Shown here piece after piece: positions 1-64,000 of a stretch of DNA of 64,000 nucleotides. Made by a program: the position numbers and the translations under genes. Positions within the stretch are counted from its first letter, which is position 1, and the number at the start of each line of letters is the position of its first letter. Source of the DNA: Pseudomonas aeruginosa PAO1 (GTDB lineage: Bacteria; Pseudomonadota; Gammaproteobacteria; Pseudomonadales; Pseudomonadaceae); NCBI RefSeq assembly GCF_000006765.1, contig NC_002516.2. The stretch is one strand, 5' to 3'. The notes under the pieces are model-generated. The model was not told the origin of the DNA, did no database searches, and saw only the letters and a list, made by a program, of their open reading frames with translations.

Positions 1-112
1 GTTCCTGGCGGCCTCGGCCAGGGACGTGATGATCATTGTCGGACTGCTGGCGGTGTCGGTGATTCTCTACTGCACCTACGGCAAGCTCAGTCCGGCGTTC
101 CAGAAGCTTTGA
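1..112 (+). CDS. 3' end of a membrane protein, probably an amino-acid permease (partial)
   Basis: Open frame from base 2 (FLAASARDVMIIVGLLAVSVILYCTYGKLSPAFQKL*) with a hydrophobic helix; TGA at 110-112; followed by CAGGAG RBS of the next gene. Confidence 0.6.
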   Translation, partial: FLAASARDVMIIVGLLAVSVILYCTYGKLSPAFQKL

Positions 113-125
113 AACAGGAGTCCGC

Positions 126-1226
126 ATGCGCGCTCGACAACTTGGCATCACCCTCGGCCTGGGCACTCCCGGCCCGTTCAACGCGATCACCGACGTTCCC
201 GGCGTGCGCGTCGGCCACAGCACCCTGAACCAGCGGATCGACGGCAGGCAGGTTCGCACCGGCGTCACCCTGGTCCAGCCGCGCGCCGGTGCGGCGCGCC
301 TGCAACCCTGCTTCGCCGGCTGCCATGTGCTCAACGGCAACGGCGACGCCACGGGCCTGGAGTGGATCCGCGAAGCCGGCCTGCTGACCACCCCGATCGC
401 CATCACCAATACCCACAGCGTCGGCGCGGTGCGCGACGCGCTGATCGCCGAGGAGCGCGCCGAACTCGGCGACAGCGGGCTGTACTGGTGCATGCCGGTG
501 GTGATGGAGACCTTCGACGGCCTGCTCAACGATATCTGGGGCCAGCATGTCGGCGCCCGCCAGGTCGGCGAGGCGCTGGCCTGCGCCGAGTCCGGACCGG
601 TCCGCGAAGGTTCGGTGGGCGGCGGTACCGGGATGATCTGTCACGAGTTCAAGGGTGGCATCGGTAGCGCATCGCGGCGGCTTCCGGCGGAGCAGGGCGG
701 CTGGACGGTGGGCGCGCTGGTCCAGGCCAACCACGGCCAGCGTCGCGAGCTGCGGGTCGATGGCTATCCGGTCGGCCGCCGGCTGGGCGACATCCCCTCG
801 CCGTTCAGCGAGGAAGGCACCCCGGGCATGGGCTCCATCGTGGTGATCCTGGCCACCGACGCGCCGCTGCTGCCGCACCAGTGCCAGCGCCTGGCGCAGC
901 GCGCCTCGATCGGCATCGCTCGCACCGGCGGTGGCACCGAGGACTCCAGCGGCGACGTGTTCCTCGCCTTCGCCACCGGCAACCAGGACCTGCCGCCAGC
1001 CGACTATGCGCGCAAGGACCTGCCGCAGAGCACGCCGCTGCGGATGCTCAACAACGACCACATCTCGCCGTTGTTCGCCGCGGCGGCGGAGGCGGTGGAA
1101 GAAGCCATCGTCAACGTGCTGCTGGCCGGCGAGGACATGCGCACCGAGGACGGCCGGCTGGTGCCCGCGCTGAAGGGGGAGAGGCTCCTGGCGGCGCTGC
1201 GCGAGACCGGCTGGCCGGGACGCTGA
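126..1226 (+). CDS. bapF: DmpA/peptidase S58 family (beta-)aminopeptidase, Ntn-like self-cleaving
   Basis: RARQLGI..G..GPFNAITDVPGVRVGH, NGNG, TNTHSVG, GSVGGGTGM, MG|SIVVILATDAPL and SSGD motifs; AGGAG RBS. Confidence 0.9.
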   Translation: MRARQLGITLGLGTPGPFNAITDVPGVRVGHSTLNQRIDGRQVRTGVTLVQPRAGAARLQPCFAGCHVLNGNGDATGLEWIREAGLLTTPIAITNTHSVGAVRDALIAEERAELGDSGLYWCMPVVMETFDGLLNDIWGQHVGARQVGEALACAESGPVREGSVGGGTGMICHEFKGGIGSASRRLPAEQGGWTVGALVQANHGQRRELRVDGYPVGRRLGDIPSPFSEEGTPGMGSIVVILATDAPLLPHQCQRLAQRASIGIARTGGGTEDSSGDVFLAFATGNQDLPPADYARKDLPQSTPLRMLNNDHISPLFAAAAEAVEEAIVNVLLAGEDMRTEDGRLVPALKGERLLAALRETGWPGR

Positions 1227-1233
1227 AAGCGGC

Positions 1234-2649
1234 TCAGCGCCAGCCGCGGGTGCGCGCCACCGCTTCGCTGAAACGCACCTGCCAGCGCCGGGCGGTGCCG
1301 GCGTCGACCCGCGGCTGGAACTCCGTGCGAGTGTTGCGCGGCTCCGCCAGTTCGTGGCCGAGGCCACGTGCGGCAAGGGCGGCGCAACCGAAGGCGGTGA
1401 GTTCGTCGAAGCGCTGGGTGACGATGCGCCGTTGCAGGCTGTCGGCGAGGAACTGGGCGAAGTAGGGGCTGCGCGCCAGGCCGCCGTCGATGGACAGGCG
1501 GTCGGTGACCTTCAGGTAGCCGTCCATCGCCTGGATCACCTCGGCGCTGCGCAGCACCACGCCTTCGAGCAGGGCCTGGCAGAGGTCCTCGCGGCGGGTG
1601 CCGGCGTCCATTCCCAGCCACATCGCGCCGGCGCTGCGGTCCCAGTGCGGGCATGCGAGTCCCGACAGGGCCGGGACGAAGGCCAGGCCGCGCTCGATGG
1701 CCGGCGGCCGGTCGAAGCCGGCCAGTTCCGAGAAGTCGCTGAACAGGCCGAGACGCCCGGCCCACTCGACCGCGGCGCTGGCGTCGTAGACCCCGCCGTC
1801 CATGGCGTACACCGGTTTGCCATCGATCTGCCAGGCGATGGTGGCGAGCAGGCCTGTCTCCGGCGAGCGGATGATCCGCTCGCCGCTGAGAGTCAGGGCG
1901 AAGGCGCCGGTGCCGAAGGTGATCTTCGCATCACCGGGCTGGCGGCAGCCGTGACCGTAGAGCGAGGCCTGCTGGTCGACCACCGAGGCCGTCAGCGGGG
2001 TGTTGCCGATCACCCCGAAATGGCCGACGGTATCGCGGATTTCCGGCAGGCACTCGATCGGCACGCCGAACAGGGCGCACAGGTCGGGGTCCCAGCGGCC
2101 CTCGGCGAGGTTCATCAATGCGGTACGCGAGGCGGTGGTGACGTCGGTGGCGAAGGTTCCGCACAAGCGGTCGAGAAACCAGGCATCGCTGGTTCCCAGG
2201 CGCAGGCGGCCTGCCTTCAAAGCCCTGCGAGCGGCCGGAAGGTGCTCGACGATCCAGCCCAGCTTGCTGGCCGAGAAATAGGCGTCGAGCGGCAGGCCGC
2301 TGCGTTCCAGGACCAGCGCCTCGGCGCCGCTGGCGCGTAGACGCTCGATGTGCGGGGTGGTGCGGTTGTCCTGCCAGACGATCAGCGGCGACAACGGCTC
2401 GCCGCTGCGGGCGTCCCAGGCCATGCAGCTTTCGCCCTGGTTGGCGAGGCCGATGGCGTCGACCCGGCCGCTGGCCTCCAGGCAGCGTTGCAGGTTGGCC
2501 AGCAGTTCCAGCGGATCGTGCTCGACCCAGCCGGACTGCGGATGGTGTTGCTGGTGACGCAGCGCCAACTGAATATCGGCGCTGCCGTCCTGGCTGGCGA
2601 CCAGCACGCGGGTACTGGTGGTTCCCTGGTCGAGGGCGGCGATTCGCAT
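1234..2649 (-). CDS. FGGY-family carbohydrate kinase, glycerol-kinase-like
   Basis: Start reset to MRIAALDQGTTSTR at 2649; IVWQDNRT, YFSASKLGW, DQQASL, KITFGTGAF and VPALSGLACPHWD motifs. Confidence 0.9.
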   Translation of the reverse strand: MRIAALDQGTTSTRVLVASQDGSADIQLALRHQQHHPQSGWVEHDPLELLANLQRCLEASGRVDAIGLANQGESCMAWDARSGEPLSPLIVWQDNRTTPHIERLRASGAEALVLERSGLPLDAYFSASKLGWIVEHLPAARRALKAGRLRLGTSDAWFLDRLCGTFATDVTTASRTALMNLAEGRWDPDLCALFGVPIECLPEIRDTVGHFGVIGNTPLTASVVDQQASLYGHGCRQPGDAKITFGTGAFALTLSGERIIRSPETGLLATIAWQIDGKPVYAMDGGVYDASAAVEWAGRLGLFSDFSELAGFDRPPAIERGLAFVPALSGLACPHWDRSAGAMWLGMDAGTRREDLCQALLEGVVLRSAEVIQAMDGYLKVTDRLSIDGGLARSPYFAQFLADSLQRRIVTQRFDELTAFGCAALAARGLGHELAEPRNTRTEFQPRVDAGTARRWQVRFSEAVARTRGWR

Positions 2650-2669
2650 GGTCGGTTCTCTTCGCGGGT

Positions 2670-3908
2670 TCAGTGGCCGGAGGTGAGGAAAGCGACTTCC
2701 AGGCGCCGGGTGTCCGGCGGCAGGCGCAGGGCGGCCAGCGGCACCAGCAGGCGGCGCTCCGGCAGGCAGGACAGGGCACGCTCCCACACCGGGCGACCAT
2801 CGGCCAGGATCCGCAGGCGGCCGCTGGCGGCCTCGCTTACGCGTAGCTGCAGATGCGCCAGGCCGGGTGTCGGGTCGGCCAGCAGCCGCTGCGGCACGCA
2901 CAGCTTGAGCGGACCACTGCAATCGATGGCTATGCCAGGTGCGGCACTCGGCAGTTCGGCCCGCAGGTCGGCGGCCAGCAGGCCGGCGATCCTTCGTCCC
3001 TCGCGGAACGACCAGCCGGCGGTCTCGATCGGCCGGAGCAGGTTGCCGGCGGCGAAATAGGCGGGGTCGGAGCAGCGGCCGAACTGATCGATGCGCGGGC
3101 CGCCGCTGGCCGGGTCCAGTTCCAGGTGGCTGAGGCGGACCAGGCTCGATTCGGGAACGAAGCGTCCGCTGAGGAGGATGCCGTCACAGGCGATCCGTTC
3201 GACGCGCCCGTCGCCCAGGCGTACCCGCGCCGCCTCGACCCGGCCGCGGCCTTCGATCTCCAGCAGCTCGCTGGAGAAGTGCATCGGTACTCCGCACAGC
3301 CTGGGAAACAACGATAGCGGCCAACGCGCAGTGGCCCGTGCGTTGCGTTCGAGCATGGCCACCGGGCGGATGCCGGCACGCCGGCAACTCATCACGGCGG
3401 ACAGGCTGACCAGCTCGGTGCCGACGATCAGCGGCCGTTCGAACGGCTTCAGGCCTTGCAGATAGAGATAGGCTTGCAGCGCGCCGGTATTGATCACGCC
3501 CAGTGGCCGGTCGCCGCCCAGCAGGCGCGCCGAGCGCGGCGTCTCGCGTGCGCCGGTGGCCAGCAGCACGCGTGTCGCGCGCAGACTGCGCGGGCCTTCC
3601 GGGGTGGCCAATTGCAGCAGGCCGGCGGCGGCGAGAGCAACCACGCTATGGCGCAGGCGGATATCCACCCCGGCCCGTTCGGCCTGTTCGACGTTACGCT
3701 GTGCATAGGCCGGGCCGGTCAACAGGCGGCCGTGTTCGCGCAGGCCGAACGGCGGATGCGCGCAATGCCGGGGTATACCGCCGGCCTCGCCGTCGCGCTC
3801 CAGCACGCAGACCCGGGCGACGCCCTGGCGGCGTAGTTCGATGGCGGCTGCCAATCCGGCGGGACCGCTGCCGACGATGGCGACGTCGACCTGTTCAGTG
3901 ATGCTCAT
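2670..3908 (-). CDS. FAD/NAD(P)-dependent oxidoreductase (pyridine nucleotide-disulfide type)
   Basis: VAIVGSGPAGLAAA, GGIPRHCAH, LLATGARE and AAGNLLRP motifs; overlaps the upstream gene by 14 nt. Confidence 0.85.
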   Translation of the reverse strand: MSITEQVDVAIVGSGPAGLAAAIELRRQGVARVCVLERDGEAGGIPRHCAHPPFGLREHGRLLTGPAYAQRNVEQAERAGVDIRLRHSVVALAAAGLLQLATPEGPRSLRATRVLLATGARETPRSARLLGGDRPLGVINTGALQAYLYLQGLKPFERPLIVGTELVSLSAVMSCRRAGIRPVAMLERNARATARWPLSLFPRLCGVPMHFSSELLEIEGRGRVEAARVRLGDGRVERIACDGILLSGRFVPESSLVRLSHLELDPASGGPRIDQFGRCSDPAYFAAGNLLRPIETAGWSFREGRRIAGLLAADLRAELPSAAPGIAIDCSGPLKLCVPQRLLADPTPGLAHLQLRVSEAASGRLRILADGRPVWERALSCLPERRLLVPLAALRLPPDTRRLEVAFLTSGH

Positions 3909-5304
3909 GGCAACTCCCGGTGGCGAGGGGCTGGGCGAGGCGGCCGGCGCTCAGCTCGGCGACCCGCGCGTTGCAGTAGAAACCCTGGCAGCGTCCCATG
4001 CAGGCGCGGGTGCGACGCTTCAGACCGCCGAAGTCGCCGGCTGGCAGCGGCCCTTCCAGGGCGGCGAGGATTTCCCGGCGGGTGACCATCTCGCAGTGGC
4101 AGACGATCTCGTCGTAGCCGGGACGCTGCCAGTCGCGCGGCAGGTGTTCGGCGAGGTTCGGTACCTGTGGCCAGAGCGGCTCGCGAACCGCTTCGTGGAA
4201 GCGCTCGCCCTGGTAGAGACGATAGACGTGGCGTGCGATGCCCAGCGCCGCGGTGAGACCGGTGGAACGGATGCCGCCGACACTGATCCAGTTGCGTCCG
4301 TCGACCTGGCGGATGCGGTATTCCTTCTTTTCGCTGGCCGGTCGCAATCCTGCGTAGGTGGCGGTGACCGGCATGCCGCGCAGGCCGGGGATCCGCTCGA
4401 CGGCGGCGTCGATCAGTCGCTGCAGGGTGTCGCTGTCGACCCGTGCCTGTTCGCGGTCGTCCTGTTCCTCGGCGGTGGGGCCGGCGAGCAGGTTGCCGAA
4501 GACAGTACGGGTGAATACCACCCCCTTGGTCCGCTCGTTGGGTACCGGTAGCAGGATGTGCCGCAGCAGCGCCGCGGCGGCCTTGTCGAAGACCACGAAC
4601 TGGCCCTTGCGCGGATGGATGGCGAAGCTCGCCGCGCCGAGCAGGCGCTGTTCCAGTTGGTCACCGAAGAGTCCGGCGCAGTTGATTACCTGGCTCGCGC
4701 GCAGATCGCCGCGGCGGGTATGCAACAGCCATTCGCCGCCGTCGAAGGCGCCGTCCAGCACTTCGACGTCGAAACAGGCCTCGGCGCCATGGGCCAGCGC
4801 CTGTTGCAGATAGGCGAGCGGCGCGGACCAAGGGTCGACCAGATGTTCCCCGGGGACCCGCACCGCGCCGAGCACGTTGCCGGCCAACTGCGGCTCCAGC
4901 GCCAGGACCTCGTCGCGACCGACCTGGCGGACGTCATCGACACCGTTGCCGTGGGCCTGCTCGACGATAGCCGGCAGGCGCGCCAGATCCTCGTCGCTCC
5001 ATGCCGCCACCAGGGCGCCGGTTTCCAGCAGCGGCAGGTTGAGGCGCGCATGGATGTCGCGGTATTCGCGATAGCCCTCCTGCATGCAGGCCAGTTCGAT
5101 GCTGCCGGGCGGCGCGTCGAAACCGGTATGGAGGATCGCGCTGTTGCCCTTGCTGGCACCGGAGAGGATGTCGGTGCTTTTTTCCAGCAGGACCACCCGC
5201 GCACCTTCCAGGGCGAAGCGGCGGGCCATGGCGCAACCCACCACGCCAGCGCCGATCACTGCAACGTCGAAGATCGCGGTCTTTGTCGCAAGCGGCTCAG
5301 TCAT
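3895..5304 (-). CDS. GlpA/LhgO-like FAD dehydrogenase with a C-terminal BFD-like [2Fe-2S] domain
   Basis: VIGAGVVG, GASKGNSAILHTG, PRKGQF, GIRSTGLTAA; C-terminal CHCE...RACMGRCQGFYC. Confidence 0.85.
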   Translation of the reverse strand: MTEPLATKTAIFDVAVIGAGVVGCAMARRFALEGARVVLLEKSTDILSGASKGNSAILHTGFDAPPGSIELACMQEGYREYRDIHARLNLPLLETGALVAAWSDEDLARLPAIVEQAHGNGVDDVRQVGRDEVLALEPQLAGNVLGAVRVPGEHLVDPWSAPLAYLQQALAHGAEACFDVEVLDGAFDGGEWLLHTRRGDLRASQVINCAGLFGDQLEQRLLGAASFAIHPRKGQFVVFDKAAAALLRHILLPVPNERTKGVVFTRTVFGNLLAGPTAEEQDDREQARVDSDTLQRLIDAAVERIPGLRGMPVTATYAGLRPASEKKEYRIRQVDGRNWISVGGIRSTGLTAALGIARHVYRLYQGERFHEAVREPLWPQVPNLAEHLPRDWQRPGYDEIVCHCEMVTRREILAALEGPLPAGDFGGLKRRTRACMGRCQGFYCNARVAELSAGRLAQPLATGSCHEHH

Positions 5305-5358
5305 CGTTTCTGCCTGTTTCTTTTGGTATCAGTTTTCTTTTTGACCGTAACACTGATT

Positions 5359-5382
5359 TTTCACACAGAATTCTATGTGAAA
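5359..5382. promoter_or_regulatory. Near-perfect 24-bp palindrome, candidate operator
   Basis: TTTCACACAGAATTCTATGTGAAA in the AT-rich region upstream of the oxidoreductase operon. Confidence 0.45.
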
Positions 5383-5488
5383 TTTGTTGTTTTAATGTGG
5401 CAACTGAAAGAGAAACAGTCAATCGATTAATCGACGGGCAGCCACCGGCACAGCCCCGGCCTGTCTCCGGGGCTGCGCGCGAGGGGAG

Positions 5489-6265
5489 TCAGGCCTGCGG
5501 GGTGCGCAGGGGGGCTTCGTGGACTTCCACCCGCGCCTGTTGCAGGGCCTCCCAGAGTTCCCCGGTAGGCTTGCGGTCGACCACCAGGCGGTTGATCCGG
5601 CTCAGCGGGAAGACCTGGAACAGGGCGCGCCGGCCGAGCTTCGAGGAGTCGGCGATAACCGTCAGTTGGCGGGCCTGGGCGATCATGGCACGGGCGATCT
5701 CGGCTTCCTCGATGGAAAAATCCATGGCGCCATCGCCGTTCAGCGCGCCGACGGTGATCACCGCATGCTCGGCGTTGAACCGGGCGATCTGCTCGATGGC
5801 CAGGGCGCCGACGTTCTGTTCGGATTCCGGGCGGTACTCGCCGCCGATCATGAATGCACGGTTGCCGGAGGCGCCGACGCTGCCGGCGATCAACAGCGAG
5901 TTGGTGATCACCGTCAGATGGCTCTGGCGCGCCAGTTCGCGGGCGAACAGCAGGGTGGTGGTGCCGGTGTCGATGAAGATGCTGTCACCGGGCCCGAACA
6001 GGCCGGCGGCGTAGCGGGCGACTGCGCGTTTTTCCTGGGCGTGCTCGTTCATTCGCGTCTGGAAGGCGTTCTCGTGCTCGCCGCTGGGCGGCAGGGCGGC
6101 CCCTCCGTGGAATTTGCTGACCAGGCCTTGTTCGGCCAGCGCGGCGAGGTCGCGGCGAATGGTTTCCTGAGAGGTGGAAAGGGTCCGCGCCAGTTCGTCC
6201 ACCGAGATCCGCTCGCGCTGGCGCAGCAATTCGAGAATGTGGCGGCGGCGTTCCTCGGGGCGCAT
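5489..6265 (-). CDS. DeoR/GlpR-family transcriptional regulator
   Basis: RRRHILELL...SQETIRRDL..L, KFHGGA, EK..VA, IFIDTGTT, VITNSL and ADSSK motifs. Confidence 0.93.
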   Translation of the reverse strand: MRPEERRRHILELLRQRERISVDELARTLSTSQETIRRDLAALAEQGLVSKFHGGAALPPSGEHENAFQTRMNEHAQEKRAVARYAAGLFGPGDSIFIDTGTTTLLFARELARQSHLTVITNSLLIAGSVGASGNRAFMIGGEYRPESEQNVGALAIEQIARFNAEHAVITVGALNGDGAMDFSIEEAEIARAMIAQARQLTVIADSSKLGRRALFQVFPLSRINRLVVDRKPTGELWEALQQARVEVHEAPLRTPQA

Positions 6266-6493
6266 CGTGTTCTCCCATGGGCCGCATCCTGGTGCGGCGA
6301 TTGTTACCGTGAATCGCCCGGTAGCGCCTGGCGGCGCTGGGCGGAAGGGGGCGGGGCGAGGCTTTGCGCAGGCCCGGCGGAAAATCCCACAGGTCCGTAA
6401 GGCAGGTACGCTCTTGGATTGGCCGCCTACTTGACCGTATGGGTGACCAATTTAGGTAAAACGAACCTTCAAATCAACACGAAAACCAAATTG

Positions 6494-6508
6494 TGGCACG
6501 CGAAATGC
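6494..6508 (+). promoter_or_regulatory. Sigma54 (-24/-12) promoter candidate for the EutH-like permease
   Basis: TGGCACGCGAAATGC against consensus TGGCACG-N4-TTGC, with correct GG/GC spacing. Confidence 0.6.
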
Positions 6509-6611
6509 GAGTGTTCGCTTCGGCGGAGCGACCGGCGTGGCCGGCCTCCCGACCAGACAACCAGAAGAACGCATCCCGCTACGGGAGCCTGCCGAGGGGA
6601 GAACGACGCAG

Positions 6612-7847
6612 ATGGCCGAGTTCGGAAACTATGTGATTTACCTGATCATGCTGGGTGCGGTACTTGGCGCGCTGGCTTCCATCCTGCGCCCGGAAAGCGG
6701 TCTGGGCCGCGAGTTCGTCAACGGCATCCACGCCATCGGTCCGGTGTTCCTCGCCCAGGCCGGCATCATGGTAGCCATTCCCTATCTGTCGAAGGCGATT
6801 TCCCATGCCCTCGGCCCGTTCTTCCAGACCCTCGGTTCCGACGTATCCATCGCCGCGCTGTCGATCATCGCGGTGGACATGGGCGGCTACCAGTTGGCCG
6901 ATGCCCTGACCGCCAACCGCGACATGTGGATTACTGCCATGCTGGTGGGCTACACCTCCGGCGCGACCATCGTCTACCTGATCCCGGTCGGCCTGACCAT
7001 GCTCGAGCGCAAGGACCACAAGTACCTGGCGCTGGGGGCGATGGCCGGGTTGATCAGCATTCCGTTCGCGGTGCTGGCGGCGTTGCTGCTGATTACCCTC
7101 AACCACATCCCGGTGCGCGAACTGGTATCGACCGGTTCGCCGGCCCTGCACTACCTGTCGCTGGACTTCCTCGACATGCTTCGGCTGCTGGCGCCGCTGT
7201 TCGTCTTCTGCTTCCTGCTGGCCGCCGGCCTGAAGTACCGGGCGACGGCGATGGTCACCGGGTTCCTGGTATTCGGCAAGGTGATGGACGCGTTCATCAA
7301 GATGGCCCTGGCGCTTTCCATCGTCCAGCACTTCACCGGAGTCTTCACCAAGGTCTTCGGCGGCTGGGGCTTCGACCCGATGTTCGCCGACGAGAAAGAG
7401 TTGTTCCGCGCCATCGAGATCGCTGGCTACATCGGCATCATGCTGGCCGGGACCTTCCCCATCTGCTACCTGTTCCAGCGCTACTGCAAGCGCCCGATGG
7501 CGGTCCTCGGCCGTTACCTGGGGCTGTCCCAGCCGGGCGCCACCGCCTTTGTCATGGTACTGGCGAACATCATCGCCACCTACCACCTGTTCAAATACAT
7601 GAATGCTCGCGACAAGGTGCTTTGCGTGGCCCTGGGCGTCTGCGCCCAGGCCACCATCGGCGATCACCTGGCATTCACCGCCAACTTCCAGCCGACGCTG
7701 ATCCTACCGATCCTGCTCGGCAAATTGTTCGGCGGCCTGCTGGCGGTATTCATCGCCATCCGCATCTCGGTGCCTGCCGCCGAGCGCTATGCGCGGCAGG
7801 AGCAGGAGCATGACGAGGCGGAAAAAAGCGCCCTGCACGCAGCCTGA
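6612..7847 (+). CDS. EutH-family (ethanolamine-type) permease
   Basis: Start MAEFGNYVIYLIMLG after GAGGGG RBS; many TM helices; DMGGYQLA and IGDHLAFTANFQP motifs. Confidence 0.85.
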   Translation: MAEFGNYVIYLIMLGAVLGALASILRPESGLGREFVNGIHAIGPVFLAQAGIMVAIPYLSKAISHALGPFFQTLGSDVSIAALSIIAVDMGGYQLADALTANRDMWITAMLVGYTSGATIVYLIPVGLTMLERKDHKYLALGAMAGLISIPFAVLAALLLITLNHIPVRELVSTGSPALHYLSLDFLDMLRLLAPLFVFCFLLAAGLKYRATAMVTGFLVFGKVMDAFIKMALALSIVQHFTGVFTKVFGGWGFDPMFADEKELFRAIEIAGYIGIMLAGTFPICYLFQRYCKRPMAVLGRYLGLSQPGATAFVMVLANIIATYHLFKYMNARDKVLCVALGVCAQATIGDHLAFTANFQPTLILPILLGKLFGGLLAVFIAIRISVPAAERYARQEQEHDEAEKSALHAA

Positions 7848-7906
7848 AACATCCCCCGACGAGCGCCGCGAGCCATCGCGGCGTCGCTTTCCGCAACGAG
7901 GTAACC

Positions 7907-8263
7907 ATGCGCAAGATATTCCTAGCCTGTCCCTACAGCCATGCCGACGCCGAGGTGGTCGAGCAGCGCTTCCGTGCCTGCAACGAGGTCGCGGCGACCA
8001 TCGTCCGCGCCGGCCACGTGGTATTCAGCCAGGTCTCCATGTCCCACCCGATCAACCTGTGCCTGGCCGAGCTCGACCGCGCGGCGATCGGCAGGTTGTG
8101 GGCGCCGGTGGACGCCTTCTACATGGATCACCTGGAAGAGCTGATCGTCCTCGACCTGCCGGGCTGGCGAGACAGCGCCGGCATCCGCCGCGAGATGGAG
8201 TTCTTCGAGGCCGGCGGACAGCGGGTCAGCCTCTGGTCCGAGGTGGAGCACGAGTTTCGCTGA
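7907..8263 (+). CDS. Small DUF1937-like protein (nucleoside 2-deoxyribosyltransferase-like fold)
   Basis: IFLACPYSH, VFSQVSMSHP, GW..S.GI..E..F motifs; GAGGT RBS. Confidence 0.7.
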   Translation: MRKIFLACPYSHADAEVVEQRFRACNEVAATIVRAGHVVFSQVSMSHPINLCLAELDRAAIGRLWAPVDAFYMDHLEELIVLDLPGWRDSAGIRREMEFFEAGGQRVSLWSEVEHEFR

Positions 8264-8293
8264 GGCGGCAGTGGCTGAACTGCAAGCCGAATG

Positions 8294-8327
8294 AAAAAGC
8301 CGGAAGCGCGAGCGCTTCCGGCTTTTT
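8294..8327. terminator. Bidirectional intrinsic terminator
   Basis: AAAAAGCCGGAAGCGC-GA-GCGCTTCCGGCTTTTT between convergent genes. Confidence 0.9.
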
Positions 8328-8344
8328 CGTCAAGCGGCGAGGGA

Positions 8345-9343
8345 TCAGTTGGGGCTGTAGATCTGGTCGAATACGCCGCCGTCGATGAAGTGGGTCTTCT
8401 GCACGCTGCGCCAGTCGCCGAAGGTCTTCTCCACCGAGAAGAAGTCGACTTTCGGGAAGCGGTCGGCGAACTTGGCGAGGATCTCCGGGTTGCGCGGGCG
8501 CAGGTAGTTGTTGGCGGCGATGGTCTGGCCCTCGTCCGACCACAGGTACTTCAGGTAGGCCTCGGCCTGGGCGCGGCTGCCTTTCTTCTCGACCACCTTG
8601 TCGACCACCGCCACGGGGGGCTCGGCCTCGGCGGACACGCTCGGGTAGACCACCTCGAAGCCGCCTCGGCCGAATTCGCGGGCGATCATCTCGGCTTCGT
8701 TCTCGAAGGTCACCAGTACGTCGCCGATCTGGTTCTGCATGAAGGTAGTGGTGGCGGCGCGGCCGCCGGTGTCGAGCACCGGTACCTGCTTGAACAGCTT
8801 GCCGACGAATTCCTTGGCCTTGTTCTCGTCACCGCCGTTCTTCAGCACGTAGCCCCAGGCGGAGAGATAGGTATAGCGGCCGTTGCCGGAGGTCTTGGGG
8901 TTCGGCACCACTACCTGGACGCCGTCCTTGAGCAGGTCCGGCCAGTCCTTCAGGGCCTTGGGGTTGCCCTTGCGAACGATGAACACGGTGGCCGAGGTGA
9001 ACGGCGCGCTGTTGTTCGGCAGGCGGGTCGCCCAGTCCTTCGGCACCAGGCCGCCGTTGTCGGCGAGGGCGTCGATGTCGGTGGCCTGGTTCATGGTGAT
9101 GACGTCGGCGGGCAGACCGTCGATCACCGAGCGCGCCTGCTTGCTGGAACCGCCATGGGACATCTGGATGGTGATGTTCTCGCCTTTCTCCGCTTTCCAG
9201 TATTTCTGGAAGGCCGGGTTGTATTCCTTGTAGAAGTCGCGCATCACGTCGTAGGAGACGTTGAGCAGGGGCTGGGCGGCGTGAGCGGCGCCGCCGAGCG
9301 CCAGGCCGGCGGCCAGCAGGGAGGCGCTGAACAGTCGTTTCAC
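8345..9343 (-). CDS. cysP: Sulfate/thiosulfate ABC transporter periplasmic binding protein
   Basis: Signal peptide; LLNVSYD, SHGGSSKQARSV and PNPKTSGNGR motifs. Confidence 0.92.
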   Translation of the reverse strand: MKRLFSASLLAAGLALGGAAHAAQPLLNVSYDVMRDFYKEYNPAFQKYWKAEKGENITIQMSHGGSSKQARSVIDGLPADVITMNQATDIDALADNGGLVPKDWATRLPNNSAPFTSATVFIVRKGNPKALKDWPDLLKDGVQVVVPNPKTSGNGRYTYLSAWGYVLKNGGDENKAKEFVGKLFKQVPVLDTGGRAATTTFMQNQIGDVLVTFENEAEMIAREFGRGGFEVVYPSVSAEAEPPVAVVDKVVEKKGSRAQAEAYLKYLWSDEGQTIAANNYLRPRNPEILAKFADRFPKVDFFSVEKTFGDWRSVQKTHFIDGGVFDQIYSPN

Positions 9344-9471
9344 AGGGCAGTTCCTTTGAGCATGTTGTAGTGGCTCGACTATAACGTCGGGTTATATGCA
9401 GGGTAAATATCAAAAACTGCTTTGCTTATTACCCGCTCGAGCCTATGCCGCGGCCGGCGCTTTGGCCAGCG

Positions 9472-11127
9472 CTAGTCGAGGCCGCTGACCGCCAGGTCCT
9501 TGGGATACTCCACGCTGAACTTCAGGGTGGCGCTGCGTTTCTCGCCGGGTTGCAGGGTCCAGTCCCACTTCAGCTTGCCGTCGTCCTCGCGCTTGACTTC
9601 CTGCGCCTTGGGTTCCAGCAAGGTGACCTGGATCTGCTCGTTGCGCGAGACCGGCAACTGGTCCTCGAACTGCACGCGTTCGGCGTTCTTGTGGTTGTTG
9701 CGCACGTCGATGCGGAATTCGTAGTTGACCCGCGTGCGGTTGCCGATCAGGCCGCTGCTGTCGGTGTAGCGCTTGACCAGCTTGCGTTCGATGCCGATGC
9801 CCTCGTCGGCGCCCAGTGCCAGTTCGAAGCTTTCCCCGGGCATCACCCCGCGCAGATGGCCGCTGGCGACGAAGCTGTTGCCGAGAAAGGTATTCAGGGT
9901 GCCGGGGAGCAGCGGGTAGTCGCTGTCGTTGCGGGTTTCCGCCTCCAGGTAGGCGGTTTCGCGCAGGGCCGGGGCCGCCAGGTAGCGCAGCTTGGCCGGC
10001 ATTTCCAGGCGGGCGATGGTGACCTTCTGCGCGCTGCCGTCGCTGTTCAGGGTCGCCGGCACGGGGATGTGGAAAGAGGCGCTGGCGGCGCCGCTGCTGA
10101 CCTCCGCGGTGGCGAGCCGCGCCTCGGCCAGCTTCGGCGCCGGGGCCGGCATGGCCATCTTCGCCGAGGTCCTGGCGATGGGAGCGGCTTGCGGCATGGG
10201 CGCCGGAACGTCCTGCATGGCCATCTCGGCACCGTAGTAGGCGTTGGGCGCGTCGATGTCGACGATCCAGGGATTCAGCCGCGGTACGTTGCCGCCCAGG
10301 GCCGGACGGGCGGTGGAGAGGGTCAGGTCGACGTCGGTCCAGTCTTCGCCGCTGCTCTGCCGGACCAGGCCCTGGTAGGTCAGTTCGATGGTCTTCGCGC
10401 CGTCGCGCAGGCGTGCGTCGTAGGTCGGCTGCCAGGAGGCGTCGCGCAGGGTGTAGTCGAGCTTCACCTCGACCTGTGCCGGTTGCTCCAGGGCGACCCG
10501 CAGGACCGCGCGCTTGAAGCGCTTGCCGTCGCCGTTGAGGGTGCCGCGCTGCTCCTGCAACTGCTGCTTGCGCTGTTCCAGTTCGGCGGCGCGGTCGTCC
10601 AGCTGGCGCTGCTCGGCGAGCAGGCGTTCGAGGTTGCCTTCGGTCAGTTGCAGCAGGCTTTTCAGCTCGTCGATGCCGGGCATGGGGCGATCCTTGCCGG
10701 GCTGGGTGCTGCCGCTCTGGATGTCGGCGAGGAACTTCTTCTGCGCTTCGAGCACGCTGCCGCGGTCATGGATTTCCCGCAGTTGCCGGTCTATCTCGCG
10801 CAGTTGCTGGTCGAGTTGCTGCACACGGTTGTCGTCCGGGCGCTCGACCCGTTGCGCGGCGCTGCTGACGTCGAGCAGGGTAGCGGCGGCGCTGGCACCG
10901 AGGGACGCGCGCAGGCTGGCGTCGTCGAGCTGGAAGGGCAGTTGCTCCAGGGCGATCTCATGCTGGCCCTTGGGCAATTGCAGGCGGGCGGTGCGGGTGA
11001 CCACGGCACGGTCGGCGTAGACGGTGACCGCGCTGATGCGGCTGTCGACCGCTTGTGGCGCGGCCAGCAACGGAGCGCTGGCGAACAGGCCGGCGAACAG
11101 GAGCGGAGAGGCGGCGAGTCGATTCAC
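9472..11127 (-). CDS. muiA: Mucoidy inhibitor MuiA-like secreted protein (DUF4140/DUF4139)
   Basis: Signal peptide; ISAVTVYADRAVVTR, coiled coil, ASWQPTYD, Q.SGEDW.DVDLTLSTARP. Confidence 0.85.
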   Translation of the reverse strand: MNRLAASPLLFAGLFASAPLLAAPQAVDSRISAVTVYADRAVVTRTARLQLPKGQHEIALEQLPFQLDDASLRASLGASAAATLLDVSSAAQRVERPDDNRVQQLDQQLREIDRQLREIHDRGSVLEAQKKFLADIQSGSTQPGKDRPMPGIDELKSLLQLTEGNLERLLAEQRQLDDRAAELEQRKQQLQEQRGTLNGDGKRFKRAVLRVALEQPAQVEVKLDYTLRDASWQPTYDARLRDGAKTIELTYQGLVRQSSGEDWTDVDLTLSTARPALGGNVPRLNPWIVDIDAPNAYYGAEMAMQDVPAPMPQAAPIARTSAKMAMPAPAPKLAEARLATAEVSSGAASASFHIPVPATLNSDGSAQKVTIARLEMPAKLRYLAAPALRETAYLEAETRNDSDYPLLPGTLNTFLGNSFVASGHLRGVMPGESFELALGADEGIGIERKLVKRYTDSSGLIGNRTRVNYEFRIDVRNNHKNAERVQFEDQLPVSRNEQIQVTLLEPKAQEVKREDDGKLKWDWTLQPGEKRSATLKFSVEYPKDLAVSGLD

Positions 11128-11191
11128 GATATCTCTTCCTTGGGCGGATGGAGGGGCGAGGAACCCGTGCGTGCGGTCCCTTCCTGCTGCC

Positions 11192-11221
11192 TGAGACGCA
11201 AGCGCGGTGAAAGACGGGTTA
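11192..11221 (-). promoter_or_regulatory. ECF-sigma-type promoter upstream of muiA
   Basis: Minus strand TAACCCG-N16-CGTCTCA (AAC/CGT ECF pattern); agrees with my recollection that SbrI controls muiA. Confidence 0.55.
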
Positions 11222-11250
11222 AGCGGCGCGAAGAAATTTTCCCGTGCGGC

Positions 11251-11877
11251 TCAGGCCGGCTGTTCCAGGCGCTCCAGGGCACCGCGCAGGTTGGCGCGGG
11301 CGGCGGCCTCCCAGCGCTGCCGCAGCGGTTCGCAGTGGTACAGCGCCGGTTGCTCCAGCAACTGGCGCAGCAACTTGCCGCGCCCGGCGCGGAACAGCGG
11401 TTCCGGCACCCAGGCGTATTCGGCGCGGACGTCCGCCTCGTAGCGTGCGTAGACCGGCGCCGGCGCGGCGAGGATGGCGAGGTCGAGATCCACCACCAGG
11501 GCTGCGTCGGCGTCTCCCGGCGGCGCCTGGTGACAGGTGGCCATGATCAGTTCGCGCAGGGCCGGCCGCAGCGCCGCCAGCCCGGCCTGGTCGAGCCAGC
11601 GCTCGGTGCTGGCGGCGCTGGCGGCCTCGTTGTCCTGGCGCTGGGTGTCGTAGACCAGGTCGTGGGTCCACAACGCCAGCTCCACCAGGTCCGGCCGCCG
11701 CGCCAGTTGGCGCCAGCGGTCGAAGTGCTCCAGGCAGGCGAGGATGTGGCGATCGCTGTGGTAGTGCCGGTCGGCCCCGCCATAGGCCGCCAGCAGCGCG
11801 TCGAAGGCATCCGCCGGCGGGTTGCCGCCGAGTCGCTGCCAGAGGGCGTCCCAGCGCTGCCGGTCAAGACTTCCCAT
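11251..11877 (-). CDS. HD-superfamily metal-dependent phosphohydrolase
   Basis: RHYHS.RH, LALWTHDLVYD, NEAASA and DLDLAIL motifs. Confidence 0.8.
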   Translation of the reverse strand: MGSLDRQRWDALWQRLGGNPPADAFDALLAAYGGADRHYHSDRHILACLEHFDRWRQLARRPDLVELALWTHDLVYDTQRQDNEAASAASTERWLDQAGLAALRPALRELIMATCHQAPPGDADAALVVDLDLAILAAPAPVYARYEADVRAEYAWVPEPLFRAGRGKLLRQLLEQPALYHCEPLRQRWEAAARANLRGALERLEQPA

Positions 11878-12715
11878 GGCTGCCTTCCTCGCGAGGGAAC
11901 AACGGGTTGCCGCAGCGGCAGCAGAATGCCGCCTGCACTTCGTGGGTCGCCTTGCGGCACACCGGGCAATCCCGCTGCAACAGGTTGGCCGGGTCCTGGC
12001 GCATCGCGGTGGCGAGTTCGGCGGTGAAGATCCCGGTGGGCACCGCGATGATCGAGTAGCCGGTGAGCATCACCAGGCTGGCGATGGCCTGGCCGAGCGG
12101 GGTCTTCGGGGTGATGTCGCCGAAGCCGACCGTGGTCAGGGTGACGATCGCCCAGTAGATGCCGCGGGGGATGCTGGTGAAACCGTGCTCCGGGCCTTCG
12201 ACCACGTACATCAGCGCGCCGAACACGGTGACCAGGGTCATCACGGTGAGGAAGAACACGATGATCTTCTGCTTGCTGCCGCGCAGGGCGGTGAGCAGGA
12301 AATTGGCCTGGCTCAGGTACTGGCGTAGCTTGAGCACGCGGAAGATCCGCAGCATGCGTATCACCCGGACGATCAGCAGGTACTGGGCGTCGGGGTAGAG
12401 CAGGGCGAGGAAGCCGGGGAGGATCGCCAGCAGGTCGACCAGGCCGTAGAAGCTGAAGGCATAGCGCAGCGGCTTGGGCGAGCAGTACAGGCGCAGCAGG
12501 TATTCCACCAGGAAGATGCCGGTGAAGCCCCATTCGATGTAGGCCAGCAGGTCGCCGTAGTCCTGGTGGATTTCGTCGATGCTGTCGATCATCACTACCA
12601 GCAGGCTGGCCAGGATCACCAGCAGCAGCGCGCTGTCGAAGCGCCGGCCGTCGCGGGTGTCGGTCTGGAAGATGACGATGTAGAGGCGTTCGCGCCAGCT
12701 GTCGGGTGCGCTCAT
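11864..12715 (-). CDS. 6-TM voltage-gated-type potassium channel with a C-terminal Cys knuckle
   Basis: Start MSAPDSW; S4 RVIRMLRIFRVLKL; pore TLTTVGFGDITP; CPVC...CCRCG. Confidence 0.9.
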   Translation of the reverse strand: MSAPDSWRERLYIVIFQTDTRDGRRFDSALLLVILASLLVVMIDSIDEIHQDYGDLLAYIEWGFTGIFLVEYLLRLYCSPKPLRYAFSFYGLVDLLAILPGFLALLYPDAQYLLIVRVIRMLRIFRVLKLRQYLSQANFLLTALRGSKQKIIVFFLTVMTLVTVFGALMYVVEGPEHGFTSIPRGIYWAIVTLTTVGFGDITPKTPLGQAIASLVMLTGYSIIAVPTGIFTAELATAMRQDPANLLQRDCPVCRKATHEVQAAFCCRCGNPLFPREEGSHGKS

Positions 12716-12780
12716 CGTGGCTCCTGATGATGGATGCGGCACCTTACCAGACTAGCCCGCCGGCGCCAGCGTTCCCCCGC

Positions 12781-13695
12781 TCAGGAGCGTCGCCGGCCGA
12801 GGCGCGCGCCGAGGCTGCCGGCCAGGCGCAGGTACAGGCGCTCGCCGCCGATGCAAAGCAGGCAGGCGAGGATGAACGGTGCGGTCAGCGCCGGCAGGCC
12901 GAGCAGGCCGAACAGCGGTTGCAGCGCCACCGCCAGGACCATGCCGAGCAGTGGCGGCCAGACGCTGCGGTAGCGCAAGGCCAGGGCCAGCCCGGCAAGG
13001 GCGGCGTTCAGGCCGTAGAACCCGGCGAGCGCGCTCGCCCAGTCGTAGCCCAGCAGCCAGGCCAGCGGCAGGCTGGCCGCGGCGCCGGCGAGGGCCCAGG
13101 CGGCGGAGGGACGCGAGACCAGCAGCAGGCCGAGCCAGACCAGCAGCCCTGCCAGCGGTTCACCAAGGAAGATGATCTCGCCGATCCCCAGCGTTAGCGC
13201 CGCCAGCTCCGCCGTGCCGCTCCAGGCGCAGCTGAAGCAGCCGCCATGGGCCGCCGGGGCCAGGCCTAGCCAGGCGCCGAGGGGCACCAGCCACCAGCCG
13301 TTGAGGACGAAGCCCAGGGTATAGGGCGGAAGCCAGCGGCGTCGGCGCAGCCCATGCAGGAACAGGCGCTGCAACGCCACGCTGGCCAGGCAGCCGAGCG
13401 CTACCAGCGACACCAGCCCCGGCGACCAGGCGAAGCGGAATGCCAGCAGCATGCCGATCAGCACGGCGTTGTAGCCGTACAGCCCGGCCTCGATGTCGCT
13501 GTCGGCGCAGTGCAACAGGCGCGCCAGCAACGGGCCGAGGGCGCCGCCAAGGAGGGCGCCGGCGAGCAGCGGCGGCGCGCCGACGGCGATCGCCAGCAGA
13601 CAGGCCAGGCCCAGGCGTGGGTCGCCCTGGAGGAACACCTGGCTGATGCCGCGCAGGAGGATTCGGGATGCATTGAGGAGAGATTGCAGGGGCAT
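12781..13695 (-). CDS. Urea transporter (UT family)
   Basis: GISQVFLQ, GLYGYNAVL, GIGEIIF, G.YGLNAALA and LTAPFIL repeats. Confidence 0.85.
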   Translation of the reverse strand: MPLQSLLNASRILLRGISQVFLQGDPRLGLACLLAIAVGAPPLLAGALLGGALGPLLARLLHCADSDIEAGLYGYNAVLIGMLLAFRFAWSPGLVSLVALGCLASVALQRLFLHGLRRRRWLPPYTLGFVLNGWWLVPLGAWLGLAPAAHGGCFSCAWSGTAELAALTLGIGEIIFLGEPLAGLLVWLGLLLVSRPSAAWALAGAAASLPLAWLLGYDWASALAGFYGLNAALAGLALALRYRSVWPPLLGMVLAVALQPLFGLLGLPALTAPFILACLLCIGGERLYLRLAGSLGARLGRRRS

Positions 13696-13843
13696 GGCGG
13701 TCAGTGCGGCAAGGGCCGCTCGGCAGGCACGGAGATGCCAGGCCTGCGCGAGGGGCGGGGGCGGTCATTGTAGGGTCTGGCGCGGAGGCGACGCACCCCG
13801 GACGAGAAGGCCAGGCGAGGGTCATGCATGCAGGGCGTTCCAA

Positions 13844-13883
13844 GAAGAAAAAAAGACCTCCGGCAGGAGTTGAACCGGAGGCC
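13844..13883 (-). terminator. Intrinsic terminator of the gcl-pykF operon
   Basis: Minus strand GGCCTCCGG-loop-CCGGAGGTC followed by a T-tract. Confidence 0.8.
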
Positions 13884-14061
13884 TTGAATGTCCATGGCCT
13901 GCATGGGAGTGCGCGAGGGAGGCCATGGTCCGACAAGAAGGTCTTTCCCGGATGGATGGAGACGCGGCCCCGTATTTCCGGCCCCATCCATCCGAGAGAG
14001 ACAAGGGTGGCCCGACCCGCATGCCCGGGGGGACGGCGCGAGCCGGACCGAACTCGTTGCT

Positions 14062-15495
14062 TCAGAGATCTCCCAGCGGCGGCGCCACGGTCTCGATGCG
14101 CAGCATGTTGGTCGAGCCGGGGCGACCGAACGGTACGCCGGCGGTGACCACCACGGTGTCGCCGCGGCGCGCCATGCGCTGGGCCAGGGCGATGTCGAGG
14201 GCGGTCGAGCAGATCTCGTCGACGTGCGCCAGTTGCTCGTTGACCACCGAATACACGCCCCAGGCCACGGTCAGTCGCCGCGCGGTACGCAGGTTCGGGG
14301 TCAGGCTGAGGATCGGCGCCTTGGGCCGCTCGCGGGCGGCGCGCAGGGTCGAGTTGCCCGACTCGGTGTAGTTCACCAGCACCGCCACCGGGAGGATCCG
14401 GCTGACCCGGCGGATCGCGCAGCTGATCGCATCGGAGACGGTAGCGTCGGGCTGCGGACGGTTGACCTCGAGCTGGACGTGGTAGTCCGGCTCGGCCTCC
14501 ACCTGGCGGACGATCTTCGCCATCATCTCTACCGCCTCGCGAGGGTATTGTCCGGAAGCGGTTTCCGCCGAGAGCATCACCGCGTCGGCGCCGGCGCCCA
14601 CCGCGGTGGCTACGTCGGTCACCTCGGCGCGGGTCGGGGCGGGGGAGAAGCGCATCGACTCGAGCATCTGGGTGGCCACCACCACCGGCTTGCCGAGCTG
14701 GCGGCAGACCTGGACGATGCGTTTCTGGATGCCTGGCACGCTCTCCGCCGGCACCTCTACGCCGAGGTCGCCGCGCGCCACCATGATCGCGTCGGCGCGC
14801 TCGGCGATCGCCTCGATGGCGCTCACCGCGCTGGGCTTCTCGATCTTGGCCATGAGGAAGGCCTTGTCGCCGATCAGCCCACGGGCCTCGTCGATGTCCT
14901 CCGGGCGTTGCACGAAGGACAGCGCCACCCAGTCGACCCCCAGTTCCAGGCCGAAGGCCAGATCGCGGCGGTCCTTGTCGGTCAGCGGGCTGAGTTGCAG
15001 CACCGCTTCCGGCACGTTGACGCCCTTGCGATCGGACAGCTCGCCACCCACCGCCACGCGGGTCTCGATGGCGTCGCTGTGGCAGTTGACCACTTCCAGG
15101 CGGATCTTGCCGTCGTCCAGCAGCAGGCTCATGCCCGGTTCCAGGGCATGGATGATCTCCGGATGCGGCAGGTTGACCCGCCGCTCGTCGCCGGGGGCGT
15201 CGCTGAGGTCGAGGGTGAAGGTCTGCCCACGCTGCAATTGCACGGCACCGGCGGCGAAGCGGCCGACCCGCAGCTTCGGACCCTGCAGGTCCATGAGCAC
15301 GCCGATCGGGTAGTTCAGCTCCGCTTCCACCTCGCGCACCCAGGCGAAGCGCTGCGCGTGATCGGCATAGTCGCCGTGGCTGAAGTTCAGGCGGAGCAGG
15401 TTGGCGCCGGCCTCCACCAGGGCACGGATATCGTCGCGGCTGCGGGTGGCCGGGCCGAGGGTGGCGAGGATCTTGGCTTTCTTGTCGGCTGTCAT
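14062..15495 (-). CDS. pykF: Pyruvate kinase
   Basis: KILATLGPA, RLNFSHG, DLQGPKLRVG, MVARGDLGVE and ATQMLESM motifs. Confidence 0.95.
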   Translation of the reverse strand: MTADKKAKILATLGPATRSRDDIRALVEAGANLLRLNFSHGDYADHAQRFAWVREVEAELNYPIGVLMDLQGPKLRVGRFAAGAVQLQRGQTFTLDLSDAPGDERRVNLPHPEIIHALEPGMSLLLDDGKIRLEVVNCHSDAIETRVAVGGELSDRKGVNVPEAVLQLSPLTDKDRRDLAFGLELGVDWVALSFVQRPEDIDEARGLIGDKAFLMAKIEKPSAVSAIEAIAERADAIMVARGDLGVEVPAESVPGIQKRIVQVCRQLGKPVVVATQMLESMRFSPAPTRAEVTDVATAVGAGADAVMLSAETASGQYPREAVEMMAKIVRQVEAEPDYHVQLEVNRPQPDATVSDAISCAIRRVSRILPVAVLVNYTESGNSTLRAARERPKAPILSLTPNLRTARRLTVAWGVYSVVNEQLAHVDEICSTALDIALAQRMARRGDTVVVTAGVPFGRPGSTNMLRIETVAPPLGDL

Positions 15496-15496
15496 G

Positions 15497-16762
15497 TCAG
15501 GACTCGAGGATGAGAATGGCGCGGAAGTCGTTCACGTTGGTGCGGGTCGGTCCGGTCACCAGCAGGTCGCCGAGGGCCTGGAAATAGCCGTAGCCGTTGT
15601 TGTCGTAGAGCTCGTCGCGGATCTTCAGCCCGGCCTTTTCGCCGCGGGCATGGGAGCAGGGCGTCATCAACGCGCCGGCGTTGTCTTCCGAGCCGTCGAT
15701 GCCGTCGGTGTCGCCGGCCAGGGCCCAGATGTTCGGTTCGCCCTTTAGCTCGGCGGTGAGGCTGAGGAGGAACTCGGCGTTGCGTCCGCCGCGACCGTTG
15801 CCGCGCACGGTGACGGTGGTCTCGCCGCCGGAGAGGATCACGCAGGGCGCCGCCAGCGGCTGGCCGTGCTTGCGGATCTGCCGGGCGATGCCGGCGTGGA
15901 CCTTGGCGACCTCCCGCGCTTCGCCCTCCAGGTCGCCGAGGATCAGCGTCGAGAAGCCGGCCGCGCGGCACTTCACCGCTGCTGCGTCGAGGGCGTTCTG
16001 TGGCGTGGCGATCAACTGGAAGTGGCTGCGCGCCAGGCACGGGTCGTCGGGCTTGACGGTTTCCGAGCGCGGGTCGGCGAGCCAGTCGAGGACGTTCTGC
16101 GGCACGTCGATGGCGTAGCGCTTGAGGATCGCCAGGGCGTCGGCGGAGGTGGTCGGGTCGCCGACGCTGGGGCCGGAGGCGATCACCGTGGCCTCGTCGC
16201 CGGGAACGTCGGAAATCGCGTAGGTATAGACGCTGGCCGGCCAGCAGGCCTTGGCCAGGCGACCGCCCTTGATCGCCGAGAGGTGCTTGCGCACGCAGTT
16301 CATCTCGCCGATGGCGGCGCCGGACTTGAGCAGCGCCTTGTTCACCGCCTGCTTGTCCGCCAGGCCGATGCCTTCGGCAGGCAGCGAAAGCAGTGCGGAG
16401 CCGCCGCCGGAGAGAAGGAAGATCACCCGGTCGCTCTCGTTCAGGCCGCTGATCAGTTCCAGCACGCGACGGGCGACGCGCTCGCCGGCGTCGTCGGGCA
16501 CCGGATGGGAGGCTTCCACCACCTCGATGCGACTGCATTGCGCGCCGTAGCGGTAAGGCGCCACTACCAGGCCCTGGATCTCGCCCTGCCAGTGCTTCTC
16601 CACCACTTCGGCCATGGCTCCGGCGGCCTTGCCGGCACCGATGACGATGGCGCGCCCGCTGCGATCTTCCGGCAGGTGGTCGGCCAGCACCTGGTAGGGA
16701 TGGCCGGCTGCCACCGCGGTATTGAACAGCTCGGTGAGAAAGGCGCGTGGATCGGTACTCAT
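15497..16762 (-). CDS. Glycerate 2-kinase (MOFRL/TtuD family)
   Basis: Start reset to MSTDPRAF; GAGKAA, ASHPVPD, SGGGSAL, SGGETTV, GGRNAEF, DTDGIDG and TNVND motifs. Confidence 0.9.
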   Translation of the reverse strand: MSTDPRAFLTELFNTAVAAGHPYQVLADHLPEDRSGRAIVIGAGKAAGAMAEVVEKHWQGEIQGLVVAPYRYGAQCSRIEVVEASHPVPDDAGERVARRVLELISGLNESDRVIFLLSGGGSALLSLPAEGIGLADKQAVNKALLKSGAAIGEMNCVRKHLSAIKGGRLAKACWPASVYTYAISDVPGDEATVIASGPSVGDPTTSADALAILKRYAIDVPQNVLDWLADPRSETVKPDDPCLARSHFQLIATPQNALDAAAVKCRAAGFSTLILGDLEGEAREVAKVHAGIARQIRKHGQPLAAPCVILSGGETTVTVRGNGRGGRNAEFLLSLTAELKGEPNIWALAGDTDGIDGSEDNAGALMTPCSHARGEKAGLKIRDELYDNNGYGYFQALGDLLVTGPTRTNVNDFRAILILES

Positions 16763-17058
16763 GACAGGCTCCGAATTTCTTGTTGTCGTGCCGCCGGTCG
16801 GACCAGCGGTCGCAGCGTCGTCGACGCTTCCATTCCGCAGCACCCGCGCCGGCGGGAACTGGGGAATGGAAGCGAGGCGCCCGGACGCAGAGGCCGTGAA
16901 TCTCCCGGCCGGGCGTTCGCTTCCTTTACCCCGCCTTGTGGGCGGGGAAGGAAGAGGGCGGCGGCGAACACCGGAGTTCGCCGACCGTTCCTCTCCCCGA
17001 GCCCTTCGAAAAGGGGTTCGTCGCTCCGCGCGGGGTGACGGCCCGCGCGGACTGCGGA

Positions 17059-17949
17059 TCACTCGTCGCGGATCGAGAAGTTGGCCATGTGCTCCAGGCC
17101 CTTGATCAGCGCCGAGTGGTCCCAGTTACTGCCGCCGATGGCCGCGCAGGTGCTGAACACCTGCTGGGCGTTGGCGGTGTTGGGTAGGTTCAGGTTCAGC
17201 TCGCGGGCGCCGGCCAGGGCCAGGTTTAGGTCCTTCTGGTGCAGGCTGATGCGGAAGCCCGGGTCGAAGGTGCCCTTGACCATGCGTTCGCCGTGTACCT
17301 CGAGGATCCGCGAGGAGGCGAAGCCACCCATCAGCGCCTCGCGCACCTTGGCCGGATCGGCGCCGTTGCGGGCGGCGAACAGCAGGGCCTCGGCGACCGC
17401 CTGGATGTTCAGCGCGACGATGATCTGGTTGGCCACCTTGGCGGTCTGGCCGTCGCCGTTGCCGCCGACGCGGGTGATGTTCTTGCCCATCGCCTGGAAC
17501 AGCGGCAGGGCGCGTTCGAAGGTGTTCGGGCAGCCGCCGACCATGATGCTCAGGGTCGCCGCCTTGGCGCCGACCTCGCCGCCGGAGACCGGGGCGTCCA
17601 GGTACTGCGCGCCGGTAGCCTTGATCTTCTCGGCGAAGCCCTTGGTGGCGGTGGGGGAGATCGAACTCATGTCGATCACCACCTTGTTCGGGCCGGCGCC
17701 TTCGGCGATACCGTCCTTGCGGAACAGCACATCCTCGACCTGCGGGGTGTCCGGCACCATGACGATGATGAACTCGGCTTCCTGGGCCACTTCCTTCGGG
17801 TTGGCCAGGGCAATGGCGCCGGCCTCCAGCAGGTCGGCCGGAGCGGCGTCGTGGTGGGTGGAAAGGAACAGGCTGTGGCCGGCCTTCTGCAGGTTCTGCG
17901 CCATGGGCTTGCCCATGATTCCGGTGCCGATGAATCCGATCTTGGCCAT
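17059..17949 (-). CDS. glxR: Tartronate semialdehyde reductase (2-hydroxy-3-oxopropionate reductase)
   Basis: IGFIGTGIMGKPMA, DAPVSGG, GQTAKVANQ and GFRISLHQKDL motifs. Confidence 0.92.
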   Translation of the reverse strand: MAKIGFIGTGIMGKPMAQNLQKAGHSLFLSTHHDAAPADLLEAGAIALANPKEVAQEAEFIIVMVPDTPQVEDVLFRKDGIAEGAGPNKVVIDMSSISPTATKGFAEKIKATGAQYLDAPVSGGEVGAKAATLSIMVGGCPNTFERALPLFQAMGKNITRVGGNGDGQTAKVANQIIVALNIQAVAEALLFAARNGADPAKVREALMGGFASSRILEVHGERMVKGTFDPGFRISLHQKDLNLALAGARELNLNLPNTANAQQVFSTCAAIGGSNWDHSALIKGLEHMANFSIRDE

Positions 17950-18023
17950 GAGAGTGTCTCCTGGTTCTGTCTGTCGAGTGGCTCTGCGCAGGGAGGCGGG
18001 AGCGTCTTGTTCGTGGGTGCGGA

Positions 18024-18806
<783 letters not shown>

Positions 18807-18901
18807 GTCTTGCTCCTATCGTTCGGTCAAACGTTCGGGAGGCCTTTCGCCGGGGGCGGGGTGCCGCACGCACCGTCCGCGCCTCCGGGAATGGCCGGCG
18901 A

Positions 18902-20677
<1,776 letters not shown>

Positions 20678-20703
20678 CGTTTTGTTCCTCGTTCTTATAC
20701 TAA

Positions 20704-20936
20704 TTGTGTACAAAAGTTGGAACGATTCTAGGCAGAGGGGGAGCGCAAGGTCAAGATGGGTTGTATACGCTGGAAAAAGTCGCTGAAATCAATTTTTCCA
20801 TAATAAAAACAATGAATTACAATTTTTGTTAGCTGGCTTATAAAACCAGCGTTTGAAAAAATGTATACAAAATTATGTTCATATTGTTCTGGAATGTTGC
20901 TTTCGTAGGGCCGGTCGGCTACTAGATTGGGTACAA
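20704..20936. promoter_or_regulatory. Divergent gcl / GlcG-like promoter region with four TTGTATACAA-like boxes
   Basis: Boxes at 20704, 20761, 20861 and 20927; minus-strand TTGACC-18-TAGAAT promoter at 20754-20725. Confidence 0.65.
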
Positions 20937-21005
20937 ATTTTCGAACGCGCCCGCATAGCGGGTGGTTTCCCGATTTCTAGCCTTAACAACTCGAGAGGAA
21001 CGACC

Positions 21006-21437
21006 ATGACCACCATCAGTCTGGAAACCGCGCTGGGCATTACCCGCCAGGCGCTGGCGGTGGGGCGCGAGCTGTCCACCGCGCCCCTGACCATCGCGGT
21101 GCTCGATGCTGGCGGCCACCTGGTGGCGCTGCAGCGCGAGGACGGCGCCAGCATGCTGCGACCGCAGATCGCCATCGGCAAGGCCTGGGGCGCCGTGGCC
21201 CTGGGCAAGTCGTCGCGGCTGCTGGCGGCGGATGCACAGCAGCGGCCTTCGTTCATTTCCGCGGTGAACACCCTGGCCCATGGCAATCTGGTTCCGGCGC
21301 CGGGCGGGGTGTTGATTCGCAACGACAAGGCAGAGGTGGTCGGCGCGGTCGGTATCAGCGGCGATACCTCGGATATCGACGAGCAATGCGCGATCCAGGG
21401 CGTGCTGGCGGTCGGGCTGGTGCCCGACGCCGGTTGA
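21006..21437 (+). CDS. GlcG/HbpS-family heme-binding protein
   Basis: Start MTTISLE after GAGGA RBS; IAVLDAGGHL...REDGA, IA.GKAWGA, GGVLI and GAVGISG motifs. Confidence 0.88.
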   Translation: MTTISLETALGITRQALAVGRELSTAPLTIAVLDAGGHLVALQREDGASMLRPQIAIGKAWGAVALGKSSRLLAADAQQRPSFISAVNTLAHGNLVPAPGGVLIRNDKAEVVGAVGISGDTSDIDEQCAIQGVLAVGLVPDAG

Positions 21438-21479
21438 GCTTGCGGCCCGCTCACCAGGACCGGGCCTTCGCTCCCTTCT

Positions 21480-21737
21480 TCAGGTGGCGTACGCCGCCAT
21501 CCACCAGGCTCTCCGTGCCATACCTGCAGCGGGGCTCGTTCGAGGCCAGGAATAGCGCGGCACTGGCGATCTCCAGCGGCTCCCCCAGGCGTCCCGGCCA
21601 ATCTTCTCCCTCAGCGCCTGGGCGGCCTCGAGATCGGTAGCGGCCTTGTCCAGCGCTGGCGTCCGGGTCGGCCCCGGGCTCAGGGCGTTGACCCGGATAC
21701 CGCGCTCGAGCAACTCCGCCGATAGCGTCCAGGCGAG
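21480..21737 (-). pseudogene. C-terminal remnant of a short-chain dehydrogenase (frameshifted, N-terminus deleted)
   Basis: TLSAELLERGIRVNALSPGPTRTP, then after a frameshift GRLGEPLEIASAALFLASNE..YGTESLVDGG. Confidence 0.8.
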
Positions 21738-21840
21738 GTGCATGCGGAGCTGCCGCCGCGGGTCGAATACCGCGTCACGCCGCTCGGTGCGAAGCCGGCG
21801 CTGGGGCGGGGGCGGCACGCGATTGAGCGTGCCGCGGCGG
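21735..21840 (+). pseudogene. C-terminal remnant of an HxlR-family winged-helix regulator
   Basis: EVHAELPPRVEYRVTPLG matches the HxlR wing signature (..PPRVEYSLT.LG); no N-terminus. Confidence 0.65.
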
Positions 21841-21841
21841 G

Positions 21842-22492
21842 TCAGAGCGGCAGCGGCCGAAGCCGGCCGGCGCTCTTGCCGGATTGCCCGTCGGGCGTGC
21901 AGCCTTTCAGGACCAGGCGGGTGATGGTTTCCACCGCAGCGTCGTAGTCGGCGTCGCTGAGCTGTTCCTTGCCGGTGACGATGGAAATCTGCCAATCGAA
22001 GTCGGCATAGGTCTGGGTCGCCGCCCAGATGGCGAAGAGCAGGTGATGTGGGTCCACCGGGGCGAGCTGGCCACGGTCGATCCAGGTCTGCAGGCAGGTG
22101 ACGTTGCGCTGGGCCTGGGCGTTCAGTTCGTCGAGGTATTCCTTCGGCAGGTGCGGCGCGCCGTGCATGATCTCGCTGGCGAAGACCTTGGAGGCATGCG
22201 GCAGCTCGCGGGAGATGCGGATCTTCGAGCGGATGTAGGCGGGCAGGGCGAGCAGCGGGTCGTCTTCCACGCGGAACGGCGCCGACGCTTGCAGCAGCGG
22301 CTCGACGATGCTTTCCAGCACGCAGCGATAGAGGTTTTCCTTGGACTGGAAGTAGTAGTAGACGTTGGGCTTGGGCAGGCCGGCGCGGGCGGCGATGTCG
22401 CTGGTCTTGGTCGCCGCGAAGCCCTTGTCGGCGAATTCCTCGCTGGCGGCGCGGAGGATCAGGCGCTTGTTGCGCTCGCGGATGCTGGTCAT
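21842..22492 (-). CDS. TetR-family regulator, RutR/YcdC-like
   Basis: Start MTSIRERNK; HTH IAARAGLPKPNVYYYFQSKENLY; YIRSKIRISRELPHASKVFASEIMHGAP and WAATQTYADF resemble RutR. Confidence 0.9.
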   Translation of the reverse strand: MTSIRERNKRLILRAASEEFADKGFAATKTSDIAARAGLPKPNVYYYFQSKENLYRCVLESIVEPLLQASAPFRVEDDPLLALPAYIRSKIRISRELPHASKVFASEIMHGAPHLPKEYLDELNAQAQRNVTCLQTWIDRGQLAPVDPHHLLFAIWAATQTYADFDWQISIVTGKEQLSDADYDAAVETITRLVLKGCTPDGQSGKSAGRLRPLPL

Positions 22493-22727
22493 CAGTCCTT
22501 GTTCTTCATTGCTGCAACGGCGGCAGGAAGCCGAGGATGGTAGCACCCGCCCGGAGCGCCCCTCAAGCAAGGTGCGAGCGAGGCGGAGGCCCGGGAAATC
22601 CTGACCCGCCGGTTCATTTGCCCTATACATTTCCCGGTATTTGGAGTATTCGTTAGGGGTATCGAGTCGCCCGCTCGCACTCACCCACCGAGCGCCGGGC
22701 GAGCCCCCCGGAACAGAACGAGTCACT

Positions 22728-23723
22728 ATGTCCGATTCCCGCCTGGTCGATCCCTTCGGCCGTCGCATCACCTACCTGCGCCTGTCGGTGACGGATCGCT
22801 GCGACTTCCGCTGCACCTACTGCATGAGCGAAGACATGCAGTTCCTTCCCCGCGACCAGGTCCTCAGCCTGGAAGAACTGTACGCGGTGGCCGACGCCTT
22901 CATCGGCCTCGGCGTGCGGCGCATTCGTATCACCGGCGGCGAGCCGCTGGTGCGCAAGGGCATCACCGGCCTGCTGGCACGCCTGGGGCAGCGTGCGGAA
23001 CTGGAAGACCTGGCGATCACCACCAACGGTTCGCAACTGCGCGAGCGCGCCGCCGAGCTGAAGGCCGCCGGCGTCCGCCGCCTCAACGTCAGCCTCGACT
23101 CGCTGCAGCGCGAACGCTTCGCCGCCTTCACCCGTAGCGATCGCCTGGAGCAGGTGCTGGACGGCATCCAGGCGGCGCGCGAAGCCGGTTTCGAGCGGAT
23201 CAAGCTGAACTGCGTGGTACAGAAGGGCCGCAACGACGACGAGATCCTCGACCTGGTCGAGTACGCCCTGGCCAACCAGTTGGACATCAGTTTCATCGAG
23301 GAAATGCCGCTGGGCAGCATCACCAGCCACCGTCGCGAACTGACTCTCTGCACCAGCGACGAAGTCCGCGCGATCATCGAGCGCCGCTGGCCGCTGACCC
23401 CGAGCCTGGCGCGCAGCGGCGGGCCGTCGCGGTATTACCAGATCGGCGACGAGCCCAGCCGGATCGGCTTCATCTCACCTCACAGCAATAATTTCTGCGG
23501 CGACTGCAACCGCGTGCGCGTCACCGCCGAGGGCAAGCTGGTGCTCTGCCTCGGCCACGAGGGGGCGCTCGACCTGCGCGAACTGCTGCGCAGTCATCCC
23601 GGCGACCGCGAGCGCCTGAGCGCGGCACTGGTGGCGGCGCTGAACCTGAAGCCGGAGCGGCATCACTTCGACGCCCAGGAGCAGGTCCAGGTGCTGCGTT
23701 TCATGAGCATGACCGGCGGCTGA
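22728..23723 (+). CDS. moaA2: GTP 3',8-cyclase (molybdenum cofactor biosynthesis, radical SAM)
   Basis: YLRLSVTDRCDFRCTYCM, ITGGEPL, FCGDCNRVR and C-terminal MSMTGG. Confidence 0.95.
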   Translation: MSDSRLVDPFGRRITYLRLSVTDRCDFRCTYCMSEDMQFLPRDQVLSLEELYAVADAFIGLGVRRIRITGGEPLVRKGITGLLARLGQRAELEDLAITTNGSQLRERAAELKAAGVRRLNVSLDSLQRERFAAFTRSDRLEQVLDGIQAAREAGFERIKLNCVVQKGRNDDEILDLVEYALANQLDISFIEEMPLGSITSHRRELTLCTSDEVRAIIERRWPLTPSLARSGGPSRYYQIGDEPSRIGFISPHSNNFCGDCNRVRVTAEGKLVLCLGHEGALDLRELLRSHPGDRERLSAALVAALNLKPERHHFDAQEQVQVLRFMSMTGG

Positions 23724-23737
23724 CGGTATCCTCCTGG

Positions 23738-23765
23738 GGCGATGGCACCAACGGCGCCATCCGCC
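23738..23765. repeat. Degenerate REP-like palindrome
   Basis: GGCGATGGCACCAACGGCGCCATCCGCC, related to the copy at 38510. Confidence 0.4.
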
Positions 23766-23907
23766 GCTTCCTCTCCCATGCCACCCGGGCGACCGTGTTC
23801 CGGCACGCACCGCTCGCTGCCCCGTCCCGGGAAAAGCGACGCGGCGCAACGCCGAAACGCGGCGAAGACGTCATGCTGCCTGCCGCGCCAGCAAAGGAAA
23901 GCCTCCC

Positions 23908-24237
23908 ATGCACCGGGTCCTGTTCATCTGCAGCCGCAACCGCCTGCGTAGTCCCAGCGCCGAACGGCTGTTCGCCGACTGGCCGGGCGTCGAGACCGAT
24001 TCCGCCGGGCTGGCGGCGGACGCCGAGACGCCCCTGGAGCGGGAGCAACTGGAGTGGGCGACGCTGGTCGTCGTCATGGAGCGCCGCCACCGGCAGGCGC
24101 TGCTGCGCCGGCACGCCGCGGCGATGAAAGGCAAGCGCCTGGTCTGCCTGGATATCCCGGACGACTACGCCTACATGCAGGCGGAATTGCTGCATCTGCT
24201 GGAGCGCAAGGCGGGGCCTTTCCTTCGGCGGGACTGA
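23908..24237 (+). CDS. Low-molecular-weight phosphotyrosine phosphatase-like protein
   Basis: VLFICSRNRLRSPSAE (CX5R P-loop), DSAG, LDIPDDY. Confidence 0.85.
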   Translation: MHRVLFICSRNRLRSPSAERLFADWPGVETDSAGLAADAETPLEREQLEWATLVVVMERRHRQALLRRHAAAMKGKRLVCLDIPDDYAYMQAELLHLLERKAGPFLRRD

Positions 24238-24267
24238 GTGGTGCGGACCGCGAGCGGAGAAAAAGAA

Positions 24268-24284
24268 GCCGGACGAAGTCCGGC
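24268..24284 (-). terminator. Intrinsic terminator after the NCS2 permease
   Basis: GCCGGAC-N3-GTCCGGC followed on the minus strand by TTCTTTTTCT. Confidence 0.6.
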
Positions 24285-24328
24285 CCGAGGGAAGGGCGGA
24301 CCGGGAGTGTCGCCGGTCCGCCAGGGAG

Positions 24329-25696
24329 TCAGGAGTGCTTGGGCGCCGGCGCGTGGCTGCCGCACAAGTGGCTGCGGTCGTTGCGGCTGAGGATGTTGAA
24401 CAGCAGGTTCAGCACCACCGCCCAGATCGCGGTCATGGCGATGCCGCTATGGGTGATCGGCTCCATCCAGACCGGCAGGCGGGCGAAGAAGTCCGGGCGC
24501 ACCACCGGCACCATGCCCATGCCGATGCTTACCGCCACCAGCAACTGGTTGCGGCGGTCGGTGATGTTGGCCTCGTGGAGGATCTGGATGCCGCTGGCGG
24601 CGACCATGCCGAACATGGCGATGCCGGCGCCGCCGAGTACCGCCGGCGGGATCGAGGCGACCAGGAAGGCGGCCTTGGGCAGCATGCTGAGGAGGATCAG
24701 GAAACCGGCGGCGGCCACCGTGACGTAGCGGCTGCGCACCCCGGTCATCTGCACCAGGCCGATGTTCTGGGCGAACGAGGAATGGGTGAAGGTGTTCAGG
24801 AAACCGGCGAAGAACGAGGCGCCGGCGTCGCAGAGCAGGCCGCGGCGCAGTTCGGTCGGGGTGATCTCGCGGCCGGTGATCTTGCCCAGGGCGAGGAACA
24901 TGCCGGTGGACTCGACGAAGATGATCACTACCACCAGGCACATCGACAGGATTGGCGCCAGGTCGAAGGTCGGCGCACCGAAGTGCAGCGGGGTGACGAT
25001 GTCGAACCAGGGGCGCTCGGCCAGACCGCCGAGGTCGACCATGCCCATGCCGCCGGCGATCGCGTAGCCCAGGCCCATGCCCATCAGCACCGAGATGTTG
25101 ACCCAGAAACCGCGCATGAAGCGGTTGATCAGGAGGATGGTGCAGAGCACCAGGCTGGAGAGGAACAGGAAGTGCAGGGAGCCGAAGTCTTCCGCGCCCT
25201 TGCCGCCGCCGGCCCAGTTGATCGCCACCGGGAACAGGCACATGCCGATCGAGGTGATCACCGTGCCGGTCACCAGCGGTGGGAAGAAACGCACGATGCG
25301 CGACATGAAGGGGGCGATGAGCATGCCGAAGAAACCGGCGGCGATGGTCGCGCCGAAGATCCCGGTGATGCCCACGCCGGGCATCCCGGCCATCGCCACC
25401 ATGCTGCCGACGGCGGCGAAGCTGGCGCCCATCATCACCGGCATGCGGATGCCCATCGGGCCGATGCCCAGCGACTGGACCAGGGTGGCGATGCCGGCGA
25501 CCAGCAGGTCGGCGTTGATCAGGAAGGCGATTTCCTCGCGCGAGAGGCCGGCCGCCTGGCCGACGATCAGAGGCACGGCGACGGCGCCACCGTACATCAG
25601 CAGCACATGCTGGAAGCCCACCAGCAGCAGCTGCGTCAGCGGCAGGCGCTGGTCTACGGGCGAGTCGGGGATGCGGCGATCAGTTACCACGGACAT
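24329..25696 (-). CDS. NCS2/NAT-family xanthine/urate permease
   Basis: GFQHVLLMYGG, GASFA, ESTG and NAT signature FAQNIGLVQMTGV.SR. Confidence 0.92.
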   Translation of the reverse strand: MSVVTDRRIPDSPVDQRLPLTQLLLVGFQHVLLMYGGAVAVPLIVGQAAGLSREEIAFLINADLLVAGIATLVQSLGIGPMGIRMPVMMGASFAAVGSMVAMAGMPGVGITGIFGATIAAGFFGMLIAPFMSRIVRFFPPLVTGTVITSIGMCLFPVAINWAGGGKGAEDFGSLHFLFLSSLVLCTILLINRFMRGFWVNISVLMGMGLGYAIAGGMGMVDLGGLAERPWFDIVTPLHFGAPTFDLAPILSMCLVVVIIFVESTGMFLALGKITGREITPTELRRGLLCDAGASFFAGFLNTFTHSSFAQNIGLVQMTGVRSRYVTVAAAGFLILLSMLPKAAFLVASIPPAVLGGAGIAMFGMVAASGIQILHEANITDRRNQLLVAVSIGMGMVPVVRPDFFARLPVWMEPITHSGIAMTAIWAVVLNLLFNILSRNDRSHLCGSHAPAPKHS

Positions 25697-25819
25697 GCAA
25701 CACCTCAGGCGTTTTTATTGTTGTCAGTCGCAGGCGGACACCGGAAAAGGCAGGTTCCGGCGGCCGGGTATTTCTGGCCGAACATCCACCCCAGGCTTCA
25801 GGGCGATGCGGTGGGGTGT

Positions 25820-25897
25820 TTTATATCCCCGTTGTGTGCTCGATTCAATCGATTTTTTGTATACAAAGTAATTTTTTGTAGTTGACCAATCGGTCTA
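25820..25897 (-). promoter_or_regulatory. Sigma70 promoter of the NCS2 permease with two operator boxes
   Basis: TTGAAT-17-TATAAA (25848-25820); TTGTATACAA at 25857-25866; TTGACCAATCGGTCTA at 25882-25897. Confidence 0.7.
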
Positions 25898-26378
25898 CTA
25901 CAGGCTTTCCAGAGCTGCTTCCACTGTATCCATAGAACTGGCGCCGGCTACCCCCGGGACGCCCGGCGGTGTACGACATTGGTCGGATAGCCGACGTGCT
26001 CTAGCCGCTGGGAGTTTTCAGCGACCCCTACCTCAGTGGGCACAAGCCCGGTGCAGCAAGGCCTTGAACCCTGTCGCCCGGGATCAGCCATGGGTCTTTG
26101 CGGAACGCCTGCTTGCATTGGCGACTACAAGCAGCGACGTGCGCGAGAGCAACCGGCTATCTGAGCGCCAGTAGATCCTGGCGGCAATGGAGACGCTCAA
26201 CGAGCAAAGAGAATGCCGCCAGCGCTTGCTGGAGTGCACAACGGCAGACTGGCCAAGGTGCCAAGGCTCTGGGCAGGTCAGGCTGGACAAGAAGCCGGCG
26301 GAGTTTTCCTGAGCGTTCTACAGGAGAGGCACGAAGGAGGTCGCCGAAGTCTTTCGGCATATCGAACGTCCCCCTTTT

Positions 26379-26639
26379 TCAGTTTTCGGCAGCGCCCAAC
26401 GGGCCACTGGCAATCAGGCTGGCACCACAAGCTGTTTTCATCCCATGTAGCGCGACCGGGACCCCATTCACATCCAGCAGGGCGCTACCTTCGGTAATGG
26501 GGAAGGTTCCCTTGCACAAGGGACAAACCACTTGGTGGCCTACACCGGCCATCGGCTTGCCGTTGAGGTCGGTCTGGCCGAACGCCTCAATCACCGTGCC
26601 TCCATGGCTGGTGGTGTCGCCAAGGCGAATGATGTCCAT
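26379..26639 (-). CDS. PAAR-domain T6SS spike-tip protein
   Basis: IRLGDTTSHGG.V, CPLCKG, VALHG...ACGA.LIAS. Confidence 0.92.
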   Translation of the reverse strand: MDIIRLGDTTSHGGTVIEAFGQTDLNGKPMAGVGHQVVCPLCKGTFPITEGSALLDVNGVPVALHGMKTACGASLIASGPLGAAEN

Positions 26640-26651
26640 CGCGGGTTGCTC

Positions 26652-27794
26652 CTATAGGTCGTCCAGCCAGCTGTCTTTTGGCTTCAGGCTGGAGAGGAAT
26701 TCCTCATAGACATAGTGATCACCGAGCGTTTGGCCGCCAGGCGTAGCGGGTTTCGGAGCAGGGGAAGGACCGGCATTTCCGCCACGTGGCGATGAAGACG
26801 TCGGGCGCACGCGAATCGAATCGACAATGGTGTCCCACAGTTCCAATGCTTCTTTATCCGATTTGAAGGCAGGGGGCGGTGGTTTACCGTTTTCATTGCT
26901 GCGTTCCAGTACCGCCAGTCCCGCAGTAAGATTGGGCTCGGTTAGCGATTCCTCCTTGCCTTGAACCTCCCACATGAAGGTATAGCCGCGCTGCCCCTTA
27001 TCGCTTCCCGCAACCAGATACTCCTCTCCGGGAAGGCTCCCGACAGGATGCTTTCCTTTTCTTAATGTTTCCATACCTGCAAACGTGGAGAGCATGTTTT
27101 GCACGAAGCCGTCGACTCGCTCAAGAAGGCTGTTTAGCTCAGCTCCCGTGGAGGAGCGGAATTCAAAGCGCGCGCCGGGGTGCTCAGGGAAAGTGACTCC
27201 CACTCCAAACCTCTCCACTTGAAAACTATCCCCTGCAATATAAGCGTGGTCGATGCAAAAGCCCGGCTCGCTGGGGATTTCTTTTGGCGCGCGAGAACGT
27301 AGATTTCGAGCTAAAGCCCTAGATATCTCCACAGCATGTTGCTCTCTGTCTACCGAAACTTTCCCTTTCCAACGATAGACATGCCACGTAGGCTTAGATG
27401 TAACATAGGTATCCAATAAATAGGTTTTAGAGGCAACCTCTGAAGACCAAGACAATAAACCTACTGATTCATTGCCAAAGTCAATTTTACGAAGAAACAT
27501 GTTACCTTTGGATTTATGTCTCTGAGTCCTCCACTCTTGTTCAAGACGATCAACCCTGGCTGCCAGTTCGGTAGGTTTATCATCTAAGTACTCAATTCTG
27601 TCTCCCCATAGGTAGTATCCGGCATTGATTACCGCGTCAGGTGGCAGATCAATCAGAAAGCGACCAAAGCAATGAGTAATCCATCCGGTCTTGTCCATGG
27701 AAGAGCTCCGAGAAGAAGAAAACGAAGTGCAACTGGTCATGCTGGTCAAGACCACCACTCCAAGTACAGCAAGCAACCGACGGGGATGCATCAT
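26652..27794 (-). CDS. tli4: T6SS lipase immunity lipoprotein (Tli4/TplEi type)
   Basis: Lipoprotein signal ending ...TSMTSC; CFGRFLIDLP and PGFCID motifs; ATGA overlap with the effector gene. Confidence 0.85.
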   Translation of the reverse strand: MMHPRRLLAVLGVVVLTSMTSCTSFSSSRSSSMDKTGWITHCFGRFLIDLPPDAVINAGYYLWGDRIEYLDDKPTELAARVDRLEQEWRTQRHKSKGNMFLRKIDFGNESVGLLSWSSEVASKTYLLDTYVTSKPTWHVYRWKGKVSVDREQHAVEISRALARNLRSRAPKEIPSEPGFCIDHAYIAGDSFQVERFGVGVTFPEHPGARFEFRSSTGAELNSLLERVDGFVQNMLSTFAGMETLRKGKHPVGSLPGEEYLVAGSDKGQRGYTFMWEVQGKEESLTEPNLTAGLAVLERSNENGKPPPPAFKSDKEALELWDTIVDSIRVRPTSSSPRGGNAGPSPAPKPATPGGQTLGDHYVYEEFLSSLKPKDSWLDDL

Positions 27795-29500
27795 GTCCCT
27801 CCTTTGTCATTAGGATGCCAATCCGCCAACTGGGTGATTTTGATCACCCCATATAGCGCTGCCCATTGAGCACGAGCATCGTTGTAACTCTCCTGGTGCT
27901 CATAGCCCCGTTTGGTATTGGCCTGTCCCTTGCCCTTGCTGCCATGCCGAAAGCTGGCCTTGACGCCCGCCAGGGCAGGCGCCTGGCCGGAGTCGGTCGG
28001 TACCGTTTCGTCACCTCCGCTACCGGAAGCGTCCAGAGGATTTCCCGTCTCCAGCGGACCCTGCACTATGGTGGGCAAGCCCCGGCGGAACCAACTGTTG
28101 TAAGTGCCGTTCTCATCGTCGTTGAGTGTGGCACCGGGGGTCTCCAGAGGGGTAGGGTCACCCTTCCAGATCAGGTCGCGCCAACTATGGCGGCTATCGT
28201 CAGCTCCGTAATGGGCATAGGTCTCTGAGTGATATCCTGCTGCTGATAATTCACCATGAAAATTAGCAATGCTATCTATCAAGTCTTCAAAGTTATCACG
28301 GGGGCCAACTCTTAAACCTTCTTTTTTGTCTGACATGTCCAGATATTGTGAATTTTGCTCAGGCACCAATCCATACCACGTAGTGTTCTTGTATATCTCT
28401 TCATAAGGGTCCTGATTCTGCGGATAAGCCCGAGGCTTTCCATCGATATCCTTGAGCACCTGCCCCTGCGCGTCGCATAGAAACAGCCAGGGACGCCCTT
28501 CCCGGTATTCCGCGCTAGGGGCCAATTCCAGCGCGCCGGCCGAATTGGCGACAATGGCTGTCACTTCACCGGCATTTCGCCCCAGCACGACCTGTGCGAT
28601 ACCTTCATAGCCACAGCGCATATGATGGTAGATGGTCGAGGAACCTGTCGCAGGTTGTACGCCATGCACCACCCCCAATACGCGCTCATAGCCGTGCAAC
28701 TGCGTCAGGGCGCGAGCCACCAGCCCTCCCATCGAATGGGTGACCAGAATGACCTTCATACGTCTCATCTGCTCGGGATCGAGACCGCACTCCTTTTGGT
28801 AGAAAGGCAACACGGTATTCTCGATATAGTCGCGTACATCCAGCGCCGACTGCCGGTTGGACTGTAGCCAGTTATAGCCGGCGCACCAGACATCGAACTG
28901 GTATCGGCTGGCCCTGAGCAATTCCTCTTCATCGATCGGCCCAACCTTTCCCTGCTCCTCACCCTGATCTCCAGGAGGAGAGAGGGCTTCGTCATTCCAC
29001 CATGCCTGGAGTTCCCGCCGGCTGACGATGTTATCCAGTCGCCTCTCCATTAATCCCATGACCGGGTTATACGCACTGCGCATGACCTTGCCCCAGCCGC
29101 GCAGGCGGGCAGCTTCTTCGGACAAACCAGATTGACCGACATCGATCGTACCCTGGTCATCGACTTCTACTTGCTCAGCCTTCAGGAGCTCCTGACGGGC
29201 CTTTGGACCCCTCCAGGCCCAAGTCCACAACGCACCGATGGAGGCAAACAGGTCATCCATGGGCCACAGACCATTCGGCGGCCTCCAGACCTCGCTTTTA
29301 TCTGCCTTGTTGCGCAGGTTGGTTCCCATGATCCCCGGAATGAAGATCACCGGCAGGGGAGCGGTCTGCCGAATCAGTGCCACCTTTTCGCTCTGGTTGT
29401 CGGTACGGGTCAACTGCGCCTTGTAGACAGGCCGTCCCAGACTGTCGCGAGAGCGAGGGATGATCACATCCTGATTCGGCTCGAGCGGTTCGCTGCTCAT
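27791..29500 (-). CDS. tle4: T6SS phospholipase effector of the Tle4 (PGAP1-like alpha/beta hydrolase) family
   Basis: PVIFIPGIMGT, GYNWLQS, nucleophile elbow LVTHSMGGL, terminal YEHQ; coupled to vgrG. Confidence 0.88.
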   Translation of the reverse strand: MSSEPLEPNQDVIIPRSRDSLGRPVYKAQLTRTDNQSEKVALIRQTAPLPVIFIPGIMGTNLRNKADKSEVWRPPNGLWPMDDLFASIGALWTWAWRGPKARQELLKAEQVEVDDQGTIDVGQSGLSEEAARLRGWGKVMRSAYNPVMGLMERRLDNIVSRRELQAWWNDEALSPPGDQGEEQGKVGPIDEEELLRASRYQFDVWCAGYNWLQSNRQSALDVRDYIENTVLPFYQKECGLDPEQMRRMKVILVTHSMGGLVARALTQLHGYERVLGVVHGVQPATGSSTIYHHMRCGYEGIAQVVLGRNAGEVTAIVANSAGALELAPSAEYREGRPWLFLCDAQGQVLKDIDGKPRAYPQNQDPYEEIYKNTTWYGLVPEQNSQYLDMSDKKEGLRVGPRDNFEDLIDSIANFHGELSAAGYHSETYAHYGADDSRHSWRDLIWKGDPTPLETPGATLNDDENGTYNSWFRRGLPTIVQGPLETGNPLDASGSGGDETVPTDSGQAPALAGVKASFRHGSKGKGQANTKRGYEHQESYNDARAQWAALYGVIKITQLADWHPNDKGGT

Positions 29501-32025
29501 GTGTTGGACTCCGTGTCGCTGTTGTGACTGCCCTTGCCCAGGATGCGTATCTGCACCGGGTCCATGGCCAGGTGTTGTTGCTTGGGTAAACGGCCCTGGC
29601 TGTCGGTCATCAGTTTCACCACACCACCATCGCCTCGTATCACTTCAACGGCGATATTGGGTAACGGCTCCAGCGTGGCTTCGTCGCGCAGGACATACCG
29701 GTCATCGAACGGTGTCGAATCCCAGGCGTTGAAGCTGGTCGATGCATGAGCGGGACCGACATGACTGTGCTTCGCCGCCTTGACCACGAAGTTGCCGGGC
29801 ATGCCCAGCTCGATGTTGCCGCCCTTGAGGGTCAGGTAGGCGCCGCCGCACATCAGGGTGATGTGCTCCTTCGCGGTGACCAGCACGTGCTGCTGGCTGG
29901 CGCTGACCTCCACGCTCTGCTCGGCCTCCAGGCGGATGTCGTTCTTCTGCGCCTGCAGCAGCATCGGCCCCTGGTGGGTGATCTGGCGCAGCTCGCCGCC
30001 CTGGGCGAACAGGCCGATGTCGCTGCCGGCGTTGATCACCACCTTCTGCCCGGCGGTCACCTGCTGGTTCTGCCGGGCCACGCTGTCGACGTGCTCGCCG
30101 GCGGCCAGGGTCAGGCTCGCCGGCGTCGCCGCGGCGATCCCTGCCGGACCGCTCAAGGCGATCGCCGGCTTGCCCCCGTTGCTCTTGCCGGACTCGTCGT
30201 TGGCGCCGTGGCCGAGGTCGCGCACGGCTTCCTGGAGGGTTTGCTGCGGCGCCGCGTCGTGCCCCACGCCCTGGTGCTCCCCGGCGTAGTCGCCCAGCTC
30301 GCGGGCCAGCTTCAGCGCCGCCTCCAGCACCTGCACCACGACGCCTCGGTCGAGATGGCCGGCGCCGGCCCTGAGCTGCTCCTCGGTGCTCAGCAGCAGC
30401 CCCTTGGCCGCACGCACCGCGCCATGTTCGTCGGTGCGCAGTTCGAAGCCCTCGCCGCGCGGCTTGCCGCCTTCGGGCCGGGGATGGGTCAGGTAGCCCA
30501 GGTGCAGCGCGCTGGCACCGTGGTCGCTCATCAGCGCCGCACTGATCTGCGCCGTGGTGTCGTCGATGCGCAGCTCGTTGGCCCGACTGCCCTTGTACTC
30601 CTTGCTCTTGATGGTGCTGAGGATCTTGTGGTCGGGCAGCGCGTAGGGCGGTCGGTTGGTCGCCCGGTAGGTGCGCCCGGTGACGATCGGCTGGTCGCAG
30701 TCGCCGTCCAGGTAATCGACGATCACCTCCTGGCCAATCCGCGGGATCGCCATGTGCCCCCAATCGGCACCTGCCCAGTTCTGCGCGACCCGTATCCAGC
30801 AGGTACTGAATTCATCGTGACGTCCCTCGCGATCCCAGGGGAACTGGACTTTCACCCGTCCCCACTCGTCGCAATGGATCTCTTCCCCTGCCGGGCCGAC
30901 TACCGTCGCGATCTGCGGACCATCGATACGTGGCCGAGGCAGCGGTGCGGGACGCCATTCGACGTCCTCGGGTACCAGTTCGGCGCGCAGGTCGTAGCTC
31001 ACCCCCAGAGGGGCGTCGGCGGACTCTTCCTCCTGGCCGGCATACTGGGTGCCGCGATGGACCACCCGCACCGGCCGCCACCAGGCGTTGAAGTCGGCAC
31101 GCGGATGACCTTCCAGGGCAAAGGCGTGGCCCGGGATCAGCCGCGGGTCGTCGCCGCTGACCGATGCCACCCGTGCATCGCGCCGATGTCCTCTGAGGCG
31201 GCTTTCGCTGAAAGGCCGGCCCGCGCCGCTCCGCTTGTAGCGACCGGGGTAGTCGTAGCGCTCGTAGGACGAGCCCTGATGCTCGAGCGCCTCGCCAGCG
31301 AGATGATGCTCCTGGTCGTAGGTCGGGCGCTTGAAGCTGTAGTCCCGCTGGGTCTGTCGAGCCGTACGAACATTTTCGCTGTAGCGGAAAGAATGAAGCA
31401 CCGGCTGCGGGTTGTCGCCCTCCGGCTGGGCGCTGAACAGTACCGGGCCGCCGGCGATACGCTCCTGGACGTAGAGCCGGTCGCTGCAGACCAGGGTGTG
31501 GCGGTGTTCGTCGAAGCGGAAGTAGTAGACCAGGCCTTCCTCGAAAGCCAGCCGGTCGTGCAGGTAGTGATCGCTGTCGCCGGCCTGCACGCAGTATTCG
31601 CGCGGCAGGTGCTCATGGTAGATGCGCTGTTCGTAGTCGAGCACCCGGTGTTCCTTGAGCAGCGCCTGGAGAATCTCCGGAACACTCTTCTCCTGGAAGA
31701 TCCGCCAGTTGCAGCACAGCTCCAGGCGCGCCAACTGCGGTTCCAGCAGCAGTTCGTAGCGGGTCCGGCGAAAACCCGAGCTGCCCTGGGTGAAGTGGCT
31801 GACGATGCCATGGACGTAGCGGGCCGGACGGCCGTCCTGCCAGAGGGTGAAGGTGCCCGGCTGGTCGAGTACCTGCCTGAAATCGATGGCGTTCTTGTCG
31901 CTGGCCAGCTTCAGGTTCAGGCGGAAAGGCTCGCAGAGCGCTTCTTCCAGTTCGAACTCGACGACATCGAACGCGAGTTTCCCTTCGCCGACGACGAAGG
32001 TGAATTTCAGGTCCCTTTGACGCAT
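29497..32025 (-). CDS. vgrG2a: VgrG spike protein with DUF2345 and a C-terminal TTR-like extension
   Basis: Start reset to MRQRDLKF; QAGDSD, YDYPG, GRVKVQFPWDR, WIRV, PRIGQEVIVDYLDGDCDQP, NELRIDD. Confidence 0.92.
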   Translation of the reverse strand: MRQRDLKFTFVVGEGKLAFDVVEFELEEALCEPFRLNLKLASDKNAIDFRQVLDQPGTFTLWQDGRPARYVHGIVSHFTQGSSGFRRTRYELLLEPQLARLELCCNWRIFQEKSVPEILQALLKEHRVLDYEQRIYHEHLPREYCVQAGDSDHYLHDRLAFEEGLVYYFRFDEHRHTLVCSDRLYVQERIAGGPVLFSAQPEGDNPQPVLHSFRYSENVRTARQTQRDYSFKRPTYDQEHHLAGEALEHQGSSYERYDYPGRYKRSGAGRPFSESRLRGHRRDARVASVSGDDPRLIPGHAFALEGHPRADFNAWWRPVRVVHRGTQYAGQEEESADAPLGVSYDLRAELVPEDVEWRPAPLPRPRIDGPQIATVVGPAGEEIHCDEWGRVKVQFPWDREGRHDEFSTCWIRVAQNWAGADWGHMAIPRIGQEVIVDYLDGDCDQPIVTGRTYRATNRPPYALPDHKILSTIKSKEYKGSRANELRIDDTTAQISAALMSDHGASALHLGYLTHPRPEGGKPRGEGFELRTDEHGAVRAAKGLLLSTEEQLRAGAGHLDRGVVVQVLEAALKLARELGDYAGEHQGVGHDAAPQQTLQEAVRDLGHGANDESGKSNGGKPAIALSGPAGIAAATPASLTLAAGEHVDSVARQNQQVTAGQKVVINAGSDIGLFAQGGELRQITHQGPMLLQAQKNDIRLEAEQSVEVSASQQHVLVTAKEHITLMCGGAYLTLKGGNIELGMPGNFVVKAAKHSHVGPAHASTSFNAWDSTPFDDRYVLRDEATLEPLPNIAVEVIRGDGGVVKLMTDSQGRLPKQQHLAMDPVQIRILGKGSHNSDTESNT

Positions 32026-32206
32026 GGATCGTTCCTTGTTCCTGGCGGGCGGTTCCTCCCCCATCCGTTGGAGAAGCGAGCCCCACGTTACTCTTGCTCA
32101 GCCGCTGCCGAAAGTCTTGGCTCGGTGTCTATTTCGCGAAGTAGCGGACATTTTCGGCTCGACGGAGAACCGGCCGCACAGGTGTACGACCGGTGTGCCT
32201 GTCAAC

Positions 32207-32725
32207 TCACCCTGCCACCGGCGAGCGCCAGTCGTCGGAGCCGGAGGTGCCGGAGACTTCGTGGGTCCAGGTGATCTTGCGGTAGGTGAAGTGCACGTCT
32301 TCCAGGTGGGTGAAGTGGGCGTTGCCCGGGTCCTGGCAGTTGTGCATGTAGTCCTTGATGTCGACGATGATCGCGTCTTCCAGGACGGTGGTGTAGTAGT
32401 GCTCCTGGGTGCCGGCGGCGGAGGTGCGGTACCACTGGATCTCGACCTTGGTCAGGCGCTCGCCGGAGGTCAGGGCGGCCAGCAGCAGCGGCGAGGCCTT
32501 GTCGAAGACCTTGGTGATGACCACCGGCTTGTGCACGCGCTGGCCGGTCGGCTGGCCGGACTGCGGGTCGCGCGGGATGATCACTTCGTGGTTGAAGCCC
32601 TGGACCATCACCTGGTCCTCGTGGCCTTCCTGGTAGGTGTTGCCGACCGAATCCTCGGTGAAGGCGCCGGCGGTGATCAGGCCCTGCTTGGTGCCGGTGA
32701 TGGACATATAGGCGGGGGTTGCCAT
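32207..32725 (-). CDS. hcpA: Hcp tube protein (H2-T6SS type)
   Basis: MATPAYMSITGTKQG, SGQPTGQRVHKP, FTYRKITW. Confidence 0.95.
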   Translation of the reverse strand: MATPAYMSITGTKQGLITAGAFTEDSVGNTYQEGHEDQVMVQGFNHEVIIPRDPQSGQPTGQRVHKPVVITKVFDKASPLLLAALTSGERLTKVEIQWYRTSAAGTQEHYYTTVLEDAIIVDIKDYMHNCQDPGNAHFTHLEDVHFTYRKITWTHEVSGTSGSDDWRSPVAG

Positions 32726-32783
32726 GGATACGTTCCTTGTCGTTGAAAGTGCCCAGGCGATATGCCGGGGGCATCGGTGCTAG

Positions 32784-32798
32784 ACAAGAACCGTGCCA
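32784..32798 (-). promoter_or_regulatory. Sigma54-type promoter upstream of hcp
   Basis: Minus strand TGGCACGGTTCTTGT: perfect -24 element, -12 element TTGT instead of TTGC. Confidence 0.6.
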
Positions 32799-32884
32799 CT
32801 AGTCTTGAAACTCTTTTCCATCAAGGCGTTATTGGGGGAAGCCAAAAATTCGCTGGCGATTCTCATGGGAAGAACACTGAAAAT

Positions 32885-32995
32885 TGCGCAACTTTTTGCG
32901 CACCGCTTGCAAAAAGTTGCGCACTCTCTCGGAGCCCTTTGGGTATTTGTTCCCTAGCGTTCTATCCACAACGTTATCAACCAAAAAGTTGCACA
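32885..32995. promoter_or_regulatory. Candidate enhancer (UAS) repeats for a sigma54 activator
   Basis: Perfect 15-bp inverted repeat TGCGCAACTTTTTGC (32885-32899) / GCAAAAAGTTGCGCA (32909-32923); third copy CAAAAAGTTGCACA (32982-32995). Confidence 0.55.
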
Positions 32996-33112
32996 GTTCT
33001 TCATTGGCAAGGTAGGCGAAGATAGCGCCGCACGGTTTCGTTCCATCGGCCCAGGGTGAAGGAAAGTGAGTTATCGGAGAGGTTGGGGGCTGAAAGATAT
33101 GGCCAGTTATGG

Positions 33113-33142
33113 CCAAAAGCCCTCTATGGAGAGGGCTTTTGG
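33113..33142. terminator. Intrinsic terminator downstream of puuD
   Basis: CCAAAAGCCCTCT-ATGG-AGAGGGCTTTTGG. Confidence 0.8.
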
Positions 33143-33210
33143 GGTAGGGCCAGCAGGGTTGTTCTGCTGCGGGGAACCGGAGGTGCGGTTCTTAGCCTTT
33201 CGGCCAAGGC

Positions 33211-34488
33211 TCAGTTGATCTGTGCGCCCTTGGCGATCCAGCTGCCGATCAGGTTGCGTTCTTCCTGGGTCATCTGCGTGATGTTGCCCAGCGGCATGAT
33301 CTGCGAGGCCACGGCCTGGGCCTGGATCTTCGGTGCCAGTTGCTGGATCTGCTGCGGGGTGTCGAGCATGATCCCGCCTGGCGCGGTGCTGAACAGCTGG
33401 CTGGTCGGTTTCGCCGAGTGGCAGACGGTGCAGCGCTCCTGAATCACGTGATGGACCTTGTCGAAGTCGGCTCCGCTCGCGGCCCCGGCATTGGAGGCCT
33501 GGGTCGCGGCGGGCGCGGCTGGTGCGTCGCCGCCGGTCGCCGGTTGTGCCGGTGCCGCCGCCGGGGTGCTGGCCAGCGGTGCGGAAGCCTGCTGGTAGTT
33601 CGGCGTGGTGACGAAGGCCAGGGCGATCATGCCCAGCGCGCCGGCGGGCAGTGCCCAGGCGAAGCGGTTGCTTTCGTGGCGGGTGTTGAAGTAGTGGCGT
33701 ACCAGTACCGCGAGCACCGCGATGGCGGCCAGGATCAGCCAGTTGTACTGGCTGCCGTAGGTGCTCGGGAAGTGGTTGCTGATCATGATGAACAGCACCG
33801 GCAGGGTGAAGTAGTTGTTGTGCCGGGAGCGCAGCAGGCCCTTGGCCGGCAGCACCGGATCGGGCTCGCGGTTTTCTTCGATGGCTTTCACCAGCGCGCG
33901 CTGGGCCGGCATGATCACCCTGAACACGTTGCCGACCATGATGGTGCCGATGATCGCGCCGACGTGCAGGTAGGCGCCGCGGCCGCTGAACACCTGGGTC
34001 AGGCCGTAGGCGGCGGCGACCAGCAGGACGAACAGGACCAGGCCGAGCAGGGCAGGGGTCTTGCCCAGCGCCGAATCGCAGAGGATGGTGTAGACGAACC
34101 AGCCGCAGACCAGCGAACCGATACCGATGGCGATGGCCGCCGCCGGCGCCAGGTCGCTGCCGGGGGCGATCAGGTAGAGGGTCGGGTTCAGGTAGAACAC
34201 GATGGTCAGCAACACCACCCCGGACATCCAGGTGGAGTAGGCCTCCCATTTGAACCAGTGCAGGTTCTCCGGCATTTTCGGCGGAGCCAGCTTGTACTTC
34301 TCCAGGTGGTAGATGCCGCCACCGTGGATTGCCCAGAGGTCTCCGGACAGGCCTTCACGCGGGTTGCTGCGGTTGAGGTTGTTCTCCAGCCAGACGAAAT
34401 AGAACGAAGCGCCGATCCACGCGATCCCGACGATCATGTGAATCCAGCGCACCAGCAGGTTCAGCCATTCGATGAGATGTGCTTCCAC
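33211..34488 (-). CDS. puuD: Membrane urate hydroxylase with C-terminal cytochrome c
   Basis: WLNLLVRWIHMIVGIAWIGASFYF, IHGGG.YH, WFKWEAY, SRHNNYFTLP and heme motif CTVCH; sits in the purine cluster. Confidence 0.85.
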   Translation of the reverse strand: MEAHLIEWLNLLVRWIHMIVGIAWIGASFYFVWLENNLNRSNPREGLSGDLWAIHGGGIYHLEKYKLAPPKMPENLHWFKWEAYSTWMSGVVLLTIVFYLNPTLYLIAPGSDLAPAAAIAIGIGSLVCGWFVYTILCDSALGKTPALLGLVLFVLLVAAAYGLTQVFSGRGAYLHVGAIIGTIMVGNVFRVIMPAQRALVKAIEENREPDPVLPAKGLLRSRHNNYFTLPVLFIMISNHFPSTYGSQYNWLILAAIAVLAVLVRHYFNTRHESNRFAWALPAGALGMIALAFVTTPNYQQASAPLASTPAAAPAQPATGGDAPAAPAATQASNAGAASGADFDKVHHVIQERCTVCHSAKPTSQLFSTAPGGIMLDTPQQIQQLAPKIQAQAVASQIMPLGNITQMTQEERNLIGSWIAKGAQIN

Positions 34489-34536
34489 AGTCTTGTACCT
34501 CTTGCCCTGGCCGGCGGACCGGCGGCAGGACCTCTC

Positions 34537-35046
34537 TTATTGGTTTGATTGGGGGTCGAGGAGGAGCTGTTCGTCCTCGGTGAAGAAATGCTCGTCGCAG
34601 TTGTTCCCGGAACCGCTGCGATCGACCACCAGGAAGTCATCCCGCTTTTCGATCGTCAGCACCGGATGGTGCCAGACGCCGCGGTGGTAATTGACGCCCT
34701 GCCTTCCGTTGGTCAGGAAGGCGCGGACGAGGCCCGGTACAGGTACATCGCCAAGTGGCGCGACCACGACCAGAAAGGGGTTGCCGAGCAGCGGGATGAA
34801 GGCCTGGCTGCCCAGCGGATGGCGTTCCAGCATGCGGATGCGCAACGGCATTTCCAGCTTCTCGGCGCTGAAGATGCTGATGATCGCGTTATCTTCCGGC
34901 TGCGCGGTCTCGACCGTGGCCAGCTTGTGATAACGGCGGGTGGAGCCGTTGTTGATCATGAAATAGTCGCTGCCGGCGGTTTCGATCACGTCACCGAACG
35001 GGGCGAAGGCTTCCTTGGTCAACGGCTCGATCTTGAGAGTGCGCAT
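34537..35046 (-). CDS. allA: Ureidoglycolate lyase
   Basis: LTKEAFAPFGDVI, MLERHPLGSQAFIP, GVNYHRGVWHHP. Confidence 0.92.
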   Translation of the reverse strand: MRTLKIEPLTKEAFAPFGDVIETAGSDYFMINNGSTRRYHKLATVETAQPEDNAIISIFSAEKLEMPLRIRMLERHPLGSQAFIPLLGNPFLVVVAPLGDVPVPGLVRAFLTNGRQGVNYHRGVWHHPVLTIEKRDDFLVVDRSGSGNNCDEHFFTEDEQLLLDPQSNQ

Positions 35047-35100
35047 ACTGATCCTGTCGATTCTGTTTGTTGTATTCCGGACGCACGCGGGGCCCGGGTC

Positions 35101-36099
35101 TCACGGTAATTGTGGCCTGCCGAACAGGCGCAGGCGGCTGACGCCGCCGTCGGGAAAGATGTTCAGGCGTACATGGGTGATCGGGCCGAGGGCGTTGAGG
35201 TGCCGCTCGAACCGATGTTCCTGGTGCATTTCCAGCTTCTGCGCTGGCAGCAGCTCGCGCCAGAAGAGGCTCTGCGCCTCGATCCGGGCCTCGTTCCCGC
35301 CTTCCACGAAGGCGGCCTGGATGCTGCAGCTTTCCGGATAGTTGCCCTTGAAGTGCAAGGTATCGACGACCGCCGCCTCGATGCTGCCGGGATGGCCGAG
35401 GGCGACGATCACCCAGTCGTGGCCCGGCGTGCGGCGGCGGCCGGTTTCCCAGCCGTCGCCCATGTTGATGGCACGTCCGGGGTTGAGCAGGTTGCCCATG
35501 CGTCCGAAATGCTGGTCGGAGCAGGCCAGCGCCCGGCCGCCGTTGACCGCTGCGGCCAGGTCGAGCGCCGTTCCCGGCGGCTGGTTGCTCCAGTCGCGGT
35601 AGGGCACGCCATAGAGGCGCAGGCGGGCGATACCTCCGTCCGGGTAGATGTTCAGGCGCAGGTGGGTCCAGGGACGTTCGTCGTCTATCGGGTGGTAGTG
35701 ATGGCTATCGCCCTGCAGCCCCACCGCCGCCAGCACTTCGCTCCAGGACGTGCTGTCGTCCGGGTCGCCTTCGGCGCAGAAGCAGCCATCCAGGGAAGCC
35801 GCCGGCGGATGGTTGCCGGTGAAGAAGCGGGTGTCGATGTCGACGCCCTTCAGCACGCCCGGCACACCCAGGCGGATCACCGCCTGGTCATGGCCCTCGA
35901 AGCGCTTGCGGCGGGTTTCCCAGCCGTCCATCCACTTGCCGCTGTCGTCGAATACGCCTTCCTTCCACACCGGTTCGCCGGCCTGCAGCATGCGGCTGGC
36001 CGGGGCGAACCATTCGTCGCTGACGGCGACCACCTGGCTGCCCAGGCGTGCGTCGGCGAGGTCGAGGTAGTGGCGGAAGGGCGAGTGTTCGGCGTTCAT
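35101..36099 (-). CDS. alc: Allantoicase
   Basis: Start reset to MNAEHSPF; duplicated DGWET.RRR and RLNI.PDGG..RLR motifs. Confidence 0.93.
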
Positions 36100-36116
36100 G
36101 CTCGTATCCGCAGGCC

Positions 36117-36632
36117 TCAGAGCTGCTGCAGGCGGAACAGGGCGATCTTGTTGATCTCGGCCAGCGCGGTAGCGAACTCCTCGTCGGCGGAGTGCTGGAT
36201 GCGTTCCTCGAAGGCCGCCAGGATCTGATGGCGGTTGCTGCCCTTCACCGCCTTGATGAAGGGGAAGCCGAACCTGGCCTTGTAGGCGTCGTTGAGTTCG
36301 GTGAAGCGGGCGAACTCCTCGGCGCTGCATTCGTGAATCCCGGCGCCGGCCTGCTCGGAGGTGCTGGAGGCGGTCAGTTCGCCACGGATCGCCGCCTTGC
36401 CGGCGAGGTCCGGGTGGGCGTTGATCAGCGCCAGCTGGGCCTCGCGGCTTGCCGACAGGAGAATGTCGGCCATGCGCTGGTGCAGGCCCTCGATATCGTT
36501 GAGGCTGTCGTCGATACCCAGGTCATAGGCCTTCTCGGCGACCCAGGGGGAGTGTTCGTAGATGTCGGCGAAGGCTTCGATGAAGGCCTCGCGGGACAGC
36601 GAGGCGGGGGTCAGGGTCTGGAAACGGCTCAT
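36117..36632 (-). CDS. uraD: OHCU decarboxylase
   Basis: [34 protein letters not shown]. Confidence 0.92.
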
Positions 36633-37555
36633 GCCTCGGTCTCCTGGAAAGGATGCTCACGGTGCCAATGGCGGGCGATGTCTTCGCGGCGGGCGAACCA
36701 GACCTTGTCGTGGCTCTGCGCGTACTGGATGAAGCGCTCCAGGGCGGCCATCCGCGCCGGGCGACCGATCAACCGGCAATGCAGGCCGATGGAGAGCATC
36801 TTCGGCGCCGTTGCGCCTTCTTCGTAGAGCACGTCGAAGGCGTCCTTCAGGTACTGGAAGAACTGCTCGCCATTGTTGAAGCCCTGCACCTGGGTGAAGC
36901 GCATGTCGTTGGTGTCCAGGGTATAGGGAATCACCAGGTGCGGTTTCTCCGCGGTGCTGGCCGGGTCCCAGTAGGGCAGGTCGTCGTCGTAGGTGTCGGA
37001 GTCATAGAGGAAGCCGCCTTCCTCCATCACCAGGCGCCGGGTGTTCGGGCCGGTGCGTCCGGTGTACCAGCCCACCGGGCGCTGGCCGGTGAGTTCGGTG
37101 AGGATGCGGATGGCTTCGAGCATGTGCTCGCGCTCCTGGGCCTCGTCCATGTACTGGTAGTCGATCCAGCGGTAGCCGTGGCTGCAGATTTCGTGGCCGT
37201 CGGCGACCATCGCCCTGATCACCTCAGGGTTGCGCTGCGCCGCCATGGCCACGGCGAACACGGTGAGCGGCACGTTGCGTCGCTTGAACAGCTTGAGCAG
37301 GCGCCAGACCCCGGCGCGGCTGCCGTATTCGTAGAGCGATTCCATGCTCATGTGGCGCACGCCCTGCAAGGGCTGGGCAGCCACCATCTCGGAAAGGAAC
37401 GCCTCGGACTCCTTGTCGCCATGCAGGACGCAGCGCTCGCCACCTTCTTCGTAATTGAGCACGAAGGACAGGGCGATGCGGGCATCGCCGGGCCAGTGAG
37501 GGTGGGGAGGGTTGTTGCCGTATCCGATCAGGTCGCGTGGGTAGTCAGCGCTCAC
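36629..37555 (-). CDS. puuE: PuuE-type allantoinase (polysaccharide deacetylase fold)
   Basis: GTG start MSADYPRDLIGY; NYEEGGE, ES.YEYGSRAG, HGYRWI, GWYTGR, GLHCRLIGRP. Confidence 0.92.
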   Translation of the reverse strand: MSADYPRDLIGYGNNPPHPHWPGDARIALSFVLNYEEGGERCVLHGDKESEAFLSEMVAAQPLQGVRHMSMESLYEYGSRAGVWRLLKLFKRRNVPLTVFAVAMAAQRNPEVIRAMVADGHEICSHGYRWIDYQYMDEAQEREHMLEAIRILTELTGQRPVGWYTGRTGPNTRRLVMEEGGFLYDSDTYDDDLPYWDPASTAEKPHLVIPYTLDTNDMRFTQVQGFNNGEQFFQYLKDAFDVLYEEGATAPKMLSIGLHCRLIGRPARMAALERFIQYAQSHDKVWFARREDIARHWHREHPFQETEA

Positions 37556-37620
37556 AGCAGTGTTCCTTATTGTGGATGGGGCGGCGGGCCGGACGGGCCG
37601 GGGATGCCGTGATGGATTTA

Positions 37621-37812
37621 TTGTATACAAGTTTGCCTGCGGTCTGTAAATACAATCCTGCTTGCCGATCCCTGCCATTCATCCAGCAAAAAACCTGCCC
37701 GACTGGTCAGTTAGCGAAGAATGAGGCCCTGCGGGGTGGGGCTTGTGGAAGGAATGCCCGATTTCGGGGCGGCTGCCGCATTTTCGGTTGTGGCGGTGTT
37801 TTTTGTATACAA
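37621..37812. promoter_or_regulatory. Divergent puuE / uraH promoter region with operator boxes
   Basis: Perfect TTGTATACAA at 37621 and 37803; partial RutR-type box CTGCCCGACTGGTCAG at 37695-37710. Confidence 0.65.
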
Positions 37813-37954
37813 TTCATCGAAGGATAACTTATATTGCTTCGCAAGCGGCTCCCTGGCGGGCTGCAAGCGAGCGGCGCCGGGCAGGTCCCGGAGCGATCCC
37901 CATCGAACGAAGGCAAGAGGAGGAGTGGTGTCCGCCAGCGGGCGCCCGCAACCC

Positions 37955-38308
37955 ATGGGACGTTTGACCACGCATGTACTGGATTCCGCACATGGCTGCC
38001 CCGGCCATGGCATCAAGATCGAGCTGTACCGGGTGGAAGGCCAGCAACTGGAACTGATCGCCACCACCCTGACCAACCACGACGGCCGCTGCGACCAGCC
38101 GGTGCTGCAAGGCGAGGACTTCCGTCCCGGGGTCTATCAACTGGTGTTCAACGCCGGCGACTACTATCGCGCCCGCGGCGTGCAATTGCCGGAGCCGGCC
38201 TTCCTCGACCAGGTGGTGCTGCGTTTCGGCATCGCCTCCGCCGACGATCACTACCACGTGCCGCTGCTGATCTCGCCCTACAGCTATTCGACCTATCGCG
38301 GCAGCTAG
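37955..38308 (+). CDS. uraH: 5-hydroxyisourate hydrolase (transthyretin-like)
   Basis: MGRLTTHVLD, TN.DGR, HYHVPLL.SPYSYSTYRGS; alternative in-frame GTG start at 37928. Confidence 0.93.
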   Translation: MGRLTTHVLDSAHGCPGHGIKIELYRVEGQQLELIATTLTNHDGRCDQPVLQGEDFRPGVYQLVFNAGDYYRARGVQLPEPAFLDQVVLRFGIASADDHYHVPLLISPYSYSTYRGS

Positions 38309-38350
38309 GTGCGTGCCACGAAACACTGACTCTCCGAGTCCTTTTCCCTG

Positions 38351-38375
38351 GCCCGCCATCGAGCGGGCTTTTTTT
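38351..38375 (+). terminator. Intrinsic terminator after uraH
   Basis: GCCCGC-N6-GCGGGC followed by TTTTTTT. Confidence 0.8.
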
Positions 38376-38509
38376 CGTTCGCGGGGAGTGCGCCGAGGGT
38401 TGCCGGTTATCCGCCACTCGTGGGCAGGAAGGGAAATGCGGCGCAGGGTACGAATGGGCGGGGGATGAAGCTGCGCGTCGCGAGCCCTGCGGGGCAACGA
38501 CAGGTTCGA

Positions 38510-38537
38510 GGCGGATAGCCGCGTGCGGCCATCCGCC
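38510..38537. repeat. Pseudomonas REP-like palindrome
   Basis: GGCGGATAGCCGC-GT-GCGGCCATCCGCC; related half copy CGGTTATCCGCC at 38404-38415. Confidence 0.55.
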
Positions 38538-38548
38538 ATCCGGGCGGG

Positions 38549-39898
38549 TCAGAGGAAGATGAACTTGGCGACGAAGATCACGAACAACGCATAGAGGCTG
38601 GCCGAGACTTCGCGGTGCTTGCCGGTGAGGACCTTCATCGCGACGTAGGTGATGAAGCCCAAGGCGATACCGTCGGCCACCGAGAAGGTCAGCGGCATCA
38701 TGATCACCGTGACGATCGCCGGGATGGTCTCGGTGTGCTCGTCCCAGTCGATGTGCGCCATCCCGCCCATCATCAGCATGGCCACGTAGATCAGCGCGCC
38801 GGCGGTGGCGAAGGCGGGGATCATCCCGGCCAGCGGGGCGAAGAACATCGCGGCGACGAACAGCACGCCGACCACCACCGCGGTGAGCCCGGTACGTCCG
38901 CCGGCGGCCACGCCCGCGGCGCTCTCCACGTAACTGGTCACCGGCGGGACACCGAGCATGCCGCCGAACACGCTGGAGGCGCTGTCGGCCTTCATCGCCT
39001 TCGACAGGTTCTCGATACGTCCGTCCTCCTTCACCAGGTGCGCGCGCTGGGCGACGCCCATGAGAGTGCCGGCGGTATCGAACATGTGCACGAAGAGGAA
39101 GGCCAGGATCACGCTGATCATGGTGACGTTGAACGCGCCGGCGATGTCCATCGCCAGGAAGGTCGGCGCCAGGCTCGGCGGCGCCGAGAACACCCCGCCG
39201 TACTGCACCAGGCCGAGGGCCCAGCCGACCAGGGTGACGCTGAGGATGCTGATGAGGATGCCGCCGAACACCCGGCGGTACTCGAGCACGGCGATCATCA
39301 GGAAGCACAGTGCCGCCAGCAGCGGGCCGGGCGAGGTGAGGTGGCCGAGCTTGATCAGGGTCGCCGGGCTGGCCACCACGATGCCGGCGGTCTTCAGGCC
39401 GATCAGGCCGAGGAACAGGCCGACTCCCGCACCCATGGCGAACCTGAGGCTGCGGGGGATGCTGTTGAGCAGCCATTCGCGGACCCGGGAGAAGGTCAGC
39501 AGCATGAACATCACCCCGGAGATGAACACCGCGCCTAGGGCGATCTGCCAGCTGTAGCCCATGGTGCCGACCACGGTGTAGGTGAAGAAGGCGTTCAGTC
39601 CCATTCCCGGCGCCAGGCCCACCGGCCAGTTGGCGTACAGGCCCATCAGGAAGCAGCCGAGGGCGGCCGCCAGGCACGTGGCGACGAACGCCGCGCCGTG
39701 GTCGATGCCGGCGTCGGCCATGATGTTGGGATTGACGAAGATGATGTAGGCCATGGTGATGAAGGTGGTCAGCCCGGCCGCCAGCTCGGTCCTGACCGTC
39801 GTACCATGCTGGCGGAGCTTGAACAGGCGTTCGAGCAGGCCGGTGGCGGGCGGTGTCGCAGCGTAGATCCCTTGTTCTTCTTGTTTGGTGCTTTCCAC
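38549..39898 (-). CDS. NCS2 AzgA/PbuG-family guanine/hypoxanthine permease
   Basis: GLTTFITMAYII.VNP, APGMGLNAFF, FDT.GT, YVESAAGVAAGGRTG. Confidence 0.92.
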   Translation of the reverse strand: MESTKQEEQGIYAATPPATGLLERLFKLRQHGTTVRTELAAGLTTFITMAYIIFVNPNIMADAGIDHGAAFVATCLAAALGCFLMGLYANWPVGLAPGMGLNAFFTYTVVGTMGYSWQIALGAVFISGVMFMLLTFSRVREWLLNSIPRSLRFAMGAGVGLFLGLIGLKTAGIVVASPATLIKLGHLTSPGPLLAALCFLMIAVLEYRRVFGGILISILSVTLVGWALGLVQYGGVFSAPPSLAPTFLAMDIAGAFNVTMISVILAFLFVHMFDTAGTLMGVAQRAHLVKEDGRIENLSKAMKADSASSVFGGMLGVPPVTSYVESAAGVAAGGRTGLTAVVVGVLFVAAMFFAPLAGMIPAFATAGALIYVAMLMMGGMAHIDWDEHTETIPAIVTVIMMPLTFSVADGIALGFITYVAMKVLTGKHREVSASLYALFVIFVAKFIFL

Positions 39899-39995
39899 AG
39901 CAGGTACTCCTCATCGCTCTTGTTGTTAGGTCCTGCGGGCCGGTTGGTTACCAGGTCCCTGACGCGGCTCGAAGGTGATGTGAGGGCACGATTTT

Positions 39996-40054
39996 CTGAC
40001 CTCTGGGTCAAGAACTCGTGCGAGCGATTATGCCTTTGTATACAAAAAGGTCAA
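39996..40054 (-). promoter_or_regulatory. Sigma70 promoter of the AzgA-type permease overlapped by two operator types
   Basis: TTGACC-16-CATAAT (40054-40027) with TTGTATACAA (40036-40045) in the spacer; CTGACCTCTGGGTCAA at 39996-40011. Confidence 0.7.
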
Positions 40055-40272
40055 AGAATGTTTGAGGGTGTTTCGCCACATTTTTATCAGCTTTCCGTCA
40101 CGCCCCCTTCCGGGCGGTGCCGCGCGCTCGGAACGAGGGGCGGAAAGGGGTGGTGCGTCGGATGCCGCTGCTTGTGTACACTATTTCGCTACCAGCCGCC
40201 GGCGTGCCTCACCCACGCCCGTGAGCGAGGATCAGCCCAGGCCACAAGCCGGACGCACAAGGTTCGAGACCG

Positions 40273-41052
40273 ATGACCGATCAGTTGCAACACATCAGGA
40301 AGCCGCCGCGCACCGGCAAGGCTGCCCGCAGCGGTACCCAGGACGAGATCGTCTACGCCCACATCTTCGACGCCATCCTCGAACAACGCCTGGCCCCCGG
40401 CACCAAGCTGAGCGAGGAGGCGCTCGGCGAGATATTCGGTGTCAGCCGCACCATCATTCGCCGCGCCCTCTCGCGCCTGGCCCACGAGCAGGTGGTGCTG
40501 TTACGGCCGAACCGCGGCGCGGTGGTCGCCAGCCCGAGCATCGACGAGGCCCGGCAGATCCTTTTCGCCCGCCGCACAGTCGAGCGCGCCATCACCGAAC
40601 TGGCCACCGACAACGCCACCGCCGAGCGTCTGGCCGAGTTGCGCGAGATGGTGGTGCAGGAACAATCCAGCTTCGCCCGTGGCGACCGGGGCGCCGGCAT
40701 CCGCCTGTCCGGCGAGTTCCACCTGAAGCTCGCCGAGATGGCGCGCAACGCTCCTCTGGTGAGTTTCCAGCGCAGCCTGGTGTCGCAGACCTCGCTGATC
40801 ATCGCCCAGTACGAAAGCGGCGGTCGCTCGCACTGCTCGTTCGACGAGCACAACGAGATCCTCGACGCCATCGAGAAGGGCGACAAGGAGCGCGCGGTGA
40901 CCCTGATGATGCACCACATGGAGCATATCGACAGCAAGCTCAACCTGGAGAGCGACAACGCTTCCGGCGACCTGCACGCGGTGTTCTCGCACCTCCTCGG
41001 CGGCAAGAAGAAGCCACGCCGGGCCAAGGCCGACAGCGACTCGGCGGCCTGA
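40273..41052 (+). CDS. GntR-family regulator with FCD domain
   Basis: L.PGTKLSEE.L.E.FGVSRT.IR.AL..L HTH; FH..LA...N and EH..IL.A. Confidence 0.92.
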   Translation: MTDQLQHIRKPPRTGKAARSGTQDEIVYAHIFDAILEQRLAPGTKLSEEALGEIFGVSRTIIRRALSRLAHEQVVLLRPNRGAVVASPSIDEARQILFARRTVERAITELATDNATAERLAELREMVVQEQSSFARGDRGAGIRLSGEFHLKLAEMARNAPLVSFQRSLVSQTSLIIAQYESGGRSHCSFDEHNEILDAIEKGDKERAVTLMMHHMEHIDSKLNLESDNASGDLHAVFSHLLGGKKKPRRAKADSDSAA

Positions 41053-41063
41053 TCCGAAGCATG

Positions 41064-41090
41064 AAAAAGCCCCGCGATGCGGGGCTTTTT
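41064..41090. terminator. Bidirectional intrinsic terminator
   Basis: AAAAAGCCCCGC-GAT-GCGGGGCTTTTT. Confidence 0.9.
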
Positions 41091-41105
41091 CGTTTCCGCC
41101 GGGAG

Positions 41106-42410
41106 TCAGTCGCGGCGATGCACCGAGCGACCGGCGGCGAAGGTTTCCTTCACCGTGCGGTCGTCGCCGAGGATGGTCAGCGCGAACAGCCGTTCGGCCA
41201 GGCTGCCGGCCTGGCTCAGGCGGTAGGAGAGCAGCGGGGTGGCGTGGTAGTCGAGGACCACGAAGTCCGCCTCGTTGCTGGTGGCGAAGCTGCCGATCCG
41301 GTCGTCCAGCTCCAGCGCACGGGCGCCGCCGAGGGTGGCGAGGTAGAGCGACTTGAACGGATCGAGGCGGGCGCCCTGCAACTGCATGACCTTGTACGCC
41401 TCGTTCAGGGACTGCAGCTGGGAGAAGCTGGTGCCGGCGCCGACATCGGTGCCGAGGCCGACCTTGACCTTGTAGCGCTCCAGCTTCGGCAGGTCGAACA
41501 GACCGCTGCCGAGGAACAGGTTGGAGGTCGGGCAGAACGCCACCGCCGAGCCAGTCTCCGCCAGGCGCTGGCATTCGCCGTCGCACAGGTGCACGCCATG
41601 GGCGAACACCGAGCGCGGCCCGAGCAGGCCGTGGTGGTCGTAGACGTCCAGGTAGCCGCTGCGCTCGGGGAACAGCTCCTTCACCCACTCGATTTCCTTG
41701 AGGTTCTCCGACAGATGGGTGTGCAGGTATACGCCGGGATGCTCGCGCAGCAGCCGCGCCGCCATGTCCAGCTGTTCCGCGGTGCTGGTCGGGGCGAAGC
41801 GCGGGGTCACCGCGTAGAGCAGACGGCCCTGGCCGTGCCAGCGCTCGATCAGCGCCTTGCTGTCGCGGTAGCTGCTCTCGGCGGTGTCGGTCAGGTAGTC
41901 CGGCGCGTTGCGGTCCATCATCACCTTGCCGGCGATCAGGCGCAGGTCCAGGCGCCGGGCGGCCTCGAACAGCGATTCCACCGATTGCCGGTGCACGCTG
42001 CCGAAGACCAGGGCGGTGGTGGTGCCGTTGCGCAGCAGTTCCTGCAGGAAGATCTCGGCGACCTGGTCGGCATGGGCCTGGTCGCCGAATTGGCGCTCGG
42101 TGGGGAAGGTATAGGTGTTCAGCCAGTCCAGCAGTTGTTCGCCGTAGGAGGCGATCATCCCGGTCTGCGGGAAATGGATGTGGGTATCGATGAAGCCGGG
42201 GGTGATCAGCGCGTCGCGGTACTCGAAGACCTCGACCTCGCCGATCTCGCCGAGCAGGGTTTCGGCGTCACCGAGGCGAGCGACCTTGCCGTCCTCCACC
42301 AGCAACAGGCCGTCCTCGAAGTATTCGTAGGAGCGTTCGACGCCGACCTCCGCGGGGTCGGCGATGCTGTGCAGGATGGCGGCGCGGTAGGCTTTGGCGT
42401 TGCGGGTCAT
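41106..42410 (-). CDS. guaD: Guanine deaminase
   Basis: PGFIDTHIHFPQ, VTPRFAP, HTHLSEN, AHGVHL, GLGTDVGAG. Confidence 0.94.
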   Translation of the reverse strand: MTRNAKAYRAAILHSIADPAEVGVERSYEYFEDGLLLVEDGKVARLGDAETLLGEIGEVEVFEYRDALITPGFIDTHIHFPQTGMIASYGEQLLDWLNTYTFPTERQFGDQAHADQVAEIFLQELLRNGTTTALVFGSVHRQSVESLFEAARRLDLRLIAGKVMMDRNAPDYLTDTAESSYRDSKALIERWHGQGRLLYAVTPRFAPTSTAEQLDMAARLLREHPGVYLHTHLSENLKEIEWVKELFPERSGYLDVYDHHGLLGPRSVFAHGVHLCDGECQRLAETGSAVAFCPTSNLFLGSGLFDLPKLERYKVKVGLGTDVGAGTSFSQLQSLNEAYKVMQLQGARLDPFKSLYLATLGGARALELDDRIGSFATSNEADFVVLDYHATPLLSYRLSQAGSLAERLFALTILGDDRTVKETFAAGRSVHRRD

Positions 42411-42479
42411 GGCAGTCTCGAAAAAAGGTTCGTGGGAGGTCCGCCGCCTGGCGGCGGACGCGGGGGAGCGGGGGGCCGC

Positions 42480-43319
42480 TCAGGATTCGTGGGCGCGGCG
42501 CGACTCCGGGGTCAGCCGGGTGACGCTCGACGGCCCCTGCTTGCGTTCCAGGCCGAAGGCGGCGTTGTAGGTGGCGATCACCTCGCCGGCGATGGAGATG
42601 GCGATCTCCGCCGGCAGCTTGCCTTTCACCTGCTCCAGGCCCATCGGGCAGCGCATCCGTTGCAGGCGTTCGGCGTCGACGCCACGTTCGCGCAGGCGGT
42701 GCTCGAACTTGACGCGCTTGGTCTTCGAGCCGATCAGGCCGAAGTAGGCGAAGTCGTTGCGCGCCAGGATCGCCGCGGTAAGCTCCAGGTCCAGCGGGTG
42801 ATTGTGGGTCATGACGATGAAGTGGCTGCCGGGCGGCATCCGCTCGACCTCGTCGAGCACTTCGTCGTTCACCACTTTCTCCACGCCGTCGGGCAGGAGC
42901 GCGGGAAATTCGTGTTCCCGCGAATCGATCCAGCGCACCCGGCAGGGCAGGCTGGCGAGCAAGGGTACCAGGGCGCGACCGACGTGGCCCGCGCCGAACA
43001 CGGCGATGTGTGCCTGCGGCTGGCCCATCGGCTCGAACAGCAGCACCGTGGCGCCGCCGCAGCACTGGCCGAGACTGGCGCCCAGGCTGAAGCGCTCCAG
43101 GCGGGTGTCCTGGGTCCGCGCGGCGAGCATTTCCCGGGCAATGGCCTGGGCCCTGTATTCCAGGTGGCCGCCGCCGATGGTGTCGTAGAGCCGCTCGGCG
43201 CTGACCACCATCTTCGAGCCGGCGTTGCGCGGGGTCGAGCCGCGTTCCTCGATGATGGTCACCAGGACGCAAGGTTCGCCGCTACGCTGCAACTCGGCCA
43301 GGGCGCTGATCCAGTTCAT
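42480..43319 (-). CDS. xdhC: Xanthine dehydrogenase accessory protein
   Basis: Start reset to MNWISAL; GSTPR.AGSKM, TIGGG.LE, GQCCGG, MTHNH.LD, GLIGSKTK. Confidence 0.93.
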   Translation of the reverse strand: MNWISALAELQRSGEPCVLVTIIEERGSTPRNAGSKMVVSAERLYDTIGGGHLEYRAQAIAREMLAARTQDTRLERFSLGASLGQCCGGATVLLFEPMGQPQAHIAVFGAGHVGRALVPLLASLPCRVRWIDSREHEFPALLPDGVEKVVNDEVLDEVERMPPGSHFIVMTHNHPLDLELTAAILARNDFAYFGLIGSKTKRVKFEHRLRERGVDAERLQRMRCPMGLEQVKGKLPAEIAISIAGEVIATYNAAFGLERKQGPSSVTRLTPESRRAHES

Positions 43320-43345
43320 CTCGTCATCCTCCCGATCGCGGCGGT

Positions 43346-45745
43346 TCAGGCCGGTTCGACCGCGGCGTCCGCCGCTTGCGCCTGGGCGGCCTTCAGCCGG
43401 CGCATCTGTTCCACGCCCCAGAGCACCCGCTCGGGCGTCGCCGGCGCGTCGATGGCGGGTTGCGCGCGGTAGTCGGCGAGGCTGGCCACGGCGTCCTTGA
43501 TCGCGCACCAGACCGAGATGCCGAGCATGAACGGCGGCTCGCCCACGGCCTTGGAATGGAACACGGTCTGCTCCGGATTCTTGCGGTTCTCCAGCAGTTT
43601 CACCCGCAGGTCCAGCGGCATGTCGGCGACGGCGGGAATCTTGTAGCTGGCCGGGCCGCTGGTCATCAGCTTGCCCTTGGCGTTCCAGACCAGTTCCTCC
43701 ATGGTCAGCCAGCCCATGCCCTGGACGAAGCCGCCTTCGACCTGGCCGATGTCGATGGCCGGGTTCAGCGAGTCGCCGACGTCATGCAGGATGTCGGTGC
43801 GCAGCATGCGGTATTCGCCGGTGAGGGTATCGACTATCACCTCCGAGCAGGCGGCGCCGTAGGCGAAATAATAGAAGGGCCGGCCACGGGCCTGCTCGCG
43901 GTCGTAGAAGATCTTCGGCGTGCGGTAGAAGCCGGTGCTGGACAACGAGACCTGGCCGAAGTAGGCCTGCTGGATCAGTTCCTCGAACGGCAGGATCAGC
44001 TCGCGGATACGCACCTGGTTGTTGCGGAACTCGATGTCTTCCTCGCTGACCTTCCAGTGCCGCGCGGCGAACTCCACCAGGCGCCGCTTGATGGTTTCGG
44101 CGGCATTCTGCGCGGCCTTGCCGTTCAGGTCGGTGCCCGAGGAGGCGGCGGTGGGCGAGGTATTGGGCACCTTGTCGGTATTGGTGGCGGTGATCTGGAT
44201 GCGCTCCACGTCGACCTGGAAGACCTCGGCGACCACCTGGGCGACCTTGGTATTGAGGCCCTGGCCCATCTCGGTGCCGCCATGGTTCAGGTGGATGCTG
44301 CCGTCGGTATAGATGTGGATCAGCGCACCTGCCTGGTTGAGGAAGGTCGCGGTGAACGAAATGCCGAACTTCACCGGGGTCAGCGCCAGGCCTTTCTTCA
44401 GGACCGGGCTGGCGGCATTGAAGGCACGGATTTCCTCGCGGCGGCGGGCGTACTCGCTGCTCGCTTCCAGCTCGGCGGTCATCTCCGCCAACAGGTTGTG
44501 CTCGACGGTCTGGTGGTAATGGGTGACGTTGCGCTCGTCCTTGCCGTAGTAGTTGAGCTTGCGCACCTCCAGCGGATCCTTGCCCAGGCTGCGGGCCACG
44601 GCGTCCATGATCTCCTCGATGGCGACCATTCCCTGGGGCCCGCCGAAACCGCGGTAGGCGGTGTTCGAGGCGGTGTTGGTCTTGCAACGGTGGCCGTTGA
44701 TGGTGGCGTTGCCGAGGAAGTAGGCGTTGTCCGAGTGGAACATGGCGCGGTCGACGATCGAGCCGGAGAGGTCCGGCGAATAGCCGCAGTTGCCGGCCAG
44801 GTCGATCTGGATGCCGTGCAGGCGGCCATCGTCGTCGAAGCCGACGTCGTATTCGACGTAGAACGGGTGACGCTTGCCGGTGATCTGCATGTCCTCCATG
44901 CGCGGTAGGCGCATCTTCGCCGGACGCCCGGTGTGGTAGGCGACCACCGCGCACAGGCAGGCCGGCGCCGCGGCCTGGGTTTCCTTGCCGCCGAAGCCGC
45001 CGCCCATGCGGCGCATGTCGATGACGATGCGGTTGAAGGAAACCCCGAGGACCTCGGCCACCAGCTTCTGCACTTCGGTGGGGTTCTGGGTCGAGCAATA
45101 GACGATCATGCCGCCGTCTTCGCTGGGCATTACCGAGGAAATCTGCGTCTCCAGGTAGAAATGCTCCTGGCCGCCGATGTGCAGCGTGCCTTGCAGGCGA
45201 TGCGGCGCGCCGGCCAGCGCGGCGGCGGAGTCGCCGATGCGGTGCTGGTGGCTGTCGAGGACGAAATGGCGCTTGCGCAGGGCCTCGACCACGTCGAGCA
45301 CCGGTTCCAGGTCTTCGTACTCGACGATCGCCGCCATGGCCGCCTTGCGCGCGGTTTCCAGGCTGTCGGCGGCGACCGCCAGGACCATCTGTCCGACATA
45401 CTCCACCTTGCCATCGGCCAGCAGTGGGTCGCCGGCCACCACCGGGCCGATGTCGAGCTGGCCGGGAACGTCGGCGGCGGTGAGGGCGATGGCGACGCCG
45501 GGGAACTGGTAGCAGGGCGTCACGTCGAGGCGGGTGATGCGGGCGTGGGCGCGCTCGCTCAGGCGCGCATAGACGTGCAACTGGTTGGGAAACTCCAGGC
45601 GATCGTCGATGTAGATCGCCTCGCCGCTGACGTGCTTGGGGGCGCTTTCGTGCTTGACGCTGCGGCCGACTCCGGTGGTCAACTCGGCGCGGAACAGGTC
45701 GGCCAGCTCTTCCTGGCTCTTGTGCGGCTTGCGATGGTTAGACAT
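43346..45745 (-). CDS. xdhB: Xanthine dehydrogenase molybdopterin-binding subunit
   Basis: GGQEHFYLE, RMGGGFGGKE, AYRGFGGPQG, GQVEGGF.QG, SKAVGEPP. Confidence 0.96.
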   Translation of the reverse strand: MSNHRKPHKSQEELADLFRAELTTGVGRSVKHESAPKHVSGEAIYIDDRLEFPNQLHVYARLSERAHARITRLDVTPCYQFPGVAIALTAADVPGQLDIGPVVAGDPLLADGKVEYVGQMVLAVAADSLETARKAAMAAIVEYEDLEPVLDVVEALRKRHFVLDSHQHRIGDSAAALAGAPHRLQGTLHIGGQEHFYLETQISSVMPSEDGGMIVYCSTQNPTEVQKLVAEVLGVSFNRIVIDMRRMGGGFGGKETQAAAPACLCAVVAYHTGRPAKMRLPRMEDMQITGKRHPFYVEYDVGFDDDGRLHGIQIDLAGNCGYSPDLSGSIVDRAMFHSDNAYFLGNATINGHRCKTNTASNTAYRGFGGPQGMVAIEEIMDAVARSLGKDPLEVRKLNYYGKDERNVTHYHQTVEHNLLAEMTAELEASSEYARRREEIRAFNAASPVLKKGLALTPVKFGISFTATFLNQAGALIHIYTDGSIHLNHGGTEMGQGLNTKVAQVVAEVFQVDVERIQITATNTDKVPNTSPTAASSGTDLNGKAAQNAAETIKRRLVEFAARHWKVSEEDIEFRNNQVRIRELILPFEELIQQAYFGQVSLSSTGFYRTPKIFYDREQARGRPFYYFAYGAACSEVIVDTLTGEYRMLRTDILHDVGDSLNPAIDIGQVEGGFVQGMGWLTMEELVWNAKGKLMTSGPASYKIPAVADMPLDLRVKLLENRKNPEQTVFHSKAVGEPPFMLGISVWCAIKDAVASLADYRAQPAIDAPATPERVLWGVEQMRRLKAAQAQAADAAVEPA

Positions 45746-47192
45746 AGGCGGTCACCCGGGTTTCGACGGCGGGAGCGTGCAGCTCCAGGAAGCATTTGCG
45801 CAGCAGGTTCTGCGCGGTCAGCAGGCGATATTCCTTGCTCGCGCGGAAGTCGCTGAGCGGGGTGAAGTCGTTCGCCAGGGCGGCCGCGGCGCGTTCGAAG
45901 CTGGCGGCTTCCAGGCGCGCGCCTTGCAGCGCCGCTTCGCAGGCGGCGGCGCGCTTGGGAATCGCCGCCATGCCGCCGAAGGCGACCCTGGCGCGGGCGA
46001 TCCGGCCATCTTCCAGGTCGAGGCTGATGGCGGCGCAGACCGCGGAAATATCGTCGTCGATGCGCTTGGAGACCTTGTAGGCCTTGAACGCCTGGCTGGG
46101 CCGGGCACGCGGGACCAGGATCTTCTCGATGAACTCGCCTTCTTCGCGGGCGGTGACCTTGTAGTCGAGGAAGTACTCCTCCAGCGGCAGCTCGCGGCGC
46201 CGTTCGCCGCGGCGCAGGACGATCTTCGCGCCGAGGGCGATCAGCAGCGGCGGGGCGTCGCCGATCGGCGAGGCGTTGCCGATATTGCCGCCGAGAGTGC
46301 CCTGGTTGCGGATCTGCAGGGACGCGAAACGCTGCAGCAACTCGCCGAAGTCCGGGTAGTCCGCGGCCAGCGCCTGGTAGCAGTCGGTCAGCGGGGTGGC
46401 GGCGCCGATTTCCAGGCAGTTGGCGCCCACTTCGATGCGTTTCATTTCGCGGATGTGGCCGACATAGATCATCACCGGCAGTTCGCGATGGAACTGGGTG
46501 ACCTCCAGCGCCAGGTCGGTGCCGCCGGCCAGCAGGCGTGCCTGCGGATTGGCGCCGTAGAGGTCGGCCAGGTCGGCGACGGTGAGCGGCAGCAGGCAGC
46601 GCCGGTCACCGCTGTTCAGCTCGGCGGTTTCGCGCGGAGCGATGGCGCGCAATTGCTCGATGGTGGCGGCTTCCCGGGCGTCGAACTGGTCTGCGCGCTT
46701 GTGGCAGCAGGCCTGCTCGGCGGCGTCGAGGATCGGCCGGTAGCCGGTGCAGCGGCAGAGGTTGCCGGCGAGCGCCTCGTGGGCCTTGGCCGGATCGGCG
46801 CCGGCGCTGTTCTTCTGCAGGGCGAACAGCGACATGACGAAACCCGGCGTGCAGAACCCGCACTGCGAGCCATGGCAGTCGACCATCGCCTGCTGCACGT
46901 CGTGCAGGCGGTCCTGGTGCTTGAGGTCCTCGACGGTGATCAATTGCTTGCCGTGAAGGGCGGAAACGAAGGTCAGGCAGGAGTTCAGGCTGCGATAGCG
47001 GATGCGTTCGGCACCATCCTCGCCGGTGACCAGTTCGCCGACCACCACGGTGCAGGCGCCGCAATCGCCGGAGGCGCAGCCTTCCTTGGTGCCGGTCTTG
47101 CCGAGGTGCCGGCGCAGGTAGTCGAGGACGGTGAGGTTGGGGTCCAGGCGTTCTTCGACGCGGATCTCCCGGTTGAGCAGGAACCTGATCAA
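45738..47192 (-). CDS. xdhA: Xanthine dehydrogenase 2Fe-2S/FAD subunit
   Basis: KEGCASGDCGACT, SQCGFCTPG, NLCRCTGY, AGGTDL, TLGGNIGNASP. Confidence 0.96.
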   Translation of the reverse strand: MIRFLLNREIRVEERLDPNLTVLDYLRRHLGKTGTKEGCASGDCGACTVVVGELVTGEDGAERIRYRSLNSCLTFVSALHGKQLITVEDLKHQDRLHDVQQAMVDCHGSQCGFCTPGFVMSLFALQKNSAGADPAKAHEALAGNLCRCTGYRPILDAAEQACCHKRADQFDAREAATIEQLRAIAPRETAELNSGDRRCLLPLTVADLADLYGANPQARLLAGGTDLALEVTQFHRELPVMIYVGHIREMKRIEVGANCLEIGAATPLTDCYQALAADYPDFGELLQRFASLQIRNQGTLGGNIGNASPIGDAPPLLIALGAKIVLRRGERRRELPLEEYFLDYKVTAREEGEFIEKILVPRARPSQAFKAYKVSKRIDDDISAVCAAISLDLEDGRIARARVAFGGMAAIPKRAAACEAALQGARLEAASFERAAAALANDFTPLSDFRASKEYRLLTAQNLLRKCFLELHAPAVETRVTAYV

Positions 47193-47300
47193 GGCGTGCC
47201 TCCAGGCGGGTTCTTGTTATTGAATTCTAGGCCTTGCAGGAGAACCGGCCGGAGTGGGGCGGTTTCCGCACAGGGCTCCACGGTAGGAGCTATGGAGGCG

Positions 47301-47353
47301 AATCTAGAAAAAACTGACTTTTGAGTCAAATAATTTTTTGACCTGTAGGTCAG
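47301..47353 (-). promoter_or_regulatory. xdhA promoter with tandem RutR-type palindromes
   Basis: TTGACT-17-TAGATT (47329-47301); CTGACTTTTGAGTCAA at 47314 and TTGACCTGTAGGTCAG at 47338. Confidence 0.7.
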
Positions 47354-47372
47354 TCAGTTTGCCCATAAACGA

Positions 47373-47396
47373 AAACGGCACCCGAAGGTGCCGTTT
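47373..47396 (-). terminator. Intrinsic terminator after alkB2
   Basis: AAACGGCACC-CGAA-GGTGCCGTTT with a minus-strand T-rich tail. Confidence 0.8.
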
Positions 47397-47412
47397 CCCA
47401 GGGGCGGGACGC

Positions 47413-48546
47413 TCAGATGCGCTGGGTGTCGGTAAGCTGGTATTCCTCGCCGGCATAGTAGGCGCGCACCTTCGGGTCCATCACCGCGCGCCAGAGCGGT
47501 GGGAACAGGGCGAGGACGATCATCCCGGCATAGCCGTTGGGCAGTTGCGGGCTGCTGTCGTAGTGGCGCAGCACCTGGTAGCGGCGCTTGGCGTAGGCAT
47601 GGTGGTCGGAATGGCGCTGCAGGTGGAAAAGGAACAGGTTGGTCAGGAGGAAATTGCTGTTCCACGAGTGTTCCGGCGTGGTGCGTTCGTAGCGGCCGTT
47701 GTCCAGGCGCCGCCGATGCAGGCCGTAGTGCTCGACGTAGTTGACGATCTCCAGCAGGGTGAAGGCCATCACCGACTGGCCGAGGAAGAAGATCGCTCCC
47801 AGCCAGCCGAAGGCCAGGCTGAAGCCGAGCAGGAAGAGGGCGCTGATGGCGTACCACCAGATCAGCTCGTTGCGCCAGTGCAGGGCCGGCAGGCCCTTGC
47901 GCTTCAGGCGCTCGGCCTCCAGGCGCCAGGCGTTGAGGAAGTTGTGCTTGTAGGCGTGCGGGAGGAACGAGTAGAGGCTCTGGCCGTAGCGCGAGGACGA
48001 GGCATCTTCCGGGGTCGAGACGTGTACATGGTGGCCGCGCACGTGTTCGACCTTGAAGCCGGCATAGCACACCGCCGCCAGCAGCAGGCCGCCGGCGTTC
48101 TGTTCCAGTTGCGGGTCCTTGTGGATCAGTTCGTGGGAGACGGTGATGCCGATGGCGCCCATCACGGTGCCCACCGACAGGATCCAGCCCAGTTGGCCGA
48201 CCCAGTCCCAGCGGGTCTCGTGGGCGAGGATCCAGCCGGACCAGACGAGCATGCCCAGCAACAGCGGGACGGTGGCCAGGGACAGTACGCGGTAGTAGCC
48301 CTGTGCTTCCATCTCCGGCACTTCGCTGGCTTCCTCGGGGTTGGCCGGATCGCGGCCGACGATGGCATCGAGGATCGGGATCAGCCCGAACACCACGCTG
48401 ATCACCAGCCAGGGCCAGGCGTTGGGGTAGTCGCTACCGAGCGACCACCAGTAGCTGAGCGGGATGCCGAGCACCGCGATCAGCCAGATCCAGTAGCCGT
48501 ACTTTTTCAGACGCAGCATCCAGGCAGAGGAAAGCGAGGCAAACAT
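47413..48546 (-). CDS. alkB2: Alkane 1-monooxygenase
   Basis: His boxes HELIH, EHVRGHH, NYVEHYG and LQRHSDHHA; TM helices. Confidence 0.93.
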   Translation of the reverse strand: MFASLSSAWMLRLKKYGYWIWLIAVLGIPLSYWWSLGSDYPNAWPWLVISVVFGLIPILDAIVGRDPANPEEASEVPEMEAQGYYRVLSLATVPLLLGMLVWSGWILAHETRWDWVGQLGWILSVGTVMGAIGITVSHELIHKDPQLEQNAGGLLLAAVCYAGFKVEHVRGHHVHVSTPEDASSSRYGQSLYSFLPHAYKHNFLNAWRLEAERLKRKGLPALHWRNELIWWYAISALFLLGFSLAFGWLGAIFFLGQSVMAFTLLEIVNYVEHYGLHRRRLDNGRYERTTPEHSWNSNFLLTNLFLFHLQRHSDHHAYAKRRYQVLRHYDSSPQLPNGYAGMIVLALFPPLWRAVMDPKVRAYYAGEEYQLTDTQRI

Positions 48547-48573
48547 GGGAAGTCCTCGTATTTATCTTGTTAG

Positions 48574-48590
48574 ATTGTCTGACAATTGTC
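48574..48590. promoter_or_regulatory. GntR-type palindromic operator candidate upstream of alkB2
   Basis: ATTGTCTGACAAT overlapping GACAATTGTC. Confidence 0.55.
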
Positions 48591-48726
48591 CTCCCTTGGC
48601 CGGCCTGCCCCATCCCAACCTTCGTTCTGTCCGCCGCTTCGCCGGGAAGCCGGCGGGGTAACGCCCTGTGTTACACTTCCCATCCATATACCCCCGGAAA
48701 ACGCGCCCCTGGATAAAAGGATCACC

Positions 48727-49386
48727 ATGACGTTCAAGGCCCCGGACAGCCTGGCAGAGCAGATCGCCCACCACCTCGCGGAACGCATCATCCGGGGAGA
48801 ACTCAAGGAACGGGAACGTATCCAGGAGCAGAAGGTCACCCAGACCCTCAACGTCAGTCGCGGCTCGGTCCGCGAGGCGCTGCTGATTCTCGAACGCCGC
48901 CACCTGGTGAACATCCTGCCGCGCCGCGGCGCCCAGGTGTCCGAACTGTCCCCGCAACATGTGGAAAGCCTCTACGCGCTGATCGTTCAGCTCTACATCC
49001 TGCTGGCGGAAAGCGTCGCCCGGCGCTGGCGCAGCGAAGCCGAGCTGGCACCGTTCCTGGTCATCCAGCAGCGCCTGCTGAACAACCTGGCGCAAAGCGA
49101 TATCGACGGCTTCGTCGAGGCCAGCTTCGACATCATGCGCGCGGCCTTTCCTTTCGCGAACAATCCCTACCTGCAGGAGACCGTCGAAAACCTGCTGCCG
49201 GCGGTGAGTCGCGCCTACCACCTGGCGCTGGAACGGCGCAAGGCGGAAATGAACCAGTTCCTCGGCAGTTTTGCTCAGCTCCTGCAAGCGGTGATCGCCC
49301 GTGACGAGGCGAGGATCCGCGAGGTCCTGCTGGAATACGGCCGCCACAACTGCCAGCTGGTGCTGGCCGCGCTCGCCGAACGCTGA
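48727..49386 (+). CDS. GntR-family regulator (FCD domain)
   Basis: Start reset to MTFKAPDSLAEQIA; VSRGSVREALLILE HTH; 25 nt upstream of smc. Confidence 0.9.
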   Translation: MTFKAPDSLAEQIAHHLAERIIRGELKERERIQEQKVTQTLNVSRGSVREALLILERRHLVNILPRRGAQVSELSPQHVESLYALIVQLYILLAESVARRWRSEAELAPFLVIQQRLLNNLAQSDIDGFVEASFDIMRAAFPFANNPYLQETVENLLPAVSRAYHLALERRKAEMNQFLGSFAQLLQAVIARDEARIREVLLEYGRHNCQLVLAALAER

Positions 49387-49411
49387 TGGCGACCCTGGCG
49401 GGAGCGCACGC

Positions 49412-52400
49412 ATGCGCCTGAAGAGCATCAAGCTGGCGGGGTTCAAGTCCTTCGTCGATCCGACCACGGTGAACTTCCCCAGCAACATGGCGGCAGTGGT
49501 AGGGCCGAACGGCTGCGGCAAGTCGAACATCATCGACGCGGTGCGCTGGGTGATGGGCGAAAGCTCGGCGAAGAACCTGCGCGGCGAGTCGATGACCGAT
49601 GTCATCTTCAACGGCTCGAATACCCGCAAGCCGGTGAGCCAGGCGAGCATCGAGCTGATCTTCGACAACGCCGAGACCACCCTGGTGGGCGAATACGCCC
49701 AGTACGCCGAGATATCCATTCGCCGGCGGGTCTCGCGGGATGGGCAGAACACCTATTTCCTCAACGGCACCAAGTGCCGGCGGCGCGACATCACCGACAT
49801 CTTCCTCGGCACCGGCCTGGGGCCGCGCAGCTACTCGATCATCGAACAGGGCATGATCTCCAAGCTGATCGAGGCGCGTCCGGAAGACCTGCGCAACTTC
49901 ATCGAGGAAGCCGCGGGCATTTCCAAGTACAAGGAGCGCCGCCGCGAAACCGAAAGCCGCATCCGTCGGACCCAGGAAAACCTGGCACGCCTCACCGACC
50001 TGCGCGAAGAGCTGGGGCGGCAACTGGAACGCCTGCACCGGCAGGCCCAGTCGGCGGAAAAATACCAGGAACACAAGGCCGAGGAGCGCCAGCTCAAGGC
50101 CCAGCTGGGTGCCGTGCGCTGGCGCGACCTGAACGAGCAGGTCGGTCAGCGCGAGCGGGTCATCGGCGACCAGGAGATCGCCTTCGAGGCCCTGGTGGCC
50201 GAGCAGCGTGGTGCCGATGCCGGCATCGAACGGCTGCGCGACGGCCATCACGAGTTGTCCGAACGCTTCAACCAGGTGCAGGCACGCTTCTATTCGGTCG
50301 GCGGCGACATCGCCCGGGTCGAGCAGAGCATCCAGCATGGCCAGCAGCGCCAGCGCCAGTTGCAGGACGACTTGCGCGAAGCCGAACGGACCCGCCAGGA
50401 AACCGAATCGCACCTCGGGCATGACCGTACCTTGCTCGCGACCCTGGCCGAGGAAATGGCCATGCTCGCACCGGAACAGGAACTCAGCGCGGCCGCCGCG
50501 GAAGAAGCGGGCATCGCCCTGGAACAGGCCGAGCAGGGCATGCAGGCCTGGCAGCAGCAGTGGGATGCCTTCAACCAGCAGAGCGCCGAACCCCGCCGCC
50601 AGGCCGAGGTGCAGCAGTCGCGCATCCAGCACCTGGAGCAGAGCCTGGAGCGCCTGCAGGATCGCGAGCGGCGCCTGCAGGAGGAGCGTGGCCAGTTGGC
50701 GGCCGACCCCGAGGACGCGGCGATCCTCGAACTCAACGAACAGGTGGCGATCGCCGAACTGGCCCTGGAAGAACTGCAATTGCAGGAGCAGGGCCAAGCC
50801 GAGCGACTCGAACAATTGCGCCAGGAATTGCAGCAGCTGGCCGCCGAACAGCACCAGGCGCAGGGCGAGTTGCAGCGCCTGAACGGGCGCATCGCTTCGC
50901 TGGAGGCCCTGCAGCAGGCCGCTCTCGATCCCGGACAGGGCGCCTTGGAGTGGTTGCGCGAGCAGGGCCTGGAACAACGTCCGCGCCTCGCCGAAGGCTT
51001 GCGTGTCGAGCCGGGTTGGGAGCTGGCGGTGGAGACCGTGCTCGGCGCGGATCTGCAGGCGGTCTTGCTGGACGGCTTCGACGGGCTCGCCCTGGCCGGC
51101 TTCGGCAAGGGCGAGCTGCGCCTGCTCAGCCCCGCTCGCGGAGCCGCGACGGCGGCCGGTTCGCTGCTGGACAAGGTCCGCGCCGACGCCGACCTGAGTC
51201 CCTGGTTGGCCCGGGTGAAACCGGTGGAGACCCTGGAACAGGCGCTCGCCCAGCGCGGCGCCCTGGACGACGGCGAGAGCCTGATCAGTCGCGATGGCTA
51301 CTGGGTCGGCCGGCACTTCCTGCGGGTCCGGCGCAGCGACGAGGCCCAGGGCGGCATGCTCGCCCGCGCCCAGGAACTGGAGGCGTTGCAGGAGCGGCGG
51401 GAGGCCCTGGAAACCCGTGTCGCCGAAGGCGAGGAGCGTCTGGCTGCGGCCCGCGACGAGCAGCGCGAGCTGGAAGGCGCGCGGGAGCAGGTGCGGCGCC
51501 AGGTCCAGGAGGAGGGGCGCCGGCACGGCGAGCTGAAGGCGCAGTTGTCCGCGCAGCAGGCCAAGGTCGAGCAACTGGTACTGCGTCGCCGCCGTCTCGA
51601 CGAAGAAGTGGCGGAACTGGCCGAGCAGCGCGCGCTGGAACAGGAGCAACTGAGCGAGGCGCGCCTGACCCTGCAGGAAGCGCTGGATAGCATGGCGCTG
51701 GACACCGAGCGCCGGGAATCCCTGCTGGCGGAGCGTGACGCCCTGCGCGAACGGCTCGACCGGATTCGCCAGGATGCCCGCACCCACAAGGACCATGCGC
51801 ACCAGTTGGCGGTGCGGGTCGGCTCGCTGAAGGCGCAGCACAATTCCACCCAGCAGGCCCTGGAGCGCCTCGACCAGCAGTCGGCGCGCCTCAACGAGCG
51901 TTGCGAACAGCTCAACCTCAATCTGGAGGAGGGGGCGGCACCGCTGGAAGAGCTGCGCATGAAGCTCGAGGAGTTGCTGGAGCGGCGGATGGCCGTCGAG
52001 GACGAACTCAAGCAGGCGCGGCTGGCCCTGGAAGACGCCGATCGCGAACTGCGCGAGGTGGAGAAGCGCCGCGGCCAGGCCGAGCAGCAATCGCAACTGC
52101 TGCGTGGCCAGCTGGAGCAGCAGCGCCTGGAGTGGCAGGGGCTGGTGGTGCGGCGCAAAGCCTTGCAGGAGCAGCTCGCCGAAGACGGCTACGACCTGCA
52201 TACGGTACTGGCCAACCTGCCCCTGGATGCCAGCGAACGCGATTGGGAGGAGCGTCTCGAGAGTCTCGCGGCGCGCATCCAGCGTCTGGGGCCGATCAAC
52301 CTGGCGGCGATCGAGGAGTACCAGCAGCAGTCCGAGCGCAAGCGCTACCTGGACTCGCAGAACGACGACCTGGCCGAAGCGCTGGAGACGCTGGAAAACG

Positions 52401-52900
52401 TCATCCGCAAGATCGACCGGGAAACCCGCAATCGTTTCAAGGAAACCTTCGACCAGATCAATGCTGGCCTTCAGGCATTGTTCCCGAAGGTATTCGGCGG
52501 CGGTACGGCATATCTGGAACTTACCGGCGAAGATCTACTCGATACCGGTGTGGCGATCATGGCGCGCCCGCCGGGCAAGAAGAACAGCACCATCCACTTG
52601 TTGTCCGGCGGGGAAAAGGCGCTGACCGCGCTGGCGCTGGTATTCGCCATCTTCCAGTTGAACCCGGCGCCGTTCTGCATGCTCGACGAAGTCGATGCGC
52701 CATTGGACGATGCCAACGTCGGACGTTATGCGCGATTGGTGAAGGAGATGTCGGAAAAGGTGCAGTTCATCTATATCACCCACAACAAGATCGCCATGGA
52801 AATGGCCGATCAGTTGATGGGCGTGACCATGCATGAGCCGGGCTGTTCACGGCTTGTTGCAGTTGACGTGGAAGAGGCGGTCGCATTGGCTGAAGCCTGA
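49412..52900 (+). CDS. smc: Chromosome partition protein SMC
   Basis: Start MRLKSIKLAGFKSF; Walker A GPNGCGKSN; long coiled coils; LSGGEK; LDEVDAPLD. Confidence 0.97.
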   Translation: MRLKSIKLAGFKSFVDPTTVNFPSNMAAVVGPNGCGKSNIIDAVRWVMGESSAKNLRGESMTDVIFNGSNTRKPVSQASIELIFDNAETTLVGEYAQYAEISIRRRVSRDGQNTYFLNGTKCRRRDITDIFLGTGLGPRSYSIIEQGMISKLIEARPEDLRNFIEEAAGISKYKERRRETESRIRRTQENLARLTDLREELGRQLERLHRQAQSAEKYQEHKAEERQLKAQLGAVRWRDLNEQVGQRERVIGDQEIAFEALVAEQRGADAGIERLRDGHHELSERFNQVQARFYSVGGDIARVEQSIQHGQQRQRQLQDDLREAERTRQETESHLGHDRTLLATLAEEMAMLAPEQELSAAAAEEAGIALEQAEQGMQAWQQQWDAFNQQSAEPRRQAEVQQSRIQHLEQSLERLQDRERRLQEERGQLAADPEDAAILELNEQVAIAELALEELQLQEQGQAERLEQLRQELQQLAAEQHQAQGELQRLNGRIASLEALQQAALDPGQGALEWLREQGLEQRPRLAEGLRVEPGWELAVETVLGADLQAVLLDGFDGLALAGFGKGELRLLSPARGAATAAGSLLDKVRADADLSPWLARVKPVETLEQALAQRGALDDGESLISRDGYWVGRHFLRVRRSDEAQGGMLARAQELEALQERREALETRVAEGEERLAAARDEQRELEGAREQVRRQVQEEGRRHGELKAQLSAQQAKVEQLVLRRRRLDEEVAELAEQRALEQEQLSEARLTLQEALDSMALDTERRESLLAERDALRERLDRIRQDARTHKDHAHQLAVRVGSLKAQHNSTQQALERLDQQSARLNERCEQLNLNLEEGAAPLEELRMKLEELLERRMAVEDELKQARLALEDADRELREVEKRRGQAEQQSQLLRGQLEQQRLEWQGLVVRRKALQEQLAEDGYDLHTVLANLPLDASERDWEERLESLAARIQRLGPINLAAIEEYQQQSERKRYLDSQNDDLAEALETLENVIRKIDRETRNRFKETFDQINAGLQALFPKVFGGGTAYLELTGEDLLDTGVAIMARPPGKKNSTIHLLSGGEKALTALALVFAIFQLNPAPFCMLDEVDAPLDDANVGRYARLVKEMSEKVQFIYITHNKIAMEMADQLMGVTMHEPGCSRLVAVDVEEAVALAEA

Positions 52901-53064
52901 GTGTCAGGCAGTGTAAACTTGTGCATGGGCATGTTAGTTTAATGGCCACTTTTTGTATCGCGTGGGAAAGTTCTGTCAGAACAAGGTTGGCTCCACGTTT
53001 CAAGGGACAGGACGTCCTTTTTTCATTTTTTATTCACCATTTTCACTAGGGGCTACGGAATTAC

Positions 53065-53934
53065 ATGGATATCGGTCTGCGCGAATGGCTTATCGTTATC
53101 GGGCTTATCGTGATCGCCGGCATTCTCTTCGACGGTTGGCGGCGGATGCGGGGCGGCAAGGGCAAGTTGAAGTTCAAGCTCGACCGCAGTTTCGCCAATC
53201 TGCCGGACGACGACGGCGACTCGGCTGAACTGCTGGGGCCGGCGCGCGTGGTCGAGCATCGCGAGCCATCCTTCGACGAACAGGACCTGCCCAGCGTCAG
53301 CGCCCGCGAAGCCAAGGAACGCAAGGGCGGCAAGCGCCAGGAAGAGCCGCGCCAGGGCGATCTGGACCTCGACGAGGGGCTGGCCCTGGAGGCGGACCCG
53401 AGCGATGCCGCCGAGACGGTGGAGCCGCGCAAGGGCAAGTCGAAGGGCCGCAAGGAGAAAGAGCGGGAGAAAGCCCCTGCGGTTGCTGCCGAACCTGCCC
53501 CGGTCGACGAGGTGCTGATCATCAACGTCATCGCCCGCGACGAGAGCGGCTTCAAGGGGCCGGCATTGTTGCAGAACATCCTCGAGAGCGGCCTGCGCTT
53601 CGGCGACATGGACATCTTCCATCGCCACGAAAGCATGGCCGGCAATGGCGAGATCCTGTTCTCCATGGCCAATGCGGTGAAACCGGGCACTTTCGACCTG
53701 GACGACATCGACAACTTCAGCACCCGCGCCGTGAGCTTCTTCCTCGGCCTGCCGGGGCCGCGCCATCCGAAGCAGGCCTTCGACGTGATGGTTGCCGCCG
53801 CGCGCAAGCTGGCCCACGAGCTGAACGGCGAGCTGAAGGACGAGCAGCGCAGCGTGTTGACCGCCCAGACCATCGAGCACTACCGCCAGCGCATCATCGA
53901 CCATGAGCGTCGCAGCCTGATGCAGAAGCGCTGA
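53065..53934 (+). CDS. zipA: Cell division protein ZipA
   Basis: N-terminal TM anchor, charged linker, C-terminal FtsZ-binding domain (IFHRH, FSMAN..KPGTFD, F..M). Confidence 0.93.
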
Positions 53935-56409
<2,475 letters not shown>

Positions 56410-56454
56410 AGCGGCGGCGCTGCTGCGAAAGATTTCCGAAGACTGGAGTTAACG

Positions 56455-56832
56455 ATGGACAAGGCAAGAAAGCAGCGGTTGCTGGGCGTGCTCGCATTGG
56501 TGGTGCTGTTCGGCGCCTACGTGGGTTGGAGCGAGCGGCCGCGCATCCTGCTGCATTACAGTGGCCAGGCTTCGGCGCCGATCGCCTACAGCTACAAGGA
56601 GCAGGGCGTGGAAACCTTCTCCGGGGAGATCCGGCCCGGCCAGGTCCGCGAGTTTCCGGTGAAGCTGTTCGGCGGCAGCGATTACCGGATCGCCTTCTCC
56701 TTCCATCGCGGTGAGGAGAAGTATGCGTCGTTCAGCACCAAGCCGGGCTGGGGCACCCTGGACCTGTATGTCGATACCGAGCTGAGCGTATCGACCCAGC
56801 CGCCGCCGGAGGGTCTGATCCAGCAGCAATGA
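56455..56832 (+). CDS. Hypothetical membrane-anchored protein
   Basis: GGAG RBS; N-terminal hydrophobic helix; typical codon usage. Confidence 0.65.
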   Translation: MDKARKQRLLGVLALVVLFGAYVGWSERPRILLHYSGQASAPIAYSYKEQGVETFSGEIRPGQVREFPVKLFGGSDYRIAFSFHRGEEKYASFSTKPGWGTLDLYVDTELSVSTQPPPEGLIQQQ

Positions 56833-56934
56833 ACCGCTTTCGCGAAATGGATTGCAAACGTAAGTGCTTGAAGTGGTTGTAACTTACGCGCAAGCCGGTA
56901 GAATGGCGCGGCCTACCCGAGGGTAGGCTGCAAT

Positions 56935-57044
56935 GGTGGCCCTGTCGGTCCCCCCGCAACGATTACCCGTCAACCTGGTCAGGTCCGGAAGGAAGCAGCC
57001 ACAGCGGGAACATCGTGTGCCGGGGTGTGGCTGGCGGGGCCGCC
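56935..57044 (+). ncRNA. ffs: Signal recognition particle 4.5S RNA
   Basis: Domain IV motif CAGGTCCGGAAGGAAGCAGC; ends pair (GGTGGCCC/GGGCCGCC); TTGTAA-16-TAGAAT promoter upstream; linked to dnaX-ybaB-recR. Confidence 0.95.
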
Positions 57045-57085
57045 TCCATTTCAGGCCCGCCATTTTCCGCACGCCGCCGCCGTTC

Positions 57086-57859
57086 TTATCGGTAGCGCTG
57101 CAGTATCTCCTCGATCTCTCCGCTGCGCTTCATTTCCTCGAACGTCTTCAGTATCGCTTCCACCGGAACCTCTGCGGAGTCCCGCACCATGCAGCTCACC
57201 GCCGTCTCTTCGAGCTGCGCGGCTTCCTGGAGTGGCGGCTGCCCCGGCGCCTGGCGGTTGCTCCAGTGCAGCGACAGTTGATGGCTGACCGCGTAGCGGT
57301 AGCGGCCGGCGCGCAGCTTTTCCAGCACCAGATCCTGGGTGCGCGCATCGTCGCGGCGCAGTCGGCCGATGTCGAACAGCGCTTGCAAGCGGGGATAGCT
57401 GTAGCCAAGGACGGTACCGATACGCTGGGCCGGCAGCGCCTCGGGAATCGGCGCGAAGCCTTCGCGGGCGACCAGGATGTCGCGTTGCACCAGCAGCGCG
57501 ACGCTCCAGCGATAGCCGGGGAAGTCGTGGCTGAGCCAGGCGGGGCTGATGTAGCAGCGGACATCGATTTCGCCAGCGTTCATCGCCTGCTCGATGCGCC
57601 CGCGCGGGTAGGGGTGGTAGAGCGCCTTGCGGCCGACCTGCCGGGCAAGGGAGCGGGTGATGTCGTAGACAATGCCGTCGATCGGCTGGCCCCGTTGCAG
57701 GCGGACCAACGGCATGCTCCAGCTTTCCATCACCGAGAAGCGCAATGGCGTCGCGTCGGTCTCCGCGGCCGTCGCTGGCAGGGCCGCGAGCAACTGCAGC
57801 AGGAGCAGTGCAGGTGCGCCGAAATGAGGCATGAACGATGTCAGGGAAGGTAGAGTCAT
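57086..57859 (-). CDS. Orphan periplasmic substrate-binding protein (family 3-like); start uncertain (57859 or 57832)
   Basis: Signal peptide; GIVYDI, PRGRIEQAM..GEID, IGTVLGYSY, L.AGRY.YAV. Confidence 0.75.
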   Translation of the reverse strand: MTLPSLTSFMPHFGAPALLLLQLLAALPATAAETDATPLRFSVMESWSMPLVRLQRGQPIDGIVYDITRSLARQVGRKALYHPYPRGRIEQAMNAGEIDVRCYISPAWLSHDFPGYRWSVALLVQRDILVAREGFAPIPEALPAQRIGTVLGYSYPRLQALFDIGRLRRDDARTQDLVLEKLRAGRYRYAVSHQLSLHWSNRQAPGQPPLQEAAQLEETAVSCMVRDSAEVPVEAILKTFEEMKRSGEIEEILQRYR

Positions 57860-57988
57860 TGCCACCGACGAGGGCTGCTGAAGGGCCAGGGGAATTCTTA
57901 GCACGCAGTTTGCCAAGTCGGCGAGCGCAGAAGGGGTAAATTGCGCTAGCATTGGCCGACTTGTGCTTCCCTTCTGCGACGGTTTTCG

Positions 57989-60034
<2,046 letters not shown>

Positions 60035-60079
60035 CCGGCGCTTGGCGCACGCAACAAGACGACATTCGAGGTGAAGAAC

Positions 60080-60406
60080 ATGATGAAAGGTGGCATGGCC
60101 GGCCTGATGAAGCAGGCGCAGCAGATGCAGGAAAAGATGCAGAAGATGCAGGAAGAACTGGCCAACGCCGAAGTGACCGGGCAATCCGGCGCCGGTCTGG
60201 TCAGTGTGGTGATGACCGGGCGCCACGACGTCAAGCGCGTCAGCCTGGACGACAGCCTGATGCAGGAAGACAAGGAAATCCTCGAAGACCTGATCGCGGC
60301 CGCGGTCAACGATGCGGTGCGCAAGATCGAGCAGAACAACCAGGAAAAGATGTCCGGCTTCACCTCGGGCATGCAACTGCCGCCCGGCTTCAAGATGCCC
60401 TTCTGA
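60080..60406 (+). CDS. ybaB: YbaB/EbfC nucleoid-associated protein
   Basis: [26 protein letters not shown]; GAGGTG RBS. Confidence 0.94.
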
Positions 60407-60484
60407 TCCCGCGTTCGTGCCGGGTCCGCCTTCTTCGGACGGCGCCCGGCAGCCATTCCCCTCCCTCTATCCGACGAGTCCTGC

Positions 60485-61081
60485 ATGAGTTTCAGCCCGC
60501 TGATCCGCCAACTGATCGAGTCCCTGCGCATTCTTCCCGGTGTCGGGCAGAAGTCGGCCCAGCGCATGGCGCTGATGCTGCTGGAGCGCGATCGCAGCGG
60601 CGGCCTGAAGCTGGCCCAGGCGTTGACCGCCGCGATGGAAGGGGTCGGTCATTGCCGGCAGTGCCGTACCCTCAGCGAGGAGGAGTTGTGCCCGCAGTGC
60701 GCCGACCCGCGACGCGACGACTCGCTGCTCTGCGTGGTGGAAGGCCCGCTGGACGTATTCGCGGTGGAGCAGACCGGCTACCGCGGCCGCTATTTCGTGC
60801 TCAAGGGACACCTGTCGCCGCTCGACGGCCTGGGGCCGGAGGCGATCGGCATTCCCGAACTGGAAGCGCGGATCAGGGACGGAGCCTTCAGCGAGGTGAT
60901 CCTCGCCACCAACCCCACCGTCGAAGGCGAGGCCACCGCCCACTATATCGCCCAGCTACTGGCCGGCCGCGGCCTGACCTTGTCGCGTATCGCCCATGGC
61001 GTGCCGCTGGGCGGCGAGCTGGAGCTGGTCGATGGCGGCACCTTGGCCCACGCCCTGGCCGGACGGCGGCCGATCTCCTGA
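60485..61081 (+). CDS. recR: Recombination protein RecR
   Basis: [11 protein letters not shown]4 zinc finger, [17 protein letters not shown]. Confidence 0.96.
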
Positions 61082-61203
61082 GCTCTGTGCCTCCCGTATC
61101 CGTAGGACGGGCGGCCTATACGCCCTCGCCGATGGCCAGTTTCCCGTATTGAAAACCAAGCAAGCGCTAGGTAAGTTCTGAGGCTCCCATCAGGAGCCCG
61201 GCC

Positions 61204-62352
61204 ATGACTGACTTCCAGCAGTACTTCGACGAGTCCCATCAACTGATCCGGGATTCGGTTCGCCGTTTCGTCGAGCGCGAGGTGTTGCCGTACATCGATG
61301 AATGGGAGGAGGCCGAGGAATTTCCCCGCGAACTCTATCTCAAGGCCGGCGCGGCCGGGATCCTCGGCATCGGCTACCCGGAAGCCTACGGCGGCAGTTG
61401 CGAAGGCGATCTGTTCGCCAAGGTGGCGGCCAGCGAAGAGCTCATGCGCTGCGGTTCCGGCGGCTTGGTCGCCGGGTTGGGATCGCTGGATATCGGCTTG
61501 CCTCCGGTGGTCAAGTGGGCCCGTCCCGAGGTGCGCGAGCGGGTAGTGCCGGCGGTGCTGCGCGGCGAGAAGATCATGGCCCTGGCGGTCACCGAGCCCT
61601 CTGGCGGCTCCGACGTGGCCAACCTGAAGACCCGTGCGGTGCGCGATGGCGATCACTATCGCGTCAGCGGCAGCAAGACCTTCATCACCAGCGGCGTGCG
61701 CGCGGACTACTACACGGTGGCGGTGCGTACCGGCGGCGAGGGTTTCGCCGGCATCAGCCTGCTGCTGGTGGAGAAGGGCACTGCCGGGTTCAGTGTCGGC
61801 CGCAAGCTGAAGAAGATGGGCTGGTGGGCGTCGGATACCGCCGAACTGTTCTTCGACGACTGCCGGGTGCCTGCGGAAAACCTCATCGGCGTGGAGAATG
61901 CCGGCTTCGCCTGCATCATGGCCAATTTCCAGAGCGAGCGCCTGGCCCTGGCGGTGATGGCCAACATGACCGCGCAACTGGCTCTGGAGGAGTCGCTGCG
62001 CTGGGCGCGCGAGCGAGAAGCGTTCGGCAAACCGATCGGCAAGTTCCAGGTGCTGCGCCATCGTCTCGCGGAAATGGCCACGCAACTGGAGGTTTCCCGG
62101 GAGTTCACCTATCGCCAGGCAGCGAAGATGGCCGCCGGCAAGAGCGTGATCAAGGAGATATCGATGGCCAAGAACTTCGCCACCGATGTCGCCGATCGCC
62201 TGACCTATGATGCCGTGCAGGTGCTCGGCGGCATGGGCTACATGCGCGAAAGCCTGGTGGAGCGGCTGTATCGCGACAACCGGATTCTCTCCATCGGCGG
62301 CGGTTCGCGGGAAATCATGAACGAGATCATCGGCAAGCAGATGGGGTTGTAG
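61204..62352 (+). CDS. Acyl-CoA dehydrogenase (AtuD-like)
   Basis: ALAVTEPSGGSD, GSKTFITSG, KMGWWASDT, RE.FGKPI, GG.GY...ER.YRD, IGGGS.EIM. Confidence 0.92.
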   Translation: MTDFQQYFDESHQLIRDSVRRFVEREVLPYIDEWEEAEEFPRELYLKAGAAGILGIGYPEAYGGSCEGDLFAKVAASEELMRCGSGGLVAGLGSLDIGLPPVVKWARPEVRERVVPAVLRGEKIMALAVTEPSGGSDVANLKTRAVRDGDHYRVSGSKTFITSGVRADYYTVAVRTGGEGFAGISLLLVEKGTAGFSVGRKLKKMGWWASDTAELFFDDCRVPAENLIGVENAGFACIMANFQSERLALAVMANMTAQLALEESLRWAREREAFGKPIGKFQVLRHRLAEMATQLEVSREFTYRQAAKMAAGKSVIKEISMAKNFATDVADRLTYDAVQVLGGMGYMRESLVERLYRDNRILSIGGGSREIMNEIIGKQMGL

Positions 62353-62364
62353 GGCCGCGTTCTA

Positions 62365-62904
62365 TCAGGTGAAGTCCAGGTCGTAATGCGCCTGGCCACA
62401 GTGCAGGCAGTCGAAGCGGTAGATGGCCGGATTGCCGCCGGGCGTATAGGCGTCGACGAGGCGTTGCCAGGTGATAGCCGGCCAGGCGAAATCGGCGAAA
62501 CGCTGCGCCAGGCCCTCGGCTCCCAGTTGCCCGATTTCCTCACGCCCCGCGTCGCCGCGAAAGGCGCAGGCATCCTCGCAGCAAACCAGCCAGCGCTCCT
62601 GCTGCCAGGAGGTGTAGCCGGGCGTGCGCTCGCAGACTTCGGTGACGATATCCGCGGCGACGCCGGCGTCGAGCAGCGGATAGTCGTCGGAAAAGCTCGC
62701 TTCGTAGCGCGCGGCCGCGCTGCCGTCGGCTATGCACCAGGGGCAAAGGCTGCCGGGCGGCAACTCGTGGCGGGAATAGGGCGAACCGGTGTAGACGTAG
62801 CCACGAGCCTTGCCACAGCACTGGCAGGTGGTGGCGGAAGCCTCGATGCTGCCGCTGGCGAGCGGTTCGGGATGGTAGCGGAAGTGAGGAAGGGGAGGGT
62901 TCAT
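62365..62904 (-). CDS. CbrC/UPF0167-family Cys-rich protein
   Basis: FRYHP.P, CQCCG, LCPWCIADGSAA, RTPGY.SWQQE.WL.CC.DAC, CLHC. Confidence 0.85.
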   Translation of the reverse strand: MNPPLPHFRYHPEPLASGSIEASATTCQCCGKARGYVYTGSPYSRHELPPGSLCPWCIADGSAAARYEASFSDDYPLLDAGVAADIVTEVCERTPGYTSWQQERWLVCCEDACAFRGDAGREEIGQLGAEGLAQRFADFAWPAITWQRLVDAYTPGGNPAIYRFDCLHCGQAHYDLDFT

Positions 62905-62977
62905 GACGGCCGTGCCCTGGAGACTGGCCGTCGAGTATGACGTGCCGGGCAGCCTAGCGGCTACCCGGCGGGCCTGT

Positions 62978-63865
62978 TCACTCGCTGGCTTCGCGGGCGC
63001 CCTGGGGGCTCTTCGGGCGCGGCGCGAAGCGCGCTGCCAGGCGCATGCTGGCGGTGACCAGGCGCTGGTAGAGCACTGGTGCCAGGCGCAGCATCACGTC
63101 GATCGCGTGGGCGTCGGTGCCGATCAGGATGCGCCGGCTGTCGCGCTGCACGCCGCGCAGGATGACCTGGGCGGCCTTCTCCGGGGTGGTCCGCAGCAAC
63201 TGGTCGTTGAATTGCTCGCGAGCCTTGTCCGGAGCCTGGCCGGTGACCTTGGCCATGCTCTCGTTCATTCGCGCGGTCTTGGCGATGTTGGTCTTGATCC
63301 CGCCGGGATGCACGCAACTGGCGGAGACGCCGGAGTCCTCCATGTCCAGTTCCTGGCGCAACGACTCGGTGAAGCCGCGCACCGCGTACTTGGTGGCGTT
63401 GTAGGCGCTCATGCCGGGCTGGGCGAACAGCCCGAAGACGCTGGAGACATTGACCACGTGGCCGTTGCCGGAGGCCTTCAGGTGCGGAAGGAACGCCTTG
63501 GTGCCGTTCACCACGCCCCAGAAGTTGATGTTCATGATCCACTCGTATTCCGAGTAGTCGCTGCCTTCCACGGTACCTGCGTGGGCGACGCCCGCGTTGT
63601 TGAAAATCAGGTTCACCCGGCCATGTTCGCTGGCCGCCTTGTCGGCCCAGGCCTGCACCTGCTCGCGGTCGGCCACGTCGACGACCGCGGTGGAGACGCG
63701 TACCCCGCTGCTGGCGAGCAATTGGCGGGTTTCCTCGAGAGCTGCGGCATTGACGTCGGCCAGGGCCAGGTGACAACCCTGCCTGCCCAGCTCCACGGCC
63801 AGGGCGCGACCGATGCCCGAGCCTGCGCCGGTGATGGCGGCGACTTTGTTTTCGAACGACTTCAT
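62978..63865 (-). CDS. Short-chain dehydrogenase/reductase
   Basis: Start reset to MKSFENK; TGAGSGIG, NNAGV, NVSS, YNATK. Confidence 0.93.
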   Translation of the reverse strand: MKSFENKVAAITGAGSGIGRALAVELGRQGCHLALADVNAAALEETRQLLASSGVRVSTAVVDVADREQVQAWADKAASEHGRVNLIFNNAGVAHAGTVEGSDYSEYEWIMNINFWGVVNGTKAFLPHLKASGNGHVVNVSSVFGLFAQPGMSAYNATKYAVRGFTESLRQELDMEDSGVSASCVHPGGIKTNIAKTARMNESMAKVTGQAPDKAREQFNDQLLRTTPEKAAQVILRGVQRDSRRILIGTDAHAIDVMLRLAPVLYQRLVTASMRLAARFAPRPKSPQGAREASE

Positions 63866-64000
63866 GCGGGTACCCCTTCGGCCTGTTGGCGGGCTTCGTT
63901 GCTCAGGGCGGCGAGCGGTGTCGTGGTGAGGTGGTAGGCGGAGGCGTCGAACTGCCGGGTCAGGGCACGGAAGCGCCAGGTGAATCCCGGCCACAGGGTG
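63862..64000 (-). CDS. 3' end of a flavin-containing (Baeyer-Villiger-type) monooxygenase (partial)
   Basis: TLWPGFTWRFRALTRQFDASAY C-terminal motif; ATGA overlap with the SDR gene. Confidence 0.7.
   Translation of the reverse strand, partial: TLWPGFTWRFRALTRQFDASAYHLTTTPLAALSNEARQQAEGVPA

Follow-up and report, generated by a model that had tools for sequence, protein, structure and literature searches.

A proposed catabolic module for a glycerol-like small amino alcohol, possibly serinol, in the PA1487-PA1492 gene cluster of Pseudomonas aeruginosa

The window analysed here is a stretch of 64,000 nucleotides from Pseudomonas aeruginosa PAO1, in which positions 1234-8263 correspond to the cluster PA1487-PA1492. 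The enzyme operon (1234-5304) lies on the minus strand and encodes a DAO-fold FAD dehydrogenase with a C-terminal BFD-like [2Fe-2S] domain (PA1489-like; 3895-5304, 469 aa), a two-dinucleotide-binding flavoprotein (PA1488-like; 2670-3908, 412 aa; Pfam Pyr_redox_2), and an FGGY-family kinase (PA1487-like; 1234-2649, 471 aa; Pfam FGGY_N and FGGY_C). An AT-rich control region (5305-5488) lies between this operon and the gene of a DeoR-family regulator, also on the minus strand (PA1490-like; 5489-6265; Pfam HTH_DeoR and DeoRC), and a second, divergent control region (6266-6611) separates deoR from the plus-strand genes for an EutH-family permease (PA1491-like; 6612-7847, 411 aa; Pfam EutH, 384.6 bits) and a DUF1937 protein (PA1492; 7907-8263; Pfam DUF1937, 164 bits). 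The original prediction had described three minus-strand enzyme genes, a DeoR gene, and a divergent EutH gene followed by DUF1937, and all six lie where it placed them. Two longer gene models were rejected: a 562-aa reading frame reaching position 2922 over-extends the kinase, whose homologues and Pfam match start at ATG 2649, and GTG 6537 was set aside as the EutH start in favour of ATG 6612. The dehydrogenase and Pyr_redox_2 genes overlap by 14 nt, which suggests that their translation may be coupled.

The dehydrogenase-partner-kinase trio is carried by at least 323 species genomes, from which 80 loci were fetched. The order DAO, Pyr_redox, kinase is found in 67 of these 80, across many genera, and recurs in alpha-, beta-, and gammaproteobacteria, Campylobacterota, and one acidobacterium. 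Co-occurrence of the permease with the enzyme genes in other genomes, named beforehand as a point on which the original prediction could fail, was found in at least eight lineages, where EutH proteins of the window's subfamily (58-79% identical) are encoded within or next to the enzyme genes, frequently sharing an operon with the kinase; they accompany the same enzymes in Pseudomonas, Ectopseudomonas, Providencia, Serratia, a Salmonella island, Kordiimonadaceae, Arcobacter, and Candidatus Adiutrix. In Providencia, Serratia, Kordiimonadaceae, Arcobacter, and the Salmonella island, the EutH gene lies immediately behind the kinase gene or overlaps it; in loci L090 and L092 it comes after the Pyr_redox gene. 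Because the gene order recurs so widely and EutH stands beside the same enzymes elsewhere, the linkage of the trio and EutH is not a matter of chance.

The window's EutH is 100% identical to P. aeruginosa EutH entries, scores 705 bits against NCBIfam NF011668 (cut-off 575), and is proposed to be the uptake facilitator for an amino alcohol. Pseudomonas loci without EutH have an APC permease added to the operon; APC permeases occur near the trio, in five loci between the Pyr_redox and kinase genes, and Paraburkholderia carries an Eat-type ethanolamine permease right behind the kinase (TIGR00908, 564 bits, cut-off 382). In some loci a YdcS/Pot-like ABC system adjoins the trio, and in some an Opp-like ABC system is accompanied by an amidase or a DMFA2-type amidohydrolase. 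No MIP/GlpF protein was found near the examined loci, and in about one-third no transporter could be recognised within 5 kb. The family to which a transporter belongs does not settle its substrate. The DUF1937 protein shares 100% identity with PDB entry 1T1J (P. aeruginosa PA1492) and belongs to an N-deoxyribosyltransferase-like fold class (PMC7308715). In the 80-locus survey its gene was present in all 27 Pseudomonas loci and none of the 53 others; it also accompanies the cluster in Providencia, Serratia, E. mendocina, and the Salmonella island, and is absent from the Kordiimonadaceae, Arcobacter, and APH-kinase loci. DUF1937 is an accessory gene whose association with the cluster is confined to Gammaproteobacteria.

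The two control regions share the 9-mer TTGACCGTA, which occurs only twice in the 64 kb, once in each region (5341-5349 and 6431-6439), against 0.13 occurrences expected. The enzyme-operon region further contains a 24-bp palindrome (I12, 5359-5382) and, behind deoR, a hairpin (I13, 5448-5478), and the deoR/eutH region contains a sigma-54-like -24/-12 motif (6494-6508); of 27 Pseudomonas loci, 14 have a motif of this kind 54-67 nt ahead of the DAO gene, with a background of 0.006 per region. The regulator has as its top NCBIfam match the haloarchaeal GlpR, at 182 bits and under the cut-off of 300. Of the 80 loci, 57 have a DeoR gene no more than 5 kb from the trio, and most Pfam-annotated loci have one too; L090 carries an RpiR/SIS regulator. 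Regulators of these two families commonly take phosphorylated metabolites as their signal, and the DeoR protein is probably a repressor that is released by a phosphorylated intermediate.

The kinase scores 405.6 bits against the GlpK model TIGR01311, under the cut-off of 590.35, and its top PDB match is the glycerol kinase 2DPN (313 bits), in which NQRET aligns with NQGES of the window's protein. Among the GlpK specificity residues R83/E84/Y135/D245/F270, which are extremely well conserved (PMC3245297), E, Y, D, and F are retained and R83 alone is altered, to Gly72. In one alignment, which contains the window's protein, glycine occupies this position in 65 of 65 kinases, and six more distant kinases have it as well. 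In GlpK, Arg83 touches the distal hydroxyls of glycerol (PMC2680290); its exchange for glycine would widen the pocket, and a bulkier or N-substituted ligand would fit too. In four different contigs (L090 and L092-L094), two of them with EutH, a choline/ethanolamine-kinase-type (APH) enzyme takes the place of the FGGY kinase, its gene lying directly upstream of the DAO/BFD-Pyr_redox pair. APH-fold kinases also act on non-amines. We propose that the PA1487-like protein is a GlpK-derived amino-alcohol (serinol) kinase.

The PA1489-like protein combines Pfam DAO (199.5 bits) and Fer2_BFD (30.8 bits) domains, and its earlier labelling as an Fe-S protein is borne out by the latter and by Cys402/404/439/444, which are invariant in 82 sequences. 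Its nearest families are type-2 glycerol-3-phosphate (G3P) oxidase (196 bits, cut-off 460), LhgO, and GlpA, and its closest PDB entry is M. pneumoniae GlpO (4X9M). His59, Lys260, and Arg321, all invariant, align with GlpO His51, Lys258, and Arg320, the two residues besides the catalytic His being presumably phosphate ligands (PMC10726252). Since these are kept, the substrate is likely to be phosphorylated and G3P-sized, and the protein is proposed to be the catalytic subunit acting on it. With its His base, the subunit resembles the alcohol-oxidising GlpO/L2HGDH more than amine oxidases such as glycine oxidase, and C-N oxidation is therefore assumed rather than indicated. The Pyr_redox_2 partner has weak matches to sarcosine oxidase alpha and thioredoxin reductases and an invariant R47-H48-C49-x-H51 motif; its gene always follows the DAO gene, and in Arcobacter the two are fused into a 764-aa protein. 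It is proposed to be the electron-transfer subunit of the dehydrogenase.

We therefore read the cluster, with a probability of about 0.58, as a catabolic module for a glycerol-like small amino alcohol, the best candidate being serinol (2-amino-1,3-propanediol). The amino alcohol would enter via EutH or, in other lineages, via an Eat/APC permease or ABC importer, sometimes after an amidohydrolase has freed the amine from an amide. The GlpK-derived kinase, with Gly for the glycerol-binding Arg beside the retained Glu, would then phosphorylate a primary hydroxyl. The DAO/BFD flavoprotein would oxidise the phospho-intermediate at C2, turning serinol phosphate into dihydroxyacetone phosphate (DHAP) and ammonium, with electrons passing through the [2Fe-2S] cluster and the Pyr_redox_2 partner to NAD(P)+, quinone, or oxygen. 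The triose phosphate would feed lower glycolysis, and DeoR would hold both promoters off until the phosphorylated intermediate builds up. That the substrate is a nitrogen-containing glycerol analogue, phosphorylated and then oxidised, had been proposed from the EutH permease alone; the idea now draws support from the Arg83-to-Gly exchange, the APH-kinase variant, the amine-type transporters, and the lack of GlpF.

A triose-phosphate product is suggested by three Pseudomonas genomes (L005, L014, and L015), because genes for iPGM, ALDH, TPI, enolase, and pyruvate kinase, a complete DHAP-to-pyruvate route, lie there divergent from the DAO gene. An ALDH gene adjoins the operon in E. mendocina, and FBPase gene fragments adjoin the Salmonella island copy. 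Counting against serinol are the restriction of the glycolytic set to these three related genomes and DUF1937, which has no place in the scheme; nor is serinol known to be abundant in the many habitats where the module occurs. Free serinol has been found in sugarcane as well as in producers of rhizobitoxine; its synthesis starts from DHAP and passes through serinol phosphate (PMC3222319). Serinol is also described as an amide of glucuronic acid in a Campylobacter capsule (PMC12096443, PMC12409886), which would fit the amidohydrolase/Opp variants.

The cluster could instead be a second, redundant glycerol pathway, with a glycerol kinase, a heteromeric Thermococcus/GlpA-type G3P dehydrogenase, and EutH as a general small-alcohol channel. 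The top family and structure matches of the kinase are all glycerol kinases, the dehydrogenase best matches G3P oxidase and GlpA and keeps the catalytic His and presumed phosphate ligands, the regulator is closest to GlpR, DHAP would suit the neighbouring glycolytic genes, and PA1487 has been listed as a possible glycerol kinase (PMC8151288). We nevertheless consider glycerol unlikely, as the equivalog scores all fall under curated cut-offs (405.6 < 590; 196 < 460; 182 < 300), Arg83, constant in GlpKs, is Gly in all members, amine-type carriers recur with no GlpF near any locus, and a choline-kinase-type replacement enzyme is hard to square with this substrate. Pseudomonas, moreover, already has glpFK-glpR-glpD.

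All amine-related evidence for serinol would be shared by another C3/C4 amino-polyol, such as 3-amino-1,2-propanediol, phosphorylated and oxidised at the aminomethyl carbon to glyceraldehyde-3-phosphate and ammonium, or by an N-substituted relative. Given the contact of Arg83 with distal hydroxyls (PMC2680290), an amine at C1 explains its loss equally well; the Arg-to-Gly exchange leaves room for a larger group, and a GapN-like ALDH is the commonest metabolic neighbour. Such a substrate is improbable, however, as DHAP entry better explains the TPI gene of the adjacent set, and the retained His base and G3P-like geometry suggest C2 chemistry. We also know of no natural occurrence of 3-amino-1,2-propanediol. 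Serinol, unlike it, is a natural product (PMC3222319).

It is quite doubtful that the cluster serves a B12-independent ethanolamine route, in which ethanolamine would first be phosphorylated, the phosphoethanolamine would be oxidatively deaminated to phosphoglycolaldehyde, and an aldehyde dehydrogenase would lead on to phosphoglycolate, glycolate, and glyoxylate in the direction of further metabolism. The dehydrogenase does go with a choline/ethanolamine-kinase-type enzyme and with EutH and Eat, two ethanolamine-type carriers unrelated to each other, amidases beside some loci could free ethanolamine from N-acyl-ethanolamines, and the window holds a glyoxylate-to-pyruvate set (gcl-, hyi-, glxR-, and pyruvate-kinase-like) 6-12 kb away. 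Yet the kinase retains and enlarges the whole three-carbon glycerol pocket, unsuited to a smaller C2 ligand, the TPI gene would be left without a role, and the glyoxylate genes are not conserved beside the module in other genomes; nor do we know phosphoglycolaldehyde as an established intermediate of bacterial central metabolism. That the EutH-DUF1937 pair is an accidental neighbour of the operon in P. aeruginosa, as its divergent transcription, the absence of both genes from 53 of 53 non-Pseudomonas loci of the first survey, and the lack of an obvious metabolic role for DUF1937 might suggest, is highly improbable and already contradicted by the distribution data, with EutH adjoining the kinase gene in five lineages and the Pyr_redox gene in two loci, TTGACCGTA confined to the two control regions, and an APC permease added where Pseudomonas lacks EutH.

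If the serinol reading is true, the glycerol pathway has been rebuilt for the uptake, phosphorylation, and oxidation of an amino alcohol to triose phosphate, a pathway of which we found no description in the literature searched. GlpK and GlpD (or GlpABC), with GlpF and GlpR, likewise pair an FGGY kinase with a DAO-fold FAD dehydrogenase whose substrate is a phosphorylated C3 compound, share a DeoR/GlpR-type regulator with the cluster, and have the same likely product, DHAP; the cluster keeps four of five GlpK glycerol-binding residues, the GlpO catalytic His, and the presumed phosphate ligands. It differs in the Arg83 exchange, the sub-threshold equivalog scores, a Pyr_redox_2 partner for GlpB/GlpC, an EutH, Eat, APC, or amine-type ABC carrier for GlpF, and a kinase replaceable by an APH/choline-kinase-type enzyme.

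The likeness drawn earlier to the G3P dehydrogenase layout of Thermococcales is apt as a resemblance. In the Thermococcus kodakarensis complex GlpTk-NOX-MOX with its glycerol kinase (PMC11962113, citing Koga et al. 2019), as here, genes for a GlpA-like DAO-fold subunit, an NADH-oxidase-like Pyr_redox partner, and a protein like glycerol kinase adjoin, whereas the present, bacterial cluster lacks a third (MOX) subunit gene and has a kinase signature and transporters that point away from glycerol. Pairing of a DAO-fold catalytic subunit with a Pyr_redox_2-type subunit is also seen in heteromeric amine dehydrogenases and oxidases (Pyrococcus PDH1, 1Y56; heterotetrameric sarcosine oxidase, 2GAG and 1VRQ; opine oxidase; HCN synthase), which oxidise C-N bonds, the chemistry proposed here. 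The 412-aa partner weakly matches SoxA alpha in sequence and fold, and the DAO subunit weakly matches 1Y56_B, but these matches are far under family cut-offs (soxA, 62.7 versus 1164 bits), GlpO and L2HGDH resemble the catalytic subunit more closely than any amine oxidase does, and it is the DAO subunit that carries the BFD domain, as in GlpA.

The permease shares PF04346 (384.6 bits) with EutH of the Salmonella/E. coli eut operon, a presumed small-amino-alcohol facilitator, but falls in a separate NCBIfam subgroup (NF011668, 705 bits, versus about 200 for other EutH models) and travels with the kinase and dehydrogenase, no EutB/EutC families being found in the 14 Pfam-annotated loci. O-phosphorylation also starts amino-alcohol catabolism by the Mycobacterium RMM aminopropanol kinase and the classical Pseudomonas amino-alcohol kinases, and the APH-fold kinase of such routes recurs in the L090 and L092-L094 variant; their second step is a PLP-dependent phospho-lyase yielding an aldehyde, whereas the cluster has an FAD/Fe-S dehydrogenase and no phospho-lyase gene. 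Finally, the erythritol pathway EryA-EryB-EryD of Brucella and Rhizobia (for EryA, see PMC3245297) combines an FGGY kinase that stems from the polyol kinases, a DeoR-type repressor, and an FAD dehydrogenase of GlpD type that takes the phosphate ester as its substrate. Its kinase belongs to another clade with another substrate, the further isomerases of erythritol catabolism are absent from the cluster, and EryA-EryB-EryD lacks amine-type carriers, but the pathway offers a precedent for a glycerol scheme re-tooled to another polyol.

The part of the window between 1 and 12 kb corresponds to the PA1486-PA1494 region of P. aeruginosa, and the six genes that the original prediction reported at 1234-8263 are all real, as judged from ORF, Pfam, and NCBIfam profile matches. 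Three enzyme genes lie on the minus strand, encoding a DAO-fold flavoprotein with a C-terminal BFD-like [2Fe-2S] domain (PA1489, 3895-5304, 469 aa), a Pyr_redox_2 flavoprotein (PA1488, 2670-3908, 412 aa), and an FGGY kinase (PA1487, 1234-2649, 471 aa). Since the first two genes share 14 nt and a gap of 20 nt separates the second from the kinase gene, the trio (hereafter the module) forms a single operon. An AT-rich region of 184 bp separates it from the gene for a DeoR regulator (PA1490, 5489-6265, minus strand), which has a hairpin of its own at 5448-5478. On the plus strand lie the genes for a EutH permease (PA1491, 6612-7847, 411 aa), whose product is 100% identical to entries named P. aeruginosa, and a DUF1937 protein (PA1492, 7907-8263), which matches PDB 1T1J with 100% identity over 118 residues, this structure being that of PA1492 (PMC7308715). 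The searched literature contains no functional account of PA1487-PA1492. All mentions are brief: PA1487 is counted among three putative glycerol kinases that are uncharacterised (PMC8151288), PA1490 appears in a transcription-factor atlas, and PA1492 is noted as a structure of unknown function. Nor did searches on serinol kinase, degradation, utilisation, or catabolism, on EutH together with glycerol kinase and DeoR, or on a function for DUF1937 or 1T1J return anything relevant.

On the kinase side of the cluster, a peptidase S58 gene (DmpA-type aminopeptidase/amidase, 126-1226, plus strand) faces the kinase gene in convergent orientation, with 7 nt between it and the kinase stop codon; as it is syntenic only in the three nearest relatives (L001-L003), it is probably unrelated to the module. 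On the other side, the minus strand at 8345-11127 encodes a sulfate-binding protein of the Sbp/CysP type (TIGR00971, 441 bits) and a MuiA-family mucoidy-inhibitor protein (TIGR02231, 689 bits). It continues at 11864-20713 with a voltage-gated-type ion channel, a urea transporter, pyruvate kinase (14062-15495) and, beyond the latter, 3-hydroxyisobutyrate-dehydrogenase-like, xylose-isomerase-like TIM-barrel, and TPP-enzyme domains, which would fit a glyoxylate carboligase pathway. This set is the PykF/allantoin-associated cluster discussed in PMC8637920, and its adjacency to the module is not conserved in other genomes. Very long antisense ORFs, such as that at 9445-12027 (plus strand, 860 aa) opposite the MuiA gene, are shadows rather than genes, typical of DNA with roughly 70% GC as in the window.

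The distribution of the module was surveyed by aligning 14 homologues of the 412-aa partner and scanning one genome per species, which gave 323 matching stretches; the best 80 of these loci were taken with 10-kb flanks and searched by tblastn with the window proteins. In 79 of these 80 loci, the gene for the partner is immediately preceded by the DAO/BFD gene, and in 67 it is immediately followed by the kinase gene. The taxa represented are Pseudomonas, Halotalea, Salinisphaera, Salinicola, Acetobacteraceae, Rhizobiales, Rhodobacteraceae, Geminicoccaceae, Burkholderiales, Oceanospirillales, Thiotrichales, and one Bryobacteraceae MAG. Greedy ORF maps of such GC-rich loci are noisy, containing shadow ORFs and dropping true genes (e.g. 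the APC gene in L027 and L030), so neighbour counts based on them are approximate and the tblastn table is the more reliable source. In Salmonella enterica, kinase-EutH-DUF1937 and DAO-Pyr_redox genes reside in an apparent mobile island, surrounded by a phage-type integrase, CcdAB and MazE/PIN toxin-antitoxin pairs, a DDE transposase, and a split FBPase gene, and this setting suggests horizontal spread of the module.

The DAO/BFD protein scores well below the family cut-offs of both type-2 GlpO (NF033460, 196.3 against 460 bits) and GlpA (TIGR03377, 121.1 against 552.8 bits). Its closest solved relative is GlpO of M. pneumoniae (PDB 4X9M), with His59, Lys260, and Arg321 aligning with His51, Lys258, and Arg320 of that enzyme, and all of 82 family members keep these three residues as well as the four BFD cysteines. 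In the GlpO structure of Elkhal et al. from 2015, Lys258 and Arg320 are said to be phosphate ligands. His51 is the catalytic histidine of MpGlpO (PMC10726252). Retention of this His/Lys/Arg set, with the latter two as presumed phosphate ligands, argues that the substrate of the second step is phosphorylated and about the size of glycerol 3-phosphate. By sequence comparison, the subunit is closer to alcohol-oxidising enzymes than to amine oxidases.

The partner is a NOX-like Pyr_redox_2 protein, and GlpB, GlpC, and MOX-like genes were not found at the window cluster. It does not reach the score of the sarcosine oxidase alpha-subunit family (soxA, TIGR01372; 62.7 bits, far below the cut-off of 1164) and matches the alpha subunit in PDB 2GAG_A with 33 bits. 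A Foldseek search of the PDB with an AlphaFold2 model of the protein (pLDDT 69.5) returned generic TrxR/FNR/DLD/SoxA-alpha folds at a TM of about 0.3, i.e. a two-dinucleotide-binding flavoprotein fold and no specific structural relative. In an Arcobacter contig, the DAO and Pyr_redox_2 proteins are naturally fused into a single 764-aa protein (4010-6304 of L089), and this confirms that the two genes encode one enzyme. The two-subunit layout is therefore encountered as overlapping genes in the window, as neighbours in 79 of the 80 best loci, and as this fusion.

The kinase possesses the two-domain FGGY fold (FGGY_N 160 bits, FGGY_C 94 bits in Pfam) with its catalytic Asp and ATP-binding motifs, and the DQGTTS and GTGAF motifs are invariant in the kinase alignment. 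Its scores against the GlpK models, 405.6 bits for TIGR01311 (equivalog cut-off 590.35) and 364.5 bits for NF000756 (cut-off 498), are below membership level. Five specificity residues of GlpK (Arg83, Glu84, Tyr135, Asp245, and Phe270) are described as "extremely well conserved and identical" across GlpK clusters (PMC3245297), and Arg83 makes charge-dipole and dipole contacts to the glycerol hydroxyls (PMC2680290). The window kinase deviates from this glycerol signature, reading Gly72-Glu73-Tyr124-Asp225-Phe250, with positions mapped through conserved motifs to PDB 2DPN and 6UDE rather than directly to E. coli GlpK. In the alignment, NQGES replaces the NQRET of solved glycerol kinases, and the Trp, Tyr, Asp, and Phe motifs are retained. 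Gly occupies the GlpK-83 position in all 65 aligned kinases, including that of the window, and also, as (N/H)QGE(S/T), in six much more distant kinases from Providencia, Serratia, Kordiimonadaceae, Arcobacter, and Salmonella. A positive side chain beside the kept Glu has thus been removed, as one would expect if the ligand carried an ammonium, or a larger group, at this point.

In four different contigs, the FGGY kinase is absent and a protein of the APH/choline-ethanolamine-kinase family (272-281 aa) is encoded directly upstream of the DAO/BFD-Pyr_redox pair, its gene overlapping the DAO gene in three of them (L090, L092, and L094). These contigs also carry a DeoR or RpiR regulator, plus EutH or an ABC importer. 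No APH-type kinase turned up when the best 80 loci were searched for one. The best-known members of the choline/ethanolamine-kinase family phosphorylate amino alcohols. Because an APH-type kinase replaces the FGGY kinase in these contigs, the dehydrogenase evidently works with either of two unrelated kinases.

The window EutH passes the cut-offs of both Pfam PF04346 (384.6 bits against 25) and NF011668 (705 bits against 575), the latter model defining a subgroup apart from other EutH models, which score about 200-250 bits on this protein. In the first survey, covering the best 80 of 323 loci, EutH was present in 21 and DUF1937 in all of the 27 Pseudomonas loci, and neither was seen in the 53 loci outside this genus. 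The resulting idea that both genes are restricted to Pseudomonas was dropped as a sampling effect of keeping only the closest relatives, which a search starting from EutH corrected. The original prediction would have been refuted if the permease did not accompany the enzyme genes elsewhere; the same EutH subgroup (58-79% identical) in fact accompanies the module in several lineages, so this objection falls away. Arrangements include a kinase-EutH operon with divergent DAO-Pyr_redox-DeoR-DUF1937 genes in Providencia, kinase-EutH-DUF1937 with overlapping kinase and EutH genes in Serratia, a single DAO-Pyr_redox-kinase-EutH operon in Kordiimonadaceae, and, in Ectopseudomonas mendocina, the same six genes as in the window but with deoR convergent with the enzyme operon. 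Further loci with this subgroup were found in Arcobacter, the Salmonella enterica island, Cand. Adiutrix, and another metagenomic contig. Taken together, the NF011668-type subgroup appears to be dedicated to the module, and neither the 14 Pfam-annotated loci (EutH subgroup or APH-kinase variant) nor window 1-12 kb show an EutB or EutC family, as a eut operon with ethanolamine ammonia-lyase would.

Other carriers occur at comparable positions. In Paraburkholderia elongata, an Eat-type ethanolamine permease directly follows the kinase (TIGR00908, 564 bits, above the cut-off of 382), and in the P. gingeri group the kinase is followed by APC permeases related to TIGR00907/TIGR03428, which in Salinisphaera, Geminicoccaceae, and an alphaproteobacterial MAG lie between Pyr_redox and kinase. 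Some loci without EutH adjoin a YdcS/Pot-like ABC system, and an Opp/Dpp-like ABC system is found together with an N,N-dimethylformamidase-like (DMFA2_C) amidohydrolase in Rhizobiales and with an amidase in Burkholderiales. The DMFA2_C gene (large-subunit-like, 753-780 aa) is directly upstream of DAO in five Rhizobiales loci (L033, L035, L047, L061, and L062), behind a small ORF in three of the five, with the Opp-like system adjacent; this set looks like an uncharacterised amide-to-amine feeder of the module. In about a third of loci, a recognised carrier within 5 kb is missing, on noisy ORF maps.

The DUF1937 protein (PF09152, 164.4 bits) belongs to an N-deoxyribosyltransferase-like clan and fold (PMC7308715), which points to no obvious pathway step. 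Its gene is kept in the six Pseudomonas loci with an APC permease instead of EutH, where it is the first gene divergent from deoR, and the modules of Providencia, Serratia, E. mendocina, and the Salmonella island likewise come with it. Among the loci surveyed, none of the alpha-, beta-, epsilon-, or deltaproteobacterial versions has it; found with the module only in Gammaproteobacteria, it is regarded as a gammaproteobacterial accessory. A cluster of 48 P. aeruginosa sequences (P0122) is called as a single 549-aa EutH-DUF1937 fusion, corresponding to window 6612-8263; the shifted frames of its linker relative to the window suggest small indels in homopolymer runs between the genes, and the fusion could be natural or a sequencing or annotation artefact.

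The DeoR protein consists of an N-terminal HTH (HTH_DeoR, 63.9 bits) and a C-terminal sensor (DeoRC, 159.9 bits in Pfam) and reaches no equivalog cut-off, the best being that of haloarchaeal GlpR (GlpR_Halo, 182 bits, below 300). The usual signal for regulators of the DeoR family is a phosphorylated intermediate. Within the 64 kb of the window, the 9-mer TTGACCGTA has exactly two copies, one preceding the enzyme operon (5341) and one preceding eutH (6431), where 0.13 would be expected and no shuffle yielded two, and related TGACCGA(A/T)T words precede the DAO gene in other Pseudomonas loci. Along with a 24-bp palindrome at 5359-5382, they are candidates for the DeoR operators. Upstream of eutH, at 6494-6508, there is a sigma-54-like -24/-12 motif, and 14 of the 27 Pseudomonas loci have a like motif ahead of the DAO gene, at a distance of 54-67 nt (background 0.006 per region), the scan pattern being the general sigma-54 promoter consensus. 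Such motifs would suit control by nitrogen or carbon status. A scan of the control regions with the sigma-70 consensus gave no match.

With regard to the product, three loci (L005, L014, and L015) carry a block of iPGM, aldehyde dehydrogenase (ALDH), TPI, enolase, and pyruvate kinase genes divergent from the DAO gene. On gene content, this is exactly a DHAP-to-pyruvate route, reading as an extra, private lower-glycolysis branch. The same ALDH type adjoins the module in E. mendocina, and FBPase gene fragments lie beside the Salmonella island copy. A triose phosphate is therefore the likely product of the second step. Serinol (2-amino-1,3-propanediol) occurs in sugarcane and rhizobitoxine producers and is made from DHAP via serinol phosphate (PMC3222319); in a Campylobacter capsule, it forms an amide with glucuronic acid (PMC12096443 and PMC12409886). 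As a substrate we infer serinol, which fits because it is a glycerol-like C3 compound bearing an amine, would suit ethanolamine-type carriers, exists naturally in free and amide forms, and would give DHAP after phosphorylation and oxidation.

The boldest reading considered here, to which we assign a probability of a little over one in three, is that PA1487-PA1491, like their counterparts in several hundred species of Proteobacteria, constitute a hitherto undescribed serinol pathway, running from a kinase through a deaminating dehydrogenase to DHAP. Serinol would enter free via EutH/Eat carriers, or as amide conjugates via Opp-type importers and amidohydrolases, and be phosphorylated by a serinol kinase derived from glycerol kinase through loss of Arg83, a role that an APH/choline-kinase-type enzyme would take in some lineages. 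A heteromeric FAD/[2Fe-2S] serinol-phosphate dehydrogenase (deaminating) would then yield DHAP and ammonium, since oxidation at C2 of serinol phosphate would give the DHAP imine. In outcome, this step would reverse the biosynthetic transamination, and the whole would be a catabolic mirror of the DHAP-serinol phosphate-serinol biosynthetic route.

Among the alternatives, the 1-amino isomer is a possible substrate; it would likewise lead to a triose phosphate, here GAP, and the lower-glycolysis block reads as starting from DHAP. An N-substituted relative is also possible; the pocket change would accommodate a larger group. Even ethanolamine is possible, given the EutH- and Eat-type carriers and the choline-ethanolamine-kinase relatives. 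Glycerol is the least compatible, with Arg83 replaced and no MIP/GlpF-like gene recognised in the 80 ORF-mapped (noisy maps) and 14 Pfam-annotated loci. A link to PLP synthesis, through 3-amino-2-oxopropyl phosphate from the 1-amino isomer, was considered separately and rejected, as the surroundings lack pdx genes and consist mainly of catabolic regulators and transporters.

The cluster lies in one of the most studied bacterial genomes, yet its gene names are still generic, and the structure of PA1492 was solved years ago without a function. If the serinol pathway is correct, a role would fall to five or six genes that recur in several hundred proteobacterial species, whether from soil, the sea, plants, or other hosts, and Gly at GlpK position 83 would be a specificity signature separating these kinases from true glycerol kinases, allowing many "glycerol kinase" and "EutH ethanolamine utilisation" labels to be corrected. 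It would also extend the GlpA/GlpO branch of DAO-fold flavoenzymes to a new class of substrates, provide the first catabolic route for serinol-type amino alcohols of plants, rhizobitoxine producers, and bacterial capsules, and offer a clean case of non-orthologous kinase displacement inside one pathway.

The module is best described as a variant of kinase-plus-flavoprotein polyol pathways adapted to an amino alcohol, a variant without a description in the searched literature. While it operates like the GlpK/GlpD scheme, its proteins fall outside the GlpK, GlpA/GlpO, and SoxA families. The Thermococcus GlpTk-NOX pair has a like dehydrogenase layout (PMC11962113), whereas the window cluster is without a MOX-like gene. 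Although the soxA score is not reached, the module shares its two-subunit architecture with heterotetrameric sarcosine oxidase and PDH1-type amine dehydrogenases.

Follow-up and report, generated by a model that had tools for sequence, protein, structure and literature searches.

A palindrome repeated through the purine and glyoxylate genes of Pseudomonas aeruginosa is very probably the operator of the repressor UgmR (PA1520)

A short palindrome, TTGTATACAA, recurs between the purine and glyoxylate genes in the 64-kb stretch of Pseudomonas aeruginosa PAO1 DNA analyzed here (the window), which raises the question of which protein reads it and which genes it places under common control. The original prediction had listed nine copies, all intergenic, in front of gcl, a GlcG-like gene, two NCS2 permease genes, puuE, uraH and a GntR-type gene, and had proposed the product of the last, starting at 40273, as a single, probably autoregulated repressor. 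A motif scan and shuffled sequences agreed with the list in position and match level: four copies are exact (25857, 37621, 37803, and 40036), two carry one mismatch (9/10; 20704 and 20861) and three carry two (8/10; 20761, 20927, and 40172). TTGT-AT-ACAA is a perfect 10-bp palindrome with a GT...AC core, as expected for FadR-subfamily operators, and 100 dinucleotide-preserving shuffles of the window gave no exact match. All nine sites are intergenic and occupy 4 of the 31 intergenic gaps of a window that is 88% coding. With up to two mismatches allowed, the window contains 11 matches, compared to 2.6 expected. The two extra matches, at 29421 (within a T6SS lipase-like gene) and 57663, had not been listed and are consistent with chance. 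Since 2.6 chance matches are expected at this level, the two-mismatch sites 20761, 20927, and 40172 are the weaker cases, and among them only 40172 shows strong positional conservation.

The gene at 40273..41052 (plus strand) is ugmR (PA1520), encoding a FadR-subfamily GntR repressor of 259 aa, as identified by Pfam domains and primer matches. The protein combines an N-terminal winged helix-turn-helix (GntR, PF00392, residues 27 to 85, 2.3e-17) with a C-terminal all-helical effector domain (FCD, PF07729, residues 96 to 217, 1.7e-23). Four PAO1 primers specific for PA1520 (PMC1173109, Table 1) match the window exactly at 40277, 40646, 40709, and 40926, and the primer pairs delimit fragments of 389 and 237 bp, compared to the 388 and 236 bp given in that paper. 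The gene lies between guaD-xdhCBA and the permease, hiuH, and puuE, and its best genome match is P. paraeruginosa (99% protein identity). The best NCBIfam matches (PhnR, NanR, and LldR) all fall far under their cutoffs, and the PDB matches are all GntR/FCD regulators, the best being 7u5q (2e-19); a PDB search found no solved structure of UgmR itself. An AllR/IclR-type identity was rejected, the regulator being GntR plus FCD, with no IclR-like ORF among the cluster ORFs scanned.

HT-SELEX on purified PA1520 selects TTGTATACAAT (PMC8041468, eLife 2021), and we used the published matrix (supplementary file 9, seed TTGTATACAAT, dimeric model) as the position weight matrix for the window. Its 16 top matches, scoring at least 12.8 bits, fall at 10 places, every one of them intergenic, and include eight of the nine listed sites plus a place at 25924; site 20927 scores 10.2 bits as listed and reaches 12.8 bits only in an offset minus-strand reading. 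The published in vitro specificity of PA1520 is therefore the repeated palindrome, which bears out the assignment to the GntR gene at 40273. The same atlas lists only 18 matches for PA1520, pointing to a small regulon. As relayed in PMC12694930, Xu et al. (2022, Environ Microbiol 24:3242) described UgmR as a repressor of genes for the breakdown of uric acid, allantoin, and glyoxylate; it binds upstream of gcl and of PA1513-PA1518 and represses both, with uric acid as the inducer that relieves repression; PMC12694930 also records that the gcl cluster (PA1498-PA1502) is upregulated in a ugmR mutant. We consider it highly probable that UgmR uses the palindrome as its operator and acts as a repressor of purine and glyoxylate genes. 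The published system and the one seen here coincide in gene, gene order, motif, targets, mode of action, and urate response, with no difference in kind as far as that account goes.

The regulon, having been published in 2021-2022, is not a discovery. Experiment has supplied, in the accounts cited, the PA1520 motif in vitro, UgmR binding in front of gcl and PA1513-PA1518, loss of repression in the ugmR mutant, and the urate response; the present analysis establishes the site positions and statistics, which gene encodes the regulator, and the conservation of each operator across the genus. What is added is per-site coordinates, promoter geometry, and cross-species conservation over about 100 loci, and the permease, GlcG-like, and autoregulatory sites may overlap with those of Xu et al. 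(2022). Fresh value is limited to the G5 variant at the hiuH and ugmR promoters and to a second conserved operator pointing to PA1504; the case serves mainly as a calibration point, in which a reading of raw sequence recovered a documented regulon, with its regulator and autoregulation.

Conservation was evaluated over ugmR loci from 80 species (1.525 Mb). These 80 loci contain 135 exact copies of TTGTATACAA compared to 0.24 expected, and 250 copies when up to one mismatch is allowed, compared to 9.6 expected. None lies inside an annotated gene, and copies hold constant positions in front of puuE, hiuH, the 449-aa permease gene, and ugmR. Site-by-site conservation of the operator set extends over Pseudomonas, Ectopseudomonas, Metapseudomonas, and Stutzerimonas, which makes the motif a dependable marker for annotating the regulon.

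The predicted gene assignments were all recovered by profile matches (Xan_ur_permease for both permeases). The minus-strand cluster puuE-uraD-alc-allA-puuD (33211..37555) comprises puuE (36629-37555), uraD (36117-36632), alc (35101-36099), allA (34537-35046), and a puuD-type urate oxidase (33211-34488; Urate_ox_N PF06181, 9e-129). An exact operator (37621..37630) precedes the puuE GTG by 66 bp, and an exact copy was found in 57 of 57 species loci with puuE, at a median of 74 bp upstream; from a conserved TTTACA 14 nt upstream of it, this operator probably overlaps the -10. On the plus strand, hiuH (uraH; hydroxyisourate hydrolase, TIGR02962) spans 37955..38308, with an in-frame GTG at 37928 as an alternative start, and its predicted promoter consists of TATACA (37806-37811), an 18-nt spacer, and TATATT (37830-37835), the -35-like hexamer being overlapped by the exact operator at 37803..37812. 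For the 59 hiuH loci, operators of this class number 57, and 44 of these are the TTGTGTACAA variant. The 449-aa NCS2-family permease gene (38549..39898, minus strand; PF00860, 2.9e-50) has a predicted promoter of TTGACC (40054-40049), a 16-nt spacer, and CATAAT (40032-40027), and the exact operator at 40036..40045 sits within the spacer, as the original prediction had it. This arrangement is kept in 14 other species, and the operator was present in all 65 loci with the permease (55 exact). For the NCS2 xanthine permease gene (24329..25696, minus strand; TIGR03173, 533 bits), the exact operator (25857..25866) is 161 bp upstream of the gene and precedes the -35-like hexamer, an unusual placement for simple occlusion; it is conserved in the P. 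aeruginosa/nitroreducens/citronellolis group, and its class is present in 11 of 37 loci with a xanthine permease. Upstream of ugmR itself, by 92 bp, we found a predicted degenerate autoregulatory operator, TTGTGTACAC (40172..40181; 8/10, 13.6 bits), whose orthologous position is TTGTGTACAA in 55 species. A site about 93 to 110 bp upstream of ugmR occurs in 60 of the 80 species, which supports the predicted, and still putative, autoregulation. The G5 variant is conserved at the hiuH and ugmR promoters in particular, where it may confer lower affinity.

The gcl gene (glyoxylate carboligase, 18902..20677, minus strand, ATG at 20677; TIGR01504, 1173.7 bits) is divergent from the GlcG/HbpS-like gene (21006..21437, plus strand; PF03928, 6e-33). 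Downstream, also on the minus strand, come hyi (18024-18806), glxR (17059-17949), a glycerate kinase-like gene given as its longest ORF (glxK, 15497-17062), and a 477-aa ORF, pykF by position (14062-15495); matrix and motif scans found no operator belonging to this block (14062..18806). The gcl-proximal operator, TTGTGTACAA (20704..20713; 9/10, 16.3 bits), ends, on its far side, 36 bp upstream of the ATG and lies 12 to 21 bp downstream of a -10-like TAGAAT. The gcl-distal operator, ATGTATACAA (20861..20870), on the side of the GlcG-like gene, has the top matrix score of the window (19.75 bits). Both operators occur in 27 of 27 gcl loci having a divergent GlcG-like gene, the proximal at -35 to -37 and the distal at -164 to -193, while 45 of 46 gcl loci lacking that gene have no gcl operators. 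Upstream of gcl, the only invariant blocks in the alignment (A1) are these operators, the -35 and -10 elements, and the ribosome-binding site. The weaker site TTGTATACGC (20761..20770; 8/10, 13.3 bits), which precedes the gcl -35-like TTGACC by 7 bp, has moderate support, since its one counterpart is that of the closest locus (L081), at -93. Weaker than all the others is the possible site TTGGGTACAA (20927..20936; 8/10, 10.2 to 12.8 bits), which precedes the GlcG-like gene by 70 bp and has a similar sequence only in L081.

These positions suggest how control might operate. UgmR very probably binds TTGTATACAA(T) as a dimer, and its operators lie on or adjoining promoters that serve five or six transcription units: gcl (followed by hyi-glxR-glxK-pykF), the GlcG-like gene, the NCS2 xanthine permease, puuE-uraD-alc-allA-puuD, hiuH, the 449-aa permease, and ugmR itself. 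Binding to the permease and ugmR promoters is our inference. Operator placement suggests that UgmR blocks RNA polymerase, presumably by occupying the -35/-10 spacer (449-aa permease), the -35 (hiuH), the likely -10 (puuE), or the region just downstream of the -10 (gcl), a mechanism that is predicted at each promoter because the hexamers are themselves consensus matches. Uric acid would release repression, as published work reports, so that with urate available P. aeruginosa could turn on the route from urate through glyoxylate to glycerate. The term "purine" regulon proposed for these genes needs narrowing: the motif covers the genes from urate to glycerate and the two permeases, and xdhABC-guaD, without a UgmR site, lies outside.

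Among known regulators, E. coli FadR, PdhR, LldR, and GlcC share with UgmR the GntR winged helix-turn-helix and all-helical FCD domain. FadR-type regulators likewise act as dimers on short palindromes with a TnGT...ACnA core, often autoregulated and with operators overlapping promoters, but their effectors are acyl-CoA or hydroxy acids instead of a purine (urate). The MarR-family repressors HucR and PecS have urate as inducing ligand, as UgmR does. However, their fold and operator are unlike those of UgmR, and they control uricase or efflux/stress genes, not a urate-to-glycerate catabolic regulon; HucR is named as a UA-responsive repressor in PMC12629798. E. coli AllR resembles UgmR in that a single repressor ties allantoin catabolic operons to gcl-hyi-glxR, although it belongs to the IclR family, with another operator and other effectors (allantoin and glyoxylate, as cited in PMC12694930), and is an analogue, not a homologue.

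Could the palindrome be a compositional feature of AT-rich promoter DNA, with no specific binding partner? The gcl/GlcG-like intergenic region has just 41% GC, and two-mismatch sites occur at about chance frequency. Nevertheless, the shuffles yielded no exact copy, and no sites were found in the other AT-rich gaps of the window (5305-5488, GC 0.48; 52901-53064, GC 0.44; 32726-33210, GC 0.53) or in the low-GC island at 26 to 29.5 kb, contrary to a motif equally common in unrelated AT-rich promoters. The excess of exact copies over the 80 species, at fixed distances to start codons, already refutes a chance reading, to which we give practically no weight. It is also very improbable that a different GntR regulator binds the palindrome, with ugmR linked by position alone. 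GT...AC cores are common to GntR regulators, the neighboring PA1526 has the HT-SELEX motif TTGTNNNACAA (PMC8041468), and a PA0120 site is listed upstream of gcl in PMC12694930. However, the PA1526 motif is an 11-mer with a 3-nt center and the sites here are 10-mers with a 2-nt center, while the PA0120 motif, ACCGGTNNNACCGGT, has 2,407 genomic matches. The PA1520 matrix reproduces the sites exactly, the sites travel with ugmR over 80 species, and the HT-SELEX atlas already shows PA1520, not PA1526 or PA0120, preferring palindrome sites.

A more serious contender, to which we give somewhat less than an even chance, is that UgmR is one layer only, a urate reporter, and that another regulator mainly couples allantoin breakdown to glyoxylate use. 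According to PMC12694930, allantoin strongly induces the gcl promoter but does not relieve UgmR repression, and its authors regard UgmR as probably not part of the allantoin response, naming PA1504 and others as candidates; a second conserved palindrome is, moreover, common to both permease promoters. [quoted passage not shown] One-layer control would supplement the UgmR model without replacing it. The idea that one repressor couples allantoin breakdown to glyoxylate assimilation thus stands as to the targets, which include gcl, but with urate as the inducer and allantoin induction of gcl reported as UgmR independent, other regulators act on the same promoters and the two pathways are linked by more than UgmR alone.

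The second palindrome, found at the xdhA and both permease promoters, resembles the RutR box: boxes at 25882, 39996, and 47338 are intergenic, each with one mismatch to TTGACC-N4-GGTCAA, and they match in half-sites and spacing the 16-bp consensus of E. coli RutR, a TetR-family protein (TTGACCAnnTGGTCAA; PMC2475637). Across the 80 species there are 81 such boxes, compared to 2.45 expected. The window encodes a TetR regulator resembling RutR, PA1504 (21842-22492), which scores 182.9 bits against TIGR03613, below the equivalog cutoff of 368, and is consequently a RutR paralogue and not RutR itself; in the HT-SELEX atlas (PMC8041468) the protein was made and no motif is listed. PA1504 is a candidate binder of these boxes at xdhA and both nucleobase permease promoters, where adjacent operators would bring together urate and a signal from farther upstream in the pathway (xanthine or a pyrimidine-like compound). 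Tentatively, and a little short of probable, purine breakdown in Pseudomonas might consist of two stacked repressor circuits, PA1504 acting at the xdhA and permease boxes and UgmR from urate downward, with the dual-operator permease promoters combining both signals. The PA1504 assignment and the dual-operator permease promoters are, to our knowledge, new proposals. Comparative genomics in 2016 predicted xdhABC and guaD as members of the RutR regulon in 22 genomes (PMC5343134, supplement).

A motif search of the window recovered four exact copies of TTGTATACAA (25857, 37621, 37803 and 40036), together with one-mismatch copies at 20704 and 20861 and two-mismatch copies at 20761, 20927 and 40172. 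The exact palindrome never appeared in 100 dinucleotide-preserving shuffles. All nine coordinates and match levels behind the original prediction, which had read the palindrome as the mark of a purine/glyoxylate regulon, were reproduced, and its repetition is confirmed. In a window of 66% GC that is about 88% coding, the nine sites are confined to 4 of the 31 intergenic gaps, and the palindrome was absent from the other AT-rich gaps and from the low-GC stretch at 26 to 29.5 kb. At the two-mismatch level, two further matches were found (29421 and 57663) against a chance expectation of 2.6; both agree at 8 of 10 positions and lie in or near coding sequence, and they were treated as chance. The second falls within 1.16 kb (56833-57988) that has no confident gene call in the GC3-based gene list and contains long overlapping ORFs on both strands.

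NCBIfam and Pfam scans were the basis of the gene map. On the minus strand are a 477-aa ORF (14062-15495, pykF by position), a glycerate-kinase-like gene (15497-17062), glxR (17059-17949), hyi (18024-18806) and gcl (18902-20677). These are followed by a GlcG/HbpS-like gene (21006-21437, plus strand), the gene of PA1504, a TetR regulator resembling RutR (21842-22492, minus strand), moaA (~22740-23723, plus strand) and an NCS2 xanthine permease gene (24329-25696, minus strand). Beyond a type VI secretion system (T6SS) island (mapped at 26652-32725, minus strand) come the genes for a puuD-type urate oxidase (33211-34488), allA (34537-35046), alc (35101-36099), uraD (36117-36632) and puuE (36629-37555), all on the minus strand, then hiuH (37955-38308, plus strand), a second NCS2-family permease of 449 aa (38549-39898, minus strand), the GntR+FCD regulator gene ugmR (40273-41052, plus strand) and guaD-xdhC-xdhB-xdhA (41106-47192, minus strand).

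The gene-specific parts of four PAO1 PA1520 primers (PMC1173109, Table 1) match exactly at 40277, 40646, 40709 and 40926, with the expected orientation and fragment sizes, and the closest genome in a one-per-species collection was P. paraeruginosa (99% protein and ~94% DNA identity). Because of these matches and this closest relative, the window is from P. aeruginosa and the GntR regulator at 40273-41052 is by sequence PA1520, for which the name UgmR has been given (PMC12694930, Microbiology, 2025). HT-SELEX with purified PA1520 produced a dimeric model with the seed TTGTATACAAT (PMC8041468, supplementary file 9), and only 18 genomic hits are given for it in that atlas (PMC8041468). The 16 highest-scoring hits of this matrix in the window (12.8 bits or more) are all intergenic and span ten places: eight of the nine predicted sites, an offset minus-strand reading of 20927, and 25924. 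The last is a weak hit that had not been predicted (CTGTATCCATA, 25924-25934, 14.65 bits), 58 bp away from the exact copy at 25857. PA0120 and PA1526, considered as alternative binders of the palindrome, were rejected, as their motifs differ. No structure of UgmR itself was recovered when the PDB was searched by sequence, and a P. putida RB-TnSeq preprint offered nothing useful on the regulator.

The UgmR system is already known, and the small additions made here are the conservation analysis and the dual-operator permease promoters. In the part of PMC12694930 that cites Xu et al. 2022, UgmR is described as binding upstream of gcl and PA1513-PA1518 and repressing both; the gcl promoter is also strongly induced by allantoin, which is argued to be independent of UgmR (PMC12694930). 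The attribution of the regulon to the GntR protein at 40273 is therefore supported, with two corrections: allantoin, one of the proposed effectors, is reported as not releasing UgmR, and xdhA has no site. The PA1520 matrix detected no UgmR site in the window before xdhA, hyi or glxK, weak ones included, and therefore the motif-defined regulon begins at urate, which matches urate as the inducer.

To follow the operator across species, we used 80 ugmR loci, one per species (76-99% identity, 1.525 Mb altogether). Exact copies number 135 against 0.24 expected, and allowing one mismatch brings the count to 250 against 9.6 expected (5-14 in shuffles); none of these copies falls inside the tblastn-annotated genes of these loci. 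In all 57 loci with puuE the gene is preceded by an exact copy, at a median distance of 74 bp, and a copy precedes the 449-aa permease gene in 65 of 65 loci holding it (55 exact; median of 143 bp upstream). The degenerate site at 40172 occupies the conserved autoregulatory position before ugmR. The variant TTGTGTACAA, with G at position 5, accounts for 44 of the 57 hiuH-class copies and 55 of the 60 ugmR-class copies, and G is the second-best base at this position in the HT-SELEX matrix. That this variant is kept at hiuH and ugmR, versus the perfect palindrome at puuE and the permease, suggests that the operators of the former two promoters may be deliberately weaker, i.e., tuned in strength.

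We also compared 80 metagenomic gcl loci. Where gcl is divergent from a GlcG-like gene, with the TetR gene beyond, two operators were present, one proximal, at -35 to -37 relative to the gcl ATG, and one distal, at -164 to -193 (27 of 27 loci), versus neither operator in 45 of the 46 loci lacking this arrangement. Eleven aligned gcl upstream regions share as invariant blocks only the two operators, the TTGACC (-35), the -10 and the RBS. DNA looping between the paired operators was considered and set aside: their centre-to-centre distance varies from 128 to 157 bp across species without helical phasing, and so operators that act independently of each other appear more likely. The block formed by the TetR gene, the GlcG-like gene and divergent gcl-hyi-glxR (20678-22492 in the window) is kept in the 27 related loci, which means that the TetR gene accompanies gcl and not xdh.

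The position of the operator relative to promoter-like hexamers is also conserved. At the 449-aa permease gene it fills the -35/-10 spacer (TTGACC, 16 nt, CATAAT), and at hiuH it overlaps the -35. At puuE it lies 14 nt past a conserved TTTACA, and therefore covers the likely -10, and the gcl operator occupies positions 12-21 bp downstream of TAGAAT (about +5 to +15), with a second, weaker site abutting the -35 in the window. The site of the xanthine permease gene is upstream of a -35-like hexamer and is less widely conserved. The other four placements suggest that UgmR would repress by occluding the promoter or impeding promoter clearance, a mechanism that we infer, since the hexamers are consensus matches.

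At the permease promoter, the multi-species comparison revealed another conserved palindrome, immediately downstream of the -10. In the window, TTGACC-N4-GGTCAA with one mismatch occurs at 25882-25897, 39996-40011 and 47338-47353, always intergenic, with a weaker neighbour at ~47314-47329 and a weak candidate at ~22600-22615. It adjoins UgmR operators at both NCS2 permease promoters (the box at 25882 is separated by 16 bp from the UgmR site of the xanthine permease gene), and the box at 47338 is 146 bp before xdhA. Across the 80 species there were 81 such boxes against 2.45 expected, and, when up to two mismatches were allowed, 53 of 54 loci had a box in the 300 bp preceding xdhA and 56 of 65 had one ahead of the permease gene. 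The palindrome agrees with the RutR consensus of E. coli, TTGACCAnnTGGTCAA (PMC2475637), and xdhABC and guaD have been predicted as RutR regulon members by comparative genomics (PMC5343134, supplement). The obvious candidate for its binding protein is PA1504 (21842-22492), which scores below the RutR equivalog cut-off, has no HT-SELEX motif in the atlas and is described as uncharacterised (PMC12694930).

The 7.2-kb T6SS island (25989-33176) is flanked on one side by the UgmR-controlled xanthine permease promoter and on the other by the 3' end of puuD. It contains hcp (32207-32725), vgrG (29497-32064), the gene of a lipase-type effector, a PGAP1-like alpha/beta-hydrolase (27791-29500), and a Tli4-type immunity gene (26652-27794). 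Read-through from the UgmR-controlled puuE operon into hcp-vgrG was unsupported: the 485-bp gap contains terminator-like hairpins after puuD (~33113-33140 and 33190-33209) and a sigma-54-like -24/-12 promoter sequence, TGGCAC-N5-TTGT (32780-32800, minus strand), ~60 bp upstream of hcp. Because of these elements, the island probably has its own promoter. Part of it is low in GC (51-59%), its ORFs are open over their full length, and P. paraeruginosa ATCC 9027 has ~30 bp in its place.

Follow-up and report, generated by a model that had tools for sequence, protein, structure and literature searches.

Background

RutR of Escherichia coli is a uracil-sensing regulator of the TetR family that controls pyrimidine use, carAB and some purine-degradation genes. 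Its binding site is a 16-bp palindrome with the half-site TTGACC (PMC2952853), and its autoregulatory site lies downstream of the start (PMC4325133). PydR of Pseudomonas putida, a RutR-like protein that represses the reductive pyrimidine pathway, keeps the uracil pocket L74, W77 and W167, with Lys at position 78 (PMC4325133). Control of the xanthine dehydrogenase operon by a repressor that is released by small molecules is known from XdhR of Streptomyces coelicolor and Agrobacterium fabrum, whose gene adjoins xdhABC and whose signals are ppGpp, GTP and c-di-GMP. The TetR-family repressor QacR provides a case in which two dimers occupy one 28-bp site.

The stretch of DNA analysed here, 64 kb of the genome of Pseudomonas aeruginosa PAO1 (the window), is the purine-catabolism supercluster of this organism, PA1502-PA1525; type VI secretion genes are also found in it. 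The cluster encodes the TetR-type protein PA1504, which Parkhill et al. (2025), in their paper on the adjacent gcl cluster, describe as uncharacterised and name as an open question; they suggest it as an allantoin-responsive regulator of gcl, whose induction by allantoin is unexplained. A literature search on PA1504 and on TetR-type control of purine catabolism rendered no characterisation of the protein. The only published genome-wide data on PA1504 are from ChIP-seq and speak against the assignment made below, in that they give a motif other than the palindrome, the non-palindromic SCAGGAHGVCCAGGA, and an enrichment of ribosomal genes (PMC13086498). The genes needed below are the following.

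21842..22492, minus strand: PA1504, RutR-like TetR regulator, with a start that agrees with the PA1504 cloning primer of PMC13086498
22728..23723, plus strand: moaA2, molybdenum-cofactor synthesis, divergent from the TetR gene
24329..25696, minus strand: PA1507, xanthine permease (pbuX type)
38549..39898, minus strand: PA1519, nucleobase permease (Xan_ur_permease)
40273..41052, plus strand: UgmR (PA1520), GntR regulator, published as a urate-responsive repressor with the box TTGTATACAA
41106..47192, minus strand: xdhABC-guaD, a likely operon of overlapping genes or genes with short gaps (xdhA 45738-47192, xdhB 43346-45745, xdhC 42480-about 43350, guaD 41106-42410)

UgmR is the partner regulator in the cluster of PA1504, from which it differs in protein family, in its box and in having published binding. 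Genome-wide counts given below refer to the nearest genome (6.3 Mb), phyletic comparisons to 91 genomes of the family, with genera labelled g1 (P. aeruginosa), g4, g11, g14, g17, g18 and so on, and conservation within the genus to 30 species of P. aeruginosa's genus.

Results and discussion

PA1504 is a divergent member of the RutR subfamily

The first-pass annotation of this DNA had called the TetR protein RutR-like, which is borne out by profile and structure searches. PA1504 consists of a TetR_N helix-turn-helix domain (PF00440, 60.6 bits) and a YcdC-like C-terminal domain (PF08362, 212.1 bits), as RutR does, and aligns end to end with the E. coli RutR structures (E = 1e-42). Nevertheless, it falls below both RutR equivalog cut-offs, at half the required score for TIGR03613 (184.5 vs 368 bits) and at 166.4 vs 230 bits for NF011584. 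The uracil residues L74, W77, L78 and W167 of RutR align to V63, L66, L67 and W156 of PA1504, so that Trp77 is replaced by Leu and Leu74 by Val, and the base-contacting Leu55 is Tyr. PydR belongs to the same subfamily and comes from the same bacterial family, but its pocket signature is missing from PA1504 and is found in another paralogue, beside codA. There are no rut genes near PA1504, and its neighbours and candidate targets are genes of purine catabolism, permeases and molybdenum-cofactor synthesis, with no association with pyrimidine utilisation. Judged by these comparisons, PA1504 is RutR-like and not RutR.

A conserved palindrome on the xdhA and PA1519 promoters

Six strings resembling TGACY-N4-RGTCA had been picked out by the first-pass annotation, and all six were located. 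They are listed here together with the predicted promoters, the UgmR-type boxes of the two permease genes and a remnant upstream of gcl.

47338..47353: candidate distal xdhA operator, TTGACCTGTAGGTCAG, exact motif, just upstream of the -35 hexamer, its centre 24 bp from that of the proximal one
47314..47329: candidate proximal xdhA operator, CTGACTTTTGAGTCAA (minus-strand reading TTGACTCAAAAGTCAG), exact motif, over the -35 hexamer and the 10 spacer nt that follow it
47301..47329, minus strand: predicted sigma-70 promoter of xdhABC-guaD, TTGACT, 17 nt, TAGATT, conserved in the alignment
40027..40054, minus strand: predicted PA1519 promoter, TTGACC, 16 nt, CATAAT, with the UgmR box TTGTATACAA (40036-40045) within the spacer
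39996..40011: candidate PA1519 operator, CTGACCTCTGGGTCAA, exact motif, at roughly +9 to +24 relative to the predicted start
25882..25897: PA1507 box, TTGACCAATCGGTCTA, one mismatch, its centre about 76 bp upstream of the likely start, within a longer 26-bp near-palindrome
25857..25866: UgmR-type box at PA1507, just upstream of the -35 hexamer (TTGAAT, 17 nt, TATAAA, 25848-25820)
37695..37710: weak box between the divergent puuE and uraH, CTGCCCGACTGGTCAG (minus-strand reading CTGACCAGTCGGGCAG)
22601..22616: decayed box in the tetR-moaA2 divergent region, CTGACCCGCCGGTTCA
20739..20754: remnant half-site upstream of gcl (minus-strand reading TTGACCTTGCGCTCCC), in the place of a strong full box in g4 and g11

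The exact motif occurs three times in the 64 kb against 0.16 copies expected, and three or more copies were obtained in none of 100 shuffles. Copies with three mismatches to the 16-mer are common in the window (42 vs 17.8 expected), and those at 37695 and 22601, which belong to this class, are therefore not above chance when taken alone. With a weight matrix built from xdhA sites of the whole family, the five best positions of the window were five of the six annotated sites (29.0, 24.5, 20.7, 10.4 and 7.3 bits), and 22601 ranked ninth with 1.5 bits. The nearest genome holds only 16 exact copies, of which three lie within 7.4 kb of the purine cluster and twelve others sit between unrelated genes; genome-wide the motif is no commoner than its reversed control (16 vs 28).

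Phylogenetic footprinting gave the pattern of fixed arms around a variable centre. In all 30 species of the genus the arms of the proximal xdhA box and of the PA1519 box are invariant, and the four bases between the arms vary. Beyond the genus, the proximal xdhA box occurs in 23/23 genomes that have an orthologue, drawn from six other genera, and the PA1519 box in g11 and g17. Seven genera have kept a second xdhA box at a distance of 22-24 bp upstream; outside the genus this distal copy matches the motif exactly, and most of the non-aeruginosa species within it have the imperfect form CTGACC-N4-GRACAG. The claim that the palindromes form a genuine and deeply conserved operator family is thus upheld, and the 16-base palindrome at the xdhA and PA1519 promoters is, on the evidence of these alignments, a real operator conserved across seven related genera.

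The copy at 47314 had been said to cover the -35 region of xdhA. A promoter scan of the minus strand agrees, placing TTGACT at 47329-47324, followed by the 17-nt spacer and by TAGATT, which ends at 47301. In one RNA sample, contigs stop at 47291/47292, which is 9-10 nt beyond the -10 hexamer; this is consistent with the predicted promoter but gives weak support for the start, because assembled contigs cannot prove where transcription begins. Reporters of xdhB and PA1519 have been described as nearly silent and strongly induced by extracellular DNA (bioRxiv 10.1101/850446), which would fit, indirectly, with a repressor that a ligand releases from DNA. A palindrome on the predicted core promoter or start, the position required of a local TetR repressor, is found both at xdhA (-35 and spacer) and at PA1519 (+9 to +24). 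Like those of RutR, the candidate PA1504 sites are 16-bp palindromes with a TTGACC half-site that can lie downstream of the start; RutR, however, binds as a single dimer, whereas the boxes are in tandem at the main target, xdhA. Two adjacent binding units at the main promoter recall QacR, although at xdhA they are two separate 16-bp palindromes 22-24 bp apart.

Sites and regulator have matching distributions

An orthologue of PA1504, taken as a protein with at least 72% identity, is present in 30 of the 91 family genomes, and all 30 have an xdhA gene with paired upstream boxes. Both boxes are exact in 23 of them, all outside P. aeruginosa's genus, and most of the seven that belong to the genus have one exact and one imperfect box. 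Paired boxes were found in none of the 17 xdhA-bearing genomes without the orthologue that were examined: 11 have no box, and each of the other six, all of genus g18, has one box, the centre of which differs. The orthologue is also missing from two genomes without xdhA whose genera otherwise have that gene. Since related genomes are not independent, the match amounts to about seven genera vs five. Moreover, g18 keeps a similar box at xdhA without an orthologue, and therefore another protein can use such a site.

The TetR gene and xdhA share a contig in g1, g11, g17 and part of g14, separated by 19-30 kb (about 24 kb in P. aeruginosa, unlike the adjacent arrangement of XdhR). Genomes of g11 and g17 also have boxes in tandem at xdhA and, at PA1519, a TetR box that adjoins a UgmR box. 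The most conserved neighbours of the regulator are PA1503, gcl and moaA2, not xdh. The sites are thus conserved, lie on predicted promoters and track the orthologue. This strict phyletic match, together with the linkage, favours the proposal of the first-pass annotation that the local TetR protein is the predicted binder.

Overlap with UgmR at the permease and lower-pathway genes

Boxes of UgmR with at most one mismatch number six in the window against 0.17 expected, at 20704, 20861, 25857, 37621, 37803 and 40036. Its binding at gcl and PA1513-PA1518 was published by Xu et al. (2022), as cited in PMC12694930. The xdhA promoter carries the palindromes with no UgmR box nearby, and at the PA1519 promoter palindrome and UgmR box occur together, in agreement with the annotated circuit. 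The claim that the two regulators meet at both permeases is supported at PA1519 and is weaker for PA1507, where the palindrome has one mismatch and its position is not conserved beyond the aeruginosa clade: the 25882 box is common only to the closest species, and other species of the genus have instead a GTGACC half-site abutting the UgmR box. As an operator upstream of PA1507, the 25882 site may be regarded as moderately supported.

Convergence on puuE and uraH is also weaker than had been claimed. Each of the two promoters carries a UgmR box (37621 and 37803), but the palindrome is over 70 bp away from both core promoters, and a copy of the form TGACC-N4-GGRCAG is kept in only 8 of the 30 species of the genus. 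At the 22601 position a one-mismatch box (CGACY-N4-RAGTCA) is present in 27/30 species. Judging from these alignments, 37695 and 22601 are decayed copies that are better preserved in relatives. A universal autoregulatory box was also sought; of 20 orthologue loci outside the genus, 19 have no box upstream of the regulator gene, and within P. aeruginosa it is decayed.

The proposed division of labour, with the palindrome regulator on the upper pathway (xdh) and the UgmR-type box on the lower (gcl), holds for P. aeruginosa in that gcl has UgmR-type boxes only, but it is less tidy in g4 and g11, in which gcl has a strong full palindrome flanked by two UgmR boxes. To some extent, then, the split is peculiar to P. 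aeruginosa. Positions 18000-49000 were also searched against Rfam with permissive settings, which detected no riboswitch at any candidate promoter as a third input, the sole match being a sub-threshold SorX-like one at a terminator.

Alternative explanations

We consider it likely that the 16-bp palindromes YTGACY-N4-RGTCAR are the operators of PA1504, encoded in the same supercluster. Boxes that are real but bound by another RutR-like paralogue (candidates are encoded next to a pbuX-type xanthine permease, next to codA, the PydR-like one, and next to modABC) would be an improbable explanation. The nearest genome contains four RutR-like genes, with 150-195 bits on TIGR03613 and none passing the cut-off; one paralogue lies immediately downstream of a xanthine permease gene, and the box at xdhA in g18 occurs with only a 45%-identical paralogue present. 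However, paralogues of 42-46% identity are also found in genomes with a boxless xdhA, e.g. members of g10 and g20, and the closer one (53-64% identical) is confined to P. aeruginosa's genus and thus cannot account for the sites in six other genera. The position aligned to Leu55 of RutR differs paralogue by paralogue (Y, L, H, H), and no strong box was found upstream of any of the three paralogues other than PA1504. It could also be the case that an unrelated factor with a matching distribution binds the boxes and that PA1504 regulates its neighbours gcl, PA1503 and moaA2, for instance as the allantoin-responsive regulator of gcl already proposed, but we hold this to be unlikely too. The tightest linkage of the TetR gene across genera is indeed to PA1503-gcl and moaA2, and the twelve exact copies between unrelated genes imply that the pattern is not unique to one regulon. 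The half-site of the box, on the other hand, is that of the homologous RutR, and the box at gcl in g4 and g11, beside the regulator gene, ties it to the regulator's own neighbourhood; since the P. aeruginosa gcl copy is only a half-site, PA1504 would be a poor candidate for allantoin control of gcl in this species.

A different question is what PA1504 would sense. It may bind the boxes and respond to a nucleotide signal or to a late product of the pathway, in which case there would be no substrate- and intermediate-induced division of the pathway; we give this a lesser but appreciable chance. The signals of the TetR-type XdhR in Streptomyces and Agrobacterium are ppGpp and c-di-GMP, hypoxanthine not being one of them (PMC6627660), and the gcl box of g4 and g11 indicates that the regulon can extend to the last steps of the pathway. 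The characterised members of the RutR subfamily, by contrast, bind a free base, and PA1504 keeps the pocket positions W167 and L78, the change of W77 to Leu giving a larger cavity, which is suggestive only. Finally, the palindromes could be chance or compositional strings resembling -35 elements with no dedicated regulator, given that TTGACY is similar to the -35 consensus and that the exact pattern is outnumbered by its reversed control. We find this scarcely credible, and it appears already contradicted by the conservation data: in seven genera both arms are conserved around a variable centre, the boxes in tandem keep a spacing of 22-24 bp, the PA1519 copy lies downstream of its promoter, and the paired boxes are missing in genomes without the orthologue.

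A model for purine control in P. aeruginosa

If PA1504 is the binder, two of its dimers on the tandem xdhA boxes, 22-24 bp apart, would block RNA polymerase at the xdhABC-guaD promoter, and one dimer just past the PA1519 start would act as a roadblock, as suggested by the positions of the sites. A signal from the purine pathway would free the protein; xanthine, hypoxanthine or another purine base is the likeliest candidate. We infer the binding protein, the repressive effect and the effector, and the regulon proposed for this uncharacterised protein is a prediction, well supported but not proven. UgmR, through its own box, would control gcl, puuE, uraH and the permeases; from this distribution xdh would be under PA1504 alone, gcl in P. 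aeruginosa under UgmR alone and PA1519 under both, and PA1507 would probably be under both as well. Two local repressors that split a catabolic pathway are an ordinary design.

A broader reading, which we put forward as tentative and somewhat short of an even chance, is that PA1504 represents a branch of the RutR subfamily that senses purines, with the Trp77-to-Leu change and Tyr at the base-contacting position as its marks. Its regulon would comprise xdhABC-guaD and the purine permease in at least seven genera of Pseudomonadaceae, with gcl and moaA2 as lineage-specific members. In P. aeruginosa it would have been rewired, the gcl and tetR-moaA2 boxes having decayed and the perfect second xdhA box and the PA1507 box being new. 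The region of the regulator gene also has a UgmR box in several genera, so that the two repressors may work in a cascade and not as two parallel inputs.

Conclusions

This analysis supplies PA1504 with a specific candidate operator, a core regulon (xdhABC-guaD and PA1519) and the exact bases involved. Control of xdh by PA1504 would account for xdh having no UgmR box. With the gcl box of P. aeruginosa decayed, allantoin control of gcl in this species is probably not exerted through PA1504, although elsewhere in the family the protein could still have gcl as a target. The host of PA1504 is a major opportunistic pathogen, and purine breakdown contributes to its nitrogen supply and to growth on material rich in DNA, the biofilm matrix for example, so that both switches, UgmR and the one predicted here, may help to read infection transcriptomes.

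Gene content of the region

The window corresponds to PA1502-PA1525 of P. aeruginosa. Its genes, as named by family scans, are in order:

18902-20677, minus: gcl
between gcl and the TetR gene: HbpS-like gene
21842-22492, minus: TetR regulator PA1504
22728-23723, plus: moaA (moaA2)
24329-25696, minus: pbuX-type xanthine permease PA1507
26000-32725: low-GC type VI secretion island (Tli4-like immunity gene, PGAP1-like lipase gene, vgrG, hcp)
between the type VI island and uraH, all minus: PuuD-type urate oxidase, allA, alc, uraD, puuE
37955-38308, plus: uraH
38549-39898, minus: second nucleobase permease PA1519
40273-41052, plus: GntR regulator UgmR (PA1520)
41106-47192, minus: guaD-xdhC-xdhB-xdhA
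last in order, after xdhA: AlkB-like hydroxylase

At its 5' end the TetR gene is identical over 18 bases to the PA1504 cloning primer of PMC13086498, and the layout agrees with the cluster description in PMC12694930. This 2025 paper describes PA1520 as UgmR, a urate-responsive repressor binding upstream of gcl and PA1513-PA1518, and calls PA1504 uncharacterised and outside the SELEX set. The type VI island (GC of 55-58% versus about 66%) is an insertion that separates the PA1507 permease gene from the urate-oxidase operon. In genera g11 and g17 of the family sample the PA1507 orthologue lies directly behind that operon and has no promoter of its own, so that the separate promoter and box of PA1507 are lineage-specific. 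Just 3' of PA1507, a sub-threshold Rfam match to SorX (24261-24328, minus; 29.1 bits versus a gathering threshold of 46.6) resembles a terminator, with a GC-rich hairpin and a run of U residues.

Palindromic operators at xdhA and PA1519

The motif TGACY-N4-RGTCA, core of the 16-bp palindrome YTGACY-N4-RGTCAR, occurs exactly three times in the window (39997, 47315 and 47339) versus 0.16 expected; the copy at 25882 has one mismatch, and those at 37695 and 22601 have three to the 16-mer, a level at which matches are common by chance. Every string quoted by the first-pass annotation was recovered at its position. The exact motif is not enriched genome-wide in the nearest genome (G001, 6.3 Mb), with 16 copies versus 28 for the reversed control; three of the 16 fall within 7.4 kb of the purine cluster. 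All 15 copies inspected there are intergenic, and the 12 of them outside the cluster may serve other TetR-type regulators as operators. Some of these 12 adjoin unrelated genes, for example pntA, exaC and a sigma-54 activator gene, fabV, an icd/idh pair, a crotonase gene and a phosphonate LysR gene.

In the predicted xdhA promoter (TTGACT, 17 nt, TAGATT; 47329-47301, minus), the proximal box overlies the -35 element and the adjoining 10 nt of spacer, and the distal box starts 9 bp upstream of the -35; no UgmR box was found upstream of xdhA. RNA-library contigs from one sample terminate at 47291/47292, 9-10 nt beyond the -10 element, which fits a start there, although contigs cannot prove one. 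By phylogenetic footprinting, the proximal box is exact in all 30 species of the genus, with diverging flanks and a variable centre (CAAA, TGAA, TAAA, CTAA, CGAA), and the distal box is retained as CTGACC-N4-GRACAG in most of the non-aeruginosa ones. The predicted PA1519 promoter (TTGACC, 16 nt, CATAAT; 40054-40027) bears a UgmR box (40036-40045) inside its spacer and a palindrome at about +9 to +24, again exact with a variable centre in 30 of 30 species; promoter and UgmR box are conserved too. The palindromes are a real, old operator family. Reporters of xdhB and PA1519 were almost silent when uninduced and strongly induced by extracellular DNA (bioRxiv 10.1101/850446), as expected for repressed, purine-inducible genes.

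The PA1519 leader of about 100 nt (39899-40020, minus) is almost invariant in the 30 species, and its CCCTCA could pair with the GAGGAG ribosome-binding site, these two elements being all that other genera keep. A search of Rfam with the leader gave nothing at E <= 1.

Sites at PA1507, puuE/uraH, gcl and tetR-moaA2

The PA1507 promoter (TTGAAT, 17 nt, TATAAA) is conserved, and 8 nt separate its -35 from a UgmR box on the upstream side. Its palindrome (25882), whose centre precedes the likely start by about 76 bp, is common only to P. aeruginosa and its closest species among the 30 of the genus, the remaining species having a GTGACC half-site abutting the UgmR box. This palindrome is nested in a 26-bp near-palindrome (25876-25901, TGTAGT ... 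ACTACA), and a second element, GTAGYC-N14-GGNTACAG (25922-25949), is conserved in all species of the genus some 40 bp further upstream. The weak puuE/uraH copy (37695) is retained in 8 of the 30 species. Over 70 bp separate it from either core promoter, and both promoters carry a UgmR box of their own.

Upstream of gcl the palindrome is reduced in P. aeruginosa to a TTGACC half-site (20739-20754), and most species of its genus have an imperfect copy at -172, whereas genus g4 and five of the six g11 genomes carry a strong palindrome at -83 to -86, between two UgmR boxes. This difference is relevant to the proposal in the literature that gcl is under PA1504 control. In the tetR-moaA2 region, a one-mismatch box (CGACY-N4-RAGTCA) holds a fixed position in 27 of the 30 species and has decayed further in P. 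aeruginosa than in its relatives. A UgmR-type box (TGTATACA or TGTACACA) is also found between the TetR gene and moaA, near the moaA start, in P. aeruginosa's genus, g4, g11 and g17, the P. aeruginosa copy (22617-22630) being degenerate. Judging from these boxes, UgmR may control moaA2 or the PA1504 gene itself, in which case the circuit would be partly a cascade.

The candidate regulator and its co-occurrence with the boxes

PA1504 is RutR-like and not RutR (184.5 bits versus a cut-off of 368), with a YcdC-type C-terminal domain and a gap-free alignment to E. coli RutR. RutR recognises a 16-bp palindrome with TTGACC half-site (PMC2952853), the same half-site as in the palindromes described here, and is able to act from a site downstream of the start (PMC4325133). 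The nearest genome has four RutR-like genes, those other than PA1504 adjoining a pbuX permease, codA and modABC. The paralogue next to codA has the signature pocket residues of PydR (L, W, K, W). In PA1504 and the modABC-adjoining paralogue these positions read V, L, L, W, the uracil-stacking Trp77 being replaced, and the residue aligned to the base-contacting Leu55 of RutR differs in all four. Paralogues 53-64% identical to PA1504 were found solely in P. aeruginosa's genus, and those of 42-46% are present also in genomes with a boxless xdhA.

The closest paralogue, which shares 53% identity and the V, L, L, W pocket with PA1504, immediately precedes the modA-modB molybdate transport genes (G001:C1:3484830-3488405). 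PA1504 adjoins moaA2, and each of the two has a link to the molybdenum cofactor that xanthine dehydrogenase needs. In most non-aeruginosa species of the genus, another xdhA-like gene (about 57% identical) is found some 8 kb from a 43-45% RutR-like paralogue, which points to a further molybdenum hydroxylase paired with a RutR-type regulator.

Among 91 genomes of 21 genera, xdhA is present in 48 and a PA1504 orthologue (at least 72% identity) in 30, all of which have xdhA; two xdhA-less genomes from otherwise positive genera lack the orthologue as well. In all 23 orthologue-bearing genomes outside the genus, xdhA is preceded by two exact boxes with a spacing of 22-24 bp. The seven genus members in the sample also have a pair, in most of them an exact proximal and a CTGACC-N4-GRACAG-type distal box. 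No xdhA box at up to one mismatch was found in 11 genomes (four genera) of the 17 orthologue-less ones examined. In the other six, all of genus g18, xdhA is preceded at about 60 bp by a single box, TTGACCTATCGGTCAG, whose centre differs; the query used found no PA1504 orthologue there, and this box may have passed to another RutR-like protein. Since the genomes are related, the match between box and orthologue is one of about seven genera versus five, rather than 30 versus 17. The TetR gene adjoins PA1503-gcl and moaA in most genera and, in several, shares a contig with xdhA at a distance of 19-30 kb. Cluster maps of one g11 and one g17 genome show the P. aeruginosa design again, with boxes in tandem at xdhA and, at the PA1519 orthologue, a TetR box beside a UgmR box.

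RutR likeness, paralogue distribution and co-occurrence make PA1504 the best candidate binder. In PMC13086498 the ChIP-seq motif of PA1504 is a different, non-palindromic string, with enrichment of ribosomal genes. Assignment of the operator family to PA1504, made by sequence comparison, is well supported but unproven.

A putative two-regulator circuit

PA1504 dimers at xdhA, one over the -35 and spacer and another 24 bp further upstream, would together block the polymerase, and at +9 to +24 of PA1519 a dimer would block promoter escape. The simplest guess for the effector, given the RutR subfamily and the enlarged pocket, is a purine base. In Streptomyces and Agrobacterium, however, xdh is repressed by XdhR, which responds to ppGpp and c-di-GMP and not to hypoxanthine (PMC6627660).

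The first-pass annotation had proposed that two regulators with different boxes act in one cluster, and palindromes and UgmR boxes are indeed both present. Its division into an upper pathway under the TetR and a lower one under the second regulator fits the boxes of P. aeruginosa, where xdh has only palindromes, gcl only UgmR boxes and PA1519 both, an arrangement conserved across genera. The division is not universal, given the gcl palindrome of g4 and five of six g11 genomes. Of the convergence it envisaged, that on PA1519 is supported by the two boxes in one promoter. At PA1507, with its UgmR box and one-mismatch palindrome, convergence is plausible but weaker, owing to the narrow distribution of the palindrome, and for puuE/uraH the distance and poor retention of the copy leave a weak case. 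PA1504 is predicted to be a TetR-type repressor of the RutR subfamily whose regulon consists of purine genes.
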